The notes under the pieces: generated by a model
The model's input: the letters and a program-made list of their open reading frames with translations, nothing else
The model's database searches: none
Told to the model about the DNA's origin: nothing
Virus record (IMG/VR): IMGVR_UViG_3300024279_000007
Span: 676-64,675 of that record
Strand: one strand, 5' to 3'
DNA from: a virus
DNA: 64,000 bases
Shown here: piece after piece, positions 1-64,000 of the stretch
Layout of the letters: each line of letters begins with the position of its first letter
Position numbering within the stretch: position 1 is the first letter of the stretch
Made by a program: the position numbers and the translations under genes

Positions 1-537
1 ACCGTGCGCGGTGGTGCGACCTTCGGCAGCAGCGCGACCTTCGGTGCACGACCGGCATGGGCCGGTCTCACGCCGTGGGACAACGGCAACCTGACCAACC
101 TGAACCAACTAACCAACGGGCCGGGGTACCTGACGGCAGGTGGCACGATCAACCTTGCCACCAACGCCAACAAGATACTGAACGACTCGGCGTACATGAG
201 TCTGCACTTCAACAACATCGGTGCCAACCCAACCTACGTCTGGGTCAACTACAACGACGCCAACAACTCGTACCTGACGACGCCGGGTTCACTGAGTGTC
301 AACTTCGCCAACTTCGCTAACAGCGCGAACACTGCTAACAGCGTGGGTGGCGTTAGCAACCCGGCCACGGCAGGCGCGCAGACCCAGTGGAGTACCGGCG
401 TGGCGGAAGTAGGTATTGGCGGCAATAACACCGTCGCTGAAATGGGTGCCCCGTGGGTGGCCGAAGGCTGGCACAACATCGGCGGTCTCGGCTCTGGCGC
501 ACAGGCCATGCGATTCGTCGCCTTGAGGAACCAGTGA
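1..537 (+). CDS. Tail fibre, C-terminal part (5' end outside the window)
   Basis: Frame open from the window edge; G/N/T-rich fibre-like sequence; followed directly by two fibre-chaperone genes. Confidence 0.75.
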   Translation, partial: TVRGGATFGSSATFGARPAWAGLTPWDNGNLTNLNQLTNGPGYLTAGGTINLATNANKILNDSAYMSLHFNNIGANPTYVWVNYNDANNSYLTTPGSLSVNFANFANSANTANSVGGVSNPATAGAQTQWSTGVAEVGIGGNNTVAEMGAPWVAEGWHNIGGLGSGAQAMRFVALRNQ

Positions 538-538
538 C

Positions 539-949
539 ATGACACACCATGAACTGCGCTATCTGCTGCAAAAAATGTTTCCCGACTCCGTATATGGACA
601 GGATTATTTCACTGGACACTATCTGGACAAAGACGGGAACGGTGCGGAACAGGTGGGTGAAGCCTTCATCCTCAAGTGGAAGCTGCCCGCGCCGCAACCT
701 TCTGAAGCCCAGCTACAGGCGTGGTGGGGCGGTCACCAGAAGGAAGTCCTAGCGACGATGAAGGCCGACCACATGCGCTGGCAACGCAGCACTAAGCTGG
801 CGGAAGCGGACATTCTGGTGGAGAAGGCCAAGGACCGGGGCGACGCCGAAGCTGAACAGAAGGCCCGCACATACCGGCAGGCGCTGCGCGACGTGACACT
901 CCAGCCGGGGTTTCCTGACACGTTCGACTGGCCGGAGATTCCGACATGA
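539..949 (+). CDS. Tail fibre assembly chaperone (XkdW/Tfa-like)
   Basis: C-terminal YRQALRD..QPGFP...WP signature of phage tail-assembly chaperones; follows the fibre gene. Confidence 0.85.
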   Translation: MTHHELRYLLQKMFPDSVYGQDYFTGHYLDKDGNGAEQVGEAFILKWKLPAPQPSEAQLQAWWGGHQKEVLATMKADHMRWQRSTKLAEADILVEKAKDRGDAEAEQKARTYRQALRDVTLQPGFPDTFDWPEIPT

Positions 950-1347
950 TCACCATGCACCAGCTATGGTTGTTGATGCAACGTGTTTATCCGGATAAGA
1001 CCCCCGGCAAGGATTTCATCATCGCTGCGCCTGTGAATCCGGATAACCCTACTGAACAGGGAGAAGACGCGTCCATCGCATTCTGGGCCGGACCTGAACC
1101 GGTGCCGAACATCAAGGCGCTGCTGGGCATGTACGGCAGCGAGATAGACGACATACAGCAGCGAACGATGGGGCGCTTCACACGCAACAGGCTGCTGGGT
1201 GAATCGGATTCGCTGGTCACGGCTGAAGACACACCACACCAGAAGGCGGTCGCCAAGTACCGGCAGGCACTGAGAGACGTGCCACAACAACCGGGTTTTC
1301 CAACCGATATCAAATGGCCGGTCAAGCCGGTACTCAAGGAAGAATGA
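946..1347 (+). CDS. Second tail fibre assembly chaperone (paralogue)
   Basis: Same YRQALRDVPQQPGFP..IKWP motif; ATGA overlap with the previous gene. Confidence 0.85.
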   Translation: MITMHQLWLLMQRVYPDKTPGKDFIIAAPVNPDNPTEQGEDASIAFWAGPEPVPNIKALLGMYGSEIDDIQQRTMGRFTRNRLLGESDSLVTAEDTPHQKAVAKYRQALRDVPQQPGFPTDIKWPVKPVLKEE

Positions 1348-1505
1348 TGGATTACGAACTACGTCTCTCTCAGGATCAGGTGCGTCTGATTATCGGCGCA
1401 CTGGCTGAACTGCCCTACAAGATGGCTGCGCCTACCGTTACCCGCATTCTTGAACAGACGGACGCGCAGGAGAAGATAGCCGCCGACAAGCAGAGCGTGG
1501 CCTAA
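1344..1505 (+). CDS. Small hypothetical protein (53 aa)
   Basis: ATGA-coupled to upstream gene, AAGGAAG RBS, helical sequence MMDYELRLSQDQVRLIIGALAELPY. Confidence 0.65.
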   Translation: MMDYELRLSQDQVRLIIGALAELPYKMAAPTVTRILEQTDAQEKIAADKQSVA

Positions 1506-1548
1506 CCCGTCCGGGGCAAAGCACCCCGGCCCCAAGAGGGCTACACAG

Positions 1549-1764
1549 ATGGCTGAACTGGATGATGTGTATAAACGGATCAACGAGAACTCGGTGGACA
1601 TAGCAGTCATAAAAACATGGCGGCAAAGCGTGGACGACAAGCTGGACACGTTTGTGACCCGCATTGAGTTCAATCTGGTAAAGATCATCGTTTACGGTCT
1701 AAGCGGCACGATCCTCATGAGCGTACTGGTAGCTCTCCTTTCAAAGGTGGTAGTGAAATCATGA
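1549..1764 (+). CDS. Small membrane protein at the start of the lysis cassette (holin/antiholin-like)
   Basis: Charged N-terminus plus one C-terminal TM helix; GAGG RBS. Confidence 0.65.
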   Translation: MAELDDVYKRINENSVDIAVIKTWRQSVDDKLDTFVTRIEFNLVKIIVYGLSGTILMSVLVALLSKVVVKS

Positions 1765-2096
1765 GAACGTTCATTAGTACATGGCGGCACGTGATATTCG
1801 GCGGCGGGTATGTTGTTGTGCTCGCAACCAGTACCGCCGCGCTGGGCTACTCATACATCACCGGAGCGATCAATGAAGCAGGACGCGGCACACGATCAGA
1901 AAACCTACCTTCTTACGATCAGAACGGGGTATTTCGCGGTGATTGCGCTTTTCGCAGCCATCGCGGTTCTGTGCGTAGGTGTGACGGGGATTTACTTCGG
2001 CTCGAAACAGCAGGCCGACAAGGATCGGGAGACGCTGCTGGCGGCACGGACCGAACTGAAGGATCAGCAACTGGCCTACGAAAAAAGGCTGGGTGA
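1761..2096 (+). CDS. Possible membrane protein overlapping the next gene in another frame
   Basis: ATGA coupling to the upstream stop and an N-terminal hydrophobic segment; C-terminal part looks like off-frame sequence. Confidence 0.35.
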   Translation: MRTFISTWRHVIFGGGYVVVLATSTAALGYSYITGAINEAGRGTRSENLPSYDQNGVFRGDCAFRSHRGSVRRCDGDLLRLETAGRQGSGDAAGGTDRTEGSATGLRKKAG

Positions 2097-2283
2097 ACAG
2101 TCGGCCCGGTACGCCTATGAGTCAACCCTGCACGTCCATACGCTGGAGCAACTTAACAGCACCATCAAGAATCTCAAAGAGTCCAGCGACAGGGCGGCAT
2201 CGGCGGCTGCTACCGCAGCGTCTACCACGAAGGAAACCCAGCGCACGCTGGAGAACGTAACCAATAAGCGGAGTACCAAATGA
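1873..2283 (+). CDS. Membrane-anchored coiled-coil protein of the lysis region
   Basis: GGAG RBS before ATG 1873; TM helix followed by a coiled coil. Confidence 0.7.
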   Translation: MKQDAAHDQKTYLLTIRTGYFAVIALFAAIAVLCVGVTGIYFGSKQQADKDRETLLAARTELKDQQLAYEKRLGEQSARYAYESTLHVHTLEQLNSTIKNLKESSDRAASAAATAASTTKETQRTLENVTNKRSTK

Positions 2284-2690
2284 AGCTAGAACTGGTGGAT
2301 CAGGCCCGCAAGATTCTGTTCACGTCGTGGGCCGCACGGCTCGGGGTGATTGCCGCAGTGCTACAGGCGCTCGCGGAGTTTCAGGACCAGCTACCGCTGA
2401 TCCGGGACTACGTGCCGCATAACCTGTTCAGCCTGCTGGCAATCCTCTGCGCCATATCGGTACCGCTCGCGCGGGTGGTGAAGCAGGCAGCGCTGCACGA
2501 AGGCCAGACGGTGCCGGACCTGACGATCCCGCCGCAAGCACTGGCGGCTGTGGTGCAGGTAGCCAAGGACGTGCTGACGGCACACATTGCACAGGTGGCC
2601 AAGGCTGCTGAACCGCTGACGGCCAACAACGCGCCGCCCCCGCCCGTACTGAACATTCCGCCGTTGCCGACCGGGGATCAGGTCAAATGA
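2280..2690 (+). CDS. Putative holin
   Basis: Two TM segments, immediately upstream of the endolysin, ATGA overlaps. Confidence 0.65.
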   Translation: MKLELVDQARKILFTSWAARLGVIAAVLQALAEFQDQLPLIRDYVPHNLFSLLAILCAISVPLARVVKQAALHEGQTVPDLTIPPQALAAVVQVAKDVLTAHIAQVAKAAEPLTANNAPPPPVLNIPPLPTGDQVK

Positions 2691-3265
2691 ACGAAACGCT
2701 CTCATTGACGTGGGACGACACGAAGCTGACGCGCCAGTGGGAGCGTTTGATTCTGTTCGCCTACCCCGACCCGGCCTCACCGATGGCCCAGATCATCCAG
2801 AAGATGGGGCTGTGGGAACAGTACCTGTCTGGACACATCGGCATTCCAGCGCTCGCGCGGGACGCCAAGCCTGCACCCGGCAAACGGACGGCAGGCGACC
2901 CGTGGACCATCGGTTACGGTCACACCGGCCCGGACGTATTCGAGAACCTTGTGTGGTCCGAAGACAAGGCCAACTCGCAACTGCTGCACGATCTGGAGCC
3001 GGTCGGCGCGACGCTGAAGGAAATCATCACGCGGGAAATCACAAAAGAACAGTTCATCGCGCTCTCTGACTGGGGGCACAACGTAGGCGATGAAGCGGTG
3101 CGAACCTCGACGCTGATCAAGGTGCTGAATCTCGGGGACGACCTGAAGGCGGCTGACCAGTTCCGGGTGTGGAACAAGGCGGCTGGCGTGGTGAATCAGG
3201 GGCTGGTCAACCGGCGCGAAGCTGACCGCGCGCTATTCCTGCTGGGGAGTAACTTTGGTGCTTAA
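2687..3265 (+). CDS. Endolysin, GH24 (T4-like) lysozyme
   Basis: WTIGYGHTG, WNKAAG and GLVNRREA motifs typical of phage lysozymes. Confidence 0.9.
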   Translation: MNETLSLTWDDTKLTRQWERLILFAYPDPASPMAQIIQKMGLWEQYLSGHIGIPALARDAKPAPGKRTAGDPWTIGYGHTGPDVFENLVWSEDKANSQLLHDLEPVGATLKEIITREITKEQFIALSDWGHNVGDEAVRTSTLIKVLNLGDDLKAADQFRVWNKAAGVVNQGLVNRREADRALFLLGSNFGA

Positions 3266-3761
3266 TCCGTGGGTGTTGCTCGGCATCGTGCTTGCCTTCG
3301 CCGGGTCTAACGCGTGGTCATTCCATGAAGGCAGGCATTACTCCACTATCTCAATCGAAGCTGGACAGAAGCAGGCGGCTGACAAGGCTGCGGCGGAAGC
3401 GAAGGCCAATGCAGAGATTGATTATGGTGTCCAGCAGGAACTGGCTCTGGAGCAACAACGCCATGAACTTCTCTCTGAGACGCATCACAACCTTGTGGTC
3501 GAAGCGATCACCAAAGAGAAAGTCATACGCCAGCAACAGCCGCCCGTGGCGACTGGTGGCGCTATTGACTGCAATACCCCTTCTGGCACTTTCCGGGTGC
3601 TACTCGATTCCATCAGAGCCAGCAACAAGGGTGCCGCCCCAGCCACCGGCGCAGGTGATGGTGCCGTGTCAGGCGGCAACGGAACCAGCGGACCCGTCGC
3701 CGGAAGCGACGCAGTTCGCACTGGACAGCACAGCATGGACCCTCTCGACGTGTCGAAATGA
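3258..3761 (+). CDS. i-spanin (Rz-like)
   Basis: N-terminal TM helix plus coiled coil, directly after the endolysin. Confidence 0.8.
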   Translation: MLNPWVLLGIVLAFAGSNAWSFHEGRHYSTISIEAGQKQAADKAAAEAKANAEIDYGVQQELALEQQRHELLSETHHNLVVEAITKEKVIRQQQPPVATGGAIDCNTPSGTFRVLLDSIRASNKGAAPATGAGDGAVSGGNGTSGPVAGSDAVRTGQHSMDPLDVSK

Positions 3762-3807
3762 CCACGACTTCCTGATCGACTGGGTAAAACTTCATTGGAG
3801 TAAATGA
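3463..3807 (+). CDS. o-spanin (Rz1-like lipoprotein) overlapping the i-spanin; start uncertain
   Basis: Basic N-region, hydrophobic stretch, lipobox LSGC, Pro-rich mature part, alternate frame within Rz. Confidence 0.8.
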   Translation: MNFSLRRITTLWSKRSPKRKSYASNSRPWRLVALLTAIPLLALSGCYSIPSEPATRVPPQPPAQVMVPCQAATEPADPSPEATQFALDSTAWTLSTCRNDHDFLIDWVKLHWSK

Positions 3808-3808
3808 C

Positions 3809-4993
3809 ATGGCCGGACTGGTGAACGACGCCACGGGTCAATCCACCCCATACAACGCGGCACAGGCTACGACAACGAACGCCACGGCTGGACAGGCTAC
3901 GTCAACGGACGCCAAGGCTACCGGCTATGACGCCGCGCAGTCGCAGGCCGCGCAGTATCAGGCAACCACGGGCAACGCCGCGAAAGCGAATCTGGCCACG
4001 AACACCATTGACAACAGTCAGACGGTGGCGGGTCAACTGAAGGGGCTGATAGACGATAACAGCCCGCTGCTGCAACAGGCCCGCGCACAGGCACTGGCCA
4101 ACGCCAACTCCCGTGGTCTGCTGAACAGCAGCATGGCAGAGACCGGCGCACAGTCGGCGGTGCTGTCACAGGCCATGCCGATTGCACAGCAGGACGCGTC
4201 TACGAATTTCACCAATAACACCAATAACACCAACGCGACGAACCAGAACAGCCAGTACAACGCGACGAACGAACAGGACATGACGAAGACCAATCTGGGC
4301 CTCGTCAACAACGCCAGTCAGTTCAACGCGGGCAATCAGCAGCAGACCAATCTGTCGAACCAGTCAGCCACGAATCAGGCTGAACAGTTCGGCGCGGCAG
4401 CAGGGAACGCCGCATCGTCGCAGAACGCGCAGCAGGCCACGCAGACCAGCCAGTTCAACGCTGGACAGCAGACTTCGGTCAACCAGTCGAATGCGTCTGC
4501 CGCGAACAGCAACAGCCAGTTCAACGCCCAGCAGTCAAACGCCGCGCAGCAACAGGCAGCGGACAACGACTTCAAGGCGTATCTGGACACGCAGGACAAC
4601 AACACGAAAATCCAGCTTCAGGCGATGGACAGCGCGAACAAGACGCAACTGGCGCAGATTCAGGCGCAGTACCAGCAGGCCATGCAGTCCAGCCAGTCGG
4701 CCAATGCGATCTACACGCAGTCCCAGCAGCAGATCAGCGCCATCATGTCGAACAAGGATATGGACCCCGGTGCGAAGCAGAAGGCGGTTGACCAGCAACT
4801 GGCGATGCTGCGCTCGGGTATGGCGGTCGCGGGCAGCGTGGCGTCCGTGGACCTCGGCACGCTCCTAAATTTTGACGCAGGGGGTTCGGCGGCTACTCCC
4901 TTCTCTGGTATCGCGCCGCCACCCCCGCCGCCACCCGTATTTACTCCTGAACAGGGGTACGACTACAACAACGGCTATAACAACCGGCACTGA
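3809..4993 (+). CDS. Internal virion / DNA pilot protein
   Basis: Q/N/A/T-rich with repeated SQFNA motifs; first gene of the ejection cluster. Confidence 0.6.
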   Translation: MAGLVNDATGQSTPYNAAQATTTNATAGQATSTDAKATGYDAAQSQAAQYQATTGNAAKANLATNTIDNSQTVAGQLKGLIDDNSPLLQQARAQALANANSRGLLNSSMAETGAQSAVLSQAMPIAQQDASTNFTNNTNNTNATNQNSQYNATNEQDMTKTNLGLVNNASQFNAGNQQQTNLSNQSATNQAEQFGAAAGNAASSQNAQQATQTSQFNAGQQTSVNQSNASAANSNSQFNAQQSNAAQQQAADNDFKAYLDTQDNNTKIQLQAMDSANKTQLAQIQAQYQQAMQSSQSANAIYTQSQQQISAIMSNKDMDPGAKQKAVDQQLAMLRSGMAVAGSVASVDLGTLLNFDAGGSAATPFSGIAPPPPPPPVFTPEQGYDYNNGYNNRH

Positions 4994-5001
4994 GGCTGAA
5001 C

Positions 5002-5088
5002 ATGAACTGGATCACGGAACTGTCCACGGCAGCACTGAAACTGTCCATTGCGTATCTCGCTGCGACACTGGCAAGGCACCTTTCGTAA
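5002..5088 (+). CDS. 28-aa micro-ORF (MNWITELSTAALKLSIAYLAATLARHLS)
   Basis: GAGG RBS; fills the gap exactly, stop abuts the next ATG; below the ORF-track cutoff. Confidence 0.45.
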   Translation: MNWITELSTAALKLSIAYLAATLARHLS

Positions 5089-5613
5089 ATGGACTTCTCT
5101 ATCGAAACCGTGCGCGAAGTGCAGCGAGACATGCAAGACCTGATCAAACTGCACTACGCGGAACTGACGGCAAACAAGGAAGCGGTTGAACTGGCTCCCG
5201 ACTACGCCCGCTATCAGGAACTGGAAGACCTCGGCAAGCTGGCCATCTTCACGGTACGTGATCCGGACATGCTGGACATGCTGGTGGGCTACTCGATCTT
5301 TTTTATCGACGCCCACATTCACTACCGCAACCAGACGTTCGCGAACAACGACATTATCTTTCTGCACAAGGACTACCGGAACAAGACAACGTTCTGGACA
5401 GTGCTGCGTAGCTGGATACGGCGCAACGTACTGTGCCTGCCGAAGAAGACCAAGGGCATTGGTGAACAGCTTATCGACTTCAGCGAAGCACAACTGAAGC
5501 TGATGGCCGTCTCCAAGGTTATCTGGCATATCAAGTTCAAGCTGAACTGGTCACCGATCCTGTTGCGTCGCGGCTATGCGCGCGAAGACTTCACGGTCGG
5601 CAAAATTCTCTAA
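5089..5613 (+). CDS. GNAT-fold acetyltransferase-like protein
   Basis: LVGYSIFF strand, DIIFLHKDYR...GIG.QLI acetyl-CoA-binding pattern, LLRRGY tail. Confidence 0.75.
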   Translation: MDFSIETVREVQRDMQDLIKLHYAELTANKEAVELAPDYARYQELEDLGKLAIFTVRDPDMLDMLVGYSIFFIDAHIHYRNQTFANNDIIFLHKDYRNKTTFWTVLRSWIRRNVLCLPKKTKGIGEQLIDFSEAQLKLMAVSKVIWHIKFKLNWSPILLRRGYAREDFTVGKIL

Positions 5614-5624
5614 AGGGGCAAGCA

Positions 5625-6737
5625 ATGGCCATCACAGGAGCCGCAGCCATCGTAGGTGGAGTGGCAGCGGGTTTGACAGGTGCCACTACCGTTATTGCCA
5701 TTGCGGGTCTGGCGATTACGGCGGTGGGTCTGATCACCAAAAACCAGACGCTGATGAAAATCGGTGGCGGTCTCAGTCTCGGAAGTTCAGCCGCAGGCCT
5801 CGCGGGCGGGGCAGCAGCAGGCGCATCAGGTGCAGCCGACGCCACGACTGCCGGGATCAACGCACCGTCCGTGGCCGATGCAGCGGGCGCAGGCTCGCAG
5901 GCCGCAGGCGATGTGGCCGCGCAATCGACGGCAGCAGCGACGGCCACCAGCACACCGGCTGACCTGATCGCGGGCTATGGCGCGAGTGCCGTGGACCCCG
6001 GTCTGATCGGCGGCGCGGCGGCGCAGACCTCAACCGAAGCGGCGATCAGCGGGGCGGGTGGGCTGAACGGCAGTGTGGCCCCGGTTGATCCGGCTCTGAA
6101 CAGCGCAGCAGCCAACGGGATTGATCAGAATCTGGCGGCAGTTTCCCCGGCGCAGCAGGCTGTCCAGTCCGATGTGGCCGCGAGCACCAACGTCAATCCG
6201 GCCAACGTCAACGCAGCCAATGCCAACCCGGCAAACATCAACCCGGCCAATACGAACACGATTGCACAGAACACGGCAACCGCGTCGCCGGTCGCACCGG
6301 GCACGCAGGCACCGAACGCGGCAACGGCCACGACCGGCAGCGGCGCACCGTATGCGTTCAACTCGGCCACGGCTTACACGCCTGTCCAGAACGGTTTGCA
6401 GGCCCCGTCTAGCTGGTGGCAGGACACCCTTTCGTGGTTTCAAGACCCGAAGAACAACAGCCTCATGCAGGTAGGCGGCGGGCTGCTGAAGGGTGTTGGA
6501 CAGGGGGCGTTGACGGCACTCGCGCCCGACTCGCGGGCAAAGATTCTGGGTGAACAGTACGCGTTCGAACGCGCTAACCTGTCCGGCGCGGGCGCGATCC
6601 CGACCGTGAACATGCGCCCGTCTGGCGCAGCGTCGCCCTACAAGAATCCGACACAGGTGCAGCAGGCGGCTGACGCAGCGGTCAAGTCAACCACGACGCC
6701 CGCCTATCCGGGCATCATCAACAAGCAACGGAGCTAA
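5625..6737 (+). CDS. Internal virion (ejection) protein
   Basis: G/A-rich hydrophobic N-terminus, low-complexity body, ejection cluster context. Confidence 0.6.
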   Translation: MAITGAAAIVGGVAAGLTGATTVIAIAGLAITAVGLITKNQTLMKIGGGLSLGSSAAGLAGGAAAGASGAADATTAGINAPSVADAAGAGSQAAGDVAAQSTAAATATSTPADLIAGYGASAVDPGLIGGAAAQTSTEAAISGAGGLNGSVAPVDPALNSAAANGIDQNLAAVSPAQQAVQSDVAASTNVNPANVNAANANPANINPANTNTIAQNTATASPVAPGTQAPNAATATTGSGAPYAFNSATAYTPVQNGLQAPSSWWQDTLSWFQDPKNNSLMQVGGGLLKGVGQGALTALAPDSRAKILGEQYAFERANLSGAGAIPTVNMRPSGAASPYKNPTQVQQAADAAVKSTTTPAYPGIINKQRS

Positions 6738-6739
6738 CG

Positions 6740-7426
6740 ATGGCGAAGAACAGGTTCCGCAAGCCGGGTCCGCTGAAGGGGGGCAACACACCGCCCCCGC
6801 CCAAGGGTGCACCGGCAGAGGCTAAGGCCGCGCCACCCGCTGGACAGCCGCAGGGCACTCCCGGTGAGGAAGACTCCAATGATCCCGTTATCGCTCAGGT
6901 GCAGGACAAGGTGCGCCAGTCGATTCCGCCGCAATTTCGCGTGGCTGTCCAGAAGCTGGTGCTTGCTGGGCAGAAGATCATGTATGACCCGAAGACGCAT
7001 CACCTGATGGTGCAGGCGTTGCAGTCAGACAGCGATCCCGCGCACGCGGTGGGTATGGGCGTCACGCAGCTTATGACCATGATGTGGGTTCAGTCGAAAG
7101 GCTCGATCCCGATGCCCGCGATGATCCCGGCGGCGATCCTGCTGGTGTGTGAATCGCTGGACTTCTGCGAACAGAGCAATCTGCTGAAGCCGGACAACGA
7201 CATGATCGGCAACGCTGTTCAGGTGGTCGTGTCCTACATGATGCAGAAAATGGGCATAAAGCCCGGTGACATGGCGCAGGCGGCAGGCATACAGGGGCAG
7301 CAGCCCGCCAACACCCAGACACCGGGTGCGCCTGCCTCACCGCAACAGCAGCCCCCGCAACAGCCCCCGCAGACGGGTGGTGGCGGGCTGATCGGCGCAG
7401 CAATGGGAGCACAAAATGGCGGTTAA
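6740..7426 (+). CDS. Hypothetical virion-associated protein
   Basis: Coupled ORF in the ejection cluster with genome-typical codon use. Confidence 0.6.
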   Translation: MAKNRFRKPGPLKGGNTPPPPKGAPAEAKAAPPAGQPQGTPGEEDSNDPVIAQVQDKVRQSIPPQFRVAVQKLVLAGQKIMYDPKTHHLMVQALQSDSDPAHAVGMGVTQLMTMMWVQSKGSIPMPAMIPAAILLVCESLDFCEQSNLLKPDNDMIGNAVQVVVSYMMQKMGIKPGDMAQAAGIQGQQPANTQTPGAPASPQQQPPQQPPQTGGGGLIGAAMGAQNGG

Positions 7427-8513
7427 TCTCGGACTGATTCTCGGCAGCGCGCTCGCGGGCGGTGTTGCTGGTGCTGGTGGCGCGGCAGAGGAAATGGGCC
7501 AGACCTACCAGAAGCAGCAGGGGCAGCAGGACTTGGTGCGCATGCAGAACGAACTGGATGAACAGAAGCAGATGCGCATTCAGGAGTCGGCGCAGACCTT
7601 CGCCCGTGAACAGCAGGGTGCACTGTTCGCCCAGCAGGACAAGACGCTGAAAAACACGCAGGACTTCGAAGGCACCCAGAAGGGTCTGGACAGGACGAGC
7701 GAAGAAAAGCGCACCGGCATGAACAACGCCACGTCCATCGCGACGGCCAACATCAGCGCGGGTGCCACGCTCGGTGCTGAACGCATGCGGATCAACGCGC
7801 AGAAAGACATTATCGGCAAGCCGCAGCTTATCCAGACGGAGAACGGGCCGATGCTGCTGGACCCGTCCACGGGCAAGGCAGCACCGGTGACCGGGCCGGA
7901 CAACAAGCCGGTCGGTGGCATGAAGATGACGCAGATTGATCAGGTGGCCTATCAGGGCGCGCAAAAGATCGTGCTCGATCCTCTCTCGACGGATGAACAG
8001 AAGCAGGCGGCACAGGCGCAGATTCAGAGCATCGCCAACAAGTATTCGGCAGCAGGCACAACCGGCAGCGGTGGCGCTGGACAGAAGGCCCCCGTGCTTC
8101 CCTCGGATAAGGCCATCAAGTCACTGAAGGCCAACCCGGCACTGAAGACCCAGTTTGACCAGCAGTTCGGTCAGGGCGCAGCGGACAAGGTACTGAACAC
8201 CGGCAACGGCAGCAGTGGACTGGTGAACGCCAACGCTGCCCAGCCTGCTGCACCGCCCGCGACCCCCACGACCCCCACGATTGGCAACAGCAACGTGCCG
8301 GTCGGGGTGAACGCGCGTAACCCGGCACCGACGCCAGCGGTACCCCCGCCAGCACCGGCCAACCCGTCGCCTGCCCCGTACCAGCCCAGTGCCCTGATCG
8401 CGGGAGCAATGACCCCGCAGCAGGGACCGCCGCCGACCCAGCCGCAGTTCAGGCAACAGCTTGACGCGTTTGGTCGGCCTGTCCAGCAGACACAGAACCC
8501 TCTCGGCTTATAG
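7416..8513 (+). CDS. Internal virion (ejection) protein
   Basis: G-rich N-terminus, Q-rich coiled coil, Pro-rich tail. Confidence 0.6.
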   Translation: MAVNLGLILGSALAGGVAGAGGAAEEMGQTYQKQQGQQDLVRMQNELDEQKQMRIQESAQTFAREQQGALFAQQDKTLKNTQDFEGTQKGLDRTSEEKRTGMNNATSIATANISAGATLGAERMRINAQKDIIGKPQLIQTENGPMLLDPSTGKAAPVTGPDNKPVGGMKMTQIDQVAYQGAQKIVLDPLSTDEQKQAAQAQIQSIANKYSAAGTTGSGGAGQKAPVLPSDKAIKSLKANPALKTQFDQQFGQGAADKVLNTGNGSSGLVNANAAQPAAPPATPTTPTIGNSNVPVGVNARNPAPTPAVPPPAPANPSPAPYQPSALIAGAMTPQQGPPPTQPQFRQQLDAFGRPVQQTQNPLGL

Positions 8514-8522
8514 GAACTGAAC

Positions 8523-11500
8523 ATGGCCGCTAACCCGTTCGAACAGGTGAACGTCCCGCCGCTTCCGGACACGATGCCCGATACCAGCATGCCGGTCGGC
8601 AATCCCGCGCACCCGGCTGAAGCGAATCCGTTTGCTTCATCCGACATGCAGATGGTGCAGGATGACAGCCCGAATCCGTTCGCGGCACCGGACATGATCG
8701 AAGCACCGAAGAAGCCTGTCCAGCAGTCGGGTGCCATCATGGCAGGCGTGCGCAGCGCAATCCCCGGTTTGCAGGAACAGCTTGGGGAAGCGGAAAGCTA
8801 CGGTGGCCGTGCGGCACGGCAGGCTGGCTACAACCAGATTGCCGACTGGCTGGAGTCGCACAGCAAGTCCAACCTCGATGAAGTCAAGGCTGGACAGGAC
8901 GCGAGCAACACACTGCCCGCTGACGCTGGTCTCGGCTCGCGCGCCGCCTACGGGATTGCGCAGGGCATCGGCCAGACTGCCGTGGTGGGTGGTGGCGGTT
9001 TCGCAGCCGGTGCTCTCGCGGGTGGCGCAGCCGGTGCCGCGTTCGGTGGTGTCGGCGCGATTCCCGGTGCCATCGCGGGTGGCCTGCTGGGTTGGACCAT
9101 CGCCAACGTGGGCGCGCTCCCGGCACTGATGGGCTTCTCGCAGGCAGGCCGCACGGCCAGCGCTGTGGCTGACCAGAAGCAGAAAGAAGGCCTGTCGGCT
9201 GAACAGGCCAATGCACAGGGTCTGGAAGCGGGCGCGGTCACCGGCACGGCGGCAGGCGCGCAGGGCGCTGTCCTCGGGCTGCTGGGTCCGCTCGGCAAGG
9301 TGGTCGGCAAGGCCAAGGCTGGCTCGGTGGTGGAGTCGGCACTGAACGCCACGGCTGGCTCGATTGCCAAGGACACTGCCAAGGCAGCGGCAGTCGGCGC
9401 GGCAGGCAACGTTGCCGTCACGGCAGCAGCGCAGGGCGTGGAACAGCAGTATGGTGTCGGTGACGGTATCTCGGGTGAATCGTTGCTCGAATCCGGCCTG
9501 ATCGGCGCGGGCATGACGGGGCTGATGCACGGTCCCGCGCAGTACGCCCGCACGTCGAAACTCCGCAGCGCAACCGGCCCGCTCGCGGACCCGACCGCTT
9601 CCGTCGAAGACCGGCAGCGCGCCGCCGCCGCAGCGGTCGCAGCCATCGCCACGCGCGACACGCAACTCGCGCAGGACTTCGGCATCTACTCCGCTGTCCA
9701 GATCGCGAAGGGTCTGCCGGTGGACGTGACCGCCGACCATGCCTACACCGCGTTCGCACAGGACGCAAAGGACAAGGCTGACCGTTATGCCAAGGCGGTC
9801 GCTGGACAGGTGACAGGCGAGAAGCAGCCCGGTAACGGCAACAGCTTCGTACCGGGTCAGGGCGACCGCACGTTCGGCGCGGCACCGGAAGACAACAGCC
9901 TTCGCCCGACTGGCGCAGACACGTCCATGCAGGGGCAGGATATCAACCGCCCGATGCCGGACAACCTCGATGTGCGCGGGATCATTGAGCGTGAGGCTCC
10001 CCCGGTCGCACCAACACCAATCGACCCGAACGACCCGCAGGGCACGCTGAACGCCATCCATGAGTCCAACGTCGCTGACGATGCGTTCCTCGACCGCGCG
10101 CTGGCCGCAGCCCATGAGACGGGCGTGCTCACGCCGGAAGCAGCGGAAGCCCCGCTGTCGCCGGAAGCCCTGCGTCCTGACCAGCAGTTCTACAACGACC
10201 AGCGCGATCAGGCTGGCCGCGACGTGGCCTTCCAGCAGGCTGAACAGCAACAGGGTACACCGCCCGCCGTGCCGGACGATGCGTTCGCCCAGCGGCAGGC
10301 CGCGCTCGCGGCAGAGGCCGACCGGCTGCGCCAGCAGGGTCACGTGGCGGGTGTCTACGATCAGGCCATGAACGCGCCCGACCGGGCCGCTGCGGAAGGG
10401 CAGTCCCGTGCCGACGCCTACACGGCTGAACAGGCGGCACGCCGTCAGGCCGCGCATGAGGCATCGGTCGCACAGGACACCAGCGAGACGGCAGCGCGGG
10501 TGGCCGGTGAAGGTGCTGAACAGCCGACCGCGATGGCACAGGCGCTGCAACGCGCGGGCGTGCGTCCGGCTGAACAGGGGAACGCCCCGGCACGGCCAGC
10601 GGAGACGCCTGCGGAAAAGGCGCAACTGTCGCGCCTTGGTCACCGCAACCCCGCGAGCCTTCGCACGGACGAACTCGGTCGGCTGGTGGAGTCGCACCCC
10701 GATCCGGCAGTCCGCGCCGCTGCACAGGCGGTGCTCGGGGTACGCCGCAACCGCGCCATCGCGGAAACCCCCGATTCTACTGTTCAGCACACCGGGGAAA
10801 TGACCGGCAATCAGGATTTCCGCCGTCCGGGACCGGTCAACGATGAAGCGGGGATTGAATTTTCCCGCCAGCGGCGCGAATCCGGGGCTGCTGACGGGCT
10901 GGAGACGCCCCGGACGCCCGAAGGTAGCGCCCCGGTCGAAGCAGCCCCGGAAATCGCCCCGCTGAAGCGTGCGCTGGACGCCGATGCGGTCAAGGCGGGT
11001 GAGAAGTCGGCGGGTGACTTCGAACACGTCACGCGTGACAGCCTGCCTGAACAGCGCACGGCGGTAGAGAACGGTGTGAAGGGTGCCACTACCCTGTCGA
11101 AGTCGGATTACGATCTGGTCACGAAGCAGGCCGACCTGTTCAACAAGAAAGTCGTGCTGTTCAGGCAGCGCAACGGTCGGCCCGGTGAACGGCTGGACGG
11201 CGCGGTGCTCCCGGAAGACGGCAACACGATCTACCTGAACGCGGACGCGGCGGGCGCTCACCATATGGTGGTGGTCGGCCACGAACTGGCGCACCAGATG
11301 GAGAAGGACGCGCCGCAGGTGTACAAGGCGCTGAAGGATGCGCTGTCCTCGCAGACCAAGGGTGGGCTTGAACGGTTCACGCAGTATTACGGTGAGACGG
11401 GCAACCTGAAGAACCCGAAGTTTCGCAGCCGCATGACCCATGAGTTCATTGCCGATCTGGTGGGTAACCGGGCCGGTGAACTGAACACGTGGCGTCAGGT

Positions 11501-14500
11501 GTTTGCGAGCGTGGACAAGGGCAACCGGAGCATGGTCTACCGGCTGGCGGATTATGTGTCCCGTTTCATCGGCAAGCTGATGAACAACGAGAAGTTCAGG
11601 AAGTTCGCCACCGATGACATGGTGAACAGCCTGAACGACACGCGCACTGCGGTGCGTCGTGCGCTCGCGGATTACGCCAGTTCGCAGGGCATGGCCCGTA
11701 TGCAGCATGAGGCTGAACAGCTTCGTGCCGCGAAGGCCAATCGTGGTGAAGAAGGTCCAAAGCTGGTGGAGCCGGTCAGGTCAGACCGTGTGGTGCATGA
11801 TAGACTTACAGATCGGCTGCATGACCGCGCTTCCCCTGAACAGGTGAAGCCGCGTGAACCGGAGCCGACACAGGGCACGCAGCGCATGGAGCAAAGCGGT
11901 ACGCCCCGCACTGAACGTGTCCGCGAATCTGGAGAACGCGATGAAAGGACCACAACGGCAGGACAACAGAACGAAGGAACAGGCGCTGGCAGAACTGCAC
12001 CGGGAAATGGAAGTCGGGATGAGCCAACAGCCAGACCAGACGGACGGCTTGAACTCACCCACTGGTCAGGCAAAGCCGGTCTCCAAGACCTCGACCCCGC
12101 CAAGCACGGCACCGGCCTCAAAGGCGCAGAGCTAAAGCGGCGCGACCGTGACCCGGACAGCTACGTCAACCGGACGTATTTCGGACTGAACGTGGGTGAA
12201 CCGGGCGGGTACGTGAAGGAGTCCGGGCTTGGCCAGCACAAGTACACGACCTCGGTTGAACCGTCGAAGCTGTACGACATTGGCGCTGACCCTGCCGGAC
12301 TGTATCCGAAGGGTGATATCGGCCCGTATGCCGACCGACTCTCGATGTATGAGAAGGCGATCAGGGATGCAGGCTATCAGGGTTACTGGACAGCACACCC
12401 TTCAATGGGCAAAGTTGCGGCAGTGTTTGACAAGCTGCCGGTGGAGCATGCAAATGAAAGGACCACGCAAACCGCAGAACCAGCGCTCGCAAGATCAGCA
12501 GAGCGCAACGAAGAACGAGCCGCCGTTGAACAGACCGCCCGCGAACCAGCAGCACTGGGACGACGTGACGGCGGAACTGAAGGCGAAGTACCCGGATACA
12601 CCCGACGCAGCTTGGGAAGCGATGGGAATGTAACGGTCAACGGTCGCACGGTCAAAGGTGAACAGGTCAGCCCGACACCTGAACGCCGTGCGGCACTTCA
12701 GGCTCGCGGAGTCAGTTCGCCTGACTACGTGCAAGTCTCTGGCAAGGAAGGCGCACAGGCTTTCCACGACGCCATCCTCGAATCAAAGATGCAGAACCCC
12801 CACGGGGCCTCTGTCCACGTCTACACGCCGGAAGAATACGCAGAGATGCGCACCTTCCTGACCGACGACGGCAAGGCAGGGGTGGCCATCAAGCCGGACG
12901 GCGATATCGTCTCGGTGTTCAACACGCCCGGTAGCGGCATCAAGGGTCTGACGGTCTCGGCACTCGACCTCGCTGTCCAGCATGGCGGTACGAAGCTGGA
13001 CGCCTTCGACACGGTACTCCCACACCTGTATGCGAAGTCCGGCTTCAAGGCTGTGGCGCGCATGCACTGGAATGACGAGTACAGCCCGGAAGGCTGGGAC
13101 AAGGGGCAGTTCGAACAGCACAACGGCGGCGAGCCTGACGTGGTGTTCATGGCCCACGATCCTGAAGGCGTGGCTGACTACCAGCCGGGTGACGGCAAGC
13201 TGGTCACCGACTACGATGAAGGCGTGCGCTTGCAGGACGAAGCTGTTCAGGATGCTCACCCGTCCGAAGGGGAAGCAGGCACCGCCAACCCGCTGTCCAG
13301 CGAACCCTCGGTGCGCCGGTCAGGGGAACGGGCTAACTACCTCGGCCCGATGGACCCGGCACAGGAAGCCTCGGCCCGTGCGGTCGGCATGTTCGCCCCG
13401 AAGAAGACCTACAAACAGGTCATGCAGGAAGCCAGCAAAGACCTCGGCAAGAAACTCCAGCAGGGTATCGCTGACCAGTTCGCGCCGATCCGGGAACTGG
13501 ACGAGAAGGCTTACTGGCTGTCGCGGCTGTCCAAGGGTTCGGACGGCGCACTTGAGGCAGCGCTGCTGTATGGCGCACCTGTGATCCGCGATGGCGTCTA
13601 TGACGTGGACGTGCATGGCAAGGGCTTTGCGAAGATCATGGCCGATCTGGACGGCGAGCATAACCGTTTCCTGCTGTGGGAAGCGGCGCATCGCGCGGAA
13701 GACCTGAAGGCGGAAGGCCGGGAGAACCTGTTCACTGATCAGGATATCTCGGCACTGAAGACCCTCGACCAGCCGGACGCCATGCACCCGAACCGCGCGC
13801 AGAAGTTTGCGCAGGCGCGGCGCGAGTATCGTGACTTCAATGAAGCGATGCTCAAGATCGCACGGGACTCCGGGATTCTCTCGGATGAAGACTACAGGCT
13901 GTTCAGGGATCAGGCCTATGTACCGTTCTACCGCGTCATGGAAGGGGGCGACGCGGCGGTCCCCGGTGGCGGCAAGTCAGCGGGGCTGGTCAACCAGTAT
14001 GCGTTCAAGAAACTGAAGGGGGGCACGTCCAAGCTGAACGAAGACCTTCTGGTCAACGTGCTGGGTAACTACTCGCACCTGCTGGGCGCAGCAGCCCGCA
14101 ACCGCGCCGCCAAGGCAACGATGGATGCAGCGGAAGCCGCTGGCATCGCACATCAGGTTCCGGCAGCGGCGGCAGGCAAGGGCAGCGTGGCCGTCCGCGA
14201 TGGTGGCAAGGAAGTGCACTACTACATAGACGATCCGCACCTGCTGGCGGCGGTGTCGGCCATGAGTCGGCAGGTACCCGGCTGGATGAAACCGCTGTCC
14301 ACGTTCAAGCGCGTGCTCACGCATGCGGTGACAACGATGCCGGGTTTCAAGGTCCGCAACCTGATCCGTGACTCGATCAGTGCGCTGGCTGTGGGCGACC
14401 TCTCCCCGAACATCGCGAAGAATCTGGTGGAAGGGGCGAAGGGTACGTCGAAGAAGTCCCAGACCTACGCGTCAATGCTGGCCTCGGGCGGCATCATCCG

Positions 14501-15848
14501 GATGGGTTCGATGCTGGAAGGCAACGAGGCCTCGCGGGCGCACCGGCTGATTGAGAAGGGGGTACCGGCCCACACGATTCTGGACAGGGGCATGACCGAC
14601 AAGCTGTTCGGTCAGGCGCGTGACCTCTACCATGCCTATCAGGAACTGGGGGACCGCTCGGAAAACATCAACCGGGCTGCGCTCTACCAGCAACTGATCA
14701 AGCAGGGCAAGTCGCACGCGGAAGCCTCATTCATGGCGCGTGACATGCTGGACTTCTCGATGCAGGGCAACTGGCCGGTTATCCGTTTCCTCACGCAGTC
14801 TGTGCCGTTCATGAATGCCCGCATCCAAGGGCTGTACAAGCTGGGCAAGGCAGCGGCATCGAACCCGCTTCGCGTGGGCGCGGTGGTCGGCTCCGTCATG
14901 ATGGCCTCGCTGGCACTCCAGTGGGCCTATCAGGATGATCCCGACTGGAAGAATCGCGAAGACTGGGACCGGGATAACTACTGGTGGTTCAAGATCGGCG
15001 GCACTGCGTACCGTATCCCCAAGCCGTTTGAAATCGGCGCGGCGGGCACCATCGCGGAACGCACGGCTGAACTGATGATGGACAAGGAAATGACGGGCAA
15101 GCGGTACATGGGGCGCGTGGTAGACATTCTCGGCCAGCAGTTCGCGCTCAACCCGACGCCGCAGATCGTCAAGCCACTGGTGGACGTGTACGCGAACAAG
15201 GATGCCTTCACGGGCAGGCCGATTGAGAATCAGGCCATGCAGGCGCTCCAGCCGGAAGACCGGTACGACGCGCACACCAGCATGACCGCACGCTTTCTCG
15301 GCCAGTTGGGTCTGCCTGATCCTGTTCAGTTGATTCAGGGCCGGTATCAGCAGCTTTCCCCTGTCCAGATGGAGTCGCTGCTGCACGGCTACTTCGGCTC
15401 GCTGGGGGCGCTGGCGCTCGGGGTCACGGATGCGATTGCACGGCCTGCAACCGGGCAGGCGTCGCGTCCGTCCATGACGCTGGCAGACCTGACGGGCAAC
15501 GCAGCGGAGACAATCGGCACGAAGCCCAGCCGCTATGTCTCGGCCATGTACGACAATCTCCAGCACATCGAACAGGCTTACAACTCATACCACACCTACC
15601 TGAAGACCGGGCAGGTGGACAAGGCGCGGGCGGAACTGGCCGACAACCGGAACCTGATCGCGTCGTACAGCATGGCGGAAGCCGCCAAGCGGACTATGGG
15701 CAAGCTGTCTGTTCAGGAGAAGCGGATCGTCAATGATGAATCGCTGTCGTCAGCGGAGAAGCGGGATCAGCTAACCGCGCTCACGAAGAAAAAGAATGCG
15801 CTGGCGCAGAAGATCGCGCAGCGTGAACTTGACGTGTCACAACGCTGA
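8523..15848 (+). CDS. Giant ejection / polyvalent protein (2441 aa): zincin-like peptidase, ART-like, GNAT-like and LPD38-like domains
   Basis: HELAH (HExxH) ~11280; THWS...LDP...GTG...RTYF ~12050-12400; FLTDDGKAGVAIKPDGDIVSVF...KLDAFDT.LP.LY...GF ~12850-13150; YRIPKPFEIG ~15010. Confidence 0.75.
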   Translation: MAANPFEQVNVPPLPDTMPDTSMPVGNPAHPAEANPFASSDMQMVQDDSPNPFAAPDMIEAPKKPVQQSGAIMAGVRSAIPGLQEQLGEAESYGGRAARQAGYNQIADWLESHSKSNLDEVKAGQDASNTLPADAGLGSRAAYGIAQGIGQTAVVGGGGFAAGALAGGAAGAAFGGVGAIPGAIAGGLLGWTIANVGALPALMGFSQAGRTASAVADQKQKEGLSAEQANAQGLEAGAVTGTAAGAQGAVLGLLGPLGKVVGKAKAGSVVESALNATAGSIAKDTAKAAAVGAAGNVAVTAAAQGVEQQYGVGDGISGESLLESGLIGAGMTGLMHGPAQYARTSKLRSATGPLADPTASVEDRQRAAAAAVAAIATRDTQLAQDFGIYSAVQIAKGLPVDVTADHAYTAFAQDAKDKADRYAKAVAGQVTGEKQPGNGNSFVPGQGDRTFGAAPEDNSLRPTGADTSMQGQDINRPMPDNLDVRGIIEREAPPVAPTPIDPNDPQGTLNAIHESNVADDAFLDRALAAAHETGVLTPEAAEAPLSPEALRPDQQFYNDQRDQAGRDVAFQQAEQQQGTPPAVPDDAFAQRQAALAAEADRLRQQGHVAGVYDQAMNAPDRAAAEGQSRADAYTAEQAARRQAAHEASVAQDTSETAARVAGEGAEQPTAMAQALQRAGVRPAEQGNAPARPAETPAEKAQLSRLGHRNPASLRTDELGRLVESHPDPAVRAAAQAVLGVRRNRAIAETPDSTVQHTGEMTGNQDFRRPGPVNDEAGIEFSRQRRESGAADGLETPRTPEGSAPVEAAPEIAPLKRALDADAVKAGEKSAGDFEHVTRDSLPEQRTAVENGVKGATTLSKSDYDLVTKQADLFNKKVVLFRQRNGRPGERLDGAVLPEDGNTIYLNADAAGAHHMVVVGHELAHQMEKDAPQVYKALKDALSSQTKGGLERFTQYYGETGNLKNPKFRSRMTHEFIADLVGNRAGELNTWRQVFASVDKGNRSMVYRLADYVSRFIGKLMNNEKFRKFATDDMVNSLNDTRTAVRRALADYASSQGMARMQHEAEQLRAAKANRGEEGPKLVEPVRSDRVVHDRLTDRLHDRASPEQVKPREPEPTQGTQRMEQSGTPRTERVRESGERDERTTTAGQQNEGTGAGRTAPGNGSRDEPTARPDGRLELTHWSGKAGLQDLDPAKHGTGLKGAELKRRDRDPDSYVNRTYFGLNVGEPGGYVKESGLGQHKYTTSVEPSKLYDIGADPAGLYPKGDIGPYADRLSMYEKAIRDAGYQGYWTAHPSMGKVAAVFDKLPVEHANERTTQTAEPALARSAERNEERAAVEQTAREPAALGRRDGGTEGEVPGYTRRSLGSDGNVTVNGRTVKGEQVSPTPERRAALQARGVSSPDYVQVSGKEGAQAFHDAILESKMQNPHGASVHVYTPEEYAEMRTFLTDDGKAGVAIKPDGDIVSVFNTPGSGIKGLTVSALDLAVQHGGTKLDAFDTVLPHLYAKSGFKAVARMHWNDEYSPEGWDKGQFEQHNGGEPDVVFMAHDPEGVADYQPGDGKLVTDYDEGVRLQDEAVQDAHPSEGEAGTANPLSSEPSVRRSGERANYLGPMDPAQEASARAVGMFAPKKTYKQVMQEASKDLGKKLQQGIADQFAPIRELDEKAYWLSRLSKGSDGALEAALLYGAPVIRDGVYDVDVHGKGFAKIMADLDGEHNRFLLWEAAHRAEDLKAEGRENLFTDQDISALKTLDQPDAMHPNRAQKFAQARREYRDFNEAMLKIARDSGILSDEDYRLFRDQAYVPFYRVMEGGDAAVPGGGKSAGLVNQYAFKKLKGGTSKLNEDLLVNVLGNYSHLLGAAARNRAAKATMDAAEAAGIAHQVPAAAAGKGSVAVRDGGKEVHYYIDDPHLLAAVSAMSRQVPGWMKPLSTFKRVLTHAVTTMPGFKVRNLIRDSISALAVGDLSPNIAKNLVEGAKGTSKKSQTYASMLASGGIIRMGSMLEGNEASRAHRLIEKGVPAHTILDRGMTDKLFGQARDLYHAYQELGDRSENINRAALYQQLIKQGKSHAEASFMARDMLDFSMQGNWPVIRFLTQSVPFMNARIQGLYKLGKAAASNPLRVGAVVGSVMMASLALQWAYQDDPDWKNREDWDRDNYWWFKIGGTAYRIPKPFEIGAAGTIAERTAELMMDKEMTGKRYMGRVVDILGQQFALNPTPQIVKPLVDVYANKDAFTGRPIENQAMQALQPEDRYDAHTSMTARFLGQLGLPDPVQLIQGRYQQLSPVQMESLLHGYFGSLGALALGVTDAIARPATGQASRPSMTLADLTGNAAETIGTKPSRYVSAMYDNLQHIEQAYNSYHTYLKTGQVDKARAELADNRNLIASYSMAEAAKRTMGKLSVQEKRIVNDESLSSAEKRDQLTALTKKKNALAQKIAQRELDVSQR

Positions 15849-15855
15849 GTGCAGG

Positions 15856-15879
15856 GTGGGTCACTGTCCAGTGGCCCAC
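15856..15879. terminator. Hairpin at the convergence of the late and replication operons
   Basis: GTGGGTCACTG-TC-CAGTGGCCCAC; no U-tract, so terminator role is uncertain. Confidence 0.4.
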
Positions 15880-16031
15880 TCCACCAGCTTCACACCTGCC
15901 GCCGTAATCAGCCCGATAACGAACAGATCAAAGACGGCTTCACGGATGGTATCCATGCACTTCTGGCACGACGCCAGAAAGACCATGAAGGCCATGAACA
16001 GCACCACGATCAAGACCTTCACGGCTTCCAC
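15861..16031 (-). CDS. Small two-TM membrane protein (56 aa)
   Basis: GGAG RBS + GTG; MEAVKVLIVVLFMAFMVFLASC...LFVIGLITAAGVKLVEW; not in the ORF track. Confidence 0.55.
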   Translation of the reverse strand: MEAVKVLIVVLFMAFMVFLASCQKCMDTIREAVFDLFVIGLITAAGVKLVEWATGQ

Positions 16032-16032
16032 A

Positions 16033-16506
16033 TCAGACTCCCTGCGGTATCATTGCCGACATTTCAACCATATACTCCCAGCGCGGATTGTCCAGTGCCG
16101 GTGCCCGGTGCCGGTCGTGCGCGAACTTCCACACCGTGCCGTCATCACAGCGAGCGTACAGCGTATCATTGGCCCCGCGCCACGATTCGAACATGCGACG
16201 CTGAACCTTCCCGTACCTTGTAGCTTCCAGTTCCTTGATCTTGTTGTCCATGTTGATCAGTGCCTGACTGGCCTGATTATGCTGGGTCAGCAGGTTCGCG
16301 CAGAGCACGCGCAACTGGTCAAGTTCAAACAGTCCAGCCCCCTGACACGTGTTGATAATGCTGTTCACCATCGGGTTGGTCATGTAGGCGTTGCGCAGGG
16401 TCTGCTTCGCCTGTTGCAGCGATTGCATCGTCTCCTGTTCAGTCGGGGTGAAAAACGTTTCAATGGCGTGGGGTGCTTCGAGAGTATTGGCTTGCATGTT
16501 CTTCAC
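16033..16506 (-). CDS. Hypothetical protein
   Basis: Coupled to the polymerase gene; coiled coil plus LYARCDDGTVW C-terminus. Confidence 0.65.
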   Translation of the reverse strand: MKNMQANTLEAPHAIETFFTPTEQETMQSLQQAKQTLRNAYMTNPMVNSIINTCQGAGLFELDQLRVLCANLLTQHNQASQALINMDNKIKELEATRYGKVQRRMFESWRGANDTLYARCDDGTVWKFAHDRHRAPALDNPRWEYMVEMSAMIPQGV

Positions 16507-18680
16507 TTCTGGTAGAAGGTTGCGTCCATGCCGTCGGCCTTTAACGGCAACCCGGTGTAGCCCGGTTGTGGCTCACACATGAGATTTTCAACAAACTTCA
16601 CGCCGACACTTTTCTTCCGTTCGGCCTTATTCTTGTGGTCTGGAGCGTAGAGTTCAGCTTTCCAGTCAAGCGGTACTTCCAGCACAGGTTCATCGTGCAC
16701 GCTGAACACAATCGGTAAGCCTTCTTCCTCGATCCTGAACAGTGCGTTGGTCAGGTTGTCAACGCCGTTGGCCTGCGTGCGGTTCTCAAACAGCTTACCC
16801 CCATAGGTTCGAATGGTGCCCCACTGGTGGGTGTACTGGTTCACACCATCGAATGCAATCTGGTAGCACGAAAACTTATCGGACCACTCAAGCCGCGCGT
16901 TCGGATAGCACAGCCGCCTGCCGGACGGCAGAACCTGCCACAGCGAGCCGCCTTCGTACTCGAAACCATAACGACGCTGGATATCGCCATCACGGTCACG
17001 CATCCATTCCCACATTTGCACCGGCTCGCCGTAGTCGATGCAGTCCATTGCTTCATCGTTGGTGCGGTACCAGTTGCGGGCGACACGCGGGGAAGCCTTG
17101 CGCCACGTGCGCACAATCGGCAGCAGTTCGTATTCCTCCAGACCCTGTTCAAGCGCACCCATAGTAATGGCTGCATTCGGACCCCCTTGGTACTGGAAAG
17201 CGAGTTCGGAAATCTTGCCCTTCTGGCGCAAGTCTGAACGCTTGCCATCCTTCATGCAGTCTTCCAGCGGCACGTCAAACATTTCGCTCGCGGACGCTTC
17301 ATAGATCAGTCCGTGTGTCCTGAACACTTCCATGCGCCATTCTTCCTGCGTGTCCCATGCCCCCAGCCGACCCTCGATAGCGGAGAAGTCCGCGATGATG
17401 AAGCGGCAACCCTCGGCGGGAATGAACGCGGTACGGATCAGTTCCGAGAGCACCGGCAGAATGTCTTCCCCGAACATCAGGCGCAGCATTTTCAGCTTGC
17501 CTGCCTTCACAATCTCGCGGATCAGGGCCAAGTCTTTCAGGTGGTTCTGCGGCAGGTTCTGCACCTGCACGATCCGTCCAGCCCAGCGCCCGGTACGCGG
17601 CGCACCGTAGAACTGCAACAGCCCGCGAATGCGGCCATCCTTGCACACGGCGCGCTTCATCGCGTGGAACTTCGATACCGACGACTTGGCCAGCTTCTGG
17701 CGCAACTCCAGCACGCGGCGGATTGTGTTGTCCAGCGCAGCATCGCCCAGCAGTGCCGTGACCGTTTTCTTGTTCAGGTCCGTGATGCGCTTCTTCTCGG
17801 CTTCCGTGCGGTCTACCGCCCAGTCATCGCTCGCCAGCTTCTCGCGTTCCTTGTCTTCCTCGGTCTCGGCCTCATTCAGCCACTTCAGCAACTGCTTTAC
17901 GCTGTTCGGATTGGCGATACCCGTCAGGTCAATGATCTTCTGGACCAGTTCGCCCTTGATAATCTCGTTGATCCGGATGGCGTTTTCCACCAGTTCCATG
18001 TCAACGCGCACGCCCCGGTCATTGATGCGCTGGTCCATTGCCCACGCGCGCCACTGCCGGTTCTGCATGTTGTATCTGGACAGGCGCTGGTACAGCCCGC
18101 GCTCGGCTTCCACGTCCTGTTTGTTGTAGACCTTGTAGTCCATCCACAGCAGACGGTTGTGGCTGGGCAGGTTCTGCTTGCGCATGCCGTTTTTCTTCGT
18201 CGGCTTGCACGGCTTGCAGAAGTACAGCATGGCCTTCCTGCCGTCGATCTTCTGGTGCTCCATGCCCAGCACGTCGGTCTGCTTGCCCAGCGAACCGGGC
18301 AGGCCCAGCGACAGCCCCAGCACCATCGTGCAGGCCCACTGGACAGGATCGCAGTAGATGCCGAAGTGGTTCAGGATGGCCTGCCGTTCGAACCCGGCAT
18401 TGAACGCGTGCTTCAGAACAGCCGGATCGGTGAGCATTTGCAGGAAGCGGTCGGGCACCTTCTCCCCGCACTCCACGTCCACCTGCTGGACAGGATCGTC
18501 ATCTACCGCGAATGACAGCAACTGGATTCTGAACGAGTCGTCCTCGCAATAGCGATAGTGGCCGACCTTGTTCAGGTCAGCCTCGCAGTACGTCTCAACG
18601 TCAACGTACAGGTGCGCCCGTGGCTTGCCGTACAGCAGGTGCCACAGCAGGTGACTCGGCAGTTCCGGATTCTTGCTCAT
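16503..18680 (-). CDS. Family A DNA polymerase with 3'-5' exonuclease (SPO2/APSE-like)
   Basis: DVETY exo I, HAFNAGFER exo II, motif A ADFSAIEGR, motif B RQKGKISELAFQY, motif C VHDE. Confidence 0.95.
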   Translation of the reverse strand: MSKNPELPSHLLWHLLYGKPRAHLYVDVETYCEADLNKVGHYRYCEDDSFRIQLLSFAVDDDPVQQVDVECGEKVPDRFLQMLTDPAVLKHAFNAGFERQAILNHFGIYCDPVQWACTMVLGLSLGLPGSLGKQTDVLGMEHQKIDGRKAMLYFCKPCKPTKKNGMRKQNLPSHNRLLWMDYKVYNKQDVEAERGLYQRLSRYNMQNRQWRAWAMDQRINDRGVRVDMELVENAIRINEIIKGELVQKIIDLTGIANPNSVKQLLKWLNEAETEEDKEREKLASDDWAVDRTEAEKKRITDLNKKTVTALLGDAALDNTIRRVLELRQKLAKSSVSKFHAMKRAVCKDGRIRGLLQFYGAPRTGRWAGRIVQVQNLPQNHLKDLALIREIVKAGKLKMLRLMFGEDILPVLSELIRTAFIPAEGCRFIIADFSAIEGRLGAWDTQEEWRMEVFRTHGLIYEASASEMFDVPLEDCMKDGKRSDLRQKGKISELAFQYQGGPNAAITMGALEQGLEEYELLPIVRTWRKASPRVARNWYRTNDEAMDCIDYGEPVQMWEWMRDRDGDIQRRYGFEYEGGSLWQVLPSGRRLCYPNARLEWSDKFSCYQIAFDGVNQYTHQWGTIRTYGGKLFENRTQANGVDNLTNALFRIEEEGLPIVFSVHDEPVLEVPLDWKAELYAPDHKNKAERKKSVGVKFVENLMCEPQPGYTGLPLKADGMDATFYQK

Positions 18681-19066
18681 GTTTTTATGCTGTGCGGAAT
18701 GAGTTCTGCCAGACTGAGGAACCAGCGTTCGGTCTGTGCCAAGGCGTCTTCCATGTCGCGGGCCTGCACGCCATAGCGGTGTGCGATCCGCCCGTGGTAG
18801 ACGTTGTACAGGCCCGGAGCAACCGCCACCACTTTCAGGTCACCAAAGCGCTCGTCATGGACGATCAGGGTCTCCTGCCTGAACTGGACAGGGCGCGGCC
18901 ACGCATGGTTCGAAGTCCAGTCGTGAAAGCGCAGGCTCCAGTCAGACCAGTTGGTGAGCGCCATCAGCGGGTGGCACACCAGATCGTGCACGATGGCCCA
19001 GCCCACACGTTCCTCGGCATTCGCGCAGGCAGTGCGGGGATCGGTTCTCATGACAGGCGCATCCAC
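18677..19066 (-). CDS. Hypothetical protein
   Basis: ORF coupled to the polymerase start. Confidence 0.6.
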   Translation of the reverse strand: MDAPVMRTDPRTACANAEERVGWAIVHDLVCHPLMALTNWSDWSLRFHDWTSNHAWPRPVQFRQETLIVHDERFGDLKVVAVAPGLYNVYHGRIAHRYGVQARDMEDALAQTERWFLSLAELIPHSIKT

Positions 19067-19133
19067 GGGAAGAACAGTTGCATCACGGCCCGGAACATCA
19101 CGAAGCCACCCAGTTGCATCATGACGAGTGAAC

Positions 19134-19418
19134 TCATGCCAGTTGCTCCTGCCGGTAGATCATGTCTATCTGCAACTTCTTCAACTGGTTATTGCTGACC
19201 GCCCATGACAGCGGATCGGTAATGCGCGTGCCGGACTTCGGCTTCACGTTGATGACGCCAAGGTATTCAAGGATCACCAGCGCTTCACGCAGCAGTGTGC
19301 GCGAGACCTTGTAGTGCTTGGCCAGTTCAGACTGTGGCGGCAGGCGTACACCGACACCCAGTTCAATCACCAGCTTGCTGAGACTGTCCAGCAGTTCAGC
19401 GTGACGTTGCGTGCTCAT
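19134..19418 (-). CDS. GntR-family winged-HTH DNA-binding protein (stand-alone)
   Basis: RLPPQSELAKHYKVSRTLLREALVILEYLGVINVKPKSGTRI matches the GntR wHTH pattern. Confidence 0.9.
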   Translation of the reverse strand: MSTQRHAELLDSLSKLVIELGVGVRLPPQSELAKHYKVSRTLLREALVILEYLGVINVKPKSGTRITDPLSWAVSNNQLKKLQIDMIYRQEQLA

Positions 19419-19798
19419 ATTGGTAGCTCCATCTGTTCAGGGCAGAAGTAGTTCAGCTTAGAGGCGTTCACTTTTTCGGGTACAGCCCGCAGATTCCAGT
19501 GAACATGGAGTCCGCATACTCTCGGATGACGTAAGGCTATTATGTGATCAACAACGTGCGGCTGTCCAGTTTCGTAGGTTAATCGTGCAGCTTCATCGTA
19601 GACCTTTCGAATCTCCCGAAAGTCGGCCCACGGTGGCGTCGCCAGCAGACGCTGGACAACCCAGCCGGACGCGCGCCATGAAGCCGGTAGCCGGTGCAGT
19701 TCACCCGCCATGATCCGGCGTCGTGCCCACGCGTGCCGCTGCGCGCCGAACGAGTATCGATTTGATTTGATTTGTGCAGAGAGTCGAAGCTGTTTCAT
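19415..19798 (-). CDS. HNH endonuclease (start uncertain)
   Basis: ATPPWAD...HVVDHIIALRHPRVCGLHVHWNLRAVPEKVNASK. Confidence 0.85.
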   Translation of the reverse strand: MKQLRLSAQIKSNRYSFGAQRHAWARRRIMAGELHRLPASWRASGWVVQRLLATPPWADFREIRKVYDEAARLTYETGQPHVVDHIIALRHPRVCGLHVHWNLRAVPEKVNASKLNYFCPEQMELPI

Positions 19799-19955
19799 GG
19801 TCGCCCCGCATGAGCCGGTCGTGTCGCACCACGTTGACCGTGAGCCAGTAGAGATACCGGCCACGGGCCTTGTCGCTGTCAGTCACGCTGTGCAGATAGC
19901 GGTATTCAACTATCTGGTACAGGGCTGAAAACAGCCGTTCGTGAAAGGCGTTCAT
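19701..19955 (-). CDS. Hypothetical protein
   Basis: Coupled small ORF; overlap with the HNH gene makes boundaries uncertain. Confidence 0.4.
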   Translation of the reverse strand: MNAFHERLFSALYQIVEYRYLHSVTDSDKARGRYLYWLTVNVVRHDRLMRGDHETASTLCTNQIKSILVRRAAARVGTTPDHGG

Positions 19956-20374
19956 GCGAGTTCCCTCACGCCAACCCGACCCATACGGTACAGGCCCGCC
20001 ATGGAACGATCGGTTGAACGACGGGGCGTGGAGACCGGTACGTGTGGGGTGTGGGGCAGTTGCGCGCGGGCTTCCGCCAGTTCAAGGAAGCTGCGGGTGA
20101 TGCTGTCATGGGCTTCCCGCAACTGGTCCTGCCAGCGCTCAAGCGAACAGCGCAGGTGGGACTGCTTCTGCTTGCTGCGGTTCGGGCGGTCGATTTCAAA
20201 CTGGACAGCCTGTATCCGGCGCGTGATGACCTCGGCGCGGAAACGGGAGTTCTCCAGTTCAACCGTCAGGCTGGAAATCAGCTTGTTCAGTTGAGTACGA
20301 TCCATCAGCTTGAGAGAGTTCATAGTTAGGGTCTTCAAAGTCTGCGTCACCCGGCATCCTCGGTGTGCCGTCAA
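19952..20374 (-). CDS. Hypothetical coiled-coil protein (start uncertain)
   Basis: Heptad-rich ORF in the operon. Confidence 0.55.
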   Translation of the reverse strand: MTAHRGCRVTQTLKTLTMNSLKLMDRTQLNKLISSLTVELENSRFRAEVITRRIQAVQFEIDRPNRSKQKQSHLRCSLERWQDQLREAHDSITRSFLELAEARAQLPHTPHVPVSTPRRSTDRSMAGLYRMGRVGVRELA

Positions 20375-20642
20375 CGCGATACCAGCAGAACCGTGATCCC
20401 CGCCTGTGTGGCGGTCTGTCTGCTGTCCATTTACAGCCCCACTGGTACCCGGTACAGGTGCAGTGCTCCTGATTGCCCCGCTCCCGTGTCCAGTTCTTTA
20501 TCACCCGGAACTTCGTGCCGCCGCAACCTTCGCACTTGCGCGGCCTCAGATACTGGTCCGGGTGCATGTTGAACACCGCGCGTTTCTTGCACTTCTCCTT
20601 GCTACAGCGCACATGCCAGCGTTGACGCGCCCGGACCAGCAC
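20259..20642 (-). CDS. Cys-rich zinc-finger-like protein
   Basis: CSKEKC, CEGCG, CTCTGY and HRRGSRFC ligand pattern. Confidence 0.6.
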   Translation of the reverse strand: MLVRARQRWHVRCSKEKCKKRAVFNMHPDQYLRPRKCEGCGGTKFRVIKNWTRERGNQEHCTCTGYQWGCKWTADRPPHRRGSRFCWYRVDGTPRMPGDADFEDPNYELSQADGSYSTEQADFQPDG

Positions 20643-20723
20643 ATTAACCTCCCTCGATCAGGTCTCTCACCCAGTAACCTGCCAGAAGCAGCAGGGCCAC
20701 CAGCACAAGGTAGGCTTGCAGCT

Positions 20724-21227
20724 TCATGACAGGAACTTCTTGCGGTCGGGTTTGGCGGGCTGGACATTGAAGCCGACGTTCATGCGGGCCTCAAGATTCC
20801 GGCTCTGCATGGCCAGCTTGTAGCCGGACTGGAAGCCGACCCATGCAGCCTGCGTCTTGCGGTCGAAGAAGCTGCCGCTGGCCGTCGCCGTGGTGTCCAT
20901 GCCGTCACGTTCCGCCATCCACAGGAACGTCCGGCGCTGGTCCTTCAGGTCTTCTTCCTTCAGTGGGTCCGGTTTCGCGGCATCAAGCCGGACTGTCGCC
21001 GCCTTGTTCAGCCCGTCACGCAGGCCCTTGATCACGGTCGCCGGATGCACGTCGTTATCCAGTTGCTGGCGGGCCATTTCCACGGTGTCCAGCAGAATAT
21101 TGGCTTCACGCATGTAGGCTGTGGACCAGCGCCCGATGATCATGCACTCTTTCAGCCATACCAGCCGGGACCGGTCGGACTCGCTCGCCAGTTCGATCAG
21201 CTTTATGCGTTCATCGTGATCAGACAT
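20724..21227 (-). CDS. Hypothetical protein
   Basis: RBS GGAG; coupled ORF. Confidence 0.65.
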   Translation of the reverse strand: MSDHDERIKLIELASESDRSRLVWLKECMIIGRWSTAYMREANILLDTVEMARQQLDNDVHPATVIKGLRDGLNKAATVRLDAAKPDPLKEEDLKDQRRTFLWMAERDGMDTTATASGSFFDRKTQAAWVGFQSGYKLAMQSRNLEARMNVGFNVQPAKPDRKKFLS

Positions 21228-21732
21228 GGCTGGTCTCCGGGACGTACAGGCGCGGGCACAGGTTACCGGGCAGATACAGCGGGTGGGCCGGTGAGCCGTC
21301 CTTGTTCAGCTTGAGTGCGTAGAGGTTGTACTGCTTGCTGATGGCACTGACCACAGTGCGCGCGTGGCGCTTGATGCCGGGGTGCAGCGAGCCGTGGCCC
21401 ACGATGATCTTCGTGCTGCCCTTGGCCCCGGCCACGGCGCGCTCGACGTGGACCAGCAGATCAGCGCTGGCCTGCCGGACGAGCCACGAATACATCAGCA
21501 TGGGTTCAGTGGCGCGAAAGCCGACGAGATTGATCAGGCGCACGCCGTCATAATTCCAGTAACGGGCGTAGGCCATGCAGCGTTTGGTGGTGGGATCGTC
21601 TGACTCCGAGTCAGCGGTGCTCGGGTTCAGAAGCAGGAAAGTGCAAATGCTTGGCGTCAGCGTTTCCGACCATACGCGTTGCAATTCCCAACGCATACGC
21701 CGGTCATCCGACAGGATGGCGGTGCGTAACAT
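21220..21732 (-). CDS. DUF1643 family protein
   Basis: R.ELQRVW...FLLLNPSTAD...DDPT..RC..YA..W.Y.G..LINL..FRATEP...P.HPLY signature. Confidence 0.9.
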   Translation of the reverse strand: MLRTAILSDDRRMRWELQRVWSETLTPSICTFLLLNPSTADSESDDPTTKRCMAYARYWNYDGVRLINLVGFRATEPMLMYSWLVRQASADLLVHVERAVAGAKGSTKIIVGHGSLHPGIKRHARTVVSAISKQYNLYALKLNKDGSPAHPLYLPGNLCPRLYVPETSHV

Positions 21733-21803
21733 TTTTTGTTCTCCAGCTTGAGAGAGTGTGCTGCTGACCGCAGCATATACTGCGGCCATGCAAAAGTCTA
21801 GTG

Positions 21804-22358
21804 TTATTCAGACAACTGCGATGTGGCAAAGCTGGCGTCGCGGCCATTCACTACTGCACCCGGCTGCGGGTCCGTCCCCCATTCATTCAGGTATTCGCGC
21901 CAGTACACCTTGCCGCCCGGTGCGTAGAAGCCCCAGTCCTGTACCCACGGACCCATGATAAACATGGTGGCGGTCTGTTCAGTAGTACTGATTTCCACGA
22001 TCTTGTGCCGGTCGGTGGCACGCCGGTAGATCACGTCGCCCGGTCGGCGCACGAAGTCTTCAAACAGGGTGTCGTCCAGTTCCGGGGACTGGTCCTGACT
22101 CTCGGGCATGCGCTCCACGAAGTAGCCGGACAGCACCACGCTGATCGACTCGGCGGGGTGATCGTGCAGGTGCCGGTCCACGTCAGCCGACTGGTAGACG
22201 TGCACGCGGGCCGACAGCTTCTGTTCAACCGCGTCTTTCGGGTTCGGTGTGACCCAGTAGCGCTGCTGGTAGCCGCGCAGGTGAAAGTACGGCGTCAGGG
22301 TGGCACGCTTGATCAGAATGTCAGCGAGCGATCCGAGAGGGGGCTTGCGCAGGCTCAT
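21804..22358 (-). CDS. Cupin-fold protein
   Basis: RVH......DRHLHDHP...SVVLSG...E and later RRATDRHKI...TMFIMGP metal-binding cupin motifs. Confidence 0.75.
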   Translation of the reverse strand: MSLRKPPLGSLADILIKRATLTPYFHLRGYQQRYWVTPNPKDAVEQKLSARVHVYQSADVDRHLHDHPAESISVVLSGYFVERMPESQDQSPELDDTLFEDFVRRPGDVIYRRATDRHKIVEISTTEQTATMFIMGPWVQDWGFYAPGGKVYWREYLNEWGTDPQPGAVVNGRDASFATSQLSE

Positions 22359-22891
22359 TGCTCGTCTCCATTGTGGTAGGTCACGTCACGGTCAAACTGC
22401 TTTTTCGACATGATGGCCAGCGTGCCGTGGCCGGGACGGCGCACAGACGGCATGAACTCACCGGTATGCGTATTGAATATCGGCGGGAAGTAGTTCTCCG
22501 TATAGTAGCGAACGCCACGCTCCAGTTCCTTCTCGCCACCTTGGTAGTAGCCGGGGCGGGGATTGTGCCTGATGCGGAGTTTCTTGCTGTTCAGTTGGCG
22601 ACCGCGTTTGGACTTGCTGACGATGCGTTGGGACATGGTGGTTGCTTCCTCTATGACAAGTGGTGATTCAACGAAACGGAAATTCTCGATGTGGCCGATT
22701 TCAAGTTGCAGTGCTTCCCGTGGACGCCAGACACTGGCCACTACGAACTGTCCAGTCTCCAGTGAACGGGCCAGCAGGGTCAGGACGGTCTGGTCATCCA
22801 GTCCATAGTCAACGGTGAGGATCGGGATATCGGTGCTGGCTTCCTCAAGCCACACCGCGTCAATCTTGCCGTCATTGATCATCGCCGTCAT
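22355..22891 (-). CDS. Hypothetical protein, probably two fused ORFs (internal start 22636)
   Basis: GAGGAAG RBS before an in-frame internal ATG. Confidence 0.55.
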   Translation of the reverse strand: MTAMINDGKIDAVWLEEASTDIPILTVDYGLDDQTVLTLLARSLETGQFVVASVWRPREALQLEIGHIENFRFVESPLVIEEATTMSQRIVSKSKRGRQLNSKKLRIRHNPRPGYYQGGEKELERGVRYYTENYFPPIFNTHTGEFMPSVRRPGHGTLAIMSKKQFDRDVTYHNGDEQ

Positions 22892-23195
22892 CCGGTTTGA
22901 TGACCAGTGTGCCGGTCACCGACAGGTTGGCCCTGATGTACACCATCCAGCCTTCCCTCCCGTCCAGCGGGTACGCGCGGCCAACCTCAGTCCACTGCGT
23001 GCCTTCCGTGCCATTGCGCTCGTTGCGCCACGGGCTGGCCAGCAGCACCTTGTACTTCGTGCCCTGACCCTTGCCCTGCTGCCGCCGTGGGCGGGCCACC
23101 TGTTCAAATTCTTCGTTGCTTTCCCTGACTGGGGGAAGGAACGGGTCATCGTCCGGTGGTGGGACTGGACGCCCCTGTGGTTTAGCCTGTTTCAT
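22872..23195 (-). CDS. Hypothetical small beta-rich protein, possibly nucleic-acid binding
   Basis: KYKVLLA...QWTEVGRAYP...GWMVYI pattern. Confidence 0.55.
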   Translation of the reverse strand: MKQAKPQGRPVPPPDDDPFLPPVRESNEEFEQVARPRRQQGKGQGTKYKVLLASPWRNERNGTEGTQWTEVGRAYPLDGREGWMVYIRANLSVTGTLVIKPDDGDDQ

Positions 23196-23374
23196 AGCCG
23201 TGTAAGTTGAAGGTGGATAATCCAGATCACGGCGGTCATGCGCCATGCGGTCTGTGAAAGCGTGGGTACGGTCGTGAAGCGGAGCACGCGCCGGATATCC
23301 CTGAACAGGCCGATGCTGAACAGGATCAGCATGAGCCACAGGAAGTGTGAAAGGCTGAAGATAGAGGCGATCAT
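23192..23374 (-). CDS. Small membrane protein
   Basis: Hydrophobic, coupled to both neighbours. Confidence 0.55.
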   Translation of the reverse strand: MIASIFSLSHFLWLMLILFSIGLFRDIRRVLRFTTVPTLSQTAWRMTAVIWIIHLQLTRL

Positions 23375-23580
23375 TTTAACCAGTCCTTTTTACGTTGATA
23401 TTCAGGGCCACGCGCAGCGTCACGCATGTGGTCGTAGGCTTCCTTGGTGCCGCTGATGAACAGACGCTGGACAGCTTTTTCGAGAATCAGCGCTGCGCCG
23501 ATCAGCACGCCACGCTTGACCAGCACATAGTCTTCCGGGCTACCCGGCCACGGATCGGGTTCAGTGGGCGGCTGGGCCAT
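23371..23580 (-). CDS. Hypothetical protein
   Basis: GGAG RBS, coupled ORF. Confidence 0.6.
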   Translation of the reverse strand: MAQPPTEPDPWPGSPEDYVLVKRGVLIGAALILEKAVQRLFISGTKEAYDHMRDAARGPEYQRKKDWLK

Positions 23581-23941
23581 TTATAAATCTCCAGTCCCGA
23601 TACTCCTGTGGCGTCATCACTTCCTCGGGCTGGAAGTGGCGGGCGGTGTCGTGAATGTAATGGTCAACCACAACCTCGGCCAGCACGTAGACTCTGCCGT
23701 CTTCAAGCACCTTGTGTCCAGTCACCCGGTAACAGAACGACGTGTCCGCGTCCTCATTGACCTTGGTGATGCGGGAGCCGACCGGGAACAGTTGCGCCAG
23801 CGCGATGATGGTTGCTGCGCGGGCTTCCAGCAGGCGGTTCGCGCTGACGCTGATGTTCATGCGTAGCATCATTTCCCGGTTGCGCTGCTGCACGCTGCGC
23901 GGGTCTTCGGTTTCTTCCTTGCGTGGTCTTCCGGCTGTCAT
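23561..23941 (-). CDS. Hypothetical protein
   Basis: GGAGG RBS before ATG 23941. Confidence 0.6.
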   Translation of the reverse strand: MTAGRPRKEETEDPRSVQQRNREMMLRMNISVSANRLLEARAATIIALAQLFPVGSRITKVNEDADTSFCYRVTGHKVLEDGRVYVLAEVVVDHYIHDTARHFQPEEVMTPQEYRDWRFINGPAAH

Positions 23942-23942
23942 G

Positions 23943-24437
23943 TCAAACCTCCTGAACTTCGATCTTGCCGCTATCGACAAGTTGCTGAATGACGGGTGCG
24001 ATCCACTTCTTCATGGACAGCACGTATTCACTACTTGGAAACACCCCCAACAGCCTGTTCAGTTTGTTGAACAGTGACACCCATGCGTCAACCCGCTCGT
24101 CGCCTTCCTTGAGTTCGGTGGCAAGAATCCAGTTACCCAGACCTTGCAGTTCTTCAGGAAAGCTGAAGTGAAAGATCGCGTAGCTTTCATCCTTCGGCAA
24201 GTCTTCCGTGAACATGAACAGCTTGTGATCGCGCAACGCCGTTTCATCAAAGTGCGTGCGGTTCGGCCCGCCCGTGCGTGTCAGGATGGCAATCTTCCAG
24301 CCTTCGGCCTTGTTCTGCGGCCTGATGAGAGTGGCATCCCGATAACGCACGATCTGGTTCTGGTCCATGTTCAGGATGGCCAGCGCCATTTTGGAATACG
24401 GGTTCTGTCCGACGACCAGTTCATAGAGAGAAGACAT
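23943..24437 (-). CDS. Hypothetical protein
   Basis: AAGGAGG RBS, downstream of its own promoter. Confidence 0.7.
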   Translation of the reverse strand: MSSLYELVVGQNPYSKMALAILNMDQNQIVRYRDATLIRPQNKAEGWKIAILTRTGGPNRTHFDETALRDHKLFMFTEDLPKDESYAIFHFSFPEELQGLGNWILATELKEGDERVDAWVSLFNKLNRLLGVFPSSEYVLSMKKWIAPVIQQLVDSGKIEVQEV

Positions 24438-24471
24438 TTTGTTCCTCCTTGGTGATGCTGTTGTAATGCTA

Positions 24472-24500
24472 ATCCTACTACAACAAAACTGGACAGTCAA
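24472..24500 (-). promoter_or_regulatory. Sigma70-type promoter TTGACT-17-TAGGAT
   Basis: -35 at 24495-24500, -10 at 24472-24477, exact 17 nt spacer, directly after a terminator. Confidence 0.75.
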
Positions 24501-24527
24501 GAAAAAGGGCGACTCATAGCCGCCCTT
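24501..24527 (-). terminator. Intrinsic terminator after the SSB gene
   Basis: AAGGGCG-loop-CGCCCTT followed by TTTCTT on the minus strand. Confidence 0.75.
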
Positions 24528-24551
24528 CTGCCCACGTTAACGCGTTACTGT

Positions 24552-25361
24552 TCAGTCAAGAAAGCGAGCACGGCGGCTTCCGCTATCCGCCCGGTCATCG
24601 CTTCTAGCACGGCGGCTACCATCAGCATCGTCGCCATCCCGATCACGGCCACGGCCACGGTCACGGTCGCGCCCGCCGCGTCGATTGCCTGCGCGGTCTC
24701 CATCATCGTCGCGGTCGTTGCCTTGCAGTGCCTTGTCCACGCCTTCCACGCTCCCGAACTCGCCCGCGACCTTATCCGGGTCTTGGACGGCGTTGCCGAA
24801 CGGATCGTCCTTCGCGCTGAACTGCAACGCCTTCCAGCGTGTGGATACCCCACGGTTTTCGTTGTCATATCCGAAGAAGTCCAGTTTGATGTAGCCCCAG
24901 TCGCCACTCACCCAGTCCGTCGCGTATCCGCTGTCCAGCGGAACCTGCGAATTGGGCTTGTACAGCAGCGGCGGCTGGTCAATCTCGGCACGGGTGCTGA
25001 TGTACATGCAGCCCGGAGCGCGCGGATCACCGTCATCGTCCGTTTCCTTGTCGCCGTCCAGCAGACACGTGGCGAACTTCGGCAGTACCTTGCCGAACAC
25101 TGTTTCCAAGGCGTGGTCAATGTGGTCTTCGATGAAATCGAGCATCTTGCCGTCGCTTTTGTCGATCAGGGCGACGACCGAATATTCCTCGACGTTGTTG
25201 CGTTTCTTGTTTTTGCGCGCTTTGAAACCGTTGAAATACGAGAGACGCACGGGTCCGAAAATCACGGTGCTGCCGGACTTCGTTTGTGCCTCGACCACTA
25301 CCGTCTTCAGCGTGCCCTTGCCGTCGCGGTCAACTCCATCGAAAGGTGCTTTTGCCATCAT
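24552..25361 (-). CDS. ssDNA-binding protein, DUF2815 (gp2.5-like)
   Basis: VRLSYF...YSVVALIDK...LLDGD...SG..G.IKLDFFGYD...GVS...ALQF; acidic tail. Confidence 0.9.
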   Translation of the reverse strand: MMAKAPFDGVDRDGKGTLKTVVVEAQTKSGSTVIFGPVRLSYFNGFKARKNKKRNNVEEYSVVALIDKSDGKMLDFIEDHIDHALETVFGKVLPKFATCLLDGDKETDDDGDPRAPGCMYISTRAEIDQPPLLYKPNSQVPLDSGYATDWVSGDWGYIKLDFFGYDNENRGVSTRWKALQFSAKDDPFGNAVQDPDKVAGEFGSVEGVDKALQGNDRDDDGDRAGNRRGGRDRDRGRGRDRDGDDADGSRRARSDDRADSGSRRARFLD

Positions 25362-25398
25362 TATCTCCAAAGGTTCAGTTCACAAGAGGTTCAAAGGT

Positions 25399-26733
25399 TC
25401 ATTCCTCAACTTCAAACCCTTGTCCAGCCGCATCCTGTGGCGGTGTGTACACCGCACGCGGATCGGACTCGGGCACCAGCACCGGTTTGCCTGCCGGTTT
25501 CACGATCAGTGATCCCAGCATGCGCTCCAGTTTCTTTGCGCCATGCACCAGCGCAGTCATTTTTGTGATTCCCAGCAGCTTGCGGGGTTCGTAAATCTCC
25601 GCTTCGCTATAGCCTTCCATGCGCAGCATACGCGCAACACGTGCGTTATCAGCATACTTCCTGTTGCTGCGTCCTTCAACCAGTTTCCAGCCCTTCACCG
25701 GCCTGCCTCGGGCGGCGCGCTCCTGTGCCCACGCCTTCAGGTCAGCCGCCCACTTCGCCAGATGGTCAGCCTCGGGCAGCACGTCTTCCACTTCCCGGTC
25801 AGTCATCAGGGCGACTTCCTTCGCATACTTGGCCATGTCCAGTCTCGCGTCCGCGCGTGCGCGGCAGTTGATCTTCGCCTTGCAGAAGCGGCACGTCTCG
25901 GGATCACTGGCATCGAACTCCACCGGCTCCAGCGTGTCACCCGTGAGTGACTCCCAGACCTTCGCGGCCACGGGAGCCAGCACCCGGTCTGCCCAGCGCA
26001 GTAGCTGTTCAGTGCTGATAATCCATGTCTTCACGTTGCCGATGCGCGGCTGGTAGACAGTGATCCTGAACTGTTTGGGCTTCAGGCCCATTGCCACCAG
26101 CTTCTCCCAGACGCCCAGCGAATACAGCATCGTCTGTTCGTTGTCCTCGACGTGCACCAGCACACCCTTGCCGTGCTTGTAGTCGTTCACGTCCGCGACT
26201 GCATCCCGCAGGAAGTAGCACCAGAAGTCCGTCGTGCCGAATCCTTCCGGTACCCAGCGCGAGAAGTTCACCCGTTCCTCGACACCATGCAGGATGAACT
26301 CGGAGCCGAACGCTTCTACCGCTTCGATCCGCTCCATCACATAGGAGACGTACTCCTGCACGTGGTCCTGCATGTCCACGGGGTGCTGTTCTTCGAACCT
26401 GTCCAGCGCTGCTTCTACTTCGTCACGTGTCAGGTCGTTATCGTCACCCTGAATCACGATCTTGCACTGTTCAGCATGCATCCACTGATCGACCGTAATA
26501 CGCTGCGCAATGCACTCGGATGCCATGGTGTGGGCGCGAGTGCCTTCCGCACTGTACTCGGTGGCCATGTCGGGAAAGTGCGCTTCCATCCACGCTGACG
26601 CGGTGCAGTTCATCCAGCGGTGCGCGCCGGACGCGGACAGCTTCGCGTGCTCGCGGTCAATGGCATGAACATCGTCCAGATCGCGGTGAATCGCTTTCCG
26701 CACCGGGACAACGGTGATGGGGCGCACTTTCAT
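25399..26733 (-). CDS. DUF2800 Cas4-like PD-(D/E)xK exonuclease
   Basis: HAKLSASGAHRWMNC, EGTRAH, GFGTTD, DYKHGKG, N.Q.MLY, CRFCKAKINCRAR. Confidence 0.9.
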   Translation of the reverse strand: MKVRPITVVPVRKAIHRDLDDVHAIDREHAKLSASGAHRWMNCTASAWMEAHFPDMATEYSAEGTRAHTMASECIAQRITVDQWMHAEQCKIVIQGDDNDLTRDEVEAALDRFEEQHPVDMQDHVQEYVSYVMERIEAVEAFGSEFILHGVEERVNFSRWVPEGFGTTDFWCYFLRDAVADVNDYKHGKGVLVHVEDNEQTMLYSLGVWEKLVAMGLKPKQFRITVYQPRIGNVKTWIISTEQLLRWADRVLAPVAAKVWESLTGDTLEPVEFDASDPETCRFCKAKINCRARADARLDMAKYAKEVALMTDREVEDVLPEADHLAKWAADLKAWAQERAARGRPVKGWKLVEGRSNRKYADNARVARMLRMEGYSEAEIYEPRKLLGITKMTALVHGAKKLERMLGSLIVKPAGKPVLVPESDPRAVYTPPQDAAGQGFEVEE

Positions 26734-26736
26734 GGC

Positions 26737-27426
26737 TTAAAGAATGTCGTCCGACGTTTTGTAACCCGTGCCTGACGGCTTGTAGTCAGCGTCGTCCTCG
26801 GGGCGGAACTCAGGGTCAACAGTACCCGCGTAGCCCATGCCCAGTTCGGGCGGCATGCCGGGAGTGCGCGGCAGGTTGTCCAGCATAGGATTGCCGTTCT
26901 TCAGAATCCGCTGTTCAATGTCAACTGCACGTTCGCGCTGGACAGAGGAACCGGGCAGCGCCATTGCAATGATCTGGTCAGCCATGTTGTTGATCACGGC
27001 CAGCACACGGTGCGCTGCGTTGCTCGGATCGTAGGTCTCGCTGCCGATCAGCACGCCGCGCATGTCCAGCTTGCCTTCCTCACCATCCTCGCTGATGTTC
27101 TGGATGATCTGGAAGACGGCGGAACCGGGCGGCAGCTTCATGTCCTCAGTGAGGACGTTGGCGGGTGTAATCTCGTCGCCCGCAGCCGTGGCGGCGCGAT
27201 GGTATTCCTCCAGTTCACCCAGCTTGACCAGCGCCAGACTGAAGGCGACGTTGCACTGCTGTTCGAAGCAGTTGGGCACATGGGTGTACTGGCTCTGCTT
27301 TTCGATCCTGATGCCGGTGTGCAGGTCCAGTTCGCAGACCACAGCGGTGCCTTCTTCCGGATTGTCCAGTGTGATGAACCGATAGTCTGCTACCAGCAGC
27401 TTCAGTTCGTCGGGAGAGATTGTCAT
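26737..27426 (-). CDS. Hypothetical protein, N-terminus resembles the Gp49-like phage domain
   Basis: VVCELDLHTG...AFSLALVKLGELEEY pattern. Confidence 0.5.
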   Translation of the reverse strand: MTISPDELKLLVADYRFITLDNPEEGTAVVCELDLHTGIRIEKQSQYTHVPNCFEQQCNVAFSLALVKLGELEEYHRAATAAGDEITPANVLTEDMKLPPGSAVFQIIQNISEDGEEGKLDMRGVLIGSETYDPSNAAHRVLAVINNMADQIIAMALPGSSVQRERAVDIEQRILKNGNPMLDNLPRTPGMPPELGMGYAGTVDPEFRPEDDADYKPSGTGYKTSDDIL

Positions 27427-27548
27427 GGTGTCCTCTGTTCAGGGGAGAAATGGCCGGTTTGTATCCACAGGTACCGGCCAACCTGCCTTTTCCCCGCCGT
27501 TGTGAACCTGCCAACCGATAACAGGTGGCGGGCTGGATTCAGTGCTGC

Positions 27549-27959
27549 TTAGTCCAGCGCGCGGCGGCGCGACTTGCCAGCGCCTTCCACGATAGCCTTG
27601 ATGGCTTCATACACCTTGACACGGACCGCTGCGGACTTCTTCTCCAGACCGCTGATCGACTCGGCACCCGTGTCGCTGATGATGGCGATGGCCTTGTCCT
27701 GATCATCGTCCGACTCGATCTTCGACGCGAGTTCGCGAATCTGGTCAACCGTGTAGTCCGGGCCTTCGTCCGCACCTTTCTCGTCCTTGCCTTTATCGTC
27801 CGCACCCTTGCGGCTACGGCCACCCTTGCCGGACGATTCCGCGCCCTTGTCTTCGGCTACGACAGCGGCGGCTCTCTCTGCCGACAGGCCAAGGAAGGCC
27901 GATGCAGCCTTGAACACTTCAGCTTGGCTCTCGCCCGTGAAGGTGATGGAAATGGTCAT
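27549..27959 (-). CDS. Hypothetical protein of APSE-type replication modules
   Basis: Low-complexity linker then YTVDQIRELA...GAESISGL; usual position upstream of DUF2800. Confidence 0.7.
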   Translation of the reverse strand: MTISITFTGESQAEVFKAASAFLGLSAERAAAVVAEDKGAESSGKGGRSRKGADDKGKDEKGADEGPDYTVDQIRELASKIESDDDQDKAIAIISDTGAESISGLEKKSAAVRVKVYEAIKAIVEGAGKSRRRALD

Positions 27960-28008
27960 GGTAGTTCTCCAGTTATATGGAATTGATTACAGCTTAGGGA
28001 AGTAGCGC

Positions 28009-28170
28009 TCAGGTGCGCAGGGTAGTCTGCTGTCCAGACGGATCAGCAGGCATGGGGGTACGCGGGCAGTCAGCAGCCACGGAGACAAACATGGCACGCA
28101 GGATGATGCCCCACGCAATGAAGGCGACGGCGAAGGAGATAGCCCACGTCGTGGGTCTGATCTTAAACAT
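28009..28170 (-). CDS. Small membrane protein (53 aa, MFKIRPTTWAISFAVAFIAWGIIL...)
   Basis: Single TM helix; read manually, a different frame from the ORF-track entries here. Confidence 0.5.
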   Translation of the reverse strand: MFKIRPTTWAISFAVAFIAWGIILRAMFVSVAADCPRTPMPADPSGQQTTLRT

Positions 28171-28227
28171 AGGTTCAACTCGCACAGGTTCAGGTTCACA
28201 GGTTCAAGGCAGGCGCTGCACCTATCC

Positions 28228-28880
28228 GCAGCTTTAACGTGGCTGGTCGCAACTCCAGCTACTCCACAGTATGCTGTTCAGCACATCGGACGCACTGAAC
28301 CTCGCCGTGGTATGAGTAAGCGTTTTATCCGCTGCCCTACGCGATGTTCGACCGGGCAACCCCAGCAGCCATAGTCCGTACTACCACGTGACTACCCGCC
28401 AGTCTTACGCTTGCTACTTATTCACCGCACCGACTGTTTCTCAGTACAGCGCCTGCATTGGAGCACACGACTTGCGCCGGTGGAACAGGTAATCAACCCG
28501 CCCCACGCTAAACCGTTGCTTACGCTCCCCAGTGACTAGCTGGACAGCCGCAACTGCCGTCTGGACCGGGTGGTCAAACCCGGCTCATGTGCTCCAATTC
28601 AGGCCCGATCCATTCAATGCTGGTCTGCCCAGCGATATCAGTGCGCCTTGGTGTATTCCGCTCGACGGGTAGGTTGAAAGCCTTCCGTACCGGGTTAATC
28701 AGCGCGACGCACTTACGGCCTGTCACCTGAACGGATCGGTAGAAGGGCGCGGTCTGGCTTCCGCCGTGTCCCGCCAGCAACTGAATGCCGTGCCCTTTTA
28801 TCGAAGCGCTCTGACACTCTGCCGGGGCCGAAGCCCCGGTTTCGTGTTCTCTCCCGCCCCTGCTACTTCACGTGCTGCTG
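28228..28880 (-). ncRNA. Candidate large structured non-coding RNA (~650 nt)
   Basis: No credible ORF; end-to-end closing helix, 11-13 bp long-range helices, G-U pairs on the minus strand, UUCG and GNRA loops, own promoter. Confidence 0.7.
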
Positions 28881-28886
28881 ATGTAC

Positions 28887-28914
28887 ATACTACACGATCC
28901 GTTCAGACATGCAA
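28887..28914 (-). promoter_or_regulatory. Putative promoter of the ncRNA, TTGCAT-16-TAGTAT
   Basis: Predicted +1 near 28880, matching the 5' strand of the closing helix. Confidence 0.55.
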
Positions 28915-29286
28915 GCATGAAATCAACTGATCGACGCGCTCACGCAACATGACCAGACGATCCTCGGCATGCGTGATCACGGAGACGACGCGCGAGACGC
29001 CCGGTTCCGGTGCCGGTGGCTGCGCCGTGCCCTGCTGGCTGACCGACCGTTCTTCCATGACCGTGGCCAGCCGTACTTCCAGTGCACCGACTGTCAGGTC
29101 CAGTCCGTTGACGACAGCGTTGAGCCTGTTCAGCGCTGCTTCCATCGGGGTCTGGGGGCGCACGTCGGCGTTGAGGTTGGTCACTTCCGCGTCTATGTGC
29201 ATCTTCTCCTGTTGATCTGCGCGCATCTTCTCTTTGAGTCGGCTGTAGCTTTCTCTGGCGGTCTGTCCGCTGTTCATTGTGTCCAT
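28903..29286 (-). CDS. Hypothetical coiled-coil protein
   Basis: GGAG RBS; first gene behind the 29339-29367 promoter. Confidence 0.7.
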   Translation of the reverse strand: MDTMNSGQTARESYSRLKEKMRADQQEKMHIDAEVTNLNADVRPQTPMEAALNRLNAVVNGLDLTVGALEVRLATVMEERSVSQQGTAQPPAPEPGVSRVVSVITHAEDRLVMLRERVDQLISCLHV

Positions 29287-29338
29287 GTGGTTCTCCGGGT
29301 GTACGTGCTGCGCTTGTGTGGGTGCTGCTGATAGTCAT

Positions 29339-29367
29339 ATCTTAGGAAATCACGGTTGCGCTGTCAA
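29339..29367 (-). promoter_or_regulatory. Sigma70 promoter TTGACA-17-TAAGAT with a second CGTTGACA copy 20 bp upstream
   Basis: TGTCAACGT direct repeat at 29362 and 29382; divergent control region. Confidence 0.8.
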
Positions 29368-29460
29368 CGTTAAATTTTCCTTGTCAACGTGCTGCTGTTC
29401 AGCTACATTCTGTCTCACGGCAAAGGGCCGTCCTAATGACGAATAACCGGAGAACGTAAC

Positions 29461-29799
29461 ATGGCAACCAAGGGAAAGAAACTGGACATTGACGCCGCAA
29501 TGGCCAAACGAATCAAGGCCGCGAAGAAGGCCAGTCCGCAGGCGCGCAACTTCAAGGGCAATGTACAGGTGAACAAGGCAGAGCCAGCCTTTGGCATCAT
29601 CCAGAAGCTGGGTGGTGTGCGCGCGGTGGCGCGGTATCTTGAGTGTGCTCCGGGCACCGTGAGTCGCTGGTGTACCCCGAAGACGAAAACCAATCCGAAC
29701 GGTGGCGGGGGGCAGGTGCCCGAAGAACGTCAGCAGCAGTTGCGCGACATGGCAGCAGCCAATCTCGTCAAGCTGACGAAAAATGCCTTCAACATGTGA
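29461..29799 (+). CDS. Cro/YdaS-like HTH regulator
   Basis: IIQKLGGVRAVARYLECAPGTVSRW...GQVP; divergent from the leftward operon. Confidence 0.85.
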   Translation: MATKGKKLDIDAAMAKRIKAAKKASPQARNFKGNVQVNKAEPAFGIIQKLGGVRAVARYLECAPGTVSRWCTPKTKTNPNGGGGQVPEERQQQLRDMAAANLVKLTKNAFNM

Positions 29800-29833
29800 C
29801 AGGATCAGTGTCATACACAGGCTTTCGAGAGAA

Positions 29834-29870
29834 GCCCGCCCAGCAAGGTTCTGCGGCGGGTTTTGTTTTT
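29834..29870 (+). terminator. Intrinsic terminator
   Basis: CCCGCC...GGCGGG stem followed by TTTTGTTTTT. Confidence 0.7.
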
Positions 29871-29952
29871 AAGGCGAAGCAGTATATCATAAAGTAATGC
29901 TGATGTACTGCGCAGCCCAATAATCAATTCTAACTCTAACCGGAGAGCGATC

Positions 29953-30105
29953 ATGTCCCACACTGTTGTCATGACCCGAAAGACGATCTTCCTGCCCGTC
30001 ACCATGACCAAGTATTTTCTGACCATGAAGAAGCGCACAGGTCTCGGCATGGCTGAACAGATTCGCGCAATCCTTCAAAAGCATATCGACACGAATCCGT
30101 TGTAA
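29953..30105 (+). CDS. Ribbon-helix-helix DNA-binding protein (50 aa)
   Basis: RKTIFLPVTMTKYFLTMKKRTGLGMAEQIRAILQKHI fits the RHH pattern; GGAG RBS; below the ORF-track cutoff. Confidence 0.75.
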   Translation: MSHTVVMTRKTIFLPVTMTKYFLTMKKRTGLGMAEQIRAILQKHIDTNPL

Positions 30106-30411
30106 CTGGACAGTGGCCATGACGTTCGAAGAATGGCTGAAGCTGAACACGCCGCGTAACCGTGCCTACAGTGTGGTCGATCTGCGCACGGGGTGGGACG
30201 CCGCCTTGGAGACACATAACATGCTGAACAGATACACGATTGGTTGCCCTGAACCGGGCGAGTCGGATAGTGACGGTGGGGAGTGTGACTGAGATGGACA
30301 ACGCGCCCAAAAAAGAACCCGCTGGCACGTGGAGTGATCAGCGGGCTTAGTTCTCTCTAAGCTGAACTGAATCTCGGGGGATCAGACCCGTTACTCAGGA
30401 ACTACACGACC

Positions 30412-33135
30412 ATGATAGCTAATGAACCGTGGCAGGGCAAGCCTGCCGTGAGTGAATTTCGTCCTGTCTCCGCGAGCCGGGGCAAGGGAAATCCGGGTGT
30501 TGTTCAGGAGCCGACAGGTATGGACTGGACTGATCTTGTCCAGTTTGTCCAGAACCCACACGAATCCTCTGTTACACACGGTTACTATTTGAGCCTGCCC
30601 AAGAACAGGCCCAAGGGCGCGCCCGAAGATACTGTTACGCAGTCATCACTGAAGAAACGTGATGCTTTCGTGCTGTTCGGTGAATGCGCACACGGTGTCC
30701 GTGATGATGATCACCTGACCAGCCGTTCAGCCGTGACGCTAGACTTCGATCAGCGCGATGCTGGCCTGCTTCTGAAGAAGCTGCGCATCGAAGCAATCAG
30801 CGTGCCATTCTCCTACGTCTGGCATACAACACGCTCTCATGTCTATGCGCTGGACAACATACAGCCGAAAGTTCGGGTAATCATTCCGTTAGGCCGCGAC
30901 GTTTCTCCAGTTGAATACCGGCTGCTGGTGCGCGGCCTCGCGCGCTACTTCCCGGCCACGCTGGACCCGGCCTCGCTCAAGCCGTCGCAGATGATGTTCT
31001 GCCCGATCCATAATCAGGACGCGCCGTACCGCTCGGGTGCGTTCAGGACCACGGGCTACGTGGAGCCGGACAGCGTGCTCGCCCTGATTGAGGACGAACC
31101 GGAAGCCCGGTCCGACCGTGGCCATGACGACCGCCGCCGCTCCGCTGTTCAGGAGAACGGTGATGTTGATCCGCTGGTCAACTCTGTCCAGCCGCTGCGT
31201 GGTATCAGCCTGCATGAGATTGAACGTGATCTGGACAGGCTGGACCCGGACATGGAGTATGACGACTGGATGACGGTCATCCGGGCGGTGCATCACCAGA
31301 CGCTGGGCAGCGACGAAGGCCTCGACCTGATCGACACGTGGAGTCAGGGCGGCGCGAAGTACGAGGACGGCGTGGTGCAGGCCAAGTGGGACGAACTGCG
31401 CCACGGCACCAAGGGACGCGCGACGACCTACGCCACGATCCTGAAGTGGATGAACGACCAGCGCGCGGAGAAGGCCGTAGCTGTCCGGGACACGTTCATC
31501 GTTGAAATCCAGAACTGTACAGACGAGCGCGAACTGGAAGAAAAGCTGGCCCGCCGCATCAGCGAGTCCGATGACCTGACGCCGCTCGGTCGCAAGCGGC
31601 TGGCCGAAGAACTGGTCAAGCGGCAAAAGGCGGTGCTCGGTACGGCGCTGTCCATCGCGGAAATGCGCAAGGCTGTCTCGCCTGCATCCAAAAGCAAGAC
31701 CGCCGTGGCTGTGTCGCAGAACACCGCGACGCTGGACCAGCGCTTCACTGAAATGGGTAACGCCGCGCGCCTGTACGACCGCATTGGCCACAACCTGCTG
31801 TTCGTACCGGAGTCGCAGGTGTGGTACCGCTGGCAGGATGGACGCTGGCAGGAGTACCCGGTCGAAGCGGTGCGCCGCATCGCCCAGCAGGTGATTGACG
31901 ACATGCCGCGCAATGCCCCGGACGATCTGAGTGGCGGCGCGCTGGTCGATTACATGTCGTGGTGCATCAAGTCGCAGACCTCGCACATGATCGACGCAAT
32001 GGTGAAGCTGCTGCCGGGTGTGCCGGGTTCGAACATGATCGTACCGGGTGCGCTGATGGACAGTGACATGAACCTGTTCGGCGTGCGCAATGGCGTGATC
32101 GAACTGGACAGCGGAACACTGCGCGATGCCGAACGGGCTGATCTGGTGACGCGCGTGGCTGCGTGCGACTACAACCCGGACGCCAAGTGTCCGCTGTTCC
32201 TGAAGGTGCTGGGCGACGCCTTCTTCGATGACCCGAAGATGATCGAGTGGTTCCACCGGGTAATCGGCTACTCGCTGCTGGGTAATCCGGCTGAACAGTT
32301 CTTCGTGATTCCCTATGGTCTGGGATCGAACGGCAAGTCCACCATCCTGAATGCGATCCGCAACGTGCTCGGGCAGCACGCCATGTCCACGCCGTACACG
32401 ACCTTCCTGACGGACAACAAGACACAAGCCTCGGCTTCCGGTCCTACTGAATACCTGCTGCGCCTGAAGGGTTCACGTTTCGTCTATATGAGCGAGCCGG
32501 AAGCGGGCATGTCGCTGCGCGCGTCGCTGATCAAGAGTGTCACGGGCGGGGATGAATTGCAGGCGCGTGGTGTGCATGCAAGGAAGTCGATTGCGTTCAA
32601 GCCTAGCTGGGTGATCTTCATGCCGACGAATCACCGGCCTGTGGTGAAGGATGACGATCACGGTATCTGGCGTCGTATCCGGCTGATCCCGTTCACGCGC
32701 AACTTCGATGAGGACCGGCACATCGAGAAGGACACGGCGCTGGACGACAAGCTGAAGGCTGAATATGAAGGCATCCTTGCGTGGTGTGTGGCCGGTGCTT
32801 CGAAGTATCTGCGCGACCGGCTGGGGGAGACGCCGCCCAGTATCGCTGCGGCACACGCGTCATATCGTACAGACATGGACGTGCTGCACGACTGGCTGAA
32901 CGATCAGTGGGTGACTGAACCGTTGGGCCGGACGACTATGGCTGAACTGTGGGGTAGCTGGAAACGGTACGCTGAACAGGCGGGCTGTCTGCAAATGGTG
33001 CCGTCCGAGAAGTCGCTGGGCAGACGTTTACTGGATCGCGGGTTCACTCAGTACCGTGGCACGGGTGGAAAACGCGGATACAAGGGCCTGATCAGGCGTG
33101 AGCGCAGCGCGGAAGACGAAGGCTTCGGAAAATAG
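30412..33135 (+). CDS. P4-family primase-helicase (primase, PriCT-like and D5-like SF3 helicase domains)
   Basis: VTLDFD, HTTRSH, R.RVIIPL primase motifs; YDDWMTV..A.H PriCT; GLGSNGKST Walker A; N-H-RP...D.GIWRR. Confidence 0.95.
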   Translation: MIANEPWQGKPAVSEFRPVSASRGKGNPGVVQEPTGMDWTDLVQFVQNPHESSVTHGYYLSLPKNRPKGAPEDTVTQSSLKKRDAFVLFGECAHGVRDDDHLTSRSAVTLDFDQRDAGLLLKKLRIEAISVPFSYVWHTTRSHVYALDNIQPKVRVIIPLGRDVSPVEYRLLVRGLARYFPATLDPASLKPSQMMFCPIHNQDAPYRSGAFRTTGYVEPDSVLALIEDEPEARSDRGHDDRRRSAVQENGDVDPLVNSVQPLRGISLHEIERDLDRLDPDMEYDDWMTVIRAVHHQTLGSDEGLDLIDTWSQGGAKYEDGVVQAKWDELRHGTKGRATTYATILKWMNDQRAEKAVAVRDTFIVEIQNCTDERELEEKLARRISESDDLTPLGRKRLAEELVKRQKAVLGTALSIAEMRKAVSPASKSKTAVAVSQNTATLDQRFTEMGNAARLYDRIGHNLLFVPESQVWYRWQDGRWQEYPVEAVRRIAQQVIDDMPRNAPDDLSGGALVDYMSWCIKSQTSHMIDAMVKLLPGVPGSNMIVPGALMDSDMNLFGVRNGVIELDSGTLRDAERADLVTRVAACDYNPDAKCPLFLKVLGDAFFDDPKMIEWFHRVIGYSLLGNPAEQFFVIPYGLGSNGKSTILNAIRNVLGQHAMSTPYTTFLTDNKTQASASGPTEYLLRLKGSRFVYMSEPEAGMSLRASLIKSVTGGDELQARGVHARKSIAFKPSWVIFMPTNHRPVVKDDDHGIWRRIRLIPFTRNFDEDRHIEKDTALDDKLKAEYEGILAWCVAGASKYLRDRLGETPPSIAAAHASYRTDMDVLHDWLNDQWVTEPLGRTTMAELWGSWKRYAEQAGCLQMVPSEKSLGRRLLDRGFTQYRGTGGKRGYKGLIRRERSAEDEGFGK

Positions 33136-33172
33136 CTGGACAGTAGCATAAGCTGTTGAATAAAAACAGGTA

Positions 33173-33308
33173 GTGACGTTTGTGACGTTTCTTTGGGTAA
33201 GTGTAGTTAGTGACGTTAGTGACGTTTATACCCCTAAATCATAAAACTCTCTATACGAGCGCTGGCAGGAAAAACCTCTAAAAGGGTAAGAAACGTCACT
33301 AACGTCAC
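33173..33308. repeat. Iteron-like origin element downstream of the primase
   Basis: GTGACGTT at 33173, 33182, 33210, 33219; AT-rich spacer; inverted copies at 33292 and 33301. Confidence 0.8.
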
Positions 33309-33354
33309 TAGTAAGTAAAAACCCTTATAACTGAACAGAACTGGAGAACTGAAC

Positions 33355-33813
33355 ATGAAAGAACTGAACACCCTTAGTCGCACTGAAGCGATTGAACAGG
33401 TAGCGAGCCTGTTCATTCAGGCCGACGCCTTGGTAGTCGATCTGGCGAACGCACCCGGCTACCCGGACATGATGGTGCTGGTGAAGGACTGCATGCCGCT
33501 GTTCATCTTCGTGCGACCGGATGACGTGGCCAGCCCTGTCTGGGCAGAGGCCAAGGTGGTGGTGGAAAAGAACCTCGCTGCCGTGAACGCCACGTGGTTC
33601 GATGCAACCGAAGTCAGCGATCTGGACTGGGTGCTGGGTGAAGTCATGCACCGGACCAAGCCGGGTGAAATCAAGCAGAAGTCTGTTCAGTTGACGGCTG
33701 AACAGCAGGGATTCGATTTCAGCCCTTCTGGCGGGTCGGCGGAAAAAGTGGCTACCCCTGCACCGGACGAAGCGAACCAGCGGCAGCGCGCTAGGAAAGC
33801 GTGGCTGGAATGA
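33355..33813 (+). CDS. Degenerate VRR-NUC-like protein
   Basis: GYPDMMVLV...LFIFVRP parallels the next gene's GVYDRIVVL...FVELKRP but lacks E-x-K. Confidence 0.55.
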   Translation: MKELNTLSRTEAIEQVASLFIQADALVVDLANAPGYPDMMVLVKDCMPLFIFVRPDDVASPVWAEAKVVVEKNLAAVNATWFDATEVSDLDWVLGEVMHRTKPGEIKQKSVQLTAEQQGFDFSPSGGSAEKVATPAPDEANQRQRARKAWLE

Positions 33814-34130
33814 GCAAAAGAAAGGTGAGGGAGAGTGCCATCGAAACCCTGTTTCGGGAAGGCGTCGAAGCACTGGGCGGAAAAGCCTACAAGTTCGTCA
33901 GTCCGGGAGAGGCAGGAGTGTATGACCGGATCGTGGTTCTGCCTTACCTGCCTGTTCATTTCGTGGAACTGAAACGACCGGGCAGGGATCTGGACCCGTT
34001 GCAGGTGCTGTTCAGGGATTACGTGGCTGAACGGGGCCATCCACACGCGATGCTGGATTCTGCACCGGCAGTGGCGACGTGGCTGGCTGAACGGGCAAGG
34101 GAAATAGCGAGACGCAGGAAACTCTCATGA
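33810..34130 (+). CDS. VRR-NUC nuclease
   Basis: ESAIE...GGKAYKFVSPG..GVYDRIV...FVELKRPG...Q. Confidence 0.9.
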   Translation: MSKRKVRESAIETLFREGVEALGGKAYKFVSPGEAGVYDRIVVLPYLPVHFVELKRPGRDLDPLQVLFRDYVAERGHPHAMLDSAPAVATWLAERAREIARRRKLS

Positions 34131-35635
34131 GCACGATCTGGACACCACGCGTTTATCAGCAGCACGGGCTGGACTTCGTGCTGGAGACACCGGACTGCGG
34201 CCTGTGGTATCCGATGGGCCTCGGCAAGACCAGCGTGATAGCGAGCGCGGTCAGCTTTCTGCTGTACGACTGCTTTGACGTGCGGCGCGTGCTGATCGTG
34301 GGACCGAAGCGGGTGGCCAGCAAGGTATGGCCGGACGAGTTCAGGAAGTGGAAGCATCTGGCCTACATGCAGTACCGTGTGCTGAAGGCAGAGGACTTCG
34401 GTCTCACGCCGACCTACCAGACGCTGGACTACTACGACGCGGTACTGGAGACGATCCGCAAGAAAGAGAAGAAGGGCAAGCTGGCCTTCGGGTATGACCG
34501 GGAAGATGGACAGGCCAATCGCAAGGCGAAGGCAGCAACGAAGAAGCTGCTTCAGTCCTACCGTGAACGCATCCACATTGTAAGCTGGGATTTTCTGGAG
34601 TACCTTGTGGACGCCTACGGCAGCAACTGGCCGTATGACATGGTGGTGCTGGATGAAGCCAGCTTCGTGAAGAATCAGGACACCAACCGGTTCAGGGCCT
34701 GCCGTGACTTCAGGAAGCAGACAGGCCGGATCGTGCAGGCGACTGGCACACCGGCATCGAACGGCCTGCTGAATATCTGGAGCCAGTTGTGGATACTGGA
34801 CAAAGGCAGACGGCTGGGCGAGACGTACAGCGCCTACCGGTCAGCGTACTTCAGCCCCGCAGCGACGGGCAGGGATGGCACGGTCTATAGCTGGGCGATT
34901 GACAAGGGAGCGAAGGCGCGCATCTACGACAGGATAGGCGATATCGTCATGTCACTGCGGGCTGAAGACTGGATTGATCTGCCGGACCTGATCGACAATC
35001 CGATCTGGGTGGACCTGCCGGATGAAGCACGGGAACTGTACAACAAGGTAGAAGCCGATCTGGTTGCCATGATGCGTGGACACCAGATCAGCGCACGTAA
35101 CCCGGCAGCACTGGTCAACAAGCTGATGCAGATAGCGAACGGCACGGTCTACGATGATGGACGCAAACCACAGCCGGTGCACAAGGCCAAGCTGAACGCG
35201 CTGTCCGAACTGGCGGAAGCTGACGACGGTAACCTGCTGGTGGCGTATGTGTACCGGCCTGAAGCTGAAGCCATCCAGAAGCACTTCGGACGCAAGGCCG
35301 TGAAGCTGGACAGTGATGCCAAGCTGGACGACTGGAACGCAGGGAAAATAAAGATAGGCTATGCGCATGCGGCAAGCATTGGCCACGGAACGAACATACA
35401 GGCAGGCGGCAACAAGACCGTGTGGTTCGGACCCACTCACAATCTCGAACACTGGCAGCAGTTCAACGCACGACTCAGACGCAGCGGACAGGAAGCGGAT
35501 CACGTTGTCCAGTCGTGCATCATGGCCAGTAACACGCTGGACAGACACGTAAGGTATCGGGTGCTGGCCGACAAGGAAGACGACCAGCAAGACCTGATGG
35601 ACGCGGTACTCGCCAGAATAGGGGAACTGCAATGA
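34127..35635 (+). CDS. SNF2-family helicase
   Basis: MGLGKT, VVLDEAS, ATGTPASNG, KLMQIANG, SIGHGTNIQ.GG, QFNARLRRSGQ. Confidence 0.95.
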   Translation: MSTIWTPRVYQQHGLDFVLETPDCGLWYPMGLGKTSVIASAVSFLLYDCFDVRRVLIVGPKRVASKVWPDEFRKWKHLAYMQYRVLKAEDFGLTPTYQTLDYYDAVLETIRKKEKKGKLAFGYDREDGQANRKAKAATKKLLQSYRERIHIVSWDFLEYLVDAYGSNWPYDMVVLDEASFVKNQDTNRFRACRDFRKQTGRIVQATGTPASNGLLNIWSQLWILDKGRRLGETYSAYRSAYFSPAATGRDGTVYSWAIDKGAKARIYDRIGDIVMSLRAEDWIDLPDLIDNPIWVDLPDEARELYNKVEADLVAMMRGHQISARNPAALVNKLMQIANGTVYDDGRKPQPVHKAKLNALSELAEADDGNLLVAYVYRPEAEAIQKHFGRKAVKLDSDAKLDDWNAGKIKIGYAHAASIGHGTNIQAGGNKTVWFGPTHNLEHWQQFNARLRRSGQEADHVVQSCIMASNTLDRHVRYRVLADKEDDQQDLMDAVLARIGELQ

Positions 35636-36198
35636 ACTTTGAAAAACTCTCTCAGTTGACAATCGGTGTATCAGGATTCACGGAACGTGTATCGGGAACA
35701 GCATTCAAGGATAGTGACTGGACAGACATGGCACGGGCGATTGGCAATGCAGCACCGGAGTCCGCTGATCTGCTGCGTGGTCTGTACCTGCATGATGAAC
35801 GGGCGACGCGGCGCGTCTTCTCCCGACTGGCGGAAGCCTACACACTGGCAGGCGTACCGAAGAAGCTGGCAAGGGAATGTGCACGGGTCACGTTCGGTGC
35901 GTTCCTTGCAATGCGACCGTGCGAGCACTGCGATGGCAAGGGCATGATCAAGATGCCGGGTGGAATGAGACTGGACATTGAAACAGGGGAATGGACGGAA
36001 CACAAAGGGGGCTGGAAGAAGTGTGCGTGGTGCAGGGGAGACGGTGCAACGCATGTCCCCGCAATGGTTGCGATGGAAGCGTTGCACGTCAGTGGGCAGG
36101 TATGGGAAGGACTGCTGGAAGTGCCATACGACGCAATCTATGCGCTGTTGCGTCGCTGGCATAACAACGGGGTGGCAGCGATCATCGGTACGGTGTGA
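35632..36198 (+). CDS. Q-like antiterminator / late regulator with zinc finger
   Basis: CEHCDGKG and CAWCRGDG repeats; last gene of the replication operon. Confidence 0.6.
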   Translation: MNFEKLSQLTIGVSGFTERVSGTAFKDSDWTDMARAIGNAAPESADLLRGLYLHDERATRRVFSRLAEAYTLAGVPKKLARECARVTFGAFLAMRPCEHCDGKGMIKMPGGMRLDIETGEWTEHKGGWKKCAWCRGDGATHVPAMVAMEALHVSGQVWEGLLEVPYDAIYALLRRWHNNGVAAIIGTV

Positions 36199-36369
36199 AC
36201 GGATTGCGCTGGCGTGAGCCCCGCACAATCCGCCCCCTGCTGTCACACTGGACCAGTGCACGGTAGGTCCACATGCAGTGTCGGCACGACACGGGAGACC
36301 AGATCAGCCTTTCGATAAACTCATCGCGAAAGGCTGGCTGGACTTCACGAAATTCAGCCTGCTGTTCAG

Positions 36370-36783
36370 TTATAAACATGGCCGTTTCACTCCTGCAAGT
36401 CTTTCAAGCACATCACGGGTAAGGCCTTCCTTTGCCATTCTCTGCTTCACCAGCGAGACCGTTTCAGCAGAGCGTTCGCGCACACCGGGATCGGTGGCAA
36501 TTTCTACCCGTAGTTCAGCTTCTGTCAGAATCTGGTACAGGTCAGCATAGGTTATGGCCATGATGGTTCCTCCTGTGAGCACAGCGATAAAGTAGGGCGT
36601 GGTCATGTCGGCCTTCGCACGGTAAGCGGTAGGCAGTGCGCCGGACAGAAAGTATTCACCCTTCATTGGACAGCGCGCTGGCTGTCCATCCCAGCGAGCA
36701 AACTTCGGGTAGGCCTTGCCATTGCGCCAGTTGAAGCCTTCAGCAGTCACCTTTCTAAAGCCAATAGCAGGACGTTTCATCAT
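36370..36783 (-). CDS. Early hypothetical protein, probably two fused ORFs (internal start 36561)
   Basis: AGGAGG RBS before an in-frame internal ATG. Confidence 0.55.
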   Translation of the reverse strand: MMKRPAIGFRKVTAEGFNWRNGKAYPKFARWDGQPARCPMKGEYFLSGALPTAYRAKADMTTPYFIAVLTGGTIMAITYADLYQILTEAELRVEIATDPGVRERSAETVSLVKQRMAKEGLTRDVLERLAGVKRPCL

Positions 36784-37164
36784 TCACCCCTTCAAGGTTT
36801 GTCCGCAGCACGGGCAGCGAGTCTTTGCAGCCCGTTTCATGCCACGGTAGACGGCAGAGGCATCAATCCCGAATTGCTTGGCAGCAGCATAGGGTGAGCC
36901 ACCCGTTTCCTTCATCCAGTGCAGCGCCTGCTGCGTTCTGGACAGTTCCACTTCAAGCAGTGGCTTTGTGTAGGTACCGGTCAGCACAAAGCCATCGTCA
37001 AGCACATCAGGCAAGTCGGGCACCAGTGCCCGGATACTCACCTTGCCATCGTCCCGTTTGTAGACGGCGATACCCTGCACCGATTCGAGCGCAGCCTCAA
37101 CCTTCTGCTGCGTATCTTCATCGAACAGGGCCATCAGTTCATCGTAGGTCATGTTCAACTCCAT
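36784..37164 (-). CDS. HTH plus zinc-ribbon protein
   Basis: SPYAAAKQFGIDASAVYRGM and CPCCGQ. Confidence 0.7.
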   Translation of the reverse strand: MELNMTYDELMALFDEDTQQKVEAALESVQGIAVYKRDDGKVSIRALVPDLPDVLDDGFVLTGTYTKPLLEVELSRTQQALHWMKETGGSPYAAAKQFGIDASAVYRGMKRAAKTRCPCCGQTLKG

Positions 37165-37224
37165 GCAACACCGATCAGGATGCCCAGTACCAGCATCACC
37201 AGTATGGACGCGATCACGTCCAGC

Positions 37225-37659
37225 TTAACTCTGCGCAGCATCTTCTGTCTCCCGGTAGACGGTGAAGCACACCTGACACATGTTCACCGGTCGAATGTCC
37301 AGTGAGCCGTTACCGAAATTCGACACGTTGCAGCGCAGACCTGTCCAGCCGATCAGCGCCTTCACGCGACGCACAAAGGCCAGATGCGTGGTGCCCTGCG
37401 GGACTTCCAGCGTATGGCGCTTGACCCAGCAGTAGTTAGCTTCACCGCCAAAGGTGTCCGTGACTTCAATGTCGTACTTGACCATTTTGTTCTCCAGTTC
37501 AATAGGGATGATGCGGTACCAGCTTGCAGGCATGCCATTACGCAGCATGGCGCGGGCCACGCGCCGCTTGGCATCCCGTTCACGGATGAAGGGTTGACCG
37601 ACCGGGAGCCAGTAGTTATCGAACATTGCCTGTTTTGCTTCCACCTGATAGCGTGCCAT
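37225..37659 (-). CDS. Early hypothetical protein, probably two fused ORFs (internal start 37485)
   Basis: Starts in the repeat unit; internal GGAG RBS before MVKYDIEVTDTFGGEANYCWVKR. Confidence 0.6.
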   Translation of the reverse strand: MARYQVEAKQAMFDNYWLPVGQPFIRERDAKRRVARAMLRNGMPASWYRIIPIELENKMVKYDIEVTDTFGGEANYCWVKRHTLEVPQGTTHLAFVRRVKALIGWTGLRCNVSNFGNGSLDIRPVNMCQVCFTVYRETEDAAQS

Positions 37660-37718
37660 GATGTTCTCCTGTTCAGGGGAGTGAGAAAGACACAGCACCC
37701 TGTCACGGTGCTGTAGCG
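37655..37718 (-). repeat. 64-bp hairpin-RBS unit, copy 1
   Basis: Identical to 38153-38216. Confidence 0.95.
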
Positions 37719-37995
37719 TGTCACTCGTCTTCCAGAACCTCTACAACGAATAGCACGGGGTTTGCTGCATCGGTATCATGTGATGCCGCTTCCAGTGCCA
37801 TTGGCAGATACATCAGGTGCTTCCATACGCTGAAGTCAGCGCGAAGCACCTTGTACGTTTTCATGATGTTCTCCTAGTAAAGCCCCGCAATGATGTAGAT
37901 GGCGCAAACCCTTGCACTGCGCCGATGCTGTTCAGCCCATTTGTGATCGGACTGGGCCAGCATCAGATAGGTGAGTAGCACTTTCGCGTAGGTAC

Positions 37996-38157
37996 TCATG
38001 CTGGCTTAACCGAAGTCACTGCGCCAATCACCTGATAGTTTTCAAGCGCAAACTCGACTGCCTTGTCCCGTGCTTCTTCAGCATTGCTTGCGTCCACCTG
38101 CAATAGCTGACAGTCAGACTGGTCGATTGCGTCAAAGCGGACGATGTATGAAGCCAT
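37996..38157 (-). CDS. Early small hypothetical protein
   Basis: ATG lies inside the repeat unit. Confidence 0.65.
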   Translation of the reverse strand: MASYIVRFDAIDQSDCQLLQVDASNAEEARDKAVEFALENYQVIGAVTSVKPA

Positions 38158-38216
38158 GATGTTCTCCTGTTCAGGGGAGTGAGAAAGACACAGCACCCTG
38201 TCACGGTGCTGTAGCG
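38153..38216 (-). repeat. 64-bp hairpin-RBS unit, copy 2
   Basis: Identical to 37655-37718. Confidence 0.95.
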
Positions 38217-38361
38217 CTTCACTCGCTACCAGCGAGCAAGATGGTAGGTGAAATAGATATAGCTACCATTCTGCCGCTGGACCTTACGGGTGTGGGGATG
38301 CGTCAGGCCACCTAACGTACAGAAGTACAGATACGTGATCTGGTTTGCAGACGTGCAGGGT

Positions 38362-38682
38362 TCAGTGCGCATGGTCGTCTACCGCTATTCCCAGACGGGC
38401 CTTGAAACGGTCATACGGGCGAAACTCGGCATTGCCATCACTGTCCTGCGTGAAGTAGCCACCGATGTAGTGGCCACGGTAACGGGTGCAGGCAGGGACG
38501 CTGAAGAAGGTGTCAGCGTAGCCTGTGGCGTAGCAGGTGAGCGTGAGACCGGGAACGCCAGCCACTGGACACTTCTGGACCTTCGCCCACGGACCCAGAC
38601 AGTCCATCGGACCGCCCGGTCTCCAGCCGATTGCGCCATTGGCAAAGACGAAGGATTCGCGCGCTGCAAATTTCTGGCACAT
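38362..38682 (-). CDS. Early hypothetical protein
   Basis: Shared CTGAACAGGAGAACATCATG initiation module. Confidence 0.7.
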   Translation of the reverse strand: MCQKFAARESFVFANGAIGWRPGGPMDCLGPWAKVQKCPVAGVPGLTLTCYATGYADTFFSVPACTRYRGHYIGGYFTQDSDGNAEFRPYDRFKARLGIAVDDHAH

Positions 38683-38695
38683 GATGTTCTCCTGT

Positions 38696-38890
38696 TCAGG
38701 TGAGTGAATGCCATTCATACGAGGCATACTGTTTGTTGTCCAGCAAGATGAAGACGGTGTGAGTCGGACCCATTACATCGTGCAGATAGGATGCAATGCC
38801 GTGCGCACGGTTCACGCTGTCCGTTTCTTCGGTGCGGAACATCAGTCCGCCCCTTCTCCACACTTCAACCTGATAAGTCTTTGAAGCCAT
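38696..38890 (-). CDS. Early small hypothetical protein
   Basis: Preceded by a hairpin-RBS unit variant. Confidence 0.7.
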   Translation of the reverse strand: MASKTYQVEVWRRGGLMFRTEETDSVNRAHGIASYLHDVMGPTHTVFILLDNKQYASYEWHSLT

Positions 38891-38954
38891 GATGAAACTC
38901 CTACGGGTGAGAGAGTCAAAGCGGACTCCGGAGAATCCGCTTTAGCGCGTCACC

Positions 38955-39935
38955 TTATACAGTCAGCAATTCGAGCATTTTGGTTTTGGCCTTGTCGCCA
39001 TCACCGAACCATGCGCTGGACAGACGGTTTTCAGCCGACTGGGCACGGACATGGTAATCGTAGTATTCCGTGACAGCGTTCAGCAAACCCCAACGCGTGC
39101 CCTTCACACCGTCCATGTTTGCGCCTTTGCCTTCTCCGTTAAACAGCGCCATGATGGTTTTGAAGCCACGCGTATCACGCACATCGGACACTTCTTCAGC
39201 AGTAGCCTTTTCCCAGTCCTTGTCGGACAGCAGTTCAAAGACGTACTGTTCAGATGCTTCAATCCCGCACGACTCCATTGCCAGCAACTTCATCTGGTGT
39301 GCCCATGCGGTAAAGCCATCGCGTTCAATGCCAAGCTGGTCCTTCATCTTGTTCGCATCAAACTTCGAACGATGCGACAGCTTGATTTCATGCTTTGCCT
39401 TGCCAGACAGCGCCATCGAGAGGGTGTTATTGCACACAACCCGAATGGTAGTCATCCGGCCAGACGTGGCCAGCGAGCCATCGGCAGACGTGGACAGCAG
39501 CAGATACCCGCCAACCATGTCAGCAGCAGACTTGATGACTGCCGTTTTGCCGATGTGAGCCAGTGCCCAGAAACGCCTGCCGCCGAACATCGTGCCAGCC
39601 GTTTCCATCGTGAACCCTGCGCATTCCGTCAGATCGCGGAAAAACTCCATGCAGTCACGGGGCTGGACAATCTGGTACCGGTCGGAGACGATGCCAAGGT
39701 GGTTTTTGTTGTCCGACCTGAACAGCACGTGCTGGTCATCAATGATGCGCTGGTTCGGGCCTTCGCCATAGCGAACGCGTGAACGGTTGATTTTCCAGTC
39801 CATCCCTGCTGCGACGATCCACTGGTCCAACGTCGTATCTGTTTCGAGACGCTGGCCTAGGCCGTGCCAAGGCGTGTCGCCAACATAAGCCATTTCGAAG
39901 GTGCCGTTAGCGCGCTGGGTAAGTTCGTGAGCCAT
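38955..39935 (-). CDS. DUF932 family (phage/plasmid-like) protein
   Basis: MAYVGDTPWHGLG, GIVSDRYQIVQP, GGRRFWALA, YLLLSTSADGS, T.IRVVCNNTL, WGLLNAVTEY. Confidence 0.9.
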   Translation of the reverse strand: MAHELTQRANGTFEMAYVGDTPWHGLGQRLETDTTLDQWIVAAGMDWKINRSRVRYGEGPNQRIIDDQHVLFRSDNKNHLGIVSDRYQIVQPRDCMEFFRDLTECAGFTMETAGTMFGGRRFWALAHIGKTAVIKSAADMVGGYLLLSTSADGSLATSGRMTTIRVVCNNTLSMALSGKAKHEIKLSHRSKFDANKMKDQLGIERDGFTAWAHQMKLLAMESCGIEASEQYVFELLSDKDWEKATAEEVSDVRDTRGFKTIMALFNGEGKGANMDGVKGTRWGLLNAVTEYYDYHVRAQSAENRLSSAWFGDGDKAKTKMLELLTV

Positions 39936-40008
39936 GATAAAACTCCTGAGTGGGTACTGCGGGTGAGAGAACACAAGCGGACTGGACAAGGCAATCCGCT
40001 TGTATGCG

Positions 40009-40326
40009 TCACCGGCGATCTGCGACAGGCTGGTCGTTCAGGTAGACCACGTGATTTTTCGAGTAGACGTTCGCACCAAGGGCACGCAGACGGCTAATGG
40101 TGGTGTTGGTCGGCCAGTTACGCAGGGTTTCTTCAATCACCTGCAACTCCATCTTGTCGTGCCGTACCTGCTGAAGGTTGGCAATGTGATGGCCATGCAG
40201 GTAGACGCGGGACACAGGCAGATCGTTTGCCTGATTCGTGCAGGCCTTCACTTCCGTGTTGCTGTGGTGCCAGTCACGAACGTGAAGTGCTGCATCCAGC
40301 ATCTGCTGTTCAATTTTGCGGGCCAT
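40009..40326 (-). CDS. Early hypothetical protein
   Basis: Shared initiation module; VYLHGHHIA, TTISRLRALG. Confidence 0.7.
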   Translation of the reverse strand: MARKIEQQMLDAALHVRDWHHSNTEVKACTNQANDLPVSRVYLHGHHIANLQQVRHDKMELQVIEETLRNWPTNTTISRLRALGANVYSKNHVVYLNDQPVADRR

Positions 40327-40339
40327 GATGTTCTCCTGT

Positions 40340-40408
40340 TCAGGCGAAGGGGTGGATGATCGAGATAACGACAGGGATGAAGATGATCAGCAAGAGAGCG
40401 AGTTTCAT
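40340..40408 (-). CDS. 22-aa hydrophobic peptide, first ORF of the early transcript
   Basis: GGAG RBS; MKLALLLIIFIPVVISIIHPFA. Confidence 0.5.
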   Translation of the reverse strand: MKLALLLIIFIPVVISIIHPFA

Positions 40409-40420
40409 TTTGTGTTTCTC

Positions 40421-40630
40421 CGGTGGCAGAACGAAGCACACTGAACAGTGCGCTTTGGTCTGCCGGACGCTGGCAGGCTTGGATGCCATGCGTCCGGTGC
40501 ACCTCGCGGTGGACTTCGCACTCGTCTGAGTTGTCACCTCAGAGTCCTAGCGGTCTCTGGTTGGGGTGTGGCTTCATCAGCCCTAGCTTTCCCTTCCCAG
40601 CTACTCGGTCGATCCCTCGACCTTGGACTC
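40421..40630 (-). ncRNA. Highly structured ~210 nt early 5' leader / small RNA candidate
   Basis: Chain of stems with GNRA loops from the predicted +1 to the first RBS. Confidence 0.55.
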
Positions 40631-40631
40631 A

Positions 40632-40660
40632 ATTATAGGACACAGCACTGTCAATGTCAA
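40632..40660 (-). promoter_or_regulatory. Perfect-consensus sigma70 early promoter TTGACA-17-TATAAT
   Basis: -35 at 40655-40660, -10 at 40632-40637. Confidence 0.95.
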
Positions 40661-40805
40661 ATAGGTGTTTACCCTAATGCCCTGTCTACCGCAGCACAAG
40701 GGCCTCACCTGTCTGAAAATTTTTTGCTATGCTTCGTCCGGGCCATTGCGTCCACATCAATCCGAACCCAGCCATGCGCTGGGTTTTTTGTTTCTGGAGC
40801 CACCT

Positions 40806-41207
40806 GTGAGCACAACAGTTGAAATCACGCTAGGCGACGATGGAAAGATCAGTGTCGGGTTGACCGATGCGCCGTCCAGCGTGCCTGAAGACATGCAGCC
40901 CGCCAGTTCACTGGCCGATGCCCTGCAAATGGCCAGGCACATTCTGAGTAACCCGCAGGCAGCGCAGCAGGAAGAAGCCAGCGAGCCACCTGACGGTGAC
41001 GATGACACAGCACTGTCTGGTAGTGCTGCTGCGACTGCCGGGTCAGGCGGCACGCCTAACGGCAAGGGTGGCGGCACGGGTCCGGACCAGTCTGGCCCAG
41101 CCGTGGCAGATGACACACAGGGTCCGGGTGCAGCCACTGGCAATAACGGACAGGACGCGAAAGCGATCTGGGATGCACTGGCAAACATGAATCTGCCGCA
41201 GCACTGA
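40806..41207 (+). CDS. Acidic low-complexity hypothetical protein
   Basis: GGAG RBS + GTG; first gene of the late strand. Confidence 0.65.
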   Translation: MSTTVEITLGDDGKISVGLTDAPSSVPEDMQPASSLADALQMARHILSNPQAAQQEEASEPPDGDDDTALSGSAAATAGSGGTPNGKGGGTGPDQSGPAVADDTQGPGAATGNNGQDAKAIWDALANMNLPQH

Positions 41208-41265
41208 ACAGTAACAGGCTGAATCACTGTTCAGTGTCGATCTGAACAGCGGTGGCATTTAATCA

Positions 41266-42102
41266 GTGATTCAGGGGGCTTCGATGCTAAACGGTATCAC
41301 GCGCACACATAAGAAGGCGTTCAGCGACATGCTGGACAAGCCTGAACCGGTCAAGTCCAGTCGCTGGGCTGCAATGATGGCTGATCCGGTTGAAAAGCTG
41401 AACACGCAAAAGGAATCGGTTTCCTCAAGCTCCCCTGAACAGGGGAACGCTGAACAGGCAGAAAACGCAGCACTTCTCAGATTGGCCGGTGGCGACCATG
41501 AGAAGGTGGCCATGTTAAAGAAGGCCATTGAAGCACAGGCAGCAGAGCGCTATGCCGGTGCCGTGGCACTTGACCACGCGATGAACGCAGTACTGCGCCG
41601 ACGTGAGGGACAACTGGAGAAGCTGACGCCTGAGTACGTGAAGATGCGTCAGGGCATCAAGTGCACTCCTGAGTTACTGGACAGCATACTCGCTGAAGTG
41701 GCTGAAGGCGTGAGCATCTATCGCATATGCAAGCGTGATGACATGCCAACGCCGTCTGCCGTGAACCAGATGCTGAACAGTGCTGACTGGCTCGCGAAGT
41801 ACCAGACCGCACTGCTGCGCCGTGCTGACAAACATGTAGACGAGATAGCCGATGCGTCGCGTGAACTGACGGCAGCAGTGGCGGCAGGTGCATCGTCTGA
41901 AGTGGTGAACGCCATCAAGGTGCACATCAATACGCTGCAATGGGTAGCAGCCCGGATCAATCCGAAGTACAGCGACAAACAGACCATTGACCTGAATGCG
42001 ACAGTGAAGATGACTGAATCACAGGTTGACCAGCGTCTTCGTGCTCTGCTGGGCAAGGCCGGTGTAACACTGGGAGAAGGTGATGCAGCTTCGTCCACCT
42101 GA
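41266..42102 (+). CDS. terS: Terminase small subunit with long N-terminal extension
   Basis: LLDSILAEVAEGVSIYRICKRDDMP...YQTALLRRAD...QWVAARINPKYSDK (Sf6/P22-type); upstream of terL. Confidence 0.8.
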   Translation: MIQGASMLNGITRTHKKAFSDMLDKPEPVKSSRWAAMMADPVEKLNTQKESVSSSSPEQGNAEQAENAALLRLAGGDHEKVAMLKKAIEAQAAERYAGAVALDHAMNAVLRRREGQLEKLTPEYVKMRQGIKCTPELLDSILAEVAEGVSIYRICKRDDMPTPSAVNQMLNSADWLAKYQTALLRRADKHVDEIADASRELTAAVAAGASSEVVNAIKVHINTLQWVAARINPKYSDKQTIDLNATVKMTESQVDQRLRALLGKAGVTLGEGDAASST

Positions 42103-43594
42103 ACAGCCAGCGCAGCACATCAGCCAGTCAGTGCTGGACAGTATTGATTACAGCCAGATTGATCTGGGCCGTCTGACGCTGGGTGAGAAGCAGGAGTTAC
42201 TGGACCTTCTTGAACTGAAGGCCAACCTGAACGAAGGCAACCTGCTTCGTGAGTACCGGCCTTACCCGAAACAGCGAGACTTCCATAACGCTGGCTCACT
42301 TGACGGCATCTTCGAACGCCTGCTACGTGCCGGTAATCAGGTGGGCAAGACATGGAGCGCAGGCTTTGAGACGGCCATGCACCTGACAGGGCGTTACCCT
42401 GACTGGTGGAAAGGCAAGCGCTTTGAGCATCCCACTATCGGCTGGGTCGCTGGTGTGACGGGTGAATCAACGCGTGACAACCCACAGCGTATTCTGGTCG
42501 GTCGTGTGGGCAAGTGGGGCACCGGTGCGATCCCTGCTGAGTGCATCGTCAAGATACAGCGCAAGTCACACGGCATCGCGGACTCAATCGACTATGTTCA
42601 GGTGGCGCATGAGTCAGGCGGCATCAGTACCGTCTACTTCAAGTCCTATGAACAGGGACGCGACAAGTTCCAAGGTGAGACGCTGGACTTTGTGTGGTTC
42701 GATGAAGAACCGGATGAAGACGTGTATAGCGAAGGCAAGACACGGACACAGGCCGGTGATAACGGCAATGGTGGCATCGTCTACATGACGTTCACGCCAC
42801 TGCTGGGTATGTCCAACGTGGTCAAGCGCTACCTGATCGACAAGGCACCCGGCACGCACGACACGAACATGACGATCAGCGACGCGCTTCACTACACTGA
42901 GGCACGGCGTCAGCAGATCATCGCAGGCTACCTGCCCCATGAACGTGAAGCACGGGCCAAGGGTATCCCTGTGCTGGGCAGCGGTCGTGTCTATCCGGTG
43001 GTTGAATCAATGATCACTGAACAGGCGTTCCGTATCCCGCACCACTGGCCACGTATCTGTGGCGTTGACTTCGGCTGGGATCACCCTGCCGCTGGTGTGT
43101 GGATGGCATGGGACCGCGACACCGACACGGTTCACCTGTATGACTGCTACCGTCAATCTGAACAGTCAGCGATCTTTCACGGCGCGATCATCAAGGCCAA
43201 AGGCCCGTGGATACCTGTGGCATGGCCACACGATGGCATGCAGCACGGCAAGTCAGACGGGGCCGAACTCGCTGCGTCATATCGCAAGTACGGCGCGAAC
43301 ATGCGGGAGAAGCACGCCAGCCACCCTGAACACGGCAACTCACTGGAAGCCACAGTCGGCATGGTGCTGGAGCGCATGCAGACCGGACGCCTGAAGGTGG
43401 CCAGCCATCTGGTGGAGTGGTTTGAGGAATTCCGTCTGTATCACCGGGAGAAAGGGCTGATCGTCAAGGCCAATGATGACTTGCTCAGTGCAATGCGGTA
43501 CGGCCTGATGGACTTGGAGCACGCTGCCACACCAGCACCTGAACAGAACTACATTCCCTCATTCGGCGTGATCGACAACGAGACGGGGTACTGA
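42080..43594 (+). CDS. terL: Terminase large subunit
   Basis: RAGNQVGKT Walker A, FQGETLDFVWFDEEP Walker B, GVDFGWDHP, DDLLSAMRY nuclease motifs. Confidence 0.95.
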   Translation: MMQLRPPEQPAQHISQSVLDSIDYSQIDLGRLTLGEKQELLDLLELKANLNEGNLLREYRPYPKQRDFHNAGSLDGIFERLLRAGNQVGKTWSAGFETAMHLTGRYPDWWKGKRFEHPTIGWVAGVTGESTRDNPQRILVGRVGKWGTGAIPAECIVKIQRKSHGIADSIDYVQVAHESGGISTVYFKSYEQGRDKFQGETLDFVWFDEEPDEDVYSEGKTRTQAGDNGNGGIVYMTFTPLLGMSNVVKRYLIDKAPGTHDTNMTISDALHYTEARRQQIIAGYLPHEREARAKGIPVLGSGRVYPVVESMITEQAFRIPHHWPRICGVDFGWDHPAAGVWMAWDRDTDTVHLYDCYRQSEQSAIFHGAIIKAKGPWIPVAWPHDGMQHGKSDGAELAASYRKYGANMREKHASHPEHGNSLEATVGMVLERMQTGRLKVASHLVEWFEEFRLYHREKGLIVKANDDLLSAMRYGLMDLEHAATPAPEQNYIPSFGVIDNETGY

Positions 43595-43595
43595 C

Positions 43596-43790
43596 ATGGA
43601 AGACTGGCAGCAGCGTGTGAAAGACGAGCATGCAGACCTGACCGTGAAGCTGCACAAACTGAAAGCGTTCCTGTGTGGCAAGGGCGTTGAAGCGCTGACG
43701 CCACGAACCAAGCGCCTGATGATCAAACAGCGCGATGCAATGGAAGACTATTGCTGGGTGCTGGCCGAACGTATCAAGGACTTCACATGA
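43596..43790 (+). CDS. Small coiled-coil phage protein
   Basis: WQQRV..E...L..KL.KL.AFL pattern common in phage genomes. Confidence 0.7.
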   Translation: MEDWQQRVKDEHADLTVKLHKLKAFLCGKGVEALTPRTKRLMIKQRDAMEDYCWVLAERIKDFT

Positions 43791-44371
43791 ACAACATAAG
43801 ATTCATTCTCTCTGATCTGCCTGTCCAGCCGTTACTCGCTGCAATAGATGAAGCATGGTGGGATGAAATCACCATACGGCAGAGCTATCCCGGTTCGCAC
43901 CACAGGGATACACAGTGCATCTTCCTGCGTGGACCGCGCACCTTCCTGAACTTCTTCGACACCACAGCGCAGGACTATCCGCGTCTGGGCGAACTGATGC
44001 CGGTGCTGATGCCGGTCGTGGCACCGCTGCTGAACAAGCTGGGCACGCCACAGGATGCCATCGGTCGTGTGATGCTGGTCAAGCTGCGACCACATGGCCA
44101 TGTCCAGACCCACACCGATACCGGACCGTATGCCGATGCGTTCACGCGCCATCACATCGTGCTGTCCAGCAATGTGGGATGCCGGTACACCTGTGGCGAC
44201 ACGATGGAGCGCGACATATACGCAGGCACCGCCTTCTGGTTCGATCATCACAAACCCCATTCAGCCGATAACCACGGGCCAACGGATCGCGTTCACCTGA
44301 TTGTGGACACGCTGGCGGCAACGTCAGCCGATCCCACGGTCAACTGGAGCGAACTGTGTCCGAAGCACTAA
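43787..44371 (+). CDS. Aspartyl/asparaginyl beta-hydroxylase-like 2OG-Fe(II) oxygenase
   Basis: RVMLVKL.PHGHVQTHTD (HxD), RHHIVL, FWFDHHKPHSADN...DRVHLIVD. Confidence 0.85.
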   Translation: MNNIRFILSDLPVQPLLAAIDEAWWDEITIRQSYPGSHHRDTQCIFLRGPRTFLNFFDTTAQDYPRLGELMPVLMPVVAPLLNKLGTPQDAIGRVMLVKLRPHGHVQTHTDTGPYADAFTRHHIVLSSNVGCRYTCGDTMERDIYAGTAFWFDHHKPHSADNHGPTDRVHLIVDTLAATSADPTVNWSELCPKH

Positions 44372-44685
44372 CCGAAGCACTGGCCCGCCAGCTACAGGCG
44401 CTGCGACAGCCGACCGTCTCACGTGGCCGCACAGTTGTCACGCTAGGCCCGTGGACCAACGGCCACGATGAACAGGTGGCCATCGTCACTCATGTGTATG
44501 GCTGTGGCCTGCCGGGTGATCTGGTGAACCTGCATGTCTTCGTTGATCTGGCGGAAACGCTGATCGCGAGTGAGGTTCCGTGGTATCCGACACGTGCTGA
44601 TGCTGAACAGGCACTGGCCGCGAATGCAGAGAAAGCCAACATCACAGGCGGCGCGGTGTGCTGCTACTTTCCTGACAGGGTGTGA
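44356..44685 (+). CDS. Hypothetical protein
   Basis: GR.V...AIVTHV...VNLHVF.D pattern; coupled to the portal gene. Confidence 0.6.
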   Translation: MSEALTEALARQLQALRQPTVSRGRTVVTLGPWTNGHDEQVAIVTHVYGCGLPGDLVNLHVFVDLAETLIASEVPWYPTRADAEQALAANAEKANITGGAVCCYFPDRV

Positions 44686-47030
44686 ACATGCAAGGCGAAA
44701 CCCTTGATCCCGTGGCCAAAACCACAAACTTTGCTGAAGTGGAGTCGCAGCTAGAACGACTGCAACTGTTCAGCGCCATTCTGGTCAAGCGTCGCAACGA
44801 AGCACTTGACGCACGCGCCGCGTCCGGCACCGAACGCCGCTGGCTGGACGACCTCGACAGCTATCAGGGACGCGATGCCAGCACGCGCCGCGTGGACCTG
44901 ATGGACACGGTAAGCGGCACGCAGGTGGCGCAGCGTCGCACGGCAGGCGATACCACGACCGGCAAGCGCTCCACTGTCTTTGTCCAGTTGACGCGGCAGA
45001 AGACCAACGCCTGTGCGGCACGCGCCGCCGACATGCTGTTCCCGACAGACGACAAGAACTGGGGCATCAAGCCCACTCCTGTCCCTGAACTCATGGAAGC
45101 GCTGAAAAATGGACGGAACCAGCCTTACATTGACCCACAGACTGGCCAGCCCCTGCCGCATCCGGACCCTGAACAGCAGCAGCCTGCTCCGGATGGCAGC
45201 ACACCAGCGCCGGGTGCGGGTCAGGTCGTTACCTATGCCGACCTCGCTGCTGAACAGATGCAGATCGCGCAGCAGAAAGCCACTGCGATGGAGCGTGAGA
45301 TTGATGACCAGCTAACCGAATGCAGCTACAACGGTGAAGGCCGCAAGGTGTTGCAGGACGCGGCGAAGCTGGGCACGGGTGTGCTGAAGGGTCCGACTGT
45401 CCACAACGTTATCAAGAAGAAGTGGACGAAGAAGTCAGGTGCTGTGCACATGCTGGACATGGTGCAGGAAGTCAAGCCACAGACGTACCGTGTCGATCCG
45501 TGGAACTTCTACCCGGACCCGACCTGTGGCGACGATCACCAGAACGGCGCATACGTATTCGAGCGTGAGTTCCTGCCCGGTCGTTCACTGGCCAAGTATG
45601 CGAAGGTGCCGGGTTACAACTGGCAGGCGATTGCGCTGTGCCTCGCTGAAGGCCCGCAGCACGTACACCAGTCGGGCACCTACACGGACAACGTGCGTGC
45701 CGGTGAACTGGCCTACAACCAAGGCAACTATCAGGACAAGCGCTATGAACTGTGGACGTACACGGGTGACGTGGACCGTGACGACCTCGAAACGCTGGGC
45801 CTGTGCCCGCCTGAAGACGCGGCAACGTGGCTGGTGACGTTCAGTGCAGTCATCGTGATGTGCAACAACCGCATCATCAAGGCCATGCTGAACCCGCTGG
45901 ACACGGGTGACTTCCCGTATGACGTGTTCCACTGGGAGCGTGTGGACCTTTCGCCGTTCGGTGTCGGCGTGCCGTATCTGATGCGCTATGCACAGCGCAC
46001 CCTGAACAGCGCATGGCGGGCGATGCTCGACAACATGGCGCTGTCCAGCGGGCCACAGATCATCATGAACCGCAAGGCCGTGGTACCAGCCGATGGTAAC
46101 TGGGAACTGACGGCGCGCAAGCTGTGGTTCATGCAGGGCGACGCGGACGACGTGCAGAAGGCGTTCTGGGTATTCGAAGTCGCATCGCACCAGCAGGAGA
46201 TAGCGGCAATCATTGACCTCGCGCAGAAGTTCGCGGACGAGGAAACCAGCCTGCCACAGATCGCACAGGGTGAACAGGGCACGGCACCGGACACGGTGGG
46301 CGGCATGTCCATCCTGATGAACAGTGCGAACACGGTGCTGCGCCGGATCGTCAAGCAGTATGACGATGAAGTCACGCGTCCGCATATCCGTCGCTACTAC
46401 GACTGGAACATGCAGTACAGCGAGAAGGAGGAAATCAAGGGCGACTTCGAAATCGACGCCCGTGGTTCTTCTGTGCTTATTGTGCGTGACCAGATGGCGC
46501 AGGGTCTGGTGAACGTGGCCAACATGGCGAAAGACCCGGACTACGCGATCTTTGTGGACAAGCAGAAGCTGTTCCGCAAGATGGTGGAGGCCCAGCACAT
46601 CACACCTGACGACGTGATGAACACGCCTGAACAGATCAGCGCCAATCTCGACGCACAGAAGAACGCGCCGCCGCCGACTGATCCGCGCATTGAATCGGCC
46701 AACGTCAAGGCACAGAGCGACCAGAACATCGCGAAGCTGCGTGCCGACAGTGAACAGTCCTTCAGCGAGAAGCAGTTGCAGATCGCACGCGACAGCCATG
46801 CAGCGGAAATCTCCAAGCTGCAACTCCAGCGTGAACTGGCCATTCTCGAATACGCCAACCAGCAGAAAATGCAACTGACGGATATCAAGGCAGAGCTTCT
46901 GCAACTCGCCATGAAGCAGGGCCATGATTCTGTCCAGTCGCAGGCAGAGCGTATGACGCAGGCGGCACAGCAGAAGGGCAACCCGGCTGACGCTACCCCG
47001 CAACTTGACGCAACTGAGGCTTACGTATGA
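44682..47030 (+). CDS. Portal protein (podovirus type)
   Basis: 782 aa after terL; C-terminal coiled-coil barrel; GDFEIDARGSS. Confidence 0.9.
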   Translation: MNMQGETLDPVAKTTNFAEVESQLERLQLFSAILVKRRNEALDARAASGTERRWLDDLDSYQGRDASTRRVDLMDTVSGTQVAQRRTAGDTTTGKRSTVFVQLTRQKTNACAARAADMLFPTDDKNWGIKPTPVPELMEALKNGRNQPYIDPQTGQPLPHPDPEQQQPAPDGSTPAPGAGQVVTYADLAAEQMQIAQQKATAMEREIDDQLTECSYNGEGRKVLQDAAKLGTGVLKGPTVHNVIKKKWTKKSGAVHMLDMVQEVKPQTYRVDPWNFYPDPTCGDDHQNGAYVFEREFLPGRSLAKYAKVPGYNWQAIALCLAEGPQHVHQSGTYTDNVRAGELAYNQGNYQDKRYELWTYTGDVDRDDLETLGLCPPEDAATWLVTFSAVIVMCNNRIIKAMLNPLDTGDFPYDVFHWERVDLSPFGVGVPYLMRYAQRTLNSAWRAMLDNMALSSGPQIIMNRKAVVPADGNWELTARKLWFMQGDADDVQKAFWVFEVASHQQEIAAIIDLAQKFADEETSLPQIAQGEQGTAPDTVGGMSILMNSANTVLRRIVKQYDDEVTRPHIRRYYDWNMQYSEKEEIKGDFEIDARGSSVLIVRDQMAQGLVNVANMAKDPDYAIFVDKQKLFRKMVEAQHITPDDVMNTPEQISANLDAQKNAPPPTDPRIESANVKAQSDQNIAKLRADSEQSFSEKQLQIARDSHAAEISKLQLQRELAILEYANQQKMQLTDIKAELLQLAMKQGHDSVQSQAERMTQAAQQKGNPADATPQLDATEAYV

Positions 47031-47230
47031 GTTCAATCAACGCAGTGACCTACGTACTGGACAGCGGTGGCGTGCCGTTCAGTCCCGAATCGTGTGCGCA
47101 TGTCTACGGCTACACCGGCAGTGACATGACAAGCGACACGGCAACAGACGCACAGGGCATCGTGCGCAAGAAGACCTACGTGTACGCGGCTGGGATCATC
47201 CAGTCCGAAACCGCGTGGGTCCGGCAGTAA
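47027..47230 (+). CDS. Small hypothetical protein opening the enzyme insert
   Basis: ATGA-coupled to the portal gene; KKTYVY...SETAW tail. Confidence 0.7.
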   Translation: MSSINAVTYVLDSGGVPFSPESCAHVYGYTGSDMTSDTATDAQGIVRKKTYVYAAGIIQSETAWVRQ

Positions 47231-47251
47231 TCAACCAAGGAATGAACCGAC

Positions 47252-49090
47252 GTGAATCTGAATTACACAACCGACTGGCTTGCCAACACCCGTGGACTGA
47301 ACAACACCCGTGTTGGCAACTGCGCACGTTCGATGTGGGTGGCCCCGGAAGGCGTCATCTACACGGCGTCAATGTGGGATGAGAATGAGGGCGGTGTCGC
47401 CATCTACAGTGGCGGCGCGAACGCCGGTTCGATTGGTGTGCATAACGAGTTTCAGGGCGGCGCGATCACCGGCACGACCACGAAAATCTTCGCGGCACTC
47501 CAGTACAACGCGTCACTGGGCGGCAGCGGTCTCGTTGGCCGGTATGACCGTGTAAGCAAGGCCCGTGACTACATAATCGTAGTCAGCGCCACGACCACGG
47601 AGCGTCGCGCCGATGTGGTCACGGGCCTCGCATCATGGAGCCAGTGGCTTGCGGCCAGCGATTTCCCCGGCAACCGCGTGCGCATCTACAACACCAGTGG
47701 CGTGTGGCAGCTTGATATCCCGGTGAACGGTCCGGGTGCACTGGCGTTTGACCGCAACGGCAATATCTGTGTGGCCCAGAAGGCGCTGGGTCTGGTGTCG
47801 CGCTATAACCGCACGACGGGTGCGCTGATCGACATGATTACGCTGGACAGCGCAGCACGTCCGGCAGCGCTCTACTTCGACCCGGCCACGCAGTATCTGT
47901 GGATTGGCGACGAAGGCCCGGACCAGAACATCAAACAGTACAACATCAGCAGCACGCCGGTGTTCGTGACGACGTTCGGTGTGACGGGTGGTTATCTGGA
48001 CACCACGACGGGCATCAAGGGGCAGGTGGGCAGCAAGCGCTTCACCCGTGTGCACGGCATCGGCAAGGACAGTGCGGGCAACCTGTACGTACTGAACAAC
48101 CCGTGGGGTGGTACGTGGGACTTGGGCCGTGATGGCGGCACCGACATTCACTCGTACAGCGCAGCCGGTAACCTGCAATGGACGTTGCAGTCGGTGAACT
48201 TCGAAGGCGTGGCAGCACCGGACCAGATCGCGGACGGCACGTTCTACGGCGGCTGCAACATCTACTCAGGCACGGCTGGCGGCACGTTCGTGGCGAACAC
48301 GATTGACCCGTTCACATACCCCGGTGATCCGCGCATCAACCTGAACACGCCCAGCCGTGGCTCGCACTTCGGTCAGGTCGCGGCAATTGGTTCGAACCGC
48401 ATTCTGGTGTCGTGTGGACAGAACCCGGATGGTTTCGAGCTATACCACTTCACCCCGACAGGCGGCTATATCGCGGTGCCTGACGGTGTGGTACCGGGCC
48501 TGTTCTCCACGGCACGCGTGCGGCACGGCTACTGTCTGGCTCCCAACGGAGACCTGTGGATTGGCTTCGACAAGACGGGCGTCATTTCACACTATCCGCT
48601 GGCGAGTTTCGACGCGAACGGCAAACCGTCGTGGGGCGCTGCTGTCACGTACCCGATCCCCGCGAGTATCGGCCTGCTGACGCGGATCATCTATCTGCCG
48701 GACACCGACACGCTGATCCTTGCCAGTGGCATCGGCACGGACTGGACTTCAGTCGGCACGCGCGTCGAAGTGTATAGCGGCTGGCTGGCGGGCAACCGGA
48801 CGCCGATGGTCATCACGCTGTCCAGCACGAACCCGAAGGCACTGGCAGCGGCAGGCAACTACCTGTTCGTGGGCTACGTGCATACGGTGCCGAACATTGA
48901 CGCGTTCAACCTGACGACCGGCGCGCTGGACAACACGTTCATCAACGCCAACAGCAGCACGGTGGACGTGGGCAACGATGTGGACTCGATGTACGGTCTG
49001 TGCGCTTTCTTGCGCTCGACCGGTGAGTACGTGGTGACGAAGGACAACTACAACGATGCCAGCGTGATCGTGCATCGCTGGACACCCTGA
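47252..49090 (+). CDS. NHL/SMP-30-like beta-propeller protein
   Basis: Repeated blades such as GPGALAFDRNGNICVA, PAALYFDP, HGIGKDSAGNLYV; no signal peptide. Confidence 0.75.
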   Translation: MNLNYTTDWLANTRGLNNTRVGNCARSMWVAPEGVIYTASMWDENEGGVAIYSGGANAGSIGVHNEFQGGAITGTTTKIFAALQYNASLGGSGLVGRYDRVSKARDYIIVVSATTTERRADVVTGLASWSQWLAASDFPGNRVRIYNTSGVWQLDIPVNGPGALAFDRNGNICVAQKALGLVSRYNRTTGALIDMITLDSAARPAALYFDPATQYLWIGDEGPDQNIKQYNISSTPVFVTTFGVTGGYLDTTTGIKGQVGSKRFTRVHGIGKDSAGNLYVLNNPWGGTWDLGRDGGTDIHSYSAAGNLQWTLQSVNFEGVAAPDQIADGTFYGGCNIYSGTAGGTFVANTIDPFTYPGDPRINLNTPSRGSHFGQVAAIGSNRILVSCGQNPDGFELYHFTPTGGYIAVPDGVVPGLFSTARVRHGYCLAPNGDLWIGFDKTGVISHYPLASFDANGKPSWGAAVTYPIPASIGLLTRIIYLPDTDTLILASGIGTDWTSVGTRVEVYSGWLAGNRTPMVITLSSTNPKALAAAGNYLFVGYVHTVPNIDAFNLTTGALDNTFINANSSTVDVGNDVDSMYGLCAFLRSTGEYVVTKDNYNDASVIVHRWTP

Positions 49091-49123
49091 AGTAACAACC
49101 CCCAACCAACGGAGCAATCCAAC

Positions 49124-51175
49124 GTGTCTTCTTTGACCGATAACTTCTACAAGGCAAACCTGTCGCGCGGCATCGCGGGCACCCTTGCCGCATCTGTCGA
49201 TATCAGCGATCTGCTTGTCGCTGGGGATCAGACTCAGGCCGCAGCCAACGCTGCGTCCCTTCAGGCCATCATCGCTGCGATGGTTGCGGACGGCAATTAC
49301 CGGCCCATTACCATCAAACGCGCTGGCTCGTACTACTTCAATCAGGTGAAGCTGTACGACAACATTCACTTCGACATTGGCGTGAACGTGTCGATTGTGA
49401 AGCCGGACAACTACCAACCCTCGATGTTCATCAACGAAGGCGCACTGAACGGCACGCCGACCGCGAACAAGAATATCAAGATCACCGGACGCGGCACGAT
49501 TGACGGCAACGTGGCCAACCAGTCTGGACAGACGCAGGCCATCGCCGGTGCGATCACCGCCAACACGTTCCTGTACGGCATTCAGGGCGAGATTGCGATG
49601 ATCAACGTGGACGGTCTCGAAGTCGCGGTGCGCAACCCGAAGAACTGTCGTGGCTTCTTTGTCCAGTTTCAGGGCAGCAACGGGCACTTCCACGACATGC
49701 GTCCCGACACGACCACGGACTTCATCCACATCAACGGCCCGACGAACCACGTCGTGGTGCAGGATTGCAAGGGCTTCTCCAGTGCGGACTTCATCGGTCT
49801 GAACGCATGGGACTGGCACCGCAACGGTCCGACCACGGGTACGATCAACGACATTACGGTGAAGGACTGCGAATACAACGGCAGCAACGGCACGGGCGCT
49901 TATGCCCACACCGGCATGTTCGTCAAGTTCCTGTCCGGCACGCGTACCACGGGTGCAGGCGCGAATGGTCTCGCGGCCATCCAGAACGTGCGGATCGACG
50001 GTTTCAAGTGCGATCCGACCATCGGCACGGCTGTGGCCAACTCGCCGTGCTTCGGCATGATCGGTGACTGGGATCAGGCCCAAGGCACGGAGTACAGCGG
50101 TGTCGGTCTGGTAGAGAACGTCACGATCAAGTCTGGACAGAGCACCGTGCCGTCCTATCTGGGTCCGTTCTTCCTGCTGGCAAAGACGGCCAGCCCTTCG
50201 GACGCGGACGGCCAGTGCTCGGTGAACGTGCGCCGCTTCACGGTTGAGTCGGTGTTCGTGGACTGTTCGAAGGGTCAGCAGAACAGCTACAACCCGATTG
50301 GCTTCATGATGAAGTACAACACCTGTACGCTGAACGATGTGGTGTTCCGCGACATGGACTGGACACCTGCACCGCTGAACAGCGATCAGGGCTTCATCAC
50401 GCTGGCCAACAAGACGCTGATTGACTCGTTCGAAGTGGACGGCCTGACGATCAACGAGAACACGGGAGCAACCGCAGCCACGGCAGTCGTGCTGGTGGAC
50501 CGCTATGACGGCGTGAACCCCTGCATCGTGGACGACTTCACGTGCGACCGCATCAAGACTTCGGCAGGCTACCTGCTGCGTGGTGCGTGGCTGAAGGTGA
50601 ACGCCGGTATCAATAACTTCCGTTCGCGCGGCAACCATATCAACGGTGCTGGCAACAGCAGTGTGTACGGTTCGGGCATCTACGTGAACACGTCGGTGGC
50701 GTTCATCAAGCGCGGTGTGATCAGTGAGGCAGTGTTCAACGGTGTGCTGATCGGTGTGAATATCGACAGCGTTTCCGCCACCGGCGTGAACATGCACTAC
50801 GAGAACTGCAACCTGATCAACATGTCGCACCCGGTGTTCGTCAACGGTGCCTTCAATGCACGCGTGACGTACCGTGGCGGCAATATCGACACGTCCACCA
50901 ATCTGGTCAACTCGCAAGGCACGCTGACGGTCTCGTACGACGGCACCACGTCCAGCGGTACGGGCGCAGCCACACTGACCCGCAGCGCGGGCACGGTGCG
51001 CGTGCTGAAGTCGGATCAGATCGCGTTTGCCGCAGCCGCGCCGATGAACCCGGCCAACAACGATGTAGTGCTGTTCAGCGCAACCCCGCCTGCCTCGCCC
51101 AACGCGACGACCGGCACGGGTGCTGGCACCTACATTTACAGCGGTTCGGGTTCGAACTGGATCAAGCAGAACTAA
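49124..51175 (+). CDS. Beta-helix (pectin-lyase-like) tailspike/depolymerase 1
   Basis: AASLQAII N-cap, GRGTIDGN, DFIHING, N/G/T/I/V-rich repeats. Confidence 0.75.
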   Translation: MSSLTDNFYKANLSRGIAGTLAASVDISDLLVAGDQTQAAANAASLQAIIAAMVADGNYRPITIKRAGSYYFNQVKLYDNIHFDIGVNVSIVKPDNYQPSMFINEGALNGTPTANKNIKITGRGTIDGNVANQSGQTQAIAGAITANTFLYGIQGEIAMINVDGLEVAVRNPKNCRGFFVQFQGSNGHFHDMRPDTTTDFIHINGPTNHVVVQDCKGFSSADFIGLNAWDWHRNGPTTGTINDITVKDCEYNGSNGTGAYAHTGMFVKFLSGTRTTGAGANGLAAIQNVRIDGFKCDPTIGTAVANSPCFGMIGDWDQAQGTEYSGVGLVENVTIKSGQSTVPSYLGPFFLLAKTASPSDADGQCSVNVRRFTVESVFVDCSKGQQNSYNPIGFMMKYNTCTLNDVVFRDMDWTPAPLNSDQGFITLANKTLIDSFEVDGLTINENTGATAATAVVLVDRYDGVNPCIVDDFTCDRIKTSAGYLLRGAWLKVNAGINNFRSRGNHINGAGNSSVYGSGIYVNTSVAFIKRGVISEAVFNGVLIGVNIDSVSATGVNMHYENCNLINMSHPVFVNGAFNARVTYRGGNIDTSTNLVNSQGTLTVSYDGTTSSGTGAATLTRSAGTVRVLKSDQIAFAAAAPMNPANNDVVLFSATPPASPNATTGTGAGTYIYSGSGSNWIKQN

Positions 51176-51187
51176 AAGAGGATCAGC

Positions 51188-52654
51188 ATGCGAAGCGTAT
51201 ATACCGATAACTTCAAGCAGAGCGTGCTGGCCGGTCTGGGTATCCCCCTGACCGACAGCCGGTGTGTCTCGTCCTTCCCTTCGTCCGGCACCGACGATAC
51301 CGCGCAGATCGCAGCCGCGTATGCGTGGCTGGCGGGTGGCCCGTACCGGGGCCTGTGGTTTGAGTTCCGCCAGTACATCATATCTGGACAGCTTGCCCTG
51401 ACCGGCGCAGTCAACTTCCGCATCTTCGGGAACGGCGCGTCGATCAAGGCAGCGGACGGCAGTGCGGCTGGTGCCGGTACGCAGATGTTCTACATGACGA
51501 ACAGCACGGACGGCGAGATTTACGACCTGAACTACGATGGCAACCGCGCGAACCGCACGCCGTCTGAGACCACTAGCCACCTGTTCGAAATCTACACCGG
51601 TTGCGCACGCATTGACGTGTTCAACTGCCGTGCTGATAACGCGGTGTGCGATGGCTTCTACGTCGGTGCCCAGTCGCCCACGTCGCTGAACGTGCCGACC
51701 GATATCCGCTTCTTCCAGTGTTCAGCCGACAACGGCTACCGCAACTGCATGTCCCTCATCAACTCGGTGCGCTTCCGTGATTATGACGGGGTGTACACGG
51801 GTGCTAACGGCACGCTGCCGAAGGCCGGTGTGGACGTGGAGCCGAACAGCAGCACGGATATCGGCAACGTGGACTGCCAGTTCCACCGCACGCGCTTTAC
51901 CGGCAATGCGAACTACGGTTTGCAGGTGACGCTGGCGAACTCGCAGGTGAAGTGCTTCGATATCGTGTCCAGCGGGAACACGGGCGGCGCGGTCGGCTGC
52001 TTCTCGTCGGGCAGTCTGGAGATTCAGGGCATCACGATGGAAGACTATACGTCGTCCGTCACGCGTGGCCTGATCGACGTGGGTTCCGGAAGTGGCTATG
52101 TCAGCGTGGACGGCATCCGCATCAACAACTGCCAGCAGAACAACAGCGCCAAACCGATGATCTATGTGCATGCGGCGGCAACGGGTCCGGTGCGCTTCTC
52201 GGATATTGTCCAGCGCAACAGCAAGGGACCGACGCTGGTGTCGTACCTGAAGGCCTACGTGGACGGTTTCGCGATGTACGGCGACAACAACGACTACGCC
52301 TTCACGCTGCTGGGTGCAAAGAACAGTGTTCTGCGCAACCTGTACAGCGATGGCAGCGGCGCGATGCTGTACACGGAGCAACCGTGCACGGACGTGGAGA
52401 ACGTCAAGATGGTCAACCCGCTTCCCACGGGTGGCCTTCTGTTCTTCGCGGCAGTGGCCACACGGTGCTCGCTGAAGAACATGCACGTGCATCAGGACGT
52501 GGCAGTTCCCGCTGGACAGATTGGTTGCCAGTTTGCTGTGGCACCGCTGGTCCTGTCCAACAACGTCGGCACCTGCGACGGTACTGCCTACACAGCTGCG
52601 CAAGTACGCAGCATAACGGGCACGCCTTCCGTGTCGCTGGGCCTTTTCCCGTAA
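51188..52654 (+). CDS. Beta-helix depolymerase 2
   Basis: GTDDTAQIAAA, DGFYVG, DNGYRNCMS, AGVDVEPN motifs. Confidence 0.8.
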   Translation: MRSVYTDNFKQSVLAGLGIPLTDSRCVSSFPSSGTDDTAQIAAAYAWLAGGPYRGLWFEFRQYIISGQLALTGAVNFRIFGNGASIKAADGSAAGAGTQMFYMTNSTDGEIYDLNYDGNRANRTPSETTSHLFEIYTGCARIDVFNCRADNAVCDGFYVGAQSPTSLNVPTDIRFFQCSADNGYRNCMSLINSVRFRDYDGVYTGANGTLPKAGVDVEPNSSTDIGNVDCQFHRTRFTGNANYGLQVTLANSQVKCFDIVSSGNTGGAVGCFSSGSLEIQGITMEDYTSSVTRGLIDVGSGSGYVSVDGIRINNCQQNNSAKPMIYVHAAATGPVRFSDIVQRNSKGPTLVSYLKAYVDGFAMYGDNNDYAFTLLGAKNSVLRNLYSDGSGAMLYTEQPCTDVENVKMVNPLPTGGLLFFAAVATRCSLKNMHVHQDVAVPAGQIGCQFAVAPLVLSNNVGTCDGTAYTAAQVRSITGTPSVSLGLFP

Positions 52655-52667
52655 TCAGGAGCCTGCA

Positions 52668-54068
52668 ATGAATCTCGGTCAGTTCGCGGTATTCGCGAAG
52701 ATTCTCGGTCTCGGCAAGGCAGTGAGCACGGTCGCAGGTGGCCCGAATGGCGTGGACGACACTGCTTCATTGCAGGCGATCATCAACACCATTGTGGGCA
52801 ACCCCGGCAAGGGGCTGAAGATACCGGACGGTCGCTACAAGATCAGCGCGCCCCTGAACATCGGGGTGGACAACTCCAGCATCGTGACGGGCATCAAGAT
52901 TGAAGGCTCGTCACGCGGCGGTGTGATCATCGAACAGATGACCAACAACGTGCCGATCTTCAACGTCACTGGACAGTTCGTTCACTCCTGTCACTTCAAG
53001 ACGATGACGCTGCTGTACACCAACCAGCAGTCAACGGACAACGGTGGCAACTGCTTCAAGGTGAACGGTCCCGGTGGTGGCAGCTTCTACAACTCCACCT
53101 TCGAAGACATAACGGCCACGAAGTTCTACTACTTCATGGACTGCCCGACTGTCACGTGGTGGGGCAATATTTATAACGACATGTGGTTCGGTGCCTTCAG
53201 TGGCGGCATTAACCGGATCAGTGCCGTGGCCGGTGAGCCTCGCTGTACCTTCCGTAACCTGTACATCACGGGTGAACTCGCAACAAACACGCTGTTCAGG
53301 CACACCGCCATGACAGCGCTGTACGACAACATCGAAATCAACAACTGCGTCAACGGTGTGCCGATTCTGGCAGACGTGAGTGGTGGCACGCACGTTATCT
53401 CACACCTTGCGCTGGAAGGCGCGACGTATGCCACTGGTACGACGCAACTGTTTGAAGTCTCGAACAGCCGGTTGATTGCGGACTATATCTATCTGACCGC
53501 GCTGGTGCTGAACGCGGGCGCGGTGGTGTATGCGTTCCACCCGCAGGGTGGCAAGTCCATCGCACACATCAAGGTGCTTGAACTGGCGTTCAGTTCCAAC
53601 AACGGCCAGTTCTACTGTTTCAACTCACAAGGCCCGATCCCCAGCATGCTGGGGGAAGTGACCGGCCTGAATCCGGCTGGTGGCTCGACGCTGTGCGATA
53701 TCGGTGGCTCGGTCGCGGCCAACTTCATGTATGTGCAGCGCTGGAATGAAATGTCACGGATTGCGTACAAGGGTGATGCAGATGCCTCGCTCCTGTATGA
53801 CGATCCGGCCACGCAGGTGCTGGACATACCGACCACGGCAATCCGCACGGTCACATTGCCACAGGCTACGGCTGTGGCCAGTACCGCGATGTTCTCGGGC
53901 CGTCGCTTCAAGTTTGTGCGGACCGCTGCCTCGACGGGTGGTTTCGCATGGAACATCAACGACTCAAGTGCGGTACAGCAGGCCACCCTCGCGGCTGGAC
54001 AGTCAGTTGAATTTGTCTGGCAGCGCAGCGGGGCAGGCACCAACTTCAAGTGGGTCAAAGTAGGCTAA
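52668..54068 (+). CDS. Beta-helix depolymerase 3
   Basis: GVDDTASLQAIIN...IPDGRYKISAPL pectate-lyase-3-type N-terminus. Confidence 0.8.
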   Translation: MNLGQFAVFAKILGLGKAVSTVAGGPNGVDDTASLQAIINTIVGNPGKGLKIPDGRYKISAPLNIGVDNSSIVTGIKIEGSSRGGVIIEQMTNNVPIFNVTGQFVHSCHFKTMTLLYTNQQSTDNGGNCFKVNGPGGGSFYNSTFEDITATKFYYFMDCPTVTWWGNIYNDMWFGAFSGGINRISAVAGEPRCTFRNLYITGELATNTLFRHTAMTALYDNIEINNCVNGVPILADVSGGTHVISHLALEGATYATGTTQLFEVSNSRLIADYIYLTALVLNAGAVVYAFHPQGGKSIAHIKVLELAFSSNNGQFYCFNSQGPIPSMLGEVTGLNPAGGSTLCDIGGSVAANFMYVQRWNEMSRIAYKGDADASLLYDDPATQVLDIPTTAIRTVTLPQATAVASTAMFSGRRFKFVRTAASTGGFAWNINDSSAVQQATLAAGQSVEFVWQRSGAGTNFKWVKVG

Positions 54069-54084
54069 CCAACAGGAGCATTAA

Positions 54085-55281
54085 ATGCGTTCCAAGCTGA
54101 ACGGAATTATCAGTTCGAAAAGAGGCGCAAAACGCGCCATCGCCATCGGGGACTCGATCACCGCGATGGACGCAGTACAGGCTGGCTCGGGACTCTGGAC
54201 ACAGGGTAACGGCTGGTTTGAACAGGCCATCCGGACTGGCTATGACGGTCCCTTCGCGTTCGTCCGCAATGCAGGCGTCGCAGGCAACACGGCGCAGCAG
54301 ATGCTGGCCCGGCTGGACACGGACGTACTGGCCTACGCGCCGGACGTGGTGTTCATCATGGCGGGCACCAACAACATTCTCACGGGCGCAACGAACACCG
54401 ACTACGCGAACTGCATGAACGCCATCGAACAGATGGTGCTGCGCTGTCTGGTGTCCGGCATTGATGTGGTGCTCTCGACGCCGCCTGCCAAGGATGGCGC
54501 GAAGCTGGAAATGAACAAGGCCATTCCGCTCTACTTCCGGCTCGCGCAGCACTACGGTATTCCGCTGATCGACGCGCACCGTGCGACGGTGGACCCAGTG
54601 ACGGGCGGCTACCGCGCTGGCCTGTCCGATGACGGCACGCACCCGAATCAGGCCGGTATCAAGGAAATCATGGTTGAGTGGCAGTCGGTCATCCAGCAAG
54701 GTTTTCAGGACGTGTTCCGTGCCCGCGTGGCAGAGACCTCGGCGGGTTCGATCACGAACTACATTCGCAACGGCAACTTCGTGAAGAACACGTCGCCGCC
54801 CGCGATGGACAACTGGACAGTCAACACGACCGGCGCGACGTTCACGCAGGACACGACGGGTCTGGGTGGTCCATTTCACCTGTCCGGCAAGCAGTTCGAC
54901 TACGTGAAGACGGCGGCAGGCGGCGCGTATGCGCTGTACGGCACGGACGCTGACTCGGGCTACGCGGACGGCGACACGCTGGTGTTCAGCGGTCTGTTCG
55001 GCTGCACGTCGCTCGCAGCTTCCCCGAACGGCTACACGATGCTGTTGCAGTTCGGCAGCGCGGACAGCGTGCGCCCGTACAACACGACCAAAAAGGTGCA
55101 GGGCGCGCTGGAGTCGTTCAGTCAGGAGTTCGTGGTGCCGACCGGCTACGCGGGCGTGAACGCACTGCTGCCGCAACTGTTTGTTCAGGACGTGGGCACC
55201 TACCTCGTCGCTGAACTGACGCTGTGGAACAAGACGAAGTACGACGCAATCTGGAAGCCGGGTGCGCTTCTGAACGTCTAA
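54085..55281 (+). CDS. SGNH/GDSL esterase with C-terminal beta-sandwich domain
   Basis: GDSIT, GVAGNT, AGTNN and DGTHPN blocks. Confidence 0.9.
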   Translation: MRSKLNGIISSKRGAKRAIAIGDSITAMDAVQAGSGLWTQGNGWFEQAIRTGYDGPFAFVRNAGVAGNTAQQMLARLDTDVLAYAPDVVFIMAGTNNILTGATNTDYANCMNAIEQMVLRCLVSGIDVVLSTPPAKDGAKLEMNKAIPLYFRLAQHYGIPLIDAHRATVDPVTGGYRAGLSDDGTHPNQAGIKEIMVEWQSVIQQGFQDVFRARVAETSAGSITNYIRNGNFVKNTSPPAMDNWTVNTTGATFTQDTTGLGGPFHLSGKQFDYVKTAAGGAYALYGTDADSGYADGDTLVFSGLFGCTSLAASPNGYTMLLQFGSADSVRPYNTTKKVQGALESFSQEFVVPTGYAGVNALLPQLFVQDVGTYLVAELTLWNKTKYDAIWKPGALLNV

Positions 55282-55291
55282 AAGCTGTTCA

Positions 55292-55391
55292 GTTAGTGAC
55301 GTTAGTGACGTTTCTGAATCAAAAATCAATTTTCTCTATATGTACGTCTAGGGAAAACTGAAAAAGAGGATAGAAACGTCACAAACGTCAC
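55292..55391. repeat. Second copy of the iteron-like element
   Basis: GTTAGTGACGTTAGTGACGTTT identical to 33206-33227; AT-rich spacer; inverted pair at 55375 and 55384. Confidence 0.85.
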
Positions 55392-55428
55392 TGCCCTTCT
55401 CTCCCCCTGAACGAAACGGAGTTTCATC

Positions 55429-56814
55429 ATGACCGACGACGCAACGAACGCGGTACCGCCCGCTGCACCTATCCCCGCCGCGCCCGCTGCCAACTCAGTG
55501 GAGTCCAGCGATGCACAAGTCACACAGCAAGTCAGCGACCCGGCACCGGATGCAACGGCAGTACCGGTCGATGCAGCACCGCCTGCCCCCGTCCAACCCG
55601 TGGACAGCGCTCCTGCACCGGATGCTGGGACTGTTCCCGCCGATCCTGTAGTGGGAAACGATGCACCCACACCGCCCGCTGGCGATGCTACGCCTGTGGC
55701 TGGTGACCCGGCACCGGCTGATCCGGTTCCCGCACCTGTGGCAGAAGCACCGGCCCCGGTCGAAGCAGCACCGGCCCCGGTCGATCCGGCTCCCGTAGCC
55801 GAAGCACCGGCCCCGGAACCGGCTGTTGACCCGGCACCCGTGACAGAACAACCCGCCCCGGTCGATCCGGCTCCTGTGGCAGAAGCCCCGGCCCCGGAAC
55901 CGGCACCGGAACCGGCTACACCCGTGGTGGAAGCCCCGGCACCGGAAGCCCCGCCCGCAGCAACGGAACCGGCTGCGCCTGCCGCTCCCGTCGATTCAGC
56001 GCCCACTGGAGCACCGGAAGGCAGCGACGGCACCACGCCCCCGGATTCCAGCGCAAACGGCATTCCCGATGCACCCGCCCCGGTCGATCCGGTTCCTGCG
56101 CCGGAAGTGCCTGTACCTGAACAGCCTGCACCGGAAGTCCCTGTTCAGCCTGTACCTGAACAGCCTGTGCCGGAAGTGCCGGTTGTTGCGCCGCTGCCCG
56201 ACATGCCCGCACCGACGGTACCCGCCGACACCACGCCGGTCAGCAACCCGGCCCCCACGGCGGAAGTCACGTCTACGGACTTCACGGTTGCAGCCAACGC
56301 GATTGACTCGATGGCGGCACTGTTCGCAGCCATGTCGGACGCGAGCAAGGCACTGCATCAGGTGGGCCGCTTGCAGGAAACGCTGAACGACCGGCAGAAC
56401 CAGTTGAACGATCTGGATTCGCAGATCGCGCAGAAGCAGGCGAAGCTGGATGCACTCACGCAGGACGTGCTGAACGCCCGCGACTACGCTGTCAAGCTGG
56501 TCACGGCTGCGTCCACCAGCACCGAAGACGCCGTGAATCAGGCGAACGATACCGCGCAGCAACTGGTGGCCAAGGCGGCAGCGACGAACGCGAGCGCCCA
56601 GAAGCAACTGGACGACATGCTTCAGCAGGGTCAGGCCCAGATCAACGCATGGCGCGCGGAAGCCACGGCTGATGCGACCGCGCTCAACGCCGATCTGGAC
56701 ACCAAGCGTGCCGAACTCCAGTGGGTGACGGATGAACTGGCCCGCGAGCAAGCCAAGCTGGACGAAGTAAAGGCTCAACTCGCGAAGATCAACACGGACG
56801 GCGCAACGTCCTAA
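55429..56814 (+). CDS. Pro/Ala-rich repeat protein with C-terminal coiled coil
   Basis: APAPVE/DPAPVAEAPAP repeats, then ~170 aa of heptads; GGAG RBS. Confidence 0.8.
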   Translation: MTDDATNAVPPAAPIPAAPAANSVESSDAQVTQQVSDPAPDATAVPVDAAPPAPVQPVDSAPAPDAGTVPADPVVGNDAPTPPAGDATPVAGDPAPADPVPAPVAEAPAPVEAAPAPVDPAPVAEAPAPEPAVDPAPVTEQPAPVDPAPVAEAPAPEPAPEPATPVVEAPAPEAPPAATEPAAPAAPVDSAPTGAPEGSDGTTPPDSSANGIPDAPAPVDPVPAPEVPVPEQPAPEVPVQPVPEQPVPEVPVVAPLPDMPAPTVPADTTPVSNPAPTAEVTSTDFTVAANAIDSMAALFAAMSDASKALHQVGRLQETLNDRQNQLNDLDSQIAQKQAKLDALTQDVLNARDYAVKLVTAASTSTEDAVNQANDTAQQLVAKAAATNASAQKQLDDMLQQGQAQINAWRAEATADATALNADLDTKRAELQWVTDELAREQAKLDEVKAQLAKINTDGATS

Positions 56815-56829
56815 ACGGGAGCATCAACC

Positions 56830-58227
56830 ATGCGACGTGGCGATCAGGAATTATTCCCGCGACGGCTGGACACCAACGTGGCGGGAGCCGAAGGTGAACT
56901 GACTGTGAACGTGGCAGGCACCCGCGCTTACGTGCACGATGGCAAGACGCCCGGTGGTGTCCCGCTGGTTGATGCACTCGGGCCGGGTCTCAAGCGCGTA
57001 GGCAGCGGTATCACGATCCCGAACCGGCGTCCCAAGCGCATCATCGGGATCGGTGACTCGATCATGCAGTCGTCCAGTTCGCACGCCCCCAGTGGCTTCG
57101 ATGCGAAGGGCAACAGGATTCCCGACAACTGGCGTTCAGGTACGGGCATCTTCGAACAGACGCTGTGGAAGGCGAACGGGCTGGGCACTAACGGCCAGTG
57201 GCAGTTCCTTGCCAATCAGGGCATCGCTGGACAGACGACCACGCAGATTCTGGCGCGGTTCGACAACGACGTGATTGCGTACAAGCCGGACGTGTGCTGG
57301 ATCATGGCCGGGACCAACGACATTACGCTCGGTGGCGGTGACGCTGAAATCGCCGGGATCATGAACCGTCTTGAACAGATGGTCCTGAAATGTATCAACG
57401 CGGGCATCGCGGTGCTGCTGGCCACGCCGCCATGCCGCGACGCTGCTGCGGCCTCGACACAGAATATCCAGCCGTTCTACTACGATCTGGCGAACTACTA
57501 CAACATTCCGCTGCTGGACGTGAACCGGGTGGTGGTGAACCCGGTCAACGGCACCTACAAGGCCGGTCTCTCGGCTGACGGGGTGCACCCGAACAACACG
57601 GCGTCCGACAGCATTTCGAACGAACTGGCCAAGGCACTGGCCAACCCTGAACAGTACATCAACAGGCCGTATCTCGCCGCGAGTTCGTTCCTCTTTGTGA
57701 ACAACCACGCCAACCTGCTGATAAACGGTAACTTCTCACAGGGTGTGGACGGCGGCAACAACCCGCTGGGCTGGACAACCAACCAGTCAACCGGCAACAC
57801 GGGATCGGTGGCCACGGCGGCATCACTGCCGTACACCGGACAGAAGTTCCTCTACACGGTTCCCCCTGCTGGCGCGGTGAGCGTGTATGCGCTGTTCAGT
57901 AATAACGTGGATGCCGTGTTCCCGGCAGGCGACGTGCTGGAGTTCAGCGCGGCGCTGAAGATCACCGGCATGAACCCGGCAACCTCGGCAGGCGTGTCGC
58001 TGATGCTGGCCTTCGACGGCCCCTTCTCGACCGCTGCCGCGCCGGTGAACGCACAGGTGACGAACATGGATGGCGTGGTGACGGGTGAGTGCTATGTACC
58101 GCAGGGCTGTACGTCCATCAACATGCAGTTGTATTCGCAGGACCAGAACGTGACGTACACCGTACAGAACGCCACTGTCACCAACAGGACCATGCGTGCC
58201 CGTGCATGGGCACCGGGGTTGCAATGA
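56830..58227 (+). CDS. SGNH esterase paralogue with an Mtd_N-like N-terminal anchor
   Basis: GAEGELTVN...YVHDGKTPGGVPL, then GDSIM, GIAGQT, AGTND, DGVHPN. Confidence 0.85.
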   Translation: MRRGDQELFPRRLDTNVAGAEGELTVNVAGTRAYVHDGKTPGGVPLVDALGPGLKRVGSGITIPNRRPKRIIGIGDSIMQSSSSHAPSGFDAKGNRIPDNWRSGTGIFEQTLWKANGLGTNGQWQFLANQGIAGQTTTQILARFDNDVIAYKPDVCWIMAGTNDITLGGGDAEIAGIMNRLEQMVLKCINAGIAVLLATPPCRDAAAASTQNIQPFYYDLANYYNIPLLDVNRVVVNPVNGTYKAGLSADGVHPNNTASDSISNELAKALANPEQYINRPYLAASSFLFVNNHANLLINGNFSQGVDGGNNPLGWTTNQSTGNTGSVATAASLPYTGQKFLYTVPPAGAVSVYALFSNNVDAVFPAGDVLEFSAALKITGMNPATSAGVSLMLAFDGPFSTAAAPVNAQVTNMDGVVTGECYVPQGCTSINMQLYSQDQNVTYTVQNATVTNRTMRARAWAPGLQ

Positions 58228-58484
58228 TTGACGATCAGCTTATCCGCAAGGTTCAACGCTTCATGCACGATGACAGTCTTGCATGGCAGGCTCTTGTCCA
58301 GTATGCGAACGCCGCGATCCAAGACCGCCGCGAAGCACTGGACAACCCGGAGCTAGACGCCATAAAGACCGCCCTAGTGCGTGGCGAGATAAAGGCACTA
58401 AAGGAACTGCTTGCCCTGCCAACCTTGGTAACGCAAGTAGCGCAACGCGATCCGGGATACGGCGTCACGATTGGTGACGACTGA
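58224..58484 (+). CDS. Small head-module protein
   Basis: LVRGEIKALKELL; sits before the scaffold gene. Confidence 0.7.
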   Translation: MIDDQLIRKVQRFMHDDSLAWQALVQYANAAIQDRREALDNPELDAIKTALVRGEIKALKELLALPTLVTQVAQRDPGYGVTIGDD

Positions 58485-58519
58485 ACCCTGATACGACACA
58501 TACGATCTGGAGAGTTAGC

Positions 58520-59494
58520 ATGTCCGACGTGAATGCAAACGCAGCAACGAACGCCGACGAAGGCAAGACCGCAGCGCAAATCTGGGCCGAAGAATCTGCT
58601 GGACAGCAGACGACGCCGCTCGCCGACGCACCTGCACCGACGCCCGCACCGGCACCCGAAGCAGCAGTACCCACACCTGCACCAGCCCCCGCCCCGGCAC
58701 CTTCGCCTGCACCCGCAGCCGATGATCCTTATGCCGGTCTGCACCCCGCTGTTGTCCAGCGGCTGCGCGGATTGGACGGACTGGAGCAACGCCTGCGCAA
58801 AAGCGAAGGCACCATCGGTAATCTGAACAGTCAGTTGACGGGCCTGAAAGACGAGAACTCTCGTATGAAGACGGCTCTGGAGCAACGCGCCTCGACCGCA
58901 GCAGCGGGTGGCTCGGCTCCTACCGCAGCGGCGGTGACAGCGGCTGGAAAGAATAGCGAGAAGTGGGCAGCGCTGAAAGAGGAATTTCCCGAATGGGCGG
59001 AAGCGGTGGAAGAAAGATTGGCCGGTCAGCCTTCGCAGGCACCCGTCGATCTGGACAGCCTGCGCACGCAGATTCGGGATGAACTCACGGGCGAACTGAC
59101 CGGCAGGATCACGGCTGATGTTCAGGCCGCGACCGAAGACCGTCTGGTCAACGTTGCACACCGGGGCTGGAAAGATCTGGTGAAGACGCAGCAGTTCGCG
59201 GACTGGATGAAGGCACAACCTTCAGAAGTTCAGGCACTGGGCGCAAGCCCGGTCGCGGAAGACGCAATTGCGCTACTGGACAACTTCAAGGACTGGCAAC
59301 GCGCGCAGCCTGCGCCTGTCGATCCGCAAAAGGTGGCCGCTGAACGCAAGCAACGCCTTCAAGACGCAGCATCTTTGGTGCGTGGTGGCAACTCGCAGCA
59401 GCCGATCAAGTCCCCCGATGACATGTCCGCAGAAGAACTGTGGGCGTATGAAGCGGCGCAGCTTGAACGGCAGAAGCAGGGGCAACGACGCTAG
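58520..59494 (+). CDS. Capsid scaffolding protein
   Basis: Acidic, Pro-rich then coiled; typical position upstream of the capsid gene. Confidence 0.75.
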   Translation: MSDVNANAATNADEGKTAAQIWAEESAGQQTTPLADAPAPTPAPAPEAAVPTPAPAPAPAPSPAPAADDPYAGLHPAVVQRLRGLDGLEQRLRKSEGTIGNLNSQLTGLKDENSRMKTALEQRASTAAAGGSAPTAAAVTAAGKNSEKWAALKEEFPEWAEAVEERLAGQPSQAPVDLDSLRTQIRDELTGELTGRITADVQAATEDRLVNVAHRGWKDLVKTQQFADWMKAQPSEVQALGASPVAEDAIALLDNFKDWQRAQPAPVDPQKVAAERKQRLQDAASLVRGGNSQQPIKSPDDMSAEELWAYEAAQLERQKQGQRR

Positions 59495-59504
59495 GGAGCC
59501 AGTA

Positions 59505-59666
59505 ATGGCCATGCAGGGCTACGGTTCGGCACCCGGCAGGAATGCGGCTAACGCCGTTGGCACATCACCGCCGCGTTCAGTATCCACACGCAGGGTTCCG
59601 ATCATCCTGTCTCACATGAAACCCGCCGACGCTAAAGCGATGGCGTTAAACAAACGGAGTAAATAA
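59505..59666 (+). CDS. 53-aa ORF whose N-terminus resembles that of the capsid protein
   Basis: GGGAG RBS; MAMQGYGSAPGRN versus capsid MSMQGYSTAPSRN. Confidence 0.6.
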   Translation: MAMQGYGSAPGRNAANAVGTSPPRSVSTRRVPIILSHMKPADAKAMALNKRSK

Positions 59667-59667
59667 A

Positions 59668-60693
59668 ATGAGCATGCAAGGGTATAGCACCGCACCTTCG
59701 CGGAACCTCATCCGGGCTGAACAGGCCATGCTTTCTCACGCTGAACCGATCATCGTGCTGGGCAACTTCGGCACGCAAAAGGAACAGCCGTTGAACAAGA
59801 CGGACACGGTGGTGTTCCGCCGCCTGAACCCGTTCAACATGCAGGCGAACGGCACGCCGGGTGTGGTCGCACAGAACTTCGTGCTGGCTGAAGGCACGAC
59901 GCCGAACAGCAACAGCATCACCTACACGGACGTGTCGGTGACGTTGCAGCAGTACGGCATCCTGTTCAAGTTCTCCAGCAAGGTCGAAGCCCTGTACGAA
60001 GATGACATTCCTTCGGACATGGCCACCCTCACGGGTGAGACGCTGGCTGAAGTCTCGGAACTGATCCGCTATGGCGCGGTCAAGGCGGGCACCAACGTGC
60101 TGTACGGCAACGGCGCGAGCCGTGCGTCCGTCAACACGGTTATCTCGCTGAACCGCCTGCGTCAGGCCGTGCGTGCGCTGGAAAACGCCCGCGCGAAGAT
60201 GGTCACGCAGCGCCTGTCCACGGGTGTGAACTACGGCACCCAGCCGGTCGAACCGGGCTACATCGTGTTCGTCCACACGGACGTGGAGTCGGACGTGCGC
60301 AACCTGCCGGGTTTCACGAAGACGGTGGAGTACGCACAGTTCAAGCCTGTCCACGAACGTGAAATCGGTTCGGTGGAGCGCTACCGCTTCGTCACGTCGC
60401 CGCTGCTGGCCCCGTTCCTCGCGGCTGGTTCGCCCACGCTGAACGGTTGCCTCTCGCAGGGCGCGACCAACGTTGATGTGTACCCCGTAATAATCATGGC
60501 TCAGGAAGCATGGGGGCAGGTCGCGTTGAAGGGCATGGGTGCCATCCAGCCGACGATCCTCCCGGCCAAGCAGAAGAACCACGCCAACCCGCTGGGCCAG
60601 TTCGGCTACGTGGGCGCAAATTTCTGGACAGCAAGTGTTCGTCTGAATGAGAACTGGCTTGTTCGTCTGGAAGTTGGCGTGACCGCTCTCTAA
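59668..60693 (+). CDS. Major capsid protein (N4-gp56-like)
   Basis: P.NKTDTVVFRR, VTLQQYG, HTDVESDVRNLPGF..VEYA, EIGSVERYRFV, NPLGQFGYVG. Confidence 0.9.
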   Translation: MSMQGYSTAPSRNLIRAEQAMLSHAEPIIVLGNFGTQKEQPLNKTDTVVFRRLNPFNMQANGTPGVVAQNFVLAEGTTPNSNSITYTDVSVTLQQYGILFKFSSKVEALYEDDIPSDMATLTGETLAEVSELIRYGAVKAGTNVLYGNGASRASVNTVISLNRLRQAVRALENARAKMVTQRLSTGVNYGTQPVEPGYIVFVHTDVESDVRNLPGFTKTVEYAQFKPVHEREIGSVERYRFVTSPLLAPFLAAGSPTLNGCLSQGATNVDVYPVIIMAQEAWGQVALKGMGAIQPTILPAKQKNHANPLGQFGYVGANFWTASVRLNENWLVRLEVGVTAL

Positions 60694-60739
60694 ACCTCTT
60701 ACGCGGCTGGATGAAGCTGTCCAGCCGCAGGAGAAGATC

Positions 60740-60934
60740 ATGGCTGAAAGCATTGGTCTCCGGGTCAACAGCATTGACGATCCGGAAACGCTGCGCGCAA
60801 TGAACGCGATTCTCCAGTCGATCCTGATCGACCTGACCGCGATCAAGGCCGGATTCAATACCCACACGCATCAGGGCGGTCTCGCATCAAACCCGCCCGC
60901 CGTGCTGATTGGAAACCTGAACACGGCAACCTGA
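60740..60934 (+). CDS. Small virion protein
   Basis: AGGAG RBS directly after the capsid gene. Confidence 0.7.
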   Translation: MAESIGLRVNSIDDPETLRAMNAILQSILIDLTAIKAGFNTHTHQGGLASNPPAVLIGNLNTAT

Positions 60935-60977
60935 ACACCACTGCCTGAACTGGTAAATCTCTTAGGAGCACAAGCAA

Positions 60978-61478
60978 ATGAGCTACAACCTCACTGGTGC
61001 CGCCTTTGGCGGCAATCTGGCGTTGGCGAAGGCCGGTCTCGCGGCTGGTACGGGTTCGTCCTACACCACGACCGCTGCGCTGGCGTACACGCAGAAGGGC
61101 GAGTTCAAGACGGCCTTCACCGTCAAGACGAACGCTGCCACGCCCGTGCTGGACGCTGCAACCGGCAAGGCCTTCGTGCCGCTGTCGCCCAACGAGTCGG
61201 CCCTGTTCGCGTTCTTCGTGGACAGCGCGGGCAACGTCGCGGTGGCACAGAGCAAGAAAGTCTCCACGCTGGACTTCTCGGGCGGTCTCGCCGCGCTGGA
61301 GTTCCCGCAACTGGGTGACGGCTTCACGCCGTTCGGCTACATCGTCGGGCAGGCCTCGGCGGCACTGGTCGGCACGTGGACGTTCGGCACCAACAACTGG
61401 GCAGGCGTGACGGGCTTCACCGCTGGCTCGGGTCACGACGTGATGGACTACCCGGCCCAGCCGATCACCGCACCGTAA
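60978..61478 (+). CDS. Capsid decoration / minor structural protein
   Basis: Strongly biased codons, A/G/T-rich, in the capsid operon before terminators. Confidence 0.65.
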   Translation: MSYNLTGAAFGGNLALAKAGLAAGTGSSYTTTAALAYTQKGEFKTAFTVKTNAATPVLDAATGKAFVPLSPNESALFAFFVDSAGNVAVAQSKKVSTLDFSGGLAALEFPQLGDGFTPFGYIVGQASAALVGTWTFGTNNWAGVTGFTAGSGHDVMDYPAQPITAP

Positions 61479-61493
61479 ATAAGGGGTCTCCAG

Positions 61494-61552
61494 CCACTGC
61501 CCCGCAGTGGTTTTTCAGCCGCATGGTCTCTCGGGGCTATGCGGCTTTTTTA
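61494..61552 (+). terminator. Two tandem intrinsic terminators
   Basis: CCACTGC-CCC-GCAGTGG-TTTTT and AGCCGCAT...ATGCGGCT-TTTTT. Confidence 0.85.
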
Positions 61553-61575
61553 TTAGATATTCTGGAGAAAGCAGC

Positions 61576-62235
61576 ATGAGCAACCATCCGAACGACCGCA
61601 ACAAGCCACAGGGTAACCTGAACAAGCCCGACCCGCTGGAGCGTGAACTGGTCAGCGGCACCGTCGCACCCGATGCGAACGCAGCCCGCGCCGCCGCTGA
61701 ACAGCTTGCCGCTGAACAGCTTGCCGCACAGGAGCGCGCGATCACCGGCAGAACGCAGCCGATGCTCAACCATGACCGGTTCGAAGCATCCGAACTGGAC
61801 ATTCCCGACTCAGGCCCGATTGGCCTCGACGAAATCCGTGCGAAGGCCCACTCCGAACTGGACAACGAAGCCGTGATGGCTGCTGGCAAGCTGACGGAAG
61901 CCGAAATTGCCTACGAAGTGTTCATGAACGAGAAGGTGATCATTCTGGTACACGAAAGCCCGAACGAGGAAGACCTCGCGGTGGTGTGCCCGATGGTCAA
62001 CGGCGTAAGCCAGCCTATCGTGCGCGGCTACCCGACGCCGGTCAAACGCAAGTACGTCGAAGTGCTGGCCCGCGCGAAGGAAACGAAGTACAAGCAGATT
62101 CAGGCCGACGCCAACGATCCTTCGTCGCTGAAGATGGTGCCGCGTACCGTGCTCGCGTACCCGTTCGCCATCGAACGCGACGACAACCCGAATGGCCGCG
62201 CGTGGCTGCGCGACATTATCCGTCAGCAAGGCTAA
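61576..62235 (+). CDS. Hypothetical structural-module protein
   Basis: GGAG RBS; FMNEKVII...VNGV...RG...VKRKYVEVLARAK. Confidence 0.7.
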   Translation: MSNHPNDRNKPQGNLNKPDPLERELVSGTVAPDANAARAAAEQLAAEQLAAQERAITGRTQPMLNHDRFEASELDIPDSGPIGLDEIRAKAHSELDNEAVMAAGKLTEAEIAYEVFMNEKVIILVHESPNEEDLAVVCPMVNGVSQPIVRGYPTPVKRKYVEVLARAKETKYKQIQADANDPSSLKMVPRTVLAYPFAIERDDNPNGRAWLRDIIRQQG

Positions 62236-62244
62236 GGGGCACGC

Positions 62245-62961
62245 ATGAACTTCGTTGATCTGGTGAACAATCTGCGCGTCGAATGCGGTGTGTCCGGCAC
62301 GACGCTGGCCTCTGTCCAGTCCCTCGGTGGTGAACTGCTGCGACTGAAGCAGTGGATCAGCGACGCGTGGTTCGAATTGCAGACTGAACGGGACGACTGG
62401 AAGTTCATGCGCAAAAGCATCAGCTTCGCTACTGTTGCCGGGACGCAGAACTACAGTCTGGCCACCATCAGTGCGCTGAACGGCGGCATGGACATTAACG
62501 TCTACAAGCGGGACTCGTTCAGTATCGACCCGCCCACGGACACCAACCGTTCGCAGGAACAGCCACTTGGCGTCATGTCGTGGGATCACTTCCGCAACAT
62601 GTACATCGTGGGCTACCCCGCGACCGACCCGACGCGCTGGCAGCGTCCGATGACGATGGCGATCAACGATGACAAGTCGATCTGGTTCGGCCCGACGCCG
62701 GACGCCATCTACACGATCCGTGGCGAGTGCTACGTGAATCCGCAGACCCTGACGGCTGACGCGGACGTGCCGACCATGCCCGCCAAGTACCACAAGGTGA
62801 TCGTGTACCGCGCAATGAAGAAGTACGCCGGTTACGAGTCGGCCAACGACGTGATGATCCGCGCGAAAAATGAAGGCGGCAGGCCTGAACTGACGCTGTT
62901 CAATGAACAGCTTCCGCAGGTGACTGTCGCGGGCGGTTTTGACGGGAACGAATGGGGCTGA
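62245..62961 (+). CDS. Head-tail adaptor
   Basis: W..LQ.E..DW.FM, FGPTPD..YTI, P.MPAKYH.VIVY.AM pattern; typical position. Confidence 0.75.
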   Translation: MNFVDLVNNLRVECGVSGTTLASVQSLGGELLRLKQWISDAWFELQTERDDWKFMRKSISFATVAGTQNYSLATISALNGGMDINVYKRDSFSIDPPTDTNRSQEQPLGVMSWDHFRNMYIVGYPATDPTRWQRPMTMAINDDKSIWFGPTPDAIYTIRGECYVNPQTLTADADVPTMPAKYHKVIVYRAMKKYAGYESANDVMIRAKNEGGRPELTLFNEQLPQVTVAGGFDGNEWG

Positions 62962-62962
62962 T

Positions 62963-64000
62963 ATGGCAAAAGACCCGAATGCGCTGGACACTCCTGACAC
63001 ACAGCAGTTCCTGCTGAAAGGTGGTGTTGATCAGGTCAGTCCAGCTATCAGTCTCGCCCCCGGTGTGTGCCGCGATGCCATCAATTTCGAGTGCAACGTG
63101 CTCGGTGGCTACGCGCGCATTGCCGGGTTCGAACGGTACGATGGCAGGCCAAGCCCCAGTGAACAGGCGTACTGGACACTCTCGGCCAACCCGATTGCCA
63201 CGATCAACGTGGCCAACACGATTACCGGCCAGACTTCCGGCGCAACTGCCGTGGTCGCGTTTGTGGTAACCAGTCCGTATGGTCTGGTACTCACGAAGCT
63301 GACCGGCACCTTCACCAACGGCGAGAACCTTCAGGTAGGTGGCGTAACCAAGGCGACGGCCATCGGTGCTGAACAGCGCAACGGTGCACCCGACTCGGCC
63401 TCGGATGCGAAGTACGCGAAGTACGCGGCAGACATTTTCCGGGCCGATATCCAGAAGGTTCCGGGTAGCGGGCGCGTGCTCGGTGTATGGATGTACAACG
63501 ATGTGAAGTACGCCTTTCGCAACAACGTCGGCGGCACCGCTGCGCTGATGTACAAGGCCACGTCAACCGGCTGGCAACTGGTGACCACGCCCGTGCTTGC
63601 AGCCGGTGGCCACTACGAGTTCGTGAACGCGAACTTCGGCGGCACGGCGGCACTGAAGAAAATGTTTGGCTGCGATGGCGCGAACAAGGCCTTCATGTTC
63701 GACGGCACCACGTTCACGCAGATCACGACGGGCATGGCGCTGGACACGCCGAACCACATCGAAGTCCACCGCAACATGCTGTTTCTCGCGTTCAAGGCGA
63801 GTCTCCAGCATTCCGCCGTGGGCGACCCGACCTCATGGAGCGTGGTGGTCGGTGCGGGTGAAATCGCGCTGGGCGACAACATCAACAGCATCAAGTCGTA
63901 CACGACCGGCACCACGGGTGGTGTGGCAACCGGCAACTCGGCACTGCTGATCCACACGAACAGCAGCACGCAGATTCTGTATGGCTCCCAGCCGTCTGAC
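62963..64000 (+). CDS. Tail tubular / nozzle protein (runs off the window)
   Basis: MAKDPN...LKGGVD...NFEC...GGY.RI.GFERYDG; frame open to the window end, so absent from the ORF track. Confidence 0.75.
   Translation, partial: MAKDPNALDTPDTQQFLLKGGVDQVSPAISLAPGVCRDAINFECNVLGGYARIAGFERYDGRPSPSEQAYWTLSANPIATINVANTITGQTSGATAVVAFVVTSPYGLVLTKLTGTFTNGENLQVGGVTKATAIGAEQRNGAPDSASDAKYAKYAADIFRADIQKVPGSGRVLGVWMYNDVKYAFRNNVGGTAALMYKATSTGWQLVTTPVLAAGGHYEFVNANFGGTAALKKMFGCDGANKAFMFDGTTFTQITTGMALDTPNHIEVHRNMLFLAFKASLQHSAVGDPTSWSVVVGAGEIALGDNINSIKSYTTGTTGGVATGNSALLIHTNSSTQILYGSQPSD

Follow-up and report, generated by a model that had tools for sequence, protein, structure and literature searches.

An octamer in excess

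What maintains one particular octamer at high density along a phage chromosome, and what reads it? The window analysed here, 64 kb of the 65.9-kb genome of a soil-metagenome podophage (G000), holds 155 exact copies of CTGRACAG/CTGTYCAG (CTGAACAG 48, CTGTTCAG 37, CTGGACAG 45, CTGTCCAG 25), dispersed over both strands of coding and intergenic DNA from position 852 to the last copy at 63369-63376, with a mean gap of 408 bp and a density of about one per 420 bases. Independent bases would supply about 4 copies and a second-order Markov model (Markov-2) 12.7. The strong over-representation claimed in a first-pass annotation of this DNA thus stands on an exact count, and all of its example coordinates are true matches. 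The CTGRACAG words are the genome's top two octamers by frequency and by over-representation. A few copies stem from 15-bp coding repeats, as in the Pro-rich repeat at 56117-56163. The window sequence has been recovered in 9 runs and 9 studies.

The excess is confined to a narrow set of words. Each of the remaining twelve CTGNNCAG words is found 0-7 times in the window (28 observed versus 37 expected in all), so that a check for equal enrichment of all CTGNNCAG variants, proposed in the first-pass annotation, found none. In six clade sequences the central dinucleotides AA and GA account for 219 and 200 copies and any other centre for 4-18, so that enrichment is limited to AA and GA. The core at positions 2-7 (TGRACA) is strict, above all at G3 and C6, and variants at positions 3 and 6 fall under expectation (~8 versus 20); the ends C1 and G8 are looser, variants there being still ~5-fold enriched, and positions 1, 7 and 8 show an excess of variants instead of a deficit. 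No strong flanking preference is seen around the intergenic octamers of the window.

Composition, codon usage, peptide repeats or faulty assembly might be suspected, given that CTG and CAG are frequent codons and that some copies lie in the coding repeats just mentioned. However, the 135 coding sites compare with 16.5 +/- 3.3 when synonymous codons are shuffled within genes, 5.7 +/- 2.4 under codon permutation and 40.8 +/- 6.4 under a dicodon Markov chain; the enrichment therefore persists when codon and dicodon usage are preserved, the highest value reached by any shuffle being 60. These shuffles, the unenriched CTGNNCAG words and the enrichment of the same octamer in independent JGI, ENA and Logan assemblies refute an artefact, to which we assign a negligible probability.

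Selection on double-stranded DNA

Enrichment is ~20-fold on the sense and on the antisense strand alike, and the sense:antisense ratio of 89:47 is the bias that the shuffles also show, ruling out a signal at the RNA or peptide level. The non-coding 7.5% of the window contains 20 sites, at ~1.8 times the coding density. Earlier assertions that the motif lies on either strand and also between genes, and that selection acts on the DNA sequence, are in this way borne out: what is selected is double-stranded DNA, not codons, RNA or peptides. Codon alignments with outgroups trace the sites to synonymous recoding plus amino-acid replacement (for example GCC-GAG-CAA to GCT-GAA-CAG), and 48 of 50 lineage-specific sites carry amino acids unlike those of the outgroups; the octamer is put into genes even at the cost of protein change. 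The shuffles and these codon comparisons point towards the first-pass statement that the motif is often made up of codons little used elsewhere in this genome. Between G000 and its relative G001, 46% of aligned octamer sites are kept, as against 17.5% of all aligned octamers, a retention 2.6 times background. Numerous sites are common to 3-4 clade genomes, with a turnover of about half, and the single-mismatch differences between G000 and G001 at sites are of many substitution types, with no single class.

Sites in G000 are spaced more evenly than at random (gap CV 0.79, P=0.0008); pairs within 120 bp or less are scarcer than random and most sites are isolated. A start-to-start spacing of 15 bp nonetheless recurs (14 pairs versus ~0.8 expected in 209 kb of clade DNA), as in the inverted pair CTGTTCAG-N7-CTGAACAG at 33683-33705 (plus strand). 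Early and late genes have like densities (2.2-2.7 per kb), as would not be expected of a simple repressor or roadblock.

Fixed placements

Two regulatory placements are conserved in position. The early rightward promoter of a Cro-like gene (29381-29409, plus strand; TTGTCA-17-TACATT) holds CTGTTCAG at 29395-29402 in its spacer, 1 base off the -10 box; the first-pass annotation was right in seeing the motif overlap a promoter, but had placed it on a -35 box. Seven clade genomes have the spacer octamer. That of contig L408 is flipped and shifted, yet lies inside the spacer, an arrangement suggestive of a symmetric binder. The other placement is a triple site, CTGAACAG-N15-CTGTTCAG-N7-CTGAACAG (41204-41249, plus strand), immediately before the small terminase gene (41266-42102, plus strand; Sf6 gp1-like core at residues 134-243). 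Five genomes have kept its octamers while the spacers diverged, and its last two copies could pair into an 8-bp stem capped by a 7-nt loop. The small terminase gene and its upstream region constitute the octamer density peak of G000 and also of G001. In addition, four early-gene ribosome-binding units on the minus strand (37655-40343; 37669, 38167, 38692 and 40336) have an octamer running into the Shine-Dalgarno sequence (CTGAACAGGAGAACATCATG).

A word of one phage clade

The octamer is common to at least seven related phage lineages. G000, G001, L404/405, L406, L407 and L411/412 have 1.4-2.4 sites per kb, 9-15 times the Markov-2 expectation, and the small contigs L323 and L408-410 have 0.8-1.6 per kb. 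Two sister phages with complete genomes and a shared architecture, G002 and G003, contain 1 and 6 octamers, and none of 35 other related loci is enriched. Comparison with related phages, which the first-pass annotation had proposed, thus yields a finding that is new relative to it: the octamer is clade-wide yet absent, or nearly so, from sister phages, a pattern that favours a phage-borne reader. Within the clade it is constant over a GC range of 56-60% and deep divergence. The tailspike genes of G001 contain a 4.9-kb stretch free of octamers (P about 0.003), as recently imported DNA would look.

The proposed comparison with candidate bacterial hosts came out negative: among 185,579 species genomes, a triple-octamer scan, which is blind to moderate, Chi-like enrichment, found none at phage-like density. 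The maximum among 401 Gammaproteobacteria-class genomes is ~0.19 octamers per kb, versus 2.4 in the phage. G011 and G012 seemed 5-7-fold enriched, but the excess vanishes against a Markov-2 model.

Candidate readers

If the reader is a phage protein, a 50-aa ribbon-helix-helix (RHH) dimer (29953-30105, plus strand) is the leading candidate, with an even claim to the part. Its RHH fold is confirmed by modelling (AF2 pLDDT 88; nearly all of the 50 PDB matches listed are RHH proteins, Z 3.7-5.8, with ORF56 third-best among them). All motif-bearing genomes tested carry the gene (51-87% identity), even the deepest branch, L411, where the SNF2 helicase has just 67% identity; G002 and G003 lack it. 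The strand residues R/K-T-F/Y of the protein, which putatively face the DNA, are conserved. The box read by one RHH dimer is pseudo-symmetric and 7-8 bp long, as in the MetJ metbox and the omega heptads. However, RHH proteins usually require at least two adjacent boxes, and most octamers are isolated; moreover, the gene's own putative promoter region (29800-29952) has no octamer, which is atypical for an autoregulated RHH protein.

Under the same proviso, the Cro-like HTH protein (29461-29799, plus strand), encoded by the first gene behind the octamer-bearing promoter, is a distinctly less probable reader, and another clade-specific protein deserves about the same modest weight. The first-pass annotation had named four possible binders. 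The RHH protein survives, by its presence in all motif-bearing genomes tested and in neither of the two motif-free ones; the Cro-like protein and an HTH protein (36784) also occur, diverged, in motif-free sisters (Cro-like homologues at 42-44%), and the Cro-like protein is kept as second candidate. The GntR protein (19134), found only in G000 and missing from the equally motif-rich G001, is rejected. Presence and absence alone single out no candidate, since the motif is accompanied not just by the RHH gene but also by p30113, the 136-aa clade-specific protein w27549 (27549-27959, minus strand), the 152-aa clade-specific p33355 (33355-33813, plus strand; found in each of the long motif-bearing genomes) and the primase type. 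p33355 adjoins an origin-like element and offers a weak PD-(D/E)XK nuclease lead, but a catalytic D...(D/E)xK motif is not clearly visible in its alignment, and its atlas scores (0.80-0.84) are at chance level. A DUF1643 protein (21220-21789) occurs in G000 and G001, not in G002 and G003; it has no PDB sequence match, and no literature link between DUF1643 and repair was found.

The primase gene (30412-33135, plus strand) encodes a P4-family AEP primase/PriCT-2/D5_N/SF3 helicase of a clade-specific type (TIGR01613, 224 bits in G000 versus 16.6 in G002). It is followed by an origin-like element (33170-33325) of direct and inverted TAGTGACGTT iterons that surround an AT-rich core; a second TAGTGACGTT element (55293-55395) is abutted by the octamer CTGTTCAG at 55285. 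Classical iterons stand right behind the primase gene throughout the clade, with a different set in each genome (TAGTGACGTT, ATGTGACGCAT, AGTGGCAC, GTGTCTCA, GGGTGACGTT). These vary along with the primase, whereas the octamer is invariant across the clade.

Weighing the alternatives

Were the octamer read by the host, as a Chi-like attenuator of RecBCD/AddAB, an uptake-type signal or a nucleoid-protein site, the phage would have gathered it to pass as self or to shield its linear ends. Like Chi and the DUS/USS words, it is dispersed in both orientations in coding DNA, evenly in G000, and Chi enrichment is documented for phages without RecBCD inhibitors (PMC3784561). A host reader is nevertheless unlikely: the imported island of G001 does without the octamer, as do sister phages of comparable samples, a conserved place in a promoter spacer is unexpected for Chi or an uptake signal, the word holds constant despite varying GC and deep divergence, and the bacterial scan found no genome at phage-like density, although moderate Chi-like enrichment would escape it. 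Equally improbable is a template or cleavage word required at short regular intervals on both strands by a replication or recombination enzyme, be it the primase or a resolvase or nickase such as p33355. Uniform early/late density, even spacing, an asymmetric central RA that would fit a monomeric enzyme, the clade's own primase type and the location of p33355 beside the origin-like element agree with such a site, as does the template-sequence specificity of pRN1-type primases (PMC2777425). That p33355 lacks a clear catalytic motif and scores at chance, that G001 tolerates its octamer-free island, and that the promoter-spacer and triple sites are left unexplained all weigh against it. Known primases, furthermore, recognise only 3-5 nt, and the octamer is longer.

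Less likely still is a drive by repair or conversion, of the kind suggested for HIP1 or in the manner of VSP repair, in which a clade-specific enzyme, for example the DUF1643 protein, would turn near-cognates into the octamer and abundance would be a by-product. Sites that appear whatever the amino-acid cost, imported DNA devoid of them, the deficit of position 3 and 6 variants and the distribution of DUF1643 fit; the enriched variants at positions 1, 7 and 8, the diversity of single mismatches between G000 and G001, the elevated retention and the conserved regulatory positions do not, and we know of no 8-bp context-specific mismatch repair. Very improbable, finally, is an iteron of the P4-family primase-helicase, the word of a C-terminal origin-binding domain spread genome-wide rather than clustered in an origin. 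The annotated P4 type-1 origin repeat (C)TGTTCACC shares 7/8 bases with CTGTTCAG, G000 encodes a strong P4-family primase, and the unrelated phages L218 and L225 have CCTGTTCAGG arrays beside a Toprim-SF3 primase gene. Yet BLAST does not align the primase C-terminal domain (pLDDT 50 in a single-sequence model) with the P4 origin-binding domain, and the origin-binding role is occupied by separate iterons that change with the primase. Genome-specific iterons beside an unchanging octamer largely refute this explanation, and the origin-binding part of the primase is rejected as reader.

The best reading, as the first-pass annotation had surmised, is a putative protein-recognition site: CTGRACAG may act as an operator-like site, dispersed along the genome, for a phage-encoded protein that is conserved and specific to the clade, a proposal we regard as plausible though somewhat short of probable. 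It would be a double-stranded DNA recognition word travelling with one soil podophage clade and upheld, at about one per 420 bp, by selection on DNA itself. Twice it would serve as a classical operator, in the Cro-like promoter spacer and at the triple site before the packaging operon; the ~150 remaining copies could let the same protein load along the whole chromosome, where it might mark or organise phage DNA and set it apart from that of the host. The roles named in the first-pass annotation, those of coating, protecting, translocating or marking the genome, are conjecture. To our knowledge no such system has been described.

Comparison with known systems

The stoperators of Cluster A mycobacteriophages (L5 gp71) likewise consist of one short asymmetric word, used as promoter operator and dispersed, with one phage reader (putative in the present case). 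Stoperators are 13 bp long, number about 24-36 per genome, are mainly intergenic and oriented with transcription, and belong to temperate phages; the octamer is 8 bp long, with ~155 mainly intragenic copies, no orientation rule and equal density in late genes, and a Pfam or PHROGs scan of roughly 60 of the 74 called proteins revealed no recognisable integrase. HIP1 (GCGATCGC) of cyanobacteria is a comparably extreme, lineage-specific excess of one octamer, but is a perfect palindrome of cellular genomes linked to methyltransferases; CTGRACAG is pseudo-palindromic and phage-borne, and no methyltransferase was found in the scan of roughly 60 of the 74 called proteins. Neisseria DUS and Pasteurellaceae USS are alike in having ~1 copy per kb, both orientations, preferred frames and peptides, and hairpin-forming inverted pairs; they belong to competent bacteria and spread by uptake bias, whereas no octamer-enriched host was found here and we know of no comparable drive for a lytic phage. 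Chi is also an over-represented octamer of coding DNA and a marker of self that phages can gather (PMC3784561). It is, however, a host word, few-fold enriched, read on one strand and skewed with replication; unlike it, CTGRACAG is 9-15 times above Markov-2 and strand-neutral as well as pseudo-palindromic, with no enriched bacterial genome among those searched. P4 alpha-protein type-1 iterons share the 7/8 match and the primase-helicase family, but cluster in ori and crr, where this clade has other, genome-specific iterons. RHH boxes (the 8-bp metbox of MetJ, the 7-bp heptads of omega repressor, pRN1 ORF56) offer a likeness for the candidate reader. RHH operators are adjacent arrays at few promoters, whereas the octamers are mostly isolated and genome-wide. 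Nevertheless, each dimer reads a short pseudo-symmetric 7-8-bp box in either orientation, and the order of RHH gene and primase-helicase gene is that of orf56 and orf904 in pRN1 (PMC2777425).

An octamer dispersed over the whole chromosome

The window spans bases 676-64675 of a single 65,858-bp virus record, has a G+C content of 59.7%, and carries 155 exact copies of the pseudo-palindromic octamer CTGRACAG or its complement CTGTYCAG (CTGAACAG, CTGGACAG and their complements, at 48, 45, 37 and 25 copies), which bears out the over-representation that the first-pass annotation had claimed on a hand count of about 145-150. The octamer words rank first genome-wide in both frequency and over-representation, ~4 copies being expected from base frequencies and 12.7 from a second-order Markov model (Markov-2). 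The enrichment does not extend to other variants: the remaining CTGNNCAG words occur in 0-7 copies each. It does survive shuffles that preserve codons and dicodons. The 135 of the 155 octamers that are intragenic compare with 16.5 after within-gene synonymous-codon shuffling, 5.7 after codon permutation, and 40.8 in a dicodon Markov chain that already includes the octamer's own dicodons; the highest count in any shuffle was at most 60. A codon, dicodon or peptide artefact is excluded by these shuffles, and the probability that the word is an artefact is negligible.

The hard core of the word is its positions 2-7, with G3 and C6 almost invariant; C1 and G8 are favoured yet soft. At the centre the requirement for R-A is strict: AA occurs 219 times and GA 200 times in six clade sequences, against 4-18 for each other centre, and the palindromic centres AT, TA, CG and GC are without enrichment, leaving RA/TY only. 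The word is truly 8 bp long, since the flanks of its intergenic copies show no strong preference.

On the sense strand, the ratio of CTGRACAG to CTGTYCAG is 89:47, which the shuffles equal (2.1-2.7:1), and the sense and antisense orientations are each ~20-fold enriched. An mRNA or peptide signal is thereby excluded, as is any RNA-level signal: the octamer operates on double-stranded DNA. Its density is 2.4 per kb in early regions and 2.2-2.7 per kb in late ones, and is alike in core, clade-specific and singleton genes. In this genome the gaps between copies are evener than random (coefficient of variation (CV) 0.79, P=0.0008), with fewer close pairs than chance would give. The favoured start-to-start spacing, in 209 kb of clade DNA, is 15 bp (14 pairs vs ~0.8 expected); nine of these pairs are CTGTYCAG-N7-CTGRACAG hairpin-formers, several of the nine being homologous copies of one element. 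On the minus strand at 37655-40343, four early genes have near-identical units in which the octamer continues into the ribosome-binding site (CTGAACAGGAGAACATCATG).

Origin and turnover of sites

Orthologue codon alignments reveal synonymous recoding into the octamer, with Ala-Glu-Gln going from GCC-GAG-CAA to GCT-GAA-CAG and Ala-Val-Gln from GCG-GTG-CAG to GCT-GTC-CAG. Amino-acid replacement at octamers is also frequent (LNA to LNS, PER to PEQ, KEQ to SEQ), and the outgroup peptide is different at 48 of 50 lineage-specific sites. Between the window genome (G000) and its motif-rich relative G001 (IMGVR_UViG_3300046690_000263), 44 of 95 alignable sites are common, against a baseline of 17.5% for all aligned octamers; many sites are common to three or four clade genomes and others are private. 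G001 also contains a 4.9-kb octamer-free island (9474-14394, P about 0.003) spanning three tailspike/esterase genes, which are merely 41-56% identical to their G000 counterparts. The island probably represents recently imported receptor-binding genes that have still to acquire the octamer; its donor was not found in IMG/VR.

Distribution among related phages

Our own gene calling predicts ~72 genes in the window. These include packaging and head genes (large and small terminase, portal, capsid), tail and lysis genes (SGNH/GDSL tailspike-like proteins, a 2,441-aa virion protein, a lysozyme), replication and recombination genes (a family-A DNA polymerase, an AEP-PriCT2-D5N-SF3 primase-helicase, an SNF2 helicase, a DUF2800 PD-(D/E)XK exonuclease and an Enc34-type SSB), and genes for DUF932 and DUF1643 proteins; for the latter (21220-21789), a PDB sequence search gave no match and a literature search was uninformative. 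No tRNA gene was found in the window, and the ~60 of 74 called proteins that were scanned (those left out being ~14 mostly small ORFs) include no integrase and no match to a methyltransferase family. Two of the encoded proteins are enzymes unusual in phages: an Asp/Asn beta-hydroxylase-like protein between the terminase and portal genes (43751-44371), which is kept in all relatives, and a cupin resembling 'cysteine dioxygenase' (phrog_4786) amid the early genes (21804-22358). The sequencing runs containing the window sequence are soil metagenomes only, a search of the phages collection gave no near match to it, and the closest named phages are very remote (portal identity at most 36%).

Relatives were gathered through portal, capsid and small-protein searches. 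G001 (63 kb) is collinear with the window genome, ~76% identical in aligned nucleotides, and carries 123 octamers. The loci L404/405, L406, L407 and L411/412, from 62-64-kb contigs, have 1.4-2.1 octamers per kb, and in L323 and L408-410, which are small contigs, the figure is 0.8-1.6. Two complete sister phages, G002 and G003, have only 1 and 6 copies despite a common architecture (capsid identity 80-86%, portal identity ~63%). In 35 other related loci (≥12 kb), the top octamer reaches a z of 4.7-8.7, compared with 11 for an 18-kb piece of G001 and 25-30 for whole genomes; apparent lineage-specific palindromes among the top words of the relatives vanish after Markov correction. A double-octamer scan of IMG/VR recovered solely coding 15-bp tandem repeats, and primase-based locus searches there returned G001 alone. 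A further sequence, G009, has 15 dispersed copies of CTGAACAG, but its top word is another. The octamer is thus a property of one clade and not of the wider phage group. The sister phages have a string of their own: GCCCTTAACA stands directly 5' of the Cro-like ATG in both G002 and G003, and the most over-represented octamer of G003 is CCCTTAAC (9 vs 0.3 expected); that lineage may use it as an unusual word for starting translation or for regulation. One member of the clade, L406, encodes in its early region (4744-5067) a protein of 107 aa bearing a Histone_HNS (H-NS-like) domain.

Operator-like placements

Two placements of the octamer stand out by their conservation. A predicted sigma-70-like promoter, P_cro (TTGTCA-17-TACATT, 29381-29409), lies 5' of the Cro-like gene (29461-29799) with CTGTTCAG in its spacer (29395-29402), one base off the -10 box. 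The spacer octamer is present likewise in G001, L404, L406, L407 and L411, in which the -35 box and flanks vary, and in L408, where it is inverted and shifted towards the -35 box yet still within the spacer, for a total of seven genomes; no octamer was found at this position in G002 and G003. Directly 5' of the small terminase gene (TerS, 41266-42102), five genomes keep a triple octamer (CTGAACAG, a 7-15-nt gap, CTGTTCAG, N7, CTGAACAG), whose spacers have diverged and whose order is rearranged in L407; the TerS region is the octamer-densest part of both G000 and G001. By their sequence hallmarks, both placements look like operators, that is, like sites for a binding protein.

Candidate readers

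Gene presence, compared over the 20 kb that are comparable in all long clade genomes, yields five items that no motif-bearing genome lacks, down to the deepest branch, L411: a 50-aa protein (29953-30105), the N-terminus of p30113, w27549 (136 aa), p33355 (152 aa) and the P4-family type of primase-helicase. In G002 and G003 these five are missing or replaced by a very different type. Co-occurrence is unable to separate these five clade-specific candidates. As a nuclease, p33355 was set aside, its atlas scores being at chance level and no clear catalytic motif being present. The GntR gene (19134), which the first-pass annotation had listed among possible readers, drops out: it is unique to G000 and missing from octamer-rich G001.

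The 50-aa protein is, by its modeled structure, a ribbon-helix-helix (RHH) protein. The AF2 model, built on an 11-sequence alignment (pLDDT 88), has an extended segment at residues 8-15 and helices at 16-29 and 33-47, which is the N-terminal strand and two helices over ~45 residues of an RHH fold. VIA-align against 48,161 PDB chains matched the model over residues 3-50, nearly all of the 50 matches listed being RHH proteins with Z of 3.7-5.8, the small size of the domain accounting for the modest values; the matches include the PutA RHH with operator DNA (5.8), ParD2 (5.8), ORF56 of pRN1 (5.2), Arc (5.0), omega (4.8) and also NikR. The best Foldseek match is omega (TM 0.64, E 1.3). ORF56 of plasmid pRN1 likewise lies 5' of a primase-helicase gene (PMC2777425). 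The core of the phage protein is almost invariant clade-wide, and its strand residues R/K-T-F/Y, which we infer to face DNA, are retained even in homologues of 41-59% identity. The three of these homologues whose contigs were examined (P0020, P0021 and P0022; the most distant is P0023) are all on octamer-rich contigs. One RHH dimer reads a 7-8-bp pseudo-symmetric box, as is established for MetJ and omega, and RHH proteins usually require adjacent boxes; most of the octamers are isolated. No octamer was found upstream of the RHH gene itself. At 29826-29895 (G001 54620-54690), the Cro-like gene is succeeded by a strong terminator hairpin and then, ahead of the RHH gene, by a conserved block, GAAGCAGTATATCAT, which may be an octamer-independent promoter/operator of the RHH-primase operon. 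The Cro-like protein is a second candidate, as the natural autoregulator of an octamer-bearing promoter; an 8-bp site is rather short for a helix-turn-helix (HTH) dimer.

Phage reader, host reader or primase

That the octamer is a dispersed word bound by a protein which the phage encodes is a reading to which we give somewhat less than an even chance, and, were it correct, the RHH protein would have about an even chance of being the reader. The first of these ratings is held down by the limits of co-occurrence, the octamer-free DNA upstream of the RHH gene, the isolation of the sites and the late-gene density, which, being equal to the early density, speaks against a plain repressor or roadblock. 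For a host-read signal, enriched genomes were sought among bacteria. A scan for three octamers within short gaps, run on 185,579 prokaryotic species with a single genome per species and expected to yield ~8 matches (our own estimate) for a 5-Mb genome of phage-like density, recovered 81 scattered matches and no dense genome, moderate Chi-like enrichment being of a kind that would escape it. Two genomes with an apparent 5-7-fold enrichment over a reversed-word control, G011 and G012, proved to be CTG/CAG-rich only (32 vs 17 and 20 vs 27 expected, Markov-2). In 401 genomes of the class Gammaproteobacteria (one of them unpublished, G059, on which no claim depends), octamer density reaches ~0.19 per kb at most. 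The five matches in G013, an uncultured Clostridia MAG (CAMJIC01), come from a REP-like inverted-pair element; it has many dispersed pairs CTGTTCAG-N8-CTGAACAG, at 16 bp start-to-start, that probably constitute a REP- or MITE-like hairpin element. The constancy of the word over clade members of 56-60% G+C, and the lack of it in the sister phages and in the G001 island, favour a phage-borne reader, and a host-read signal is unlikely.

The primase-helicase deserves separate consideration. The annotated P4 type-1 origin repeats, (C)TGTTCACC, share 7 of 8 bases with CTGTTCAG, and the G000 primase matches the P4 family TIGR01613 strongly, which the G002 primase does not. Unrelated phages have local iteron arrays of CTGAACAG/CTGTTCAG type (L218 2055-2323, L225 4167-4427, L212 8204-9781, L217 4736-10331); in L218 and L225, CCTGTTCAGG arrays resembling the P4 iterons occupy the interval from a Toprim-SF3 primase-helicase gene to a gene for a 195-207-aa protein. 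Each clade genome has its own iteron set, however, in origin-like elements of direct and inverted iterons flanking an AT-rich core: TAGTGACGTT right after the primase-helicase gene in G000 (33170-33325) and, 22 kb away, in a second element (55293-55395), an arrangement that recalls P4 ori plus crr; ATGTGACGCAT right after the primase gene in G001 (59020-59170); and AGTGGCAC, GTGTCTCA and GGGTGACGTT at the same place in L404, L406 and L407. That the iteron word is different in every genome suggests its co-evolution with the primase C-terminal domain (the single-sequence fold of those 148 residues, pLDDT 50, was unusable). The iterons co-vary with the primase, whereas the octamer is invariant and dispersed; the primase origin-binding domain is accordingly rejected as reader, and the octamer as a primase iteron is very improbable. 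Spread by repair or conversion drive is improbable as well, though less extremely so, and there is also little likelihood that the octamer is an enzyme's site of priming, resolution or nicking.

Significance

Under the reading that a phage protein binds the octamer, the role of its ~150 dispersed copies is inference only: they may mark the DNA as self, organise the chromosome, guide the choice of DNA for packaging or serve in global switching. The private word would amount to a code of viral making for self-identification or for organising the chromosome, maintained by selection able to rewrite protein sequences, that would let phage functions (nuclease protection, packaging choice, global transcription switching) distinguish phage from host DNA without base modification. 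The full proposition, in which a clade of lytic phages labels its entire chromosome with an 8-bp word of its own and reads it through a small RHH (or Cro-like) protein that it encodes, is doubtful. What is observed is a viral word at 9-15 times its Markov-2 expectation, strong enough to alter proteins, and sharply limited to a clade that also has a handful of genes of its own. Given these clade limits, a single invariant word, some five candidates and, as natural controls, the motif-free sisters, the reader is directly findable. If it is phage-encoded, a virus labels its own DNA without chemical modification, which could bear on evasion or direction of nucleases, packaging choice and expression timing. 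The octamer can also serve as a simple sequence marker by which to recognise members of this uncultured clade, as well as DNA that they have recently imported.

Comparison with known systems

A literature search found no description of this octamer or of a comparably enriched phage octamer. Stoperators are similar in combining one word at a promoter (here the P_cro spacer of seven genomes) with dispersed copies; theirs, however, are oriented with transcription, whereas the sense/antisense ratio here is that of the shuffles, and they are mainly intergenic, in temperate phages with an immunity repressor, in contrast to the largely intragenic octamers of a phage whose scanned proteins include no integrase. 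Chi is single-strand, orientation-dependent and skewed; the octamer is pseudo-palindromic and equally enriched in both orientations, and an enriched genome of the kind that Chi has was not found by scans that would miss moderate enrichment. DNA uptake sequences imply a word-rich, naturally competent host, and no genome of phage-like density was found among the 185,579 species representatives. HIP1-like words are perfect palindromes, unlike the RA/TY-centred octamer, and the methyltransferase that would be cognate was not found among the proteins scanned. The clustered words that co-vary with the primase, as P4 alpha-type iterons do, are others here, such as TAGTGACGTT. Closest to the octamer among known kinds are HIP1, Chi, uptake sequences, stoperators and RHH box arrays, and it appears to lack defining features of each. 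It clearly falls within the broad category of genome-wide functional words, few of which are known (Chi, uptake sequences, KOPS, HIP1, stoperators), each of these having exposed a DNA-handling machine.

Follow-up and report, generated by a model that had tools for sequence, protein, structure and literature searches.

A large modular structured RNA encoded in an early operon of soil phages

Genomic setting of the element

The window analysed here is a stretch of 64,000 nucleotides that covers almost the entire length of a complete 65.9-kb virus record in IMG/VR. The source phage carries phage replication genes and has a G+C content of about 58%. A structured RNA element of approximately 653 nt, spanning positions 28209-28861 of the minus strand, is located inside a long minus-strand operon of early replication and recombination genes. 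This operon is composed, in order, of a 127-aa ORF, the gap that holds the element, a 53-aa hydrophobic ORF, two ORFs without assigned function, a DUF2800/PD-(D/E)XK exonuclease, an Enc34/gp2.5-type SSB, a DUF1643 protein, and DNA polymerase A. The opposite orientation is found for a Cro-like gene and for the gene of a D5/PriCT primase, the latter at 1.5 kb from the element. Pfam and PHROGs searches with the neighbouring proteins gave no RNA-related function.

Two promoter-like sites precede the element (Table 1). The strong one is located about 480 nt upstream and faces a divergent plus-strand site and the Cro-like gene. An earlier note on this DNA, made from the sequence alone, had assigned to the RNA a promoter of its own. 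The site it pointed to (TTGCAT-16-TAGTAT) does exist, but it is weak: its -35 hexamer is poor, a consensus scan does not report it, and it is conserved only in the relative L002, where it precedes a 69-aa gene. No promoter is present at this position in L004 and L009, in which the RNA starts directly after the upstream stop codon. There is no conserved promoter 5' of the RNA, and no terminator is found 3' of it in the window. On the plus strand, the UUCG hairpin and a T-rich run (28821-28840) score as an intrinsic terminator, which could stop antisense transcription into the RNA.

Other features of this region deserve mention. A lysine-rich gene of 67-69 aa lies between the upstream gene and the RNA in L002 (2551-2760) and L005 (3426-3629); the window is devoid of it and only retains the spacer that precedes it (28862-28902, minus strand). 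Besides the UGAACC repeats that follow the RNA, a second cluster is present at 25372-25401 (minus strand), directly 5' of the SSB start codon. Each cluster has three or four repeats, and they may constitute a translation or regulatory signal. The octamer CTGRACAG appears 155 times in 64 kb (5.5 expected), on both strands and throughout the genome, at a density of about one per 410 bp; the copies inside the element are at 28274-28281 (minus) and 28540-28547 (plus), and variants of the octamer are also scattered through the non-coding gaps of the relatives.

Table 1. Features of the element and its surroundings (positions in the window).
Feature	Position	Strand	Remarks
Strong promoter-like site, TTGACA-17-TAAGAT	29339-29367	-	Head of the operon; 10/12 consensus matches
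Upstream 127-aa ORF	28903-29286	-	Relatives examined have an ORF of ~80-120 aa before the gap
Weak promoter-like site, TTGCAT-16-TAGTAT	28887-28914	-	Read from the sequence; overlaps the last codons of the upstream ORF
Whole conserved structured RNA	28209-28861	-	Five helix-closed modules; homologous gene-free stretches in L002/L003, L004, L005/L006, L009
H1, hairpin CCGGGGC-UUCG-GCCCCGG (28839-28822) plus ACAC/GUGU extension	28812-28861	-	85% identity to L002 over 41 nt
H2, branched, closed by AAGGGC/GCCCUU	28743-28797	-	Holds a GGC-GGAA-GCC hairpin and the GCGGGACA motif; 90% identity to L009 over 82 nt
H3, 13-bp closing helix (28739-28727 with 28617-28605)	28605-28739	-	Covaries in L002, L005/L006, L009
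Module C	28639-28713	-	Invariant internal loop GUCGCGCUGAUUAACC ... GGAAUACACCAAGGC, covarying outer stem, variable tip
D1, 154-nt domain	28451-28604	-	Six helices; invariant loops UUGAC and CUAGUCA
D3, conserved 3' core	28209-28456	-	P1, P5, P6, P6 inner hairpin, P7 and invariant joining strands
P1, long range, 13-14 pairs	GCAGGCGCUGUAC 28456-28444 with GUGCAGCGCCUGC 28221-28209	-	Compensated changes
P5, AGCG-GAUAAAA-CGCU	28333-28319	-	
P6	28310-28305 with 28269-28264	-	Compensated changes: window CCACGG/CUGUGG; L002 CGGCAG/CUGCCG; L004 CUGCGG/CCGUAG; L005 CGACGU/ACGGCG
P6 inner hairpin	28300-28276	-	
P7, GCUGG-AGUUGCGA-CCAGC	28259-28242	-	Compensated changes: window GCUGG/CCAGC; L004 GCGGG/CCCGU; L005 CCGGG/CCCGG
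Four UGAACC repeats	28172-28206	-	Located 3' of the RNA and before the next start codon; also found after the RNA in L002, L004, L005, L009
Downstream 53-aa ORF, hydrophobic segment	28009-28170	-	Predicted small membrane protein; similar small ORFs after the gap in L002, L004, L005, L009, L014, L017

The element in related phages

Relatives of the source phage were found through homologues of its exonuclease (83% to 42% identity), in independently assembled contigs of JGI and Logan. In all contigs with sufficient upstream sequence, which represent eleven distinct phages, a gap of 0.4-1.7 kb without genes occupies the same place. The preceding gene codes for about 80-120 aa (174 or 210 aa in two phages) and the ORF that follows is small and hydrophobic. 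Homologous RNA is present in six contigs, L002/L003, L004, L005/L006, and L009, whose gaps share 68-70% identity with the window overall and 85-90% in islands, and strictly invariant motifs (AGUAGCRAGCGUAAGAC, CGGAUAAAACGCU, UUGCGA, and GCUAGUCAC) alternate with variable stems. Two further contigs, L014 and L017, have parts of it: domain D1 and some other pieces in common with the window. L015 carries a reduced D1-like module (38 bits), and the gaps of L011, L018, L019, L229, and two relatives from IMG/VR, L125 and L126, are occupied by other sequences.

The family is small, consisting of about seven independent lineages that are metagenomic throughout, and it occurs in a narrow clade of soil phages with genomes of about 65 kb. 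A sequence search of runs found close copies of the element region in soil metagenomes exclusively, and none of the RNA runs searched contains the element sequence.

In some of the more distant relatives, the syntenic slot contains tRNA genes. For instance, tRNA-Glu and tRNA-Asp are found in L015 (4439-4726) and L019 (2366-2523). In L015, 7 nt separate the end of the reduced D1 from tRNA-Glu, and RNase P would therefore release this module. In L017, a long non-coding stretch ends in a tRNA-like element (3960-4040) followed by U-CCA, with the acceptor CGGGGUG/CAUCCCG, the T arm CGGGG-UUCGAUU-CCCCG, and a 4-nt loop at the position of the anticodon loop. ARAGORN missed this element, and it matches the mascRNA-menRNA model only weakly (21.5 bits, the threshold being 42.5; E 0.11).

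Another conserved non-coding piece, with 82-83% identity and absent from the window, is shared by L014 (4009-4104), L017 (4401-4513), and L019 (3064-3256). It is located downstream of a Sequestin-family gene in L017 and L019; none was called in L014. Genes of anti-defence type (Tad2-like, Gad2, and Sequestin families, as assigned by Pfam) occur downstream of the slot in L014, L015, L016, L017, and L019. Since the early operons of the relatives hold such genes, the neighbourhood is, judging from these family assignments, partly a counter-defence region.

Structure of the RNA

The element is a conserved, strand-specific, multi-domain structured RNA. From 5' to 3' it is a chain of five modules, H1, H2, H3 (with module C), D1, and D3, each of them with its own closing helix. 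The fold of the minus strand is unusually stable in the window, with an MFE z-score of -4.0 versus -3.0 for the plus strand (values obtained with 20 shuffles only).

The D1 domain shows strong covariation. In an alignment of eight sequences, 36 of the 49 pairs show changes on both sides; 92.7% of the cells are paired, compared with 71.8% in shuffled alignments and 35-40% when the partners are slid one to three columns, and none of 500 shuffles reaches the observed value on any of five measures. This alignment had been fitted to the model, which biases it in the model's favour, but checks on unfitted alignments agree. For seven sequences aligned by MAFFT without fitting to the model, RNAalifold gave 49 pairs, 29 of them changed on both sides, and 8 of the 20 highest-covarying column pairs (of 15,931) in the unfitted alignment belong to the model. 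The covariance model of D1 derived from the seven-sequence alignment, called R1, scores 120-152 bits in the window, L002, L004, L005, L006, L014, and L017, and 38 bits in L015. The perfect pairing of AUUGGAGCACA (28598-28588) with 28467-28457, already seen in the single sequence, is borne out by the relatives: 97% of its cells pair in the eight sequences and 12 of 17 pairs are changed on both sides.

The loops of D1 are nearly invariant, and UUGAC and AGUCA are retained even in the divergent L015. These two loops could establish a contact of four pairs (UGAC/GUCA). A GCAGG segment has alternative partners, either CCUG 5' of D1 or CCUGC at the 3' end, each alternative with one compensated change, in L005.

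The D3 domain aligns in all six full members. RNAalifold proposes 52 pairs for it, 15 with changes on both sides; this covariation is based on four lineages, and several variable hairpins are not alignable column by column. The pairs given by MAFFT and RNAalifold in these variable hairpins are unreliable and are not claimed here. Helices P1, P6, and P7 covary. Two pairings between invariant strands of D3, GUAAG/CUUAC and UACUC/GAGUA, were dropped, since they are uncompensated in the relatives. The pairing of UCGGUGCGGUGAAU with GUUCAGUGCGUCCGA was also rejected: its first arm is invariant, the second (28300-28286) varies without compensation and forms a covarying local hairpin instead. Of the pairing of AAGGGCACGG with CCGCGCCCUU, the outer six pairs are kept and invariant, whereas the remaining ones are not.

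Both domains identify the strand. In D1, 305 of 337 cells pair on the minus strand versus 269 on the plus strand, and G-U pairs number 40 versus 4. In D3, the corresponding figures are 290 of 310 cells paired versus 250, and 47 G-U pairs versus 7. The alifold energy is -62.6 kcal/mol for the minus strand versus -40.1 kcal/mol for the plus strand. Since D1 and D3 pair better on the minus strand, the RNA has the same orientation as the flanking genes, which is the one originally suggested by G-U pairs.

The 5' modules are more variable. The C(UUCG)G hairpin of H1 (28822-28839) is present as described, and L002, L004, and L009 retain its CGGGGC/GCCCCG stem but differ in the loop. H2 occurs as a variant in L002, and both H2 and H3 are absent from L004, which is equivalent to L009 minus these two modules. 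The closing helix of H3, formed by CCGAUCCGUUCAG (28739-28727) and UUGAAUGGAUCGG (28617-28605), was first recognised by its G-U pairs and is now supported by covariation in four lineages, its counterparts being CCGAUCCUUUCA/UGAGAGGAUCGG in L005, CCGAAGCG/UGCUUCGG in L009, and CCGGAGUACAG/CUGUACUUCCGG in L002. With respect to the GNRA loops that had been listed, GGAA caps a hairpin, whereas GCAA and GUAA are situated in junctions or internal loops of the model.

Module C is present in the window, L002, L005/L006, and L014, and its position relative to the other modules differs: the window has it within H3, L005 carries it on the 5' side of H3, in L002 it lies far toward the 5' end, and in L014 it follows the core on the 3' side. 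The interior of D1 is a different one in L009. Further exchanges were observed in contigs of near-identical strains from other soil samples (X2-X5). In X2, X3, and X5 the D1 interior (28465-28590) is replaced by 20 nt and the closing helix is extended to a perfect 14-bp hairpin. In X4 a short unrelated insert takes the place of module C and the closing helix of H3 is retained. X4 also carries the P6 and inner hairpin of L002 type, which points to recombination between lineages; for this reason these changes were not counted as independent. Because its own helix closes each module, modules can be deleted, swapped, or re-ordered without harm to the rest, and exchanges that respect helix boundaries are a prediction of selection on RNA folding.

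All the strings quoted in the earlier note are found on the minus strand at the coordinates it gave, but the limits it proposed (28228-28880) had to be revised. The 5'-3' helix thought to close the molecule (28878-28869 with 28241-28228) can form (-11.7 kcal/mol) but is not conserved. The spacer that contains its 5' arm is homologous to the spacer before the 69-aa gene of L002, a gene that L005 has too. The 5' ends of the relatives differ, and conservation of the element extends from about 28861 to 28209; since P1 closes the 3' domain, the RNA ends near 28209 and not at 28228.

Coding capacity and searches for known RNAs

The element is non-coding. The longest open frame in 28200-28900 has 68 aa, no gene was called in the gap on any relative (about ten contigs), and no reading frame is conserved among them, in agreement with the early assessment that no credible ORF lies here. 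Mismatches with each relative are spread evenly over the codon positions (39/47/53, for example), without three-base periodicity, and indels are mostly of one or two bases, most of them not multiples of three. Therefore, the idea of a decayed or unusual protein-coding gene, in favour of which only short open frames could be cited, faces the absence of a conserved frame, of periodicity, and of called genes, as well as the indel lengths, and its probability is negligible.

The whole window gave no match to the 4227 models of Rfam 15 (cmscan) at gathering thresholds, a set that covers GOLLD, ROOL, OLE, HEARO, raiA, group I/II introns, RNase P, tmRNA, 6S, and Y RNA. This agrees with the initial failure to place the RNA in any family. 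With E values up to 10, the region 27900-29200 gave three chance-level matches, the best one of 20.2 bits against a threshold of 51. Ten relatives yielded ordinary tRNAs only at gathering thresholds, and according to ARAGORN and Rfam the window is without tRNA, tmRNA, or tRNA-like domain.

Searches for additional copies were carried out at several levels. A blastn search of the region against GenBank phages gave no matches; the closest versions of the neighbouring exonuclease in those phages share less than 40% identity. Locus searches in IMG/VR with single proteins returned no loci, and profile-based searches with the exonuclease returned 160 loci of distant phages, none with the D1 domain. 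R1 detected no D1 domain over 184 distant-phage loci (1.54 Mb), its only match being to the closing helix (25.8 bits) in L021, which is the IMG/VR copy of the L009 contig. An exact scan of viral contigs with AGTAGCRAGCGTAAGAC recovered only the L009 contig and one chance match; two further motifs gave chance matches only, and a 23-base D1 pattern gave none. Exact-motif scans produced no matches in the metagenome collection and 24 in bacterial genomes, all of them due to chance. Within the phage, the search for antisense targets revealed no complementarity above chance.

A screen of viral RNAs (PMC10690425) describes 10,006 unnamed candidates and a requirement of at least three unique sequences. 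Seemingly only two copies of the element exist in IMG/VR, below that minimum.

The combination of conserved synteny, strand-specific covariation, and zero Rfam matches leads to the conclusion that the locus encodes a structured, multi-domain RNA of about 650 nt outside any described family, as the earlier note had proposed. That it is a real structured RNA of a new family is very probable, newness being judged against Rfam, with the PMC10690425 candidates outside the comparison.

Possible function

The best explanation for the whole set of results (with a probability of about 0.6) is a modular RNA of a new family, transcribed with the operon, that acts in trans as a stable scaffold or decoy. 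The RNA would be transcribed as part of the early operon from the site at 29367-29339, perhaps also from the weak internal promoter. It would then be cut from the polycistronic transcript and accumulate as a stable trans-acting RNA. This release would parallel that of the tRNAs and the tRNA-like element found in the same slot of more distant relatives. As a scaffold or decoy, it might bind a host or phage partner, possibly linked to tRNA or translation, or a defence factor; self-assembly in the fashion of GOLLD and ROOL is also conceivable. The likely working surfaces are D3 and, in D1 and module C, the loops and junctions, because these parts are nearly invariant. If the RNA is a real member of a new family, an action in trans is somewhat favoured, and its size, its modularity, the near-invariant loops and joining strands, and the tRNA-bearing slot would speak for it. 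The broader picture can be entertained tentatively: helix-closed, exchangeable cassettes, shuffled between phages like protein domains, would be released in a tRNA-like manner to form a decoy, a scaffold, or a self-assembling particle acting in trans.

The same structured RNA might act only in cis, within the early polycistronic mRNA, for instance by protecting or processing the transcript, by modifying the polymerase as put elements do, or by controlling translation of the small membrane protein and later genes, with a possible participation of the UGAACC repeats. The structural evidence is equally compatible with a role inside an mRNA. The element is internal to the operon and lacks both a terminator on its 3' side and a conserved promoter on its 5' side; an ORF for a small membrane protein follows in L002, L004, L005, L009, L014, and L017; UGAACC repeats precede the start codons of this small ORF and of the SSB gene; and the alternative pairings of GCAGG would suit a switch. 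However, with about 650 nt and five modules the RNA is far larger than known leaders with such roles, close relatives differ by deletion, swapping, and re-ordering of modules while the neighbouring genes stay unchanged, and in some more distant relatives the slot is filled by tRNAs, which act in trans. A role restricted to cis is rather unlikely, also when the RNA is granted to be real and of a new family.

Other explanations are considerably weaker. ColE1 RNA II is a structured transcript that primes DNA synthesis at a nearby origin, and an RNA that primes or licenses replication in this style might be envisaged here, since the element would resemble RNA II in size and degree of folding, heads an operon with exonuclease, SSB, and polymerase genes, and is close to the primase gene. 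Nevertheless, the phage has a primase of its own, there are strains without D1 or module C, nothing ties the 3' end of the RNA to a DNA start, and the composition profile, the one feature inspected for an origin, shows no AT-rich or iteron-type signature. Such a replication RNA is quite improbable, whether taken among all explanations or among those that accept a new RNA family. Still less probable is a DNA-level element (an origin, a packaging site, an array of protein-binding sites, or a single-strand origin) with incidental RNA-like signals. The region is non-coding and near a divergent control region, in a genome full of the octamer CTGRACAG; but the compensatory changes in helices spanning up to 250 nt and the strong strand asymmetry (G-U versus A-C) speak against it, and the octamer is not enriched inside the element, where two copies in about 650 nt equal the genome average.

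Relationship to other large RNAs and significance

To our knowledge, very few bacterial or phage RNAs exceed 400 nt besides rRNA, RNase P, tmRNA, and introns. Each of OLE, GOLLD, ROOL, raiA, and HEARO opened new structural or functional ground. GOLLD is phage-borne and located near tRNA islands; its 3' region is conserved, whereas its 5' region is variable. ROOL is a large RNA of phages and prophages, often near tRNA islands, with unknown function and no known protein partner. The element resembles GOLLD (RF01998) in being longer than 600 nt, ornate, and phage-borne, and, in form only, in its conserved 3' core (D3) with H1, H2, H3, and module C present, absent, or re-ordered. In some more distant relatives the slot contains tRNAs or a tRNA-like element, which recalls the tRNA islands near GOLLD and ROOL; the window itself has no tRNA. 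However, the element gives no match to the covariance model of GOLLD even when E values up to 10 are admitted, and it belongs to soil phages with a G+C content of about 58%. Like ROOL (RF03087), it is encoded in a phage, but it does not match the ROOL model and consists of a chain of helix-closed, exchangeable modules. The likeness to GOLLD and ROOL is thus one of kind, not of family.

Parallels for the release of the RNA can be found elsewhere. Phage T4 RNAs C and D (species 1 and 2), from the tRNA cluster, are stable RNAs of about 140 nt and unknown function that share a transcript with tRNAs, from which the enzymes of tRNA processing release them. This is the mode of release proposed for the relatives L015 and L017, but the T4 RNAs are much shorter and the RNA of the window has no adjacent tRNA. 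The 3' end of MALAT1 is defined by RNase P at a tRNA-like element. The non-coding stretch of L017, ending in a tRNA-like element plus CCA, recalls MALAT1/MEN-beta and its mascRNA-type element (RF01684); however, these RNAs are eukaryotic, the match in L017 is weak, and the window lacks the element. The put elements of HK022 are promoter-proximal, cis-acting sequences of about 70 nt with two stem-loops. Like the element, they are positioned early in a phage operon, and in put the folded RNA acts on the apparatus that synthesises or reads the transcript; the element is about ten times larger and modular.

The element would represent a further class of large structured RNA, whose domains behave as movable cassettes. 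Strains lacking or exchanging single domains are ready-made deletion mutants, and the modules, being compact and well defined, make the RNA a good target for cryo-EM and chemical probing. The occurrence of tRNAs or a tRNA-like element in the corresponding early-operon slot of some more distant relatives bears on the question of why large phage RNAs travel with tRNAs.

Follow-up and report, generated by a model that had tools for sequence, protein, structure and literature searches.

A large structured RNA shared by two soil phages and a lineage-specific upstream complement to one of its strands

Introduction

Can the promoter from which a large phage RNA is transcribed decide how that RNA folds? 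The question is raised by a locus in a 64,000-nt stretch of viral DNA (the window), which is nearly all of the 65.9-kb IMG/VR virus record IMGVR_UViG_3300024279_000007. A minus-strand (leftward) early or replication operon begins there at a predicted promoter, P1, and passes through a gene for a 127-aa protein into a gap of ~660 nt that contains no credible open reading frame. Beyond the gap, the operon continues with a 136-aa gene (27549-27959), a 229-aa gene, and genes for a DUF2800/PD-(D/E)XK nuclease and a Gp2.5-like SSB. A divergent promoter serves a Cro-like gene and a D5-type primase gene to the right. The original prediction held that the gap encodes a large RNA and that a short segment upstream of it (X) could capture one strand (Y) of a helix within the RNA, so that the fold would depend on promoter choice and on translation of the upstream gene. 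Here we ask whether the RNA is real, whether X can pair with Y, and whether that pairing is likely to act as a switch.

Results

The gap encodes a structured RNA

The minus strand of the gap has a predicted fold energy of -282.7 kcal/mol (z -5.3), compared to -244.8 kcal/mol (z -3.0) for the plus strand. A homologue of ~520 nt is present in a second viral record, IMGVR_UViG_3300046690_000263 (L002), with an nhmmer E value of 2.8e-41 against the window copy. The primases of the two phages are 67% identical, and the RNA of L002 is flanked by homologues of the same two genes, one being the homologue of the 127-aa protein (L002:2962-3258, 35% identity, E 6e-12) and the other 58% identical. RNAalifold analysis of the two copies gave 132 consensus pairs, of which 22 are changed on both sides and ~20 are kept through G-U pairing. 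When the pairing partners were slid by 1-3 columns, 0-2 compensatory pairs were found instead of 22. Covariation drawn from just two sequences is suggestive and not statistically rigorous. The limits of the RNA (Table 1) were set by helices that join its 5' and 3' ends. No match to Rfam 15 was found in the whole window at gathering thresholds, Rfam searches of the window and L002 copies at E values up to 10 gave chance-level matches only, and no tRNA or tmRNA genes were found. The RNA is clearly real and previously uncatalogued.

Two other readings of the gap were rejected. The window and L002 are distinguished there by many indels of lengths not divisible by three, and a pattern of identical blocks interrupted by indels of any length rules out a coding function. 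A plus-strand RNA ending at the terminator-like site at the 5' edge was rejected on the basis of fold energy, the pairs that depend on G-U, the direction of the genes and the presence of the UUCG loop in the minus-strand RNA. No credible plus-strand gene runs into that site.

Several features within and next to the RNA deserve mention. The strand UCGUGUGCUCCAAUGCAGGCGCUGUAC (28444-28470) is complementary to 28585-28604 (repeat I1) and also to 28205-28221 (repeat I2), and the two complementarities have 10 nt in common. L002 could likewise form each of these pairings; in the consensus fold, 28208-28222 is paired instead with the 5' end of the RNA. This strand may be part of a junction that can branch-migrate, or may take part in several alternative states. 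Immediately 3' of the RNA, GGTTCA (UGAACC in the RNA) occurs four times at a spacing of 14-15 nt (28168-28207), and the matching place in L002 (2409-2425) has two copies of GTTCA. This repeat is the core of a genome-wide CTGAAC octamer. An identical 11-mer that includes the octamer, TGCTGTTCAGC, is found inside the RNA (28272-28282) and in the spacer of the rightward promoter (29393-29403). A stretch of ~250 nt 3' of the RNA is not conserved between the window and L002. A 61-aa open reading frame on the minus strand (27990-28172) sits between the RNA and the 136-aa gene, and was rejected as a conserved neighbour on finding no similarity to the L002 open reading frame at the matching place.

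Table 1. Positions of the features discussed, in window coordinates unless marked otherwise
Feature	Position	Strand	Remarks
P1, promoter (predicted)	29339-29367	-	TTGACA, 17-nt spacer, TAAGAT; would drive the 127-aa gene and read through into the RNA
127-aa gene, function unknown	28903-29286	-	From the list of open reading frames; just upstream of the RNA; UGA stop at 28905-28903
P2, putative internal promoter	28887-28914	-	TTGCAT (28914-28909), 16-nt spacer, TAGTAT (28892-28887)
X, upstream arm	28895-28906	-	RNA sense CUGAACGGAUCG; in P2 spacer, over the UGA stop of the 127-aa gene
ATCAGCAGCAC element	28872-28882	-	Lies 4 nt past the P2 -10; candidate operator or initial transcribed motif
C(UUCG)G tetraloop hairpin	28821-28840	-	5' edge of the RNA; plus strand scores terminator-like
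Structured RNA, ~620 nt	28208-28829	-	Between 5'-3' closing helices; homologue L002:2434-2955 (-)
Z, conserved block	28799-28811	-	GAGCGCUUCGAUA; unpaired in consensus; second, weaker alternative partner of Y in both phages
Y	28727-28738	-	RNA sense CGAUCCGUUCAG; 5' strand of native helix Y:X'; perfectly complementary to X
X', native 3' partner of Y	28606-28616	-	RNA ...UGAAUGGAUCG; 10-11 bp with one G-U
Inverted repeats in ORF 8523-15848	8804/9148, 10881/10940, 11043/11157
Inverted repeat in ORF 44682-47030	46465/46653

Y has a native partner inside the RNA

Y is paired with X' in every minimum free energy (MFE) structure and in the two-phage consensus. In the latter (columns 116-125/241-250), the helix has two compensatory changes (U-A to A-U and C-G to G-C) and a one-sided change mediated by G-U. 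Since it covaries, we consider Y:X' a genuine helix, as had been proposed. Contrary to the proposal, it is not the longest helix of the RNA: the helix 28451-28470/28585-28604, which Y:X' directly abuts, has arms of 20 nt.

A further partner of Y is predicted in folds of the nascent chain, in which the conserved block Z pairs with Y in the window (28799-28811 with 28729-28741) and in L002 (2920-2930 with 2850-2860). Z reads GAGCG(C/G)UUCGAUA, and its pairing with Y would lengthen the stem of the best-conserved domain. In L002, Z:Y is nearly iso-energetic with Y:X', and Z:Y offers no covariation to judge by. Y is placed at a junction where it could pair with any of several partners.

X is an exact complement of Y and lies in a promoter-like sequence

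Direct reading and a repeat finder both confirmed that Y (CTGAACGGATCG) and X (CGATCCGTTCAG) are 100% complementary over 12 nt, with 156 nt between the arms. X resembles X' (10 of 12 positions match) because both complement Y. The placement of X is also as first described. The stop codon of the 127-aa gene falls inside the arm, and X takes up 12 nt of the 16-nt spacer that separates TTGCAT from TAGTAT in the predicted promoter P2, ending ~14 nt upstream of the likely P2 start. X is therefore upstream of any start from P2 yet within the P1 transcript, in which the order is X (28906-28895), Y (28738-28727) and X' (28616-28606), and transcripts from P2, if it is a promoter, could not form X:Y. 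A ribosome terminating at the stop codon would cover X, as the original prediction stated.

This arrangement could have been selected. X might have evolved together with P2 such that read-through RNA from P1 is trapped in X:Y while it is being transcribed, with the native junction helix blocked, the active form arising only from P2 transcripts or when a terminating ribosome stands over X; this would be the original prediction recast in kinetic terms. The exclusion of X from P2 transcripts and its overlap with the stop codon make the placement suggestive of such a device. We regard this alternative, whose other evidence is taken up below, as unlikely, albeit worth serious attention.

P2 was not called in a consensus promoter scan, owing to a -35 that agrees with the consensus at only 3 of 6 positions. 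P2 and the sequence that follows it do align with P1 of the window and with P1 of L002 (TTGACA-17-TAGGAT). The alignment includes CTTG.. at the -35, a TA...T hexamer, ATC(A/C)GCAGCAC a few bases after the hexamer, and then AGC.GGG.GCGG.A.A.AA.AC. We observe, then, a promoter-like copy between the 127-aa gene and the RNA, and from the alignment it resembles a P1 promoter and leader that was duplicated, inserted there and has since diverged. The resemblance of P2 to a real paralogue of P1 is in keeping with a selected device. However, the downstream element that the two have in common points the other way: since P1 and P2 both carry the GCAGCAC element, co-regulation seems likelier than alternative use.

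The ATCAGCAGCAC element that follows P2 is also present after the P1 -10 (29322-29332), and its core is in the spacer of the rightward promoter (29389-29397). L002 has ATCCGCAGCAC and GTGCTGCTG at the matching places. Direct repeats of the GTGCTGCTG/ACGTGCTGC type are found at 28872-28880, 29322-29330 and 29389-29397, and also at 29303-29311. They occupy +5 to +15 of P1 and P2 as well as the rightward promoter spacer, and they are kept in L002 (~3300 and 3366-3374). They are a candidate operator for the Cro-like protein or another early regulator.

The upstream complement is missing from the related phage

L002 lacks the whole segment of ~70 nt that bears P2 and X. The stop codon of its upstream gene (UAG, 2964-2962) is 7 nt before the first hairpin of the RNA, and no other upstream sequence in L002 is complementary to its own Y, the best duplex being -15.4 kcal/mol. 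Conservation of the complementarity in homologues, which had been proposed as a check and whose failure was to count against the prediction, was thus not found in the sole homologue available. Taken literally, this outcome goes against the switch, but the comparison is a weak one, confounded by the location of X inside the missing segment. The absence of both X and P2 is what co-evolution of the two would predict, but it is trivial given that X is inside P2, and the two phages lend a selected device no support from conservation. L002 shows that the RNA can work in a read-through context without any X-like device.

Searches for additional relatives covered the RNA and its neighbours. The 127-aa protein had no match in Pfam or PHROG. 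A homologue, P0002, is 91% identical with an identical C-terminus and is encoded on a contig of 66,064 nt. Nothing was found by blastn against plasmids and phages, by tblastn of the 127-aa protein against phages, or by a search of viral and metagenome contigs for loci related to the 127-aa, 136-aa, DUF2800, primase and P0002 proteins. With the primase alignment as query, viral contigs yielded L002 only, metagenomes yielded only loci that were distant or short and lacked the RNA, and bacterial genomes yielded nothing. DNA-pattern scans for conserved blocks of the RNA recovered the L002 contig and three chance matches only.

The repeat is locally unusual but has counterparts in the window

When the 100 nt upstream of the RNA were subjected to dinucleotide shuffling, a perfect complement to the RNA of at least 12 nt appeared in 3 of 400 trials (p ~0.0075), a value that favors a selected device. 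In the real genome, 11 of 632 segments of 100 nt (1.7%) have a perfect complement of at least 12 nt in the adjacent 645 nt (p ~0.017). Distinct perfect inverted repeats of at least 12 nt within 400 nt number 10 in the window, compared to 2.2 +/- 1.5 in shuffled sequences. Such repeats are thus ~4-5 times commoner than in shuffles, and the origin iterons at 33182-33300 account for part of the excess only. Three of the 10 lie in the replication-origin iterons near 33.2 kb, and several others are inside large open reading frames (Table 1). The existence of ~10 comparable repeats argues against selection of this one. A short-word BLAST of the 100-nt upstream segment against the window gave, at other places, two matches of 14 nt, two of 13 nt and two of 12 nt. 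X:Y does not stand out by duplex energy, and many pairs of upstream and RNA segments are equal or better. The X/Y repeat is locally unusual (~1-2%) and is unremarkable once the manner of its finding is allowed for.

A different origin for the repeat would be at the level of DNA. The arms could be inverted sites for a protein, perhaps related to the CTGAAC octamer, that causes looping or represses P2. Each arm starts with CTGAAC. This hexamer is the core of the octamer CTG(A/G)ACAG, which is strongly over-represented (155 exact octamers in the 64-kb window, with 130 CTGAAC and 82 GTTCAG). X is also located in a promoter spacer. However, neither arm matches the octamer in full (7 of 8 positions), and the covariation of Y and X', with its G-U pairs, is of a kind compatible with RNA, so that Y is explained at the RNA level. 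The octamer was rejected as the cause of the repeat on the grounds that the shared hexamer accounts for only half of the 12 nt. We consider a DNA-level element very improbable.

X:Y is predicted in nascent but not in full-length transcripts

We modeled read-through transcripts starting at 28925, 29000 or 29332. In thermodynamic predictions for such transcripts ending before X', X:Y forms at P 0.96-0.998. When X' and the next domain are included, with the same starts, Y:X' has P 0.98 and X:Y has P of at most 0.007. In P2-type transcripts, Y:X' has P 0.986. In these predictions, the proposal that read-through RNA forms a competing helix is supported for the nascent chain and not for the full-length RNA. 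The broader proposal, that the fold depends on promoter choice, is not supported: long and short transcripts share the same predicted full-length fold, with P(Y:X') of ~0.98 in each. With that fold shared, the promoter could matter only through a kinetic trap.

Is such a trap plausible? X:Y has 12 perfect base pairs and extends to ~21 bp with a bulge and internal loops in the flanks. Counting these flanks, its local stability exceeds that of the native Y:X' (-27.8 compared to -22.3 kcal/mol). Forcing X:Y in the full-length RNA costs +6.7 kcal/mol for the transcript starting at 28925 and +4.2 kcal/mol for that starting at 29332. In the former, re-pairing mainly involves X', Y and the leader, along with some short stretches close to the 3' end. 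In the latter, re-pairing also reaches 28634-28742 (enclosed by Y:X'), 28389-28418 and part of the upstream coding region. A gap of 4-7 kcal/mol above the MFE is within model error for RNAs of 700-1100 nt, and a switch based on a kinetic trap may be possible. The strength of X:Y before X' emerges, its local advantage and the small gap all speak for a selected trap. Against this, the equilibrium fold is identical for both transcripts, and X' should readily displace X by branch migration, since it lies directly against the long A:B helix.

X:Y might instead be a processing site. A double-strand-specific RNase could cut X:Y in read-through mRNA, as at phage RNase III sites, thereby separating the upstream mRNA from the RNA or destroying read-through copies. 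The extended duplex of ~21 bp and its energy fit this idea, as does the fact that X:Y forms only in transcripts that contain X. But just 12 bp are contiguous, which is short for RNase III, whose typical substrates are longer than that. In addition, cutting Y would destroy a conserved helix, and the site has no counterpart in L002. We find it hard to believe in processing at X:Y.

Discussion

We think that the 12-nt complement is real but is, somewhat more probably than not, a lineage-specific by-product with at most a transient co-transcriptional effect, and not a selected switch. The mechanism first proposed is coherent in physical terms, but the analysis found no sign of selection for it. 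In the history we propose, a copy of the P1 promoter and leader, ~70 nt long and since diverged, would have come to separate the 127-aa gene from the RNA in the lineage of the window and not in that of L002, and the spacer of this copy would be complementary to Y by chance. During read-through from P1, X and Y would be made before X', and X:Y would be predicted to form first. Once X' and the downstream domains had been made, X:Y would be displaced, and long and short transcripts would end in the same fold. This order of folding and the displacement come from thermodynamic prediction, whereas the match of X to Y, the helix Y:X', the P2-type copy and its lack in L002 are observed. The more elaborate picture, in which a phage RNA with its own promoter is shielded from read-through by a fold-back arm placed in the promoter spacer and over the upstream stop codon, strikes us as rather doubtful.

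The closest known system in terms of logic appears to be the fold-back inhibition of IS10 and IS50. In these elements, the 5' arm of an inverted repeat is upstream of the element's own transcription start, and only transcripts that enter from outside fold back. The ribosome-binding site of the transposase gene is then sequestered, and experiments have demonstrated the effect on translation. Fold-back inhibition of read-through transcripts from these elements was reportedly the subject of work by Davis, Simons and Kleckner in 1985 and by Krebs and Reznikoff in 1986. Similarly, X is upstream of any start from the predicted P2 and inside the P1 transcript, and only read-through RNA carries both arms. 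In contrast, Y is a strand of a junction helix in a non-coding RNA and not a ribosome-binding site, being ~555 nt upstream of the candidate start at 28172. Furthermore, the equilibrium fold here is predicted to be unaffected by X:Y.

Other systems have parts of this logic. The lambda sib site mediates retroregulation at a 3' end, through read-through of a terminator and cleavage by RNase III. There too, the promoter of origin decides RNA structure and hence the fate of the RNA, whereas the difference here would be at the 5' end and the nuclease site is hypothetical. The hok mRNA forms metastable structures co-transcriptionally, and its alternative pairings are conserved and have been dissected functionally. 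As predicted for X:Y, a 5'-proximal helix in hok mRNA forms first and is replaced once its downstream partner has been transcribed. Unlike the hok pairings, the early helix X:Y is found in one lineage only. GOLLD, ROOL and other phage and prophage RNAs in Rfam resemble the RNA described here in being several hundred nucleotides long, multi-domain, phage-borne and of unknown function. They differ in that no Rfam model matches this RNA, which is located between genes of an early or replication operon.

The useful results as they stand are negative or collateral: selection of the complement is not supported, and the RNA that it touches is a genuine, uncatalogued structured RNA common to two soil phages. 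If fold-back at X:Y did act as a device, then the fold of a large non-coding RNA would be decided by the promoter it came from and by whether the upstream gene is being translated. Fold-back logic has so far been documented mainly for transposase mRNAs, and a working X:Y would extend the inhibition known from insertion sequences to the folding of a large structured RNA.

Follow-up and report, generated by a model that had tools for sequence, protein, structure and literature searches.

The DNA analysed here, referred to as the window, is a stretch of 64,000 nucleotides (positions 676 to 64,675) of IMG/VR record IMGVR_UViG_3300024279_000007, which represents a 65.9-kb phage from soil (65,858 bp in the record). 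The genome record contains exactly two elements built on the same plan, in which two direct GTGACGTT repeats with a 9-bp period and two inverted repeats enclose an A+T-rich spacer of 62-65 bp. The first element, locus A, follows the gene of a fused primase-helicase. The second, locus B, occupies the intergenic stretch that separates a GDSL esterase gene from an orphan gene. As it is situated between the genes of the portal (44682) and the major head protein (59668), the description of its surroundings as a head module in an earlier, sequence-only reading is a fair one. The following features are relevant, with coordinates given in the window:

30412-33135, forward strand: primase-helicase gene, 907 aa, with PriCT-2, D5_N and SF3 ATPase (Pfam, PHROG)
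32881-33096, forward strand: predicted C-terminal winged-helix domain of the primase-helicase, approximately aa 824-895 (structure model)
33173-33308: locus A as a whole, beginning 38 bp past the primase-helicase stop codon
33173-33189, forward strand: distal direct iteron pair of A; in relatives too, such a pair precedes the proximal one by about 18-20 bp
33201-33209, forward strand: degenerate third unit of A, in 9-bp register with the proximal pair
33210-33226, forward strand: proximal direct iteron pair of A
33227-33291: spacer of A, 65 bp, 60% A+T, without a centred inner palindrome
33292-33308, reverse strand: inverted iteron pair of A
33355-33813, forward strand: small gene after A, 152 aa, no family; relatives have a gene of 139-161 aa at the same position
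54085-55281, forward strand: GDSL/SGNH esterase gene upstream of B (PF13472); two relatives have syntenic genes with 57% and 49% identity to it
55287-55295, forward strand: degenerate unit of B
55296-55391: locus B as a whole, a core of about 100 bases, 22 kb from A
55296-55312, forward strand: direct iteron pair of B
55313-55374: spacer of B, 62 bp, 69% A+T, with an alternating pyrimidine-purine core within a centred inner palindrome
55330-55338 and 55349-55357: arms of the palindrome in the spacer of B
55375-55391, reverse strand: inverted iteron pair of B
55392-55428, forward strand: remnant of ancestral intergenic sequence, made up of the 3' half of the tail of a terminator-like hairpin and the next gene's ribosome-binding site (alignment with two relatives)
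55429-56814, forward strand: gene X downstream of B, 461 aa, similar to the relatives' syntenic genes in its C-terminal third only

The window contains 15 copies of the GTGACGTT octamer where 3.1 would be expected, and 10 of these 15 fall within loci A and B. The 17-mer formed by a pair of iterons is present in five copies in the whole 65,858-bp record, all of them inside the two loci. A generic detector (a direct pair, 40-100 bp and an inverted pair of the same word) retrieves loci A and B as its only matches in the genome. These repeat counts and the detector confirm the twofold architecture that had been read from the letters alone, and both spacers, clearly richer in A+T than the window (40%), do have the reported CTCTATA, GGAAAA and AAAAG blocks in common. 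The spacers have indeed diverged (47% identity), while the identical stretch reported as 22 bp is 23 bp at its longest. Folded as a single strand, A forms a 20-bp stem (z = -6.2), and B an 18-20 bp stem with a loop of about 60 nt (z = -7.4). Scans for sigma-70 promoters and intrinsic terminators gave nothing at either locus, and no Rfam family was found in the window. Megablast of both locus regions against cultured phages yielded no match, a cluster look-up returned no variant strains and a literature search for the iteron octamer retrieved primer lists only.

The primase-helicase and its candidate origin

The primase-helicase is presumed to be the initiator and to recognise the iterons. The Prim-Pol domain PF09250 is present in homologs with 45-48% identity to it, and PHROG matches place a probable primase catalytic domain at aa 35-243. 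The C-terminal domain is modelled with a pLDDT above 90 and has the winged-helix domain of RFX as its best PDB match; a Foldseek search of the PDB with this model gave no match at E <= 0.001, the weaker rows being consistent with a winged helix. The winged-helix fold is a prediction from the model. PriRep5 (7ola) matches the primase-helicase weakly (E = 0.0028) and in the ATPase region only. The closest cultured relative of the primase is that of BPP-1 (40% identity).

Outside this genome, the layout with GTGACGTT iterons was found once each in 14 viral contigs, four bacterial genomes and 24 metagenome contigs. A homologous helicase (24-46% identity) adjoins the element wherever enough sequence was available, and these helicase-linked elements span Actinomycetota to Pseudomonadota. 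In Acinetobacter phage 4316, for instance, the element follows the annotated primase, and BPP-1 shows the same layout with a different 9-bp iteron. All eight close relatives, with primases 55-71% identical in their C-terminal half, have the element after the primase gene. Among the origins of these relatives the spacer is conserved and the iterons differ, and the predicted recognition helices form two classes in step with the iteron sequence. The two GTGACGTT phages of this comparison have KSLGRR in common. Several distant helicases located beside this iteron differ markedly in their recognition helix. A Paraburkholderia genome contains the portal of a relative. Judged from these sequence comparisons, the iterons are probably bound by the winged helix of the primase-helicase.

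Because A belongs to an element that is linked to helicases in very different genomes, occupies the same position in relatives and matches published origins (PMC4234260, PMC9371898), it can be regarded as a candidate origin tied to the primase-helicase, as the sequence-only reading had proposed. One could object that the element merely tends to lie near primase genes, being a MITE-like palindrome or an operator or promoter for another DNA-binding protein. It does have inverted repeats at its ends, 17-19 bp long, that enclose an A+T-rich core, one copy was clearly inserted, and the next gene begins 38-47 bp past the element at both loci. We nevertheless consider this very improbable, given the constant company of a homologous helicase across phyla, the single copy per genome everywhere else, the empty promoter and Rfam scans and the iteron changing together with the recognition helix in close relatives. 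As for a MITE-like element in particular, the inverted ends are present, but B has no flanking direct repeat and the genome has only two copies.

The candidate origin is of a known kind, resembling both the stem-loop origin of pRN1 and BIP-1 and the iteron origins of SaPIs and PICIs. Replication of pRN1 requires a 100-bp stem-loop on the 3' side of orf904; together with the replication operon this element is sufficient, and it also works when moved. A similar stem-loop was noted in Bordetella phage BIP-1/BPP-1 (PMC4234260). In both, as in the phage, one protein unites an SF3 helicase with a primase of the archaeo-eukaryotic type and a winged helix at the C-terminus (the primase catalytic domain of the phage protein being a likely assignment), and the element, with a stem of about 20 nt and a loop of 60 nt, lies just 3' of the gene. 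Locus A shows the corresponding inverted repeat of about 100 bp directly 3' of its gene, whereas B shares the structure and not the position. B looks like a natural case of the relocation under which the pRN1 element stays functional. The stems differ, as those of the phage consist of tandem iterons with a 9-bp period, whereas pRN1 is stated to be without iterons and its element is described as a stem-loop (PMC4234260). Moreover, pRN1 and BIP-1 have one element each and the phage has two.

In SaPIs, the winged-helix C-terminal domain of Rep binds iterons, of which at least two lie in opposed orientation on each side of an A+T-rich region (PMC9371898), an arrangement present in both A and B. 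Rep and PriRep of SaPIs and PICIs (PMC9371898, PMC6092414) share with the phage protein a self-loading SF3 helicase and the reading of iterons by a winged helix, which is predicted in the phage. The origin likewise comes immediately after the rep gene, and specificity differs among related elements. SaPI iterons measure 5-6 bp and number 6-12, whereas those of the phage measure 8 bp. SaPIs and PICIs are satellites for which those papers describe no second distant copy, in contrast to the phage with its full 66-kb genome and own DNA polymerase.

A second site is known from satellite phage P4. Its fused primase-helicase has a winged-helix origin-binding domain, and its 8-bp iterons occur both at the origin and at crr, several kb away. 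The crr consists of two 120-bp direct repeats and is required for P4 replication; for ori and crr, PMC6092414 cites Ziegelin and Lanka (1995). The phage is similar in its fused primase-helicase with a predicted winged helix, its 8-bp iterons and their clustering at two separate sites of one genome, here A and B. The P4 primase is of the Toprim type, whereas the PriCT-2 context marks that of the phage as archaeo-eukaryotic. The crr is not a full inverted-iteron core, whereas B is. Finally, the second cluster of P4 is fixed and obligatory, whereas that of the phage is missing from the DNA read of all relatives, and from the syntenic site in three of them.

History of locus B

B is lineage-specific. 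No second element was found in the approximately 33 kb read from each relative (about half of each genome). Two elements in one record were seen in none of the 42 other records with these iterons. Three relatives with the same gene order (GDSL-X-GDSL) have a terminator-like hairpin at the site of B, and B stands in place of the 5' half of this intergenic hairpin. Since these relatives keep the hairpin and have no B, B represents a separate replacement of about 100 bp, and the earlier suggestion that it is a trace of the acquisition of an enzyme insert does not hold. The absence of B in the relatives, with the hairpin at its site in three, also means that the family does not need B. No target-site duplication or flanking direct repeat was found at B, which likewise argues against a mobile palindrome. 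The microhomology at the insertion borders (AGCTGTT at the left one, which recurs upstream of A, and CACTG at the right one) is too short to carry an argument. With gene X as query, a homolog search yielded a single marginal match, and searching viral contigs for loci related to those of the primase, the GDSL esterase and gene X found no relatives.

B is not a recent copy of A either, although it had been called a duplicate. Its spacer is 57-59% identical to those of the relatives' origins, as opposed to 47% to that of A, which suggests as its source either a related phage's origin or A in an older form. It is also a well-preserved element. The four octamers of B are perfect and all 34 bases of its iteron pairs are intact. 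Of the 22 spacer columns conserved in the family, B keeps 16 and A keeps 14, and in a leave-one-out comparison B is comparable to genuine origins. Its centred inner palindrome recurs in many family members. Compared with the family origin, B is missing the distal pair of iterons as well as the conserved flank on the right. Contigs bridging B are present in three further soil metagenome runs, and B-bearing soil samples span 2018 to 2025. One of these runs contains a strain that is about 6% diverged in the upstream gene, in which the segment 55265-55751 is nearly identical. No joint skipping B is listed among the soil-run contigs, with runs X4-X6 covered in part.

Possible roles of the second core

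The reading that we favour, by a little better than an even chance, is that B is a lineage-specific extra site where the initiator binds and loads, acting as a second origin or as a helper in cis like the crr of P4. Both loci would then be origin cores of the self-loading SF3 primase-helicase class that comprises the pRN1/BIP-1 stem-loop and the SaPI/PICI iteron origins. The winged-helix domain at the C-terminus of the 907-aa protein would read the 8-bp iterons, and the two opposed iteron pairs would place two helicase rings flanking the A+T-rich spacer of about 63 bp, which may then be melted and primed between the rings. A would be the ancestral origin, retained after the gene in every relative examined. 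B would be a complete extra core of the same iteron specificity, gained in one lineage by replacing half of the hairpin, and would most likely bind the same initiator as A and provide a second loading site. The stronger form of this proposal, that B is an active second origin created by the natural transposition of a bare core of about 100 bp into a late-gene terminator, is put forward tentatively, as possible rather than probable.

The history of B also fits, at least in part, a neutral passenger, namely a stray core that illegitimate or hairpin-mediated recombination brought in from a related phage with matching iteron specificity, too recent to have decayed and without a role in replication or expression even if the initiator can bind it. 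B is absent from all relatives read, including those with the same gene order, and is unique as a second element among the 43 records with these iterons; its spacer is nearer to the relatives' origins than to A, as expected of an import. The near-identity of 55265-55751 in the diverged strain fits a recent spread, and a core freshly taken from a functional origin would seem intact even in the absence of selection. Yet B displaced a hairpin kept by relatives, and thus altered a functional site, and still persisted over the years of sampling with its iteron pairs and family-conserved spacer features intact. An intact, putatively high-affinity initiator site is moreover unlikely to be without effect. 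On balance we hold the passenger reading to be rather unlikely, and B to be more probably an additional loading site.

B might instead regulate. In iteron plasmids such as P1 and F, extra iteron clusters control copy number by limiting it, and B could similarly limit the firing of A by titration or 'handcuffing' of the initiator. It could also stand in for the terminator lost between the late genes, either as a protein roadblock or as a stem in the RNA, as it lies exactly where relatives have the terminator-like hairpin and has a strong stem of its own. This stem is not followed by a run of T, however, and the terminator scan was empty. Genes for partition, integrase or plasmid maintenance were not seen in the annotated parts or in the relatives, a partial survey. 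B also includes a complete spacer bearing the features of a functional origin, for which a mere binding site would have no need. A regulatory role is thus improbable, and the extra loading site remains the reading that we prefer.

To our knowledge, almost all origins of phages with fused primase-helicases are predicted only. The locus family described here offers a testable putative cognate pair of an 8-bp iteron and a small winged-helix domain; its close relatives provide natural specificity switches, and B constitutes a natural experiment in which the bare core was moved. An origin of the A type is already known, and the second intact core 22 kb away is a lineage-specific oddity. If B fires, the phage would have gained an origin in one step, and the 'stem-loop' origin of pRN1 and the iteron origin of staphylococcal islands would be unified. 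As an active second origin, B would make the core of archaeo-eukaryotic-primase/SF3 systems a portable module that seeds new phage origins, and would physically tie replication initiation to the late operon. If B is inert, it would be an ordinary recombination scar. Either way, this type of element could aid the annotation of origins in many uncultured phages.

Architecture and setting of the two loci

Where 3.1 copies of the octamer GTGACGTT would be expected in the window, 15 are present; ten of them fall in two places: locus A, 3' of the primase-helicase gene, and locus B, about 22 kb away among particle genes. Both combine direct pairs with a 9-bp period, an A+T-rich spacer and an inverted pair.

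Components of loci A and B (window coordinates)
33173-33189: locus A, distal direct pair
33201-33226: locus A, degenerate unit and proximal direct pair
33227-33291: locus A, spacer of 65 bp, 60% A+T
33292-33308: locus A, inverted pair
55287-55312: locus B, degenerate unit and direct pair
Between the pairs: locus B, spacer of 62 bp, 69% A+T
55375-55391: locus B, inverted pair

The spacers compare with a genome A+T content of 40%, the longest run common to A and B is 23 bp, and a generic layout detector run over the genome found no further element. The two-locus iteron pattern seen in the sequence-only reading is thus borne out. The B spacer has an inner palindrome, centred on the alternating core and found in numerous members of the wider set; the A spacer, the most deviant of the family, has none, which raises the question of which core is the better origin.

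The source record (65,858 bp, IMG/VR, rated complete), of which the window covers 64 kb at about 60% G+C, comes from soil. [quoted passage not shown] The phage also encodes its own DNA polymerase of family A, a DUF2800 nuclease, an SNF2 helicase and a single-strand-binding protein of the Enc34 type. The 147 bp that separate a GDSL esterase gene from gene X, an orphan gene for a 461-aa protein (55429-56814, plus strand), contain locus B; both genes are part of a series of large genes between the portal and the major head protein. For the Pro/Ala-rich N-terminal ~260 residues of gene X (55429-56200), no relative was detected, not even among the syntenic genes of close relatives, which share only the C-terminal third. 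The content of the portal-to-scaffold block (47252-58227) differs among relatives: its 612-aa and 488-aa genes are unmatched in the syntenic late genes that were compared from three relatives, and in one relative (L162) the esterase genes are wholly absent.

Origin class and its predicted reader

In pRN1, replication depends on a 100-bp stem-loop just 3' of orf904. This element has a 21-nt stem and a 58-nt loop and is functional without its flanks at another plasmid site; a similar stem-loop was noted 3' of the BIP-1 replication gene (Berkner and colleagues, PMC4234260). In staphylococcal islands, the Rep and PriRep helicases contact iterons via a winged-helix C-terminal domain, and the origin, immediately 3' of the gene, carries at least two iterons per side of an A+T-rich centre, in opposite orientation, where two hexamers are thought to load (PMC9371898; also PMC6092414, preprint 10.64898/2026.10.17.759575). 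Locus A matches both descriptions, the 'stem' of the former and the 'iterons' of the latter being one feature in it.

Scanning of public collections recovered the exact layout with GTGACGTT iterons in 14 viral contigs, four bacterial genomes (Nigerium, Conyzicola, a Nitrospirales bin and a Bradyrhizobium bin) and 24 metagenome contigs, each of these 42 records carrying one element and none two. Wherever enough DNA is readable, the element directly adjoins a gene whose product is homologous to the helicase part (24-46% identity); in Acinetobacter phage 4316, it lies 3' of the annotated primase. The nearest cultured relative of the primase, from Bordetella phage BPP-1 (40% identity), is followed by the same layout, yet with another 9-bp repeat. 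The layout beside SF3 helicase genes spans Actinomycetota, Nitrospirota, Pseudomonadota and many metagenome contigs (records L133, L134, L135, L136, L137-L160), and the iteron word is much better conserved than the adjoining helicases. In some metagenome contigs (L138:1-1809, L143:3-2357, L142:3-2195, minus strand), the helicase frame is open through the element, so that the 3' end of the gene may include the origin there, unless the open frame is fortuitous.

Portal and primase searches delineated a family of soil phages of 62-66 kb (77-89% identity to the window phage in the portal, 55-71% in the C-terminal half of the primase). All eight readable relatives carry the element after the primase gene, in the order distal pair, proximal pair, 62-65 bp spacer, inverted pair, conserved right flank and small gene. 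Their spacer is recognisably conserved, running from an A+T-rich left part through an alternating pyrimidine-purine core to a purine-rich right part, while the iteron words vary: GTGACGTT occurs in one relative only, and six other words are found. The word is switched with spacer and position kept in L163:12740-12900, L164:12975-13110, L165:12725-12870, L170:7160-7320, L173:6060-6215 and L175:12720-12870. In L162:1129-1590, an HNH endonuclease gene is inserted a few genes past the origin, and the left iterons are single, not paired. A Paraburkholderia youngii genome record includes a 66,140-bp contig, about whole-phage size, with a portal (protein P0021) 61% identical to that of the window, a clue to the host group and perhaps to an episomal state.

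The last 70-odd primase residues are predicted to adopt a helix-helix-hairpin fold (pLDDT >90), for which the best solved-structure match is the RFX winged-helix DNA-binding domain, followed by other winged-helix regulators, all with weak E-values. Among the eight family members, the predicted recognition helices form two classes in line with the iteron, and both GTGACGTT phages have the same six residues. The sequences behind this correlation are few and related, and less closely related helicases that adjoin the GTGACGTT iteron have other recognition helices. Both loci can be taken with fair confidence as origin cores belonging to this established class, with the phage's own primase-helicase as their reader.

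History and possible role of locus B

Three relatives share the order esterase, gene X, second esterase (45-60% protein identity) and carry, at the site of B, a hairpin rich in G+C with a pyrimidine run behind it. What directly follows the stop codon, and the 3' tail of the hairpin with the ribosome-binding site, can still be made out in the window, so that B amounts to ~28 bp replaced by ~103 bp. This replacement is the origin core alone: locus B lacks the distal pair and the right flank of the family, and no target-site duplication accompanies it. Of the terminator-like hairpin that relatives have between the first esterase gene and gene X (L166:17297-17375, L161:15454-15523), the window lacks the 5' half, which B has replaced; no terminator-like site was detected there. 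Synteny contradicts the suggestion that B is a trace of acquiring the enzyme genes. The proposed check for a second copy in relatives came back negative, with no second cluster of their own iteron in the ~33 kb read from each and the hairpin in place of B in those three.

The element had also been described as duplicated. A second locus with the same iterons stands, but from the spacer comparison B is no recent duplicate of A: identity between the two spacers is 47%, against 57-59% between B and the origins of three relatives. B keeps 16 of the 22 columns shared by at least five of six relatives and A keeps 14, and the column score of B is comparable to that of genuine origins in leave-one-out tests.

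With a predicted intact high-affinity site and a complete spacer, B would load the initiator. Such loading would make a second origin, or a helper resembling crr, the second cis-acting replication region of satellite phage P4, its most likely function, a reading held with much less assurance than the origin class and close to evenly balanced. The main rival is a neutral, recently imported passenger. Contigs of three further soil runs from other studies bridge B within the species, and in one of these strains the upstream gene is ~6% diverged while the B region is nearly identical, which fits either conservation or recent spread of the segment. The same predicted site could possibly serve regulatory binding, by titration or as a roadblock; a promoter, known RNA or mobile element is unlikely.

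The origin type is a known one, and the second core is specific to this lineage. In the A/B pair, nature supplies a test of both origin portability and iteron/winged-helix specificity, and the relatives, in which iteron words and predicted recognition helix change in step, form a compact natural series on initiator specificity.
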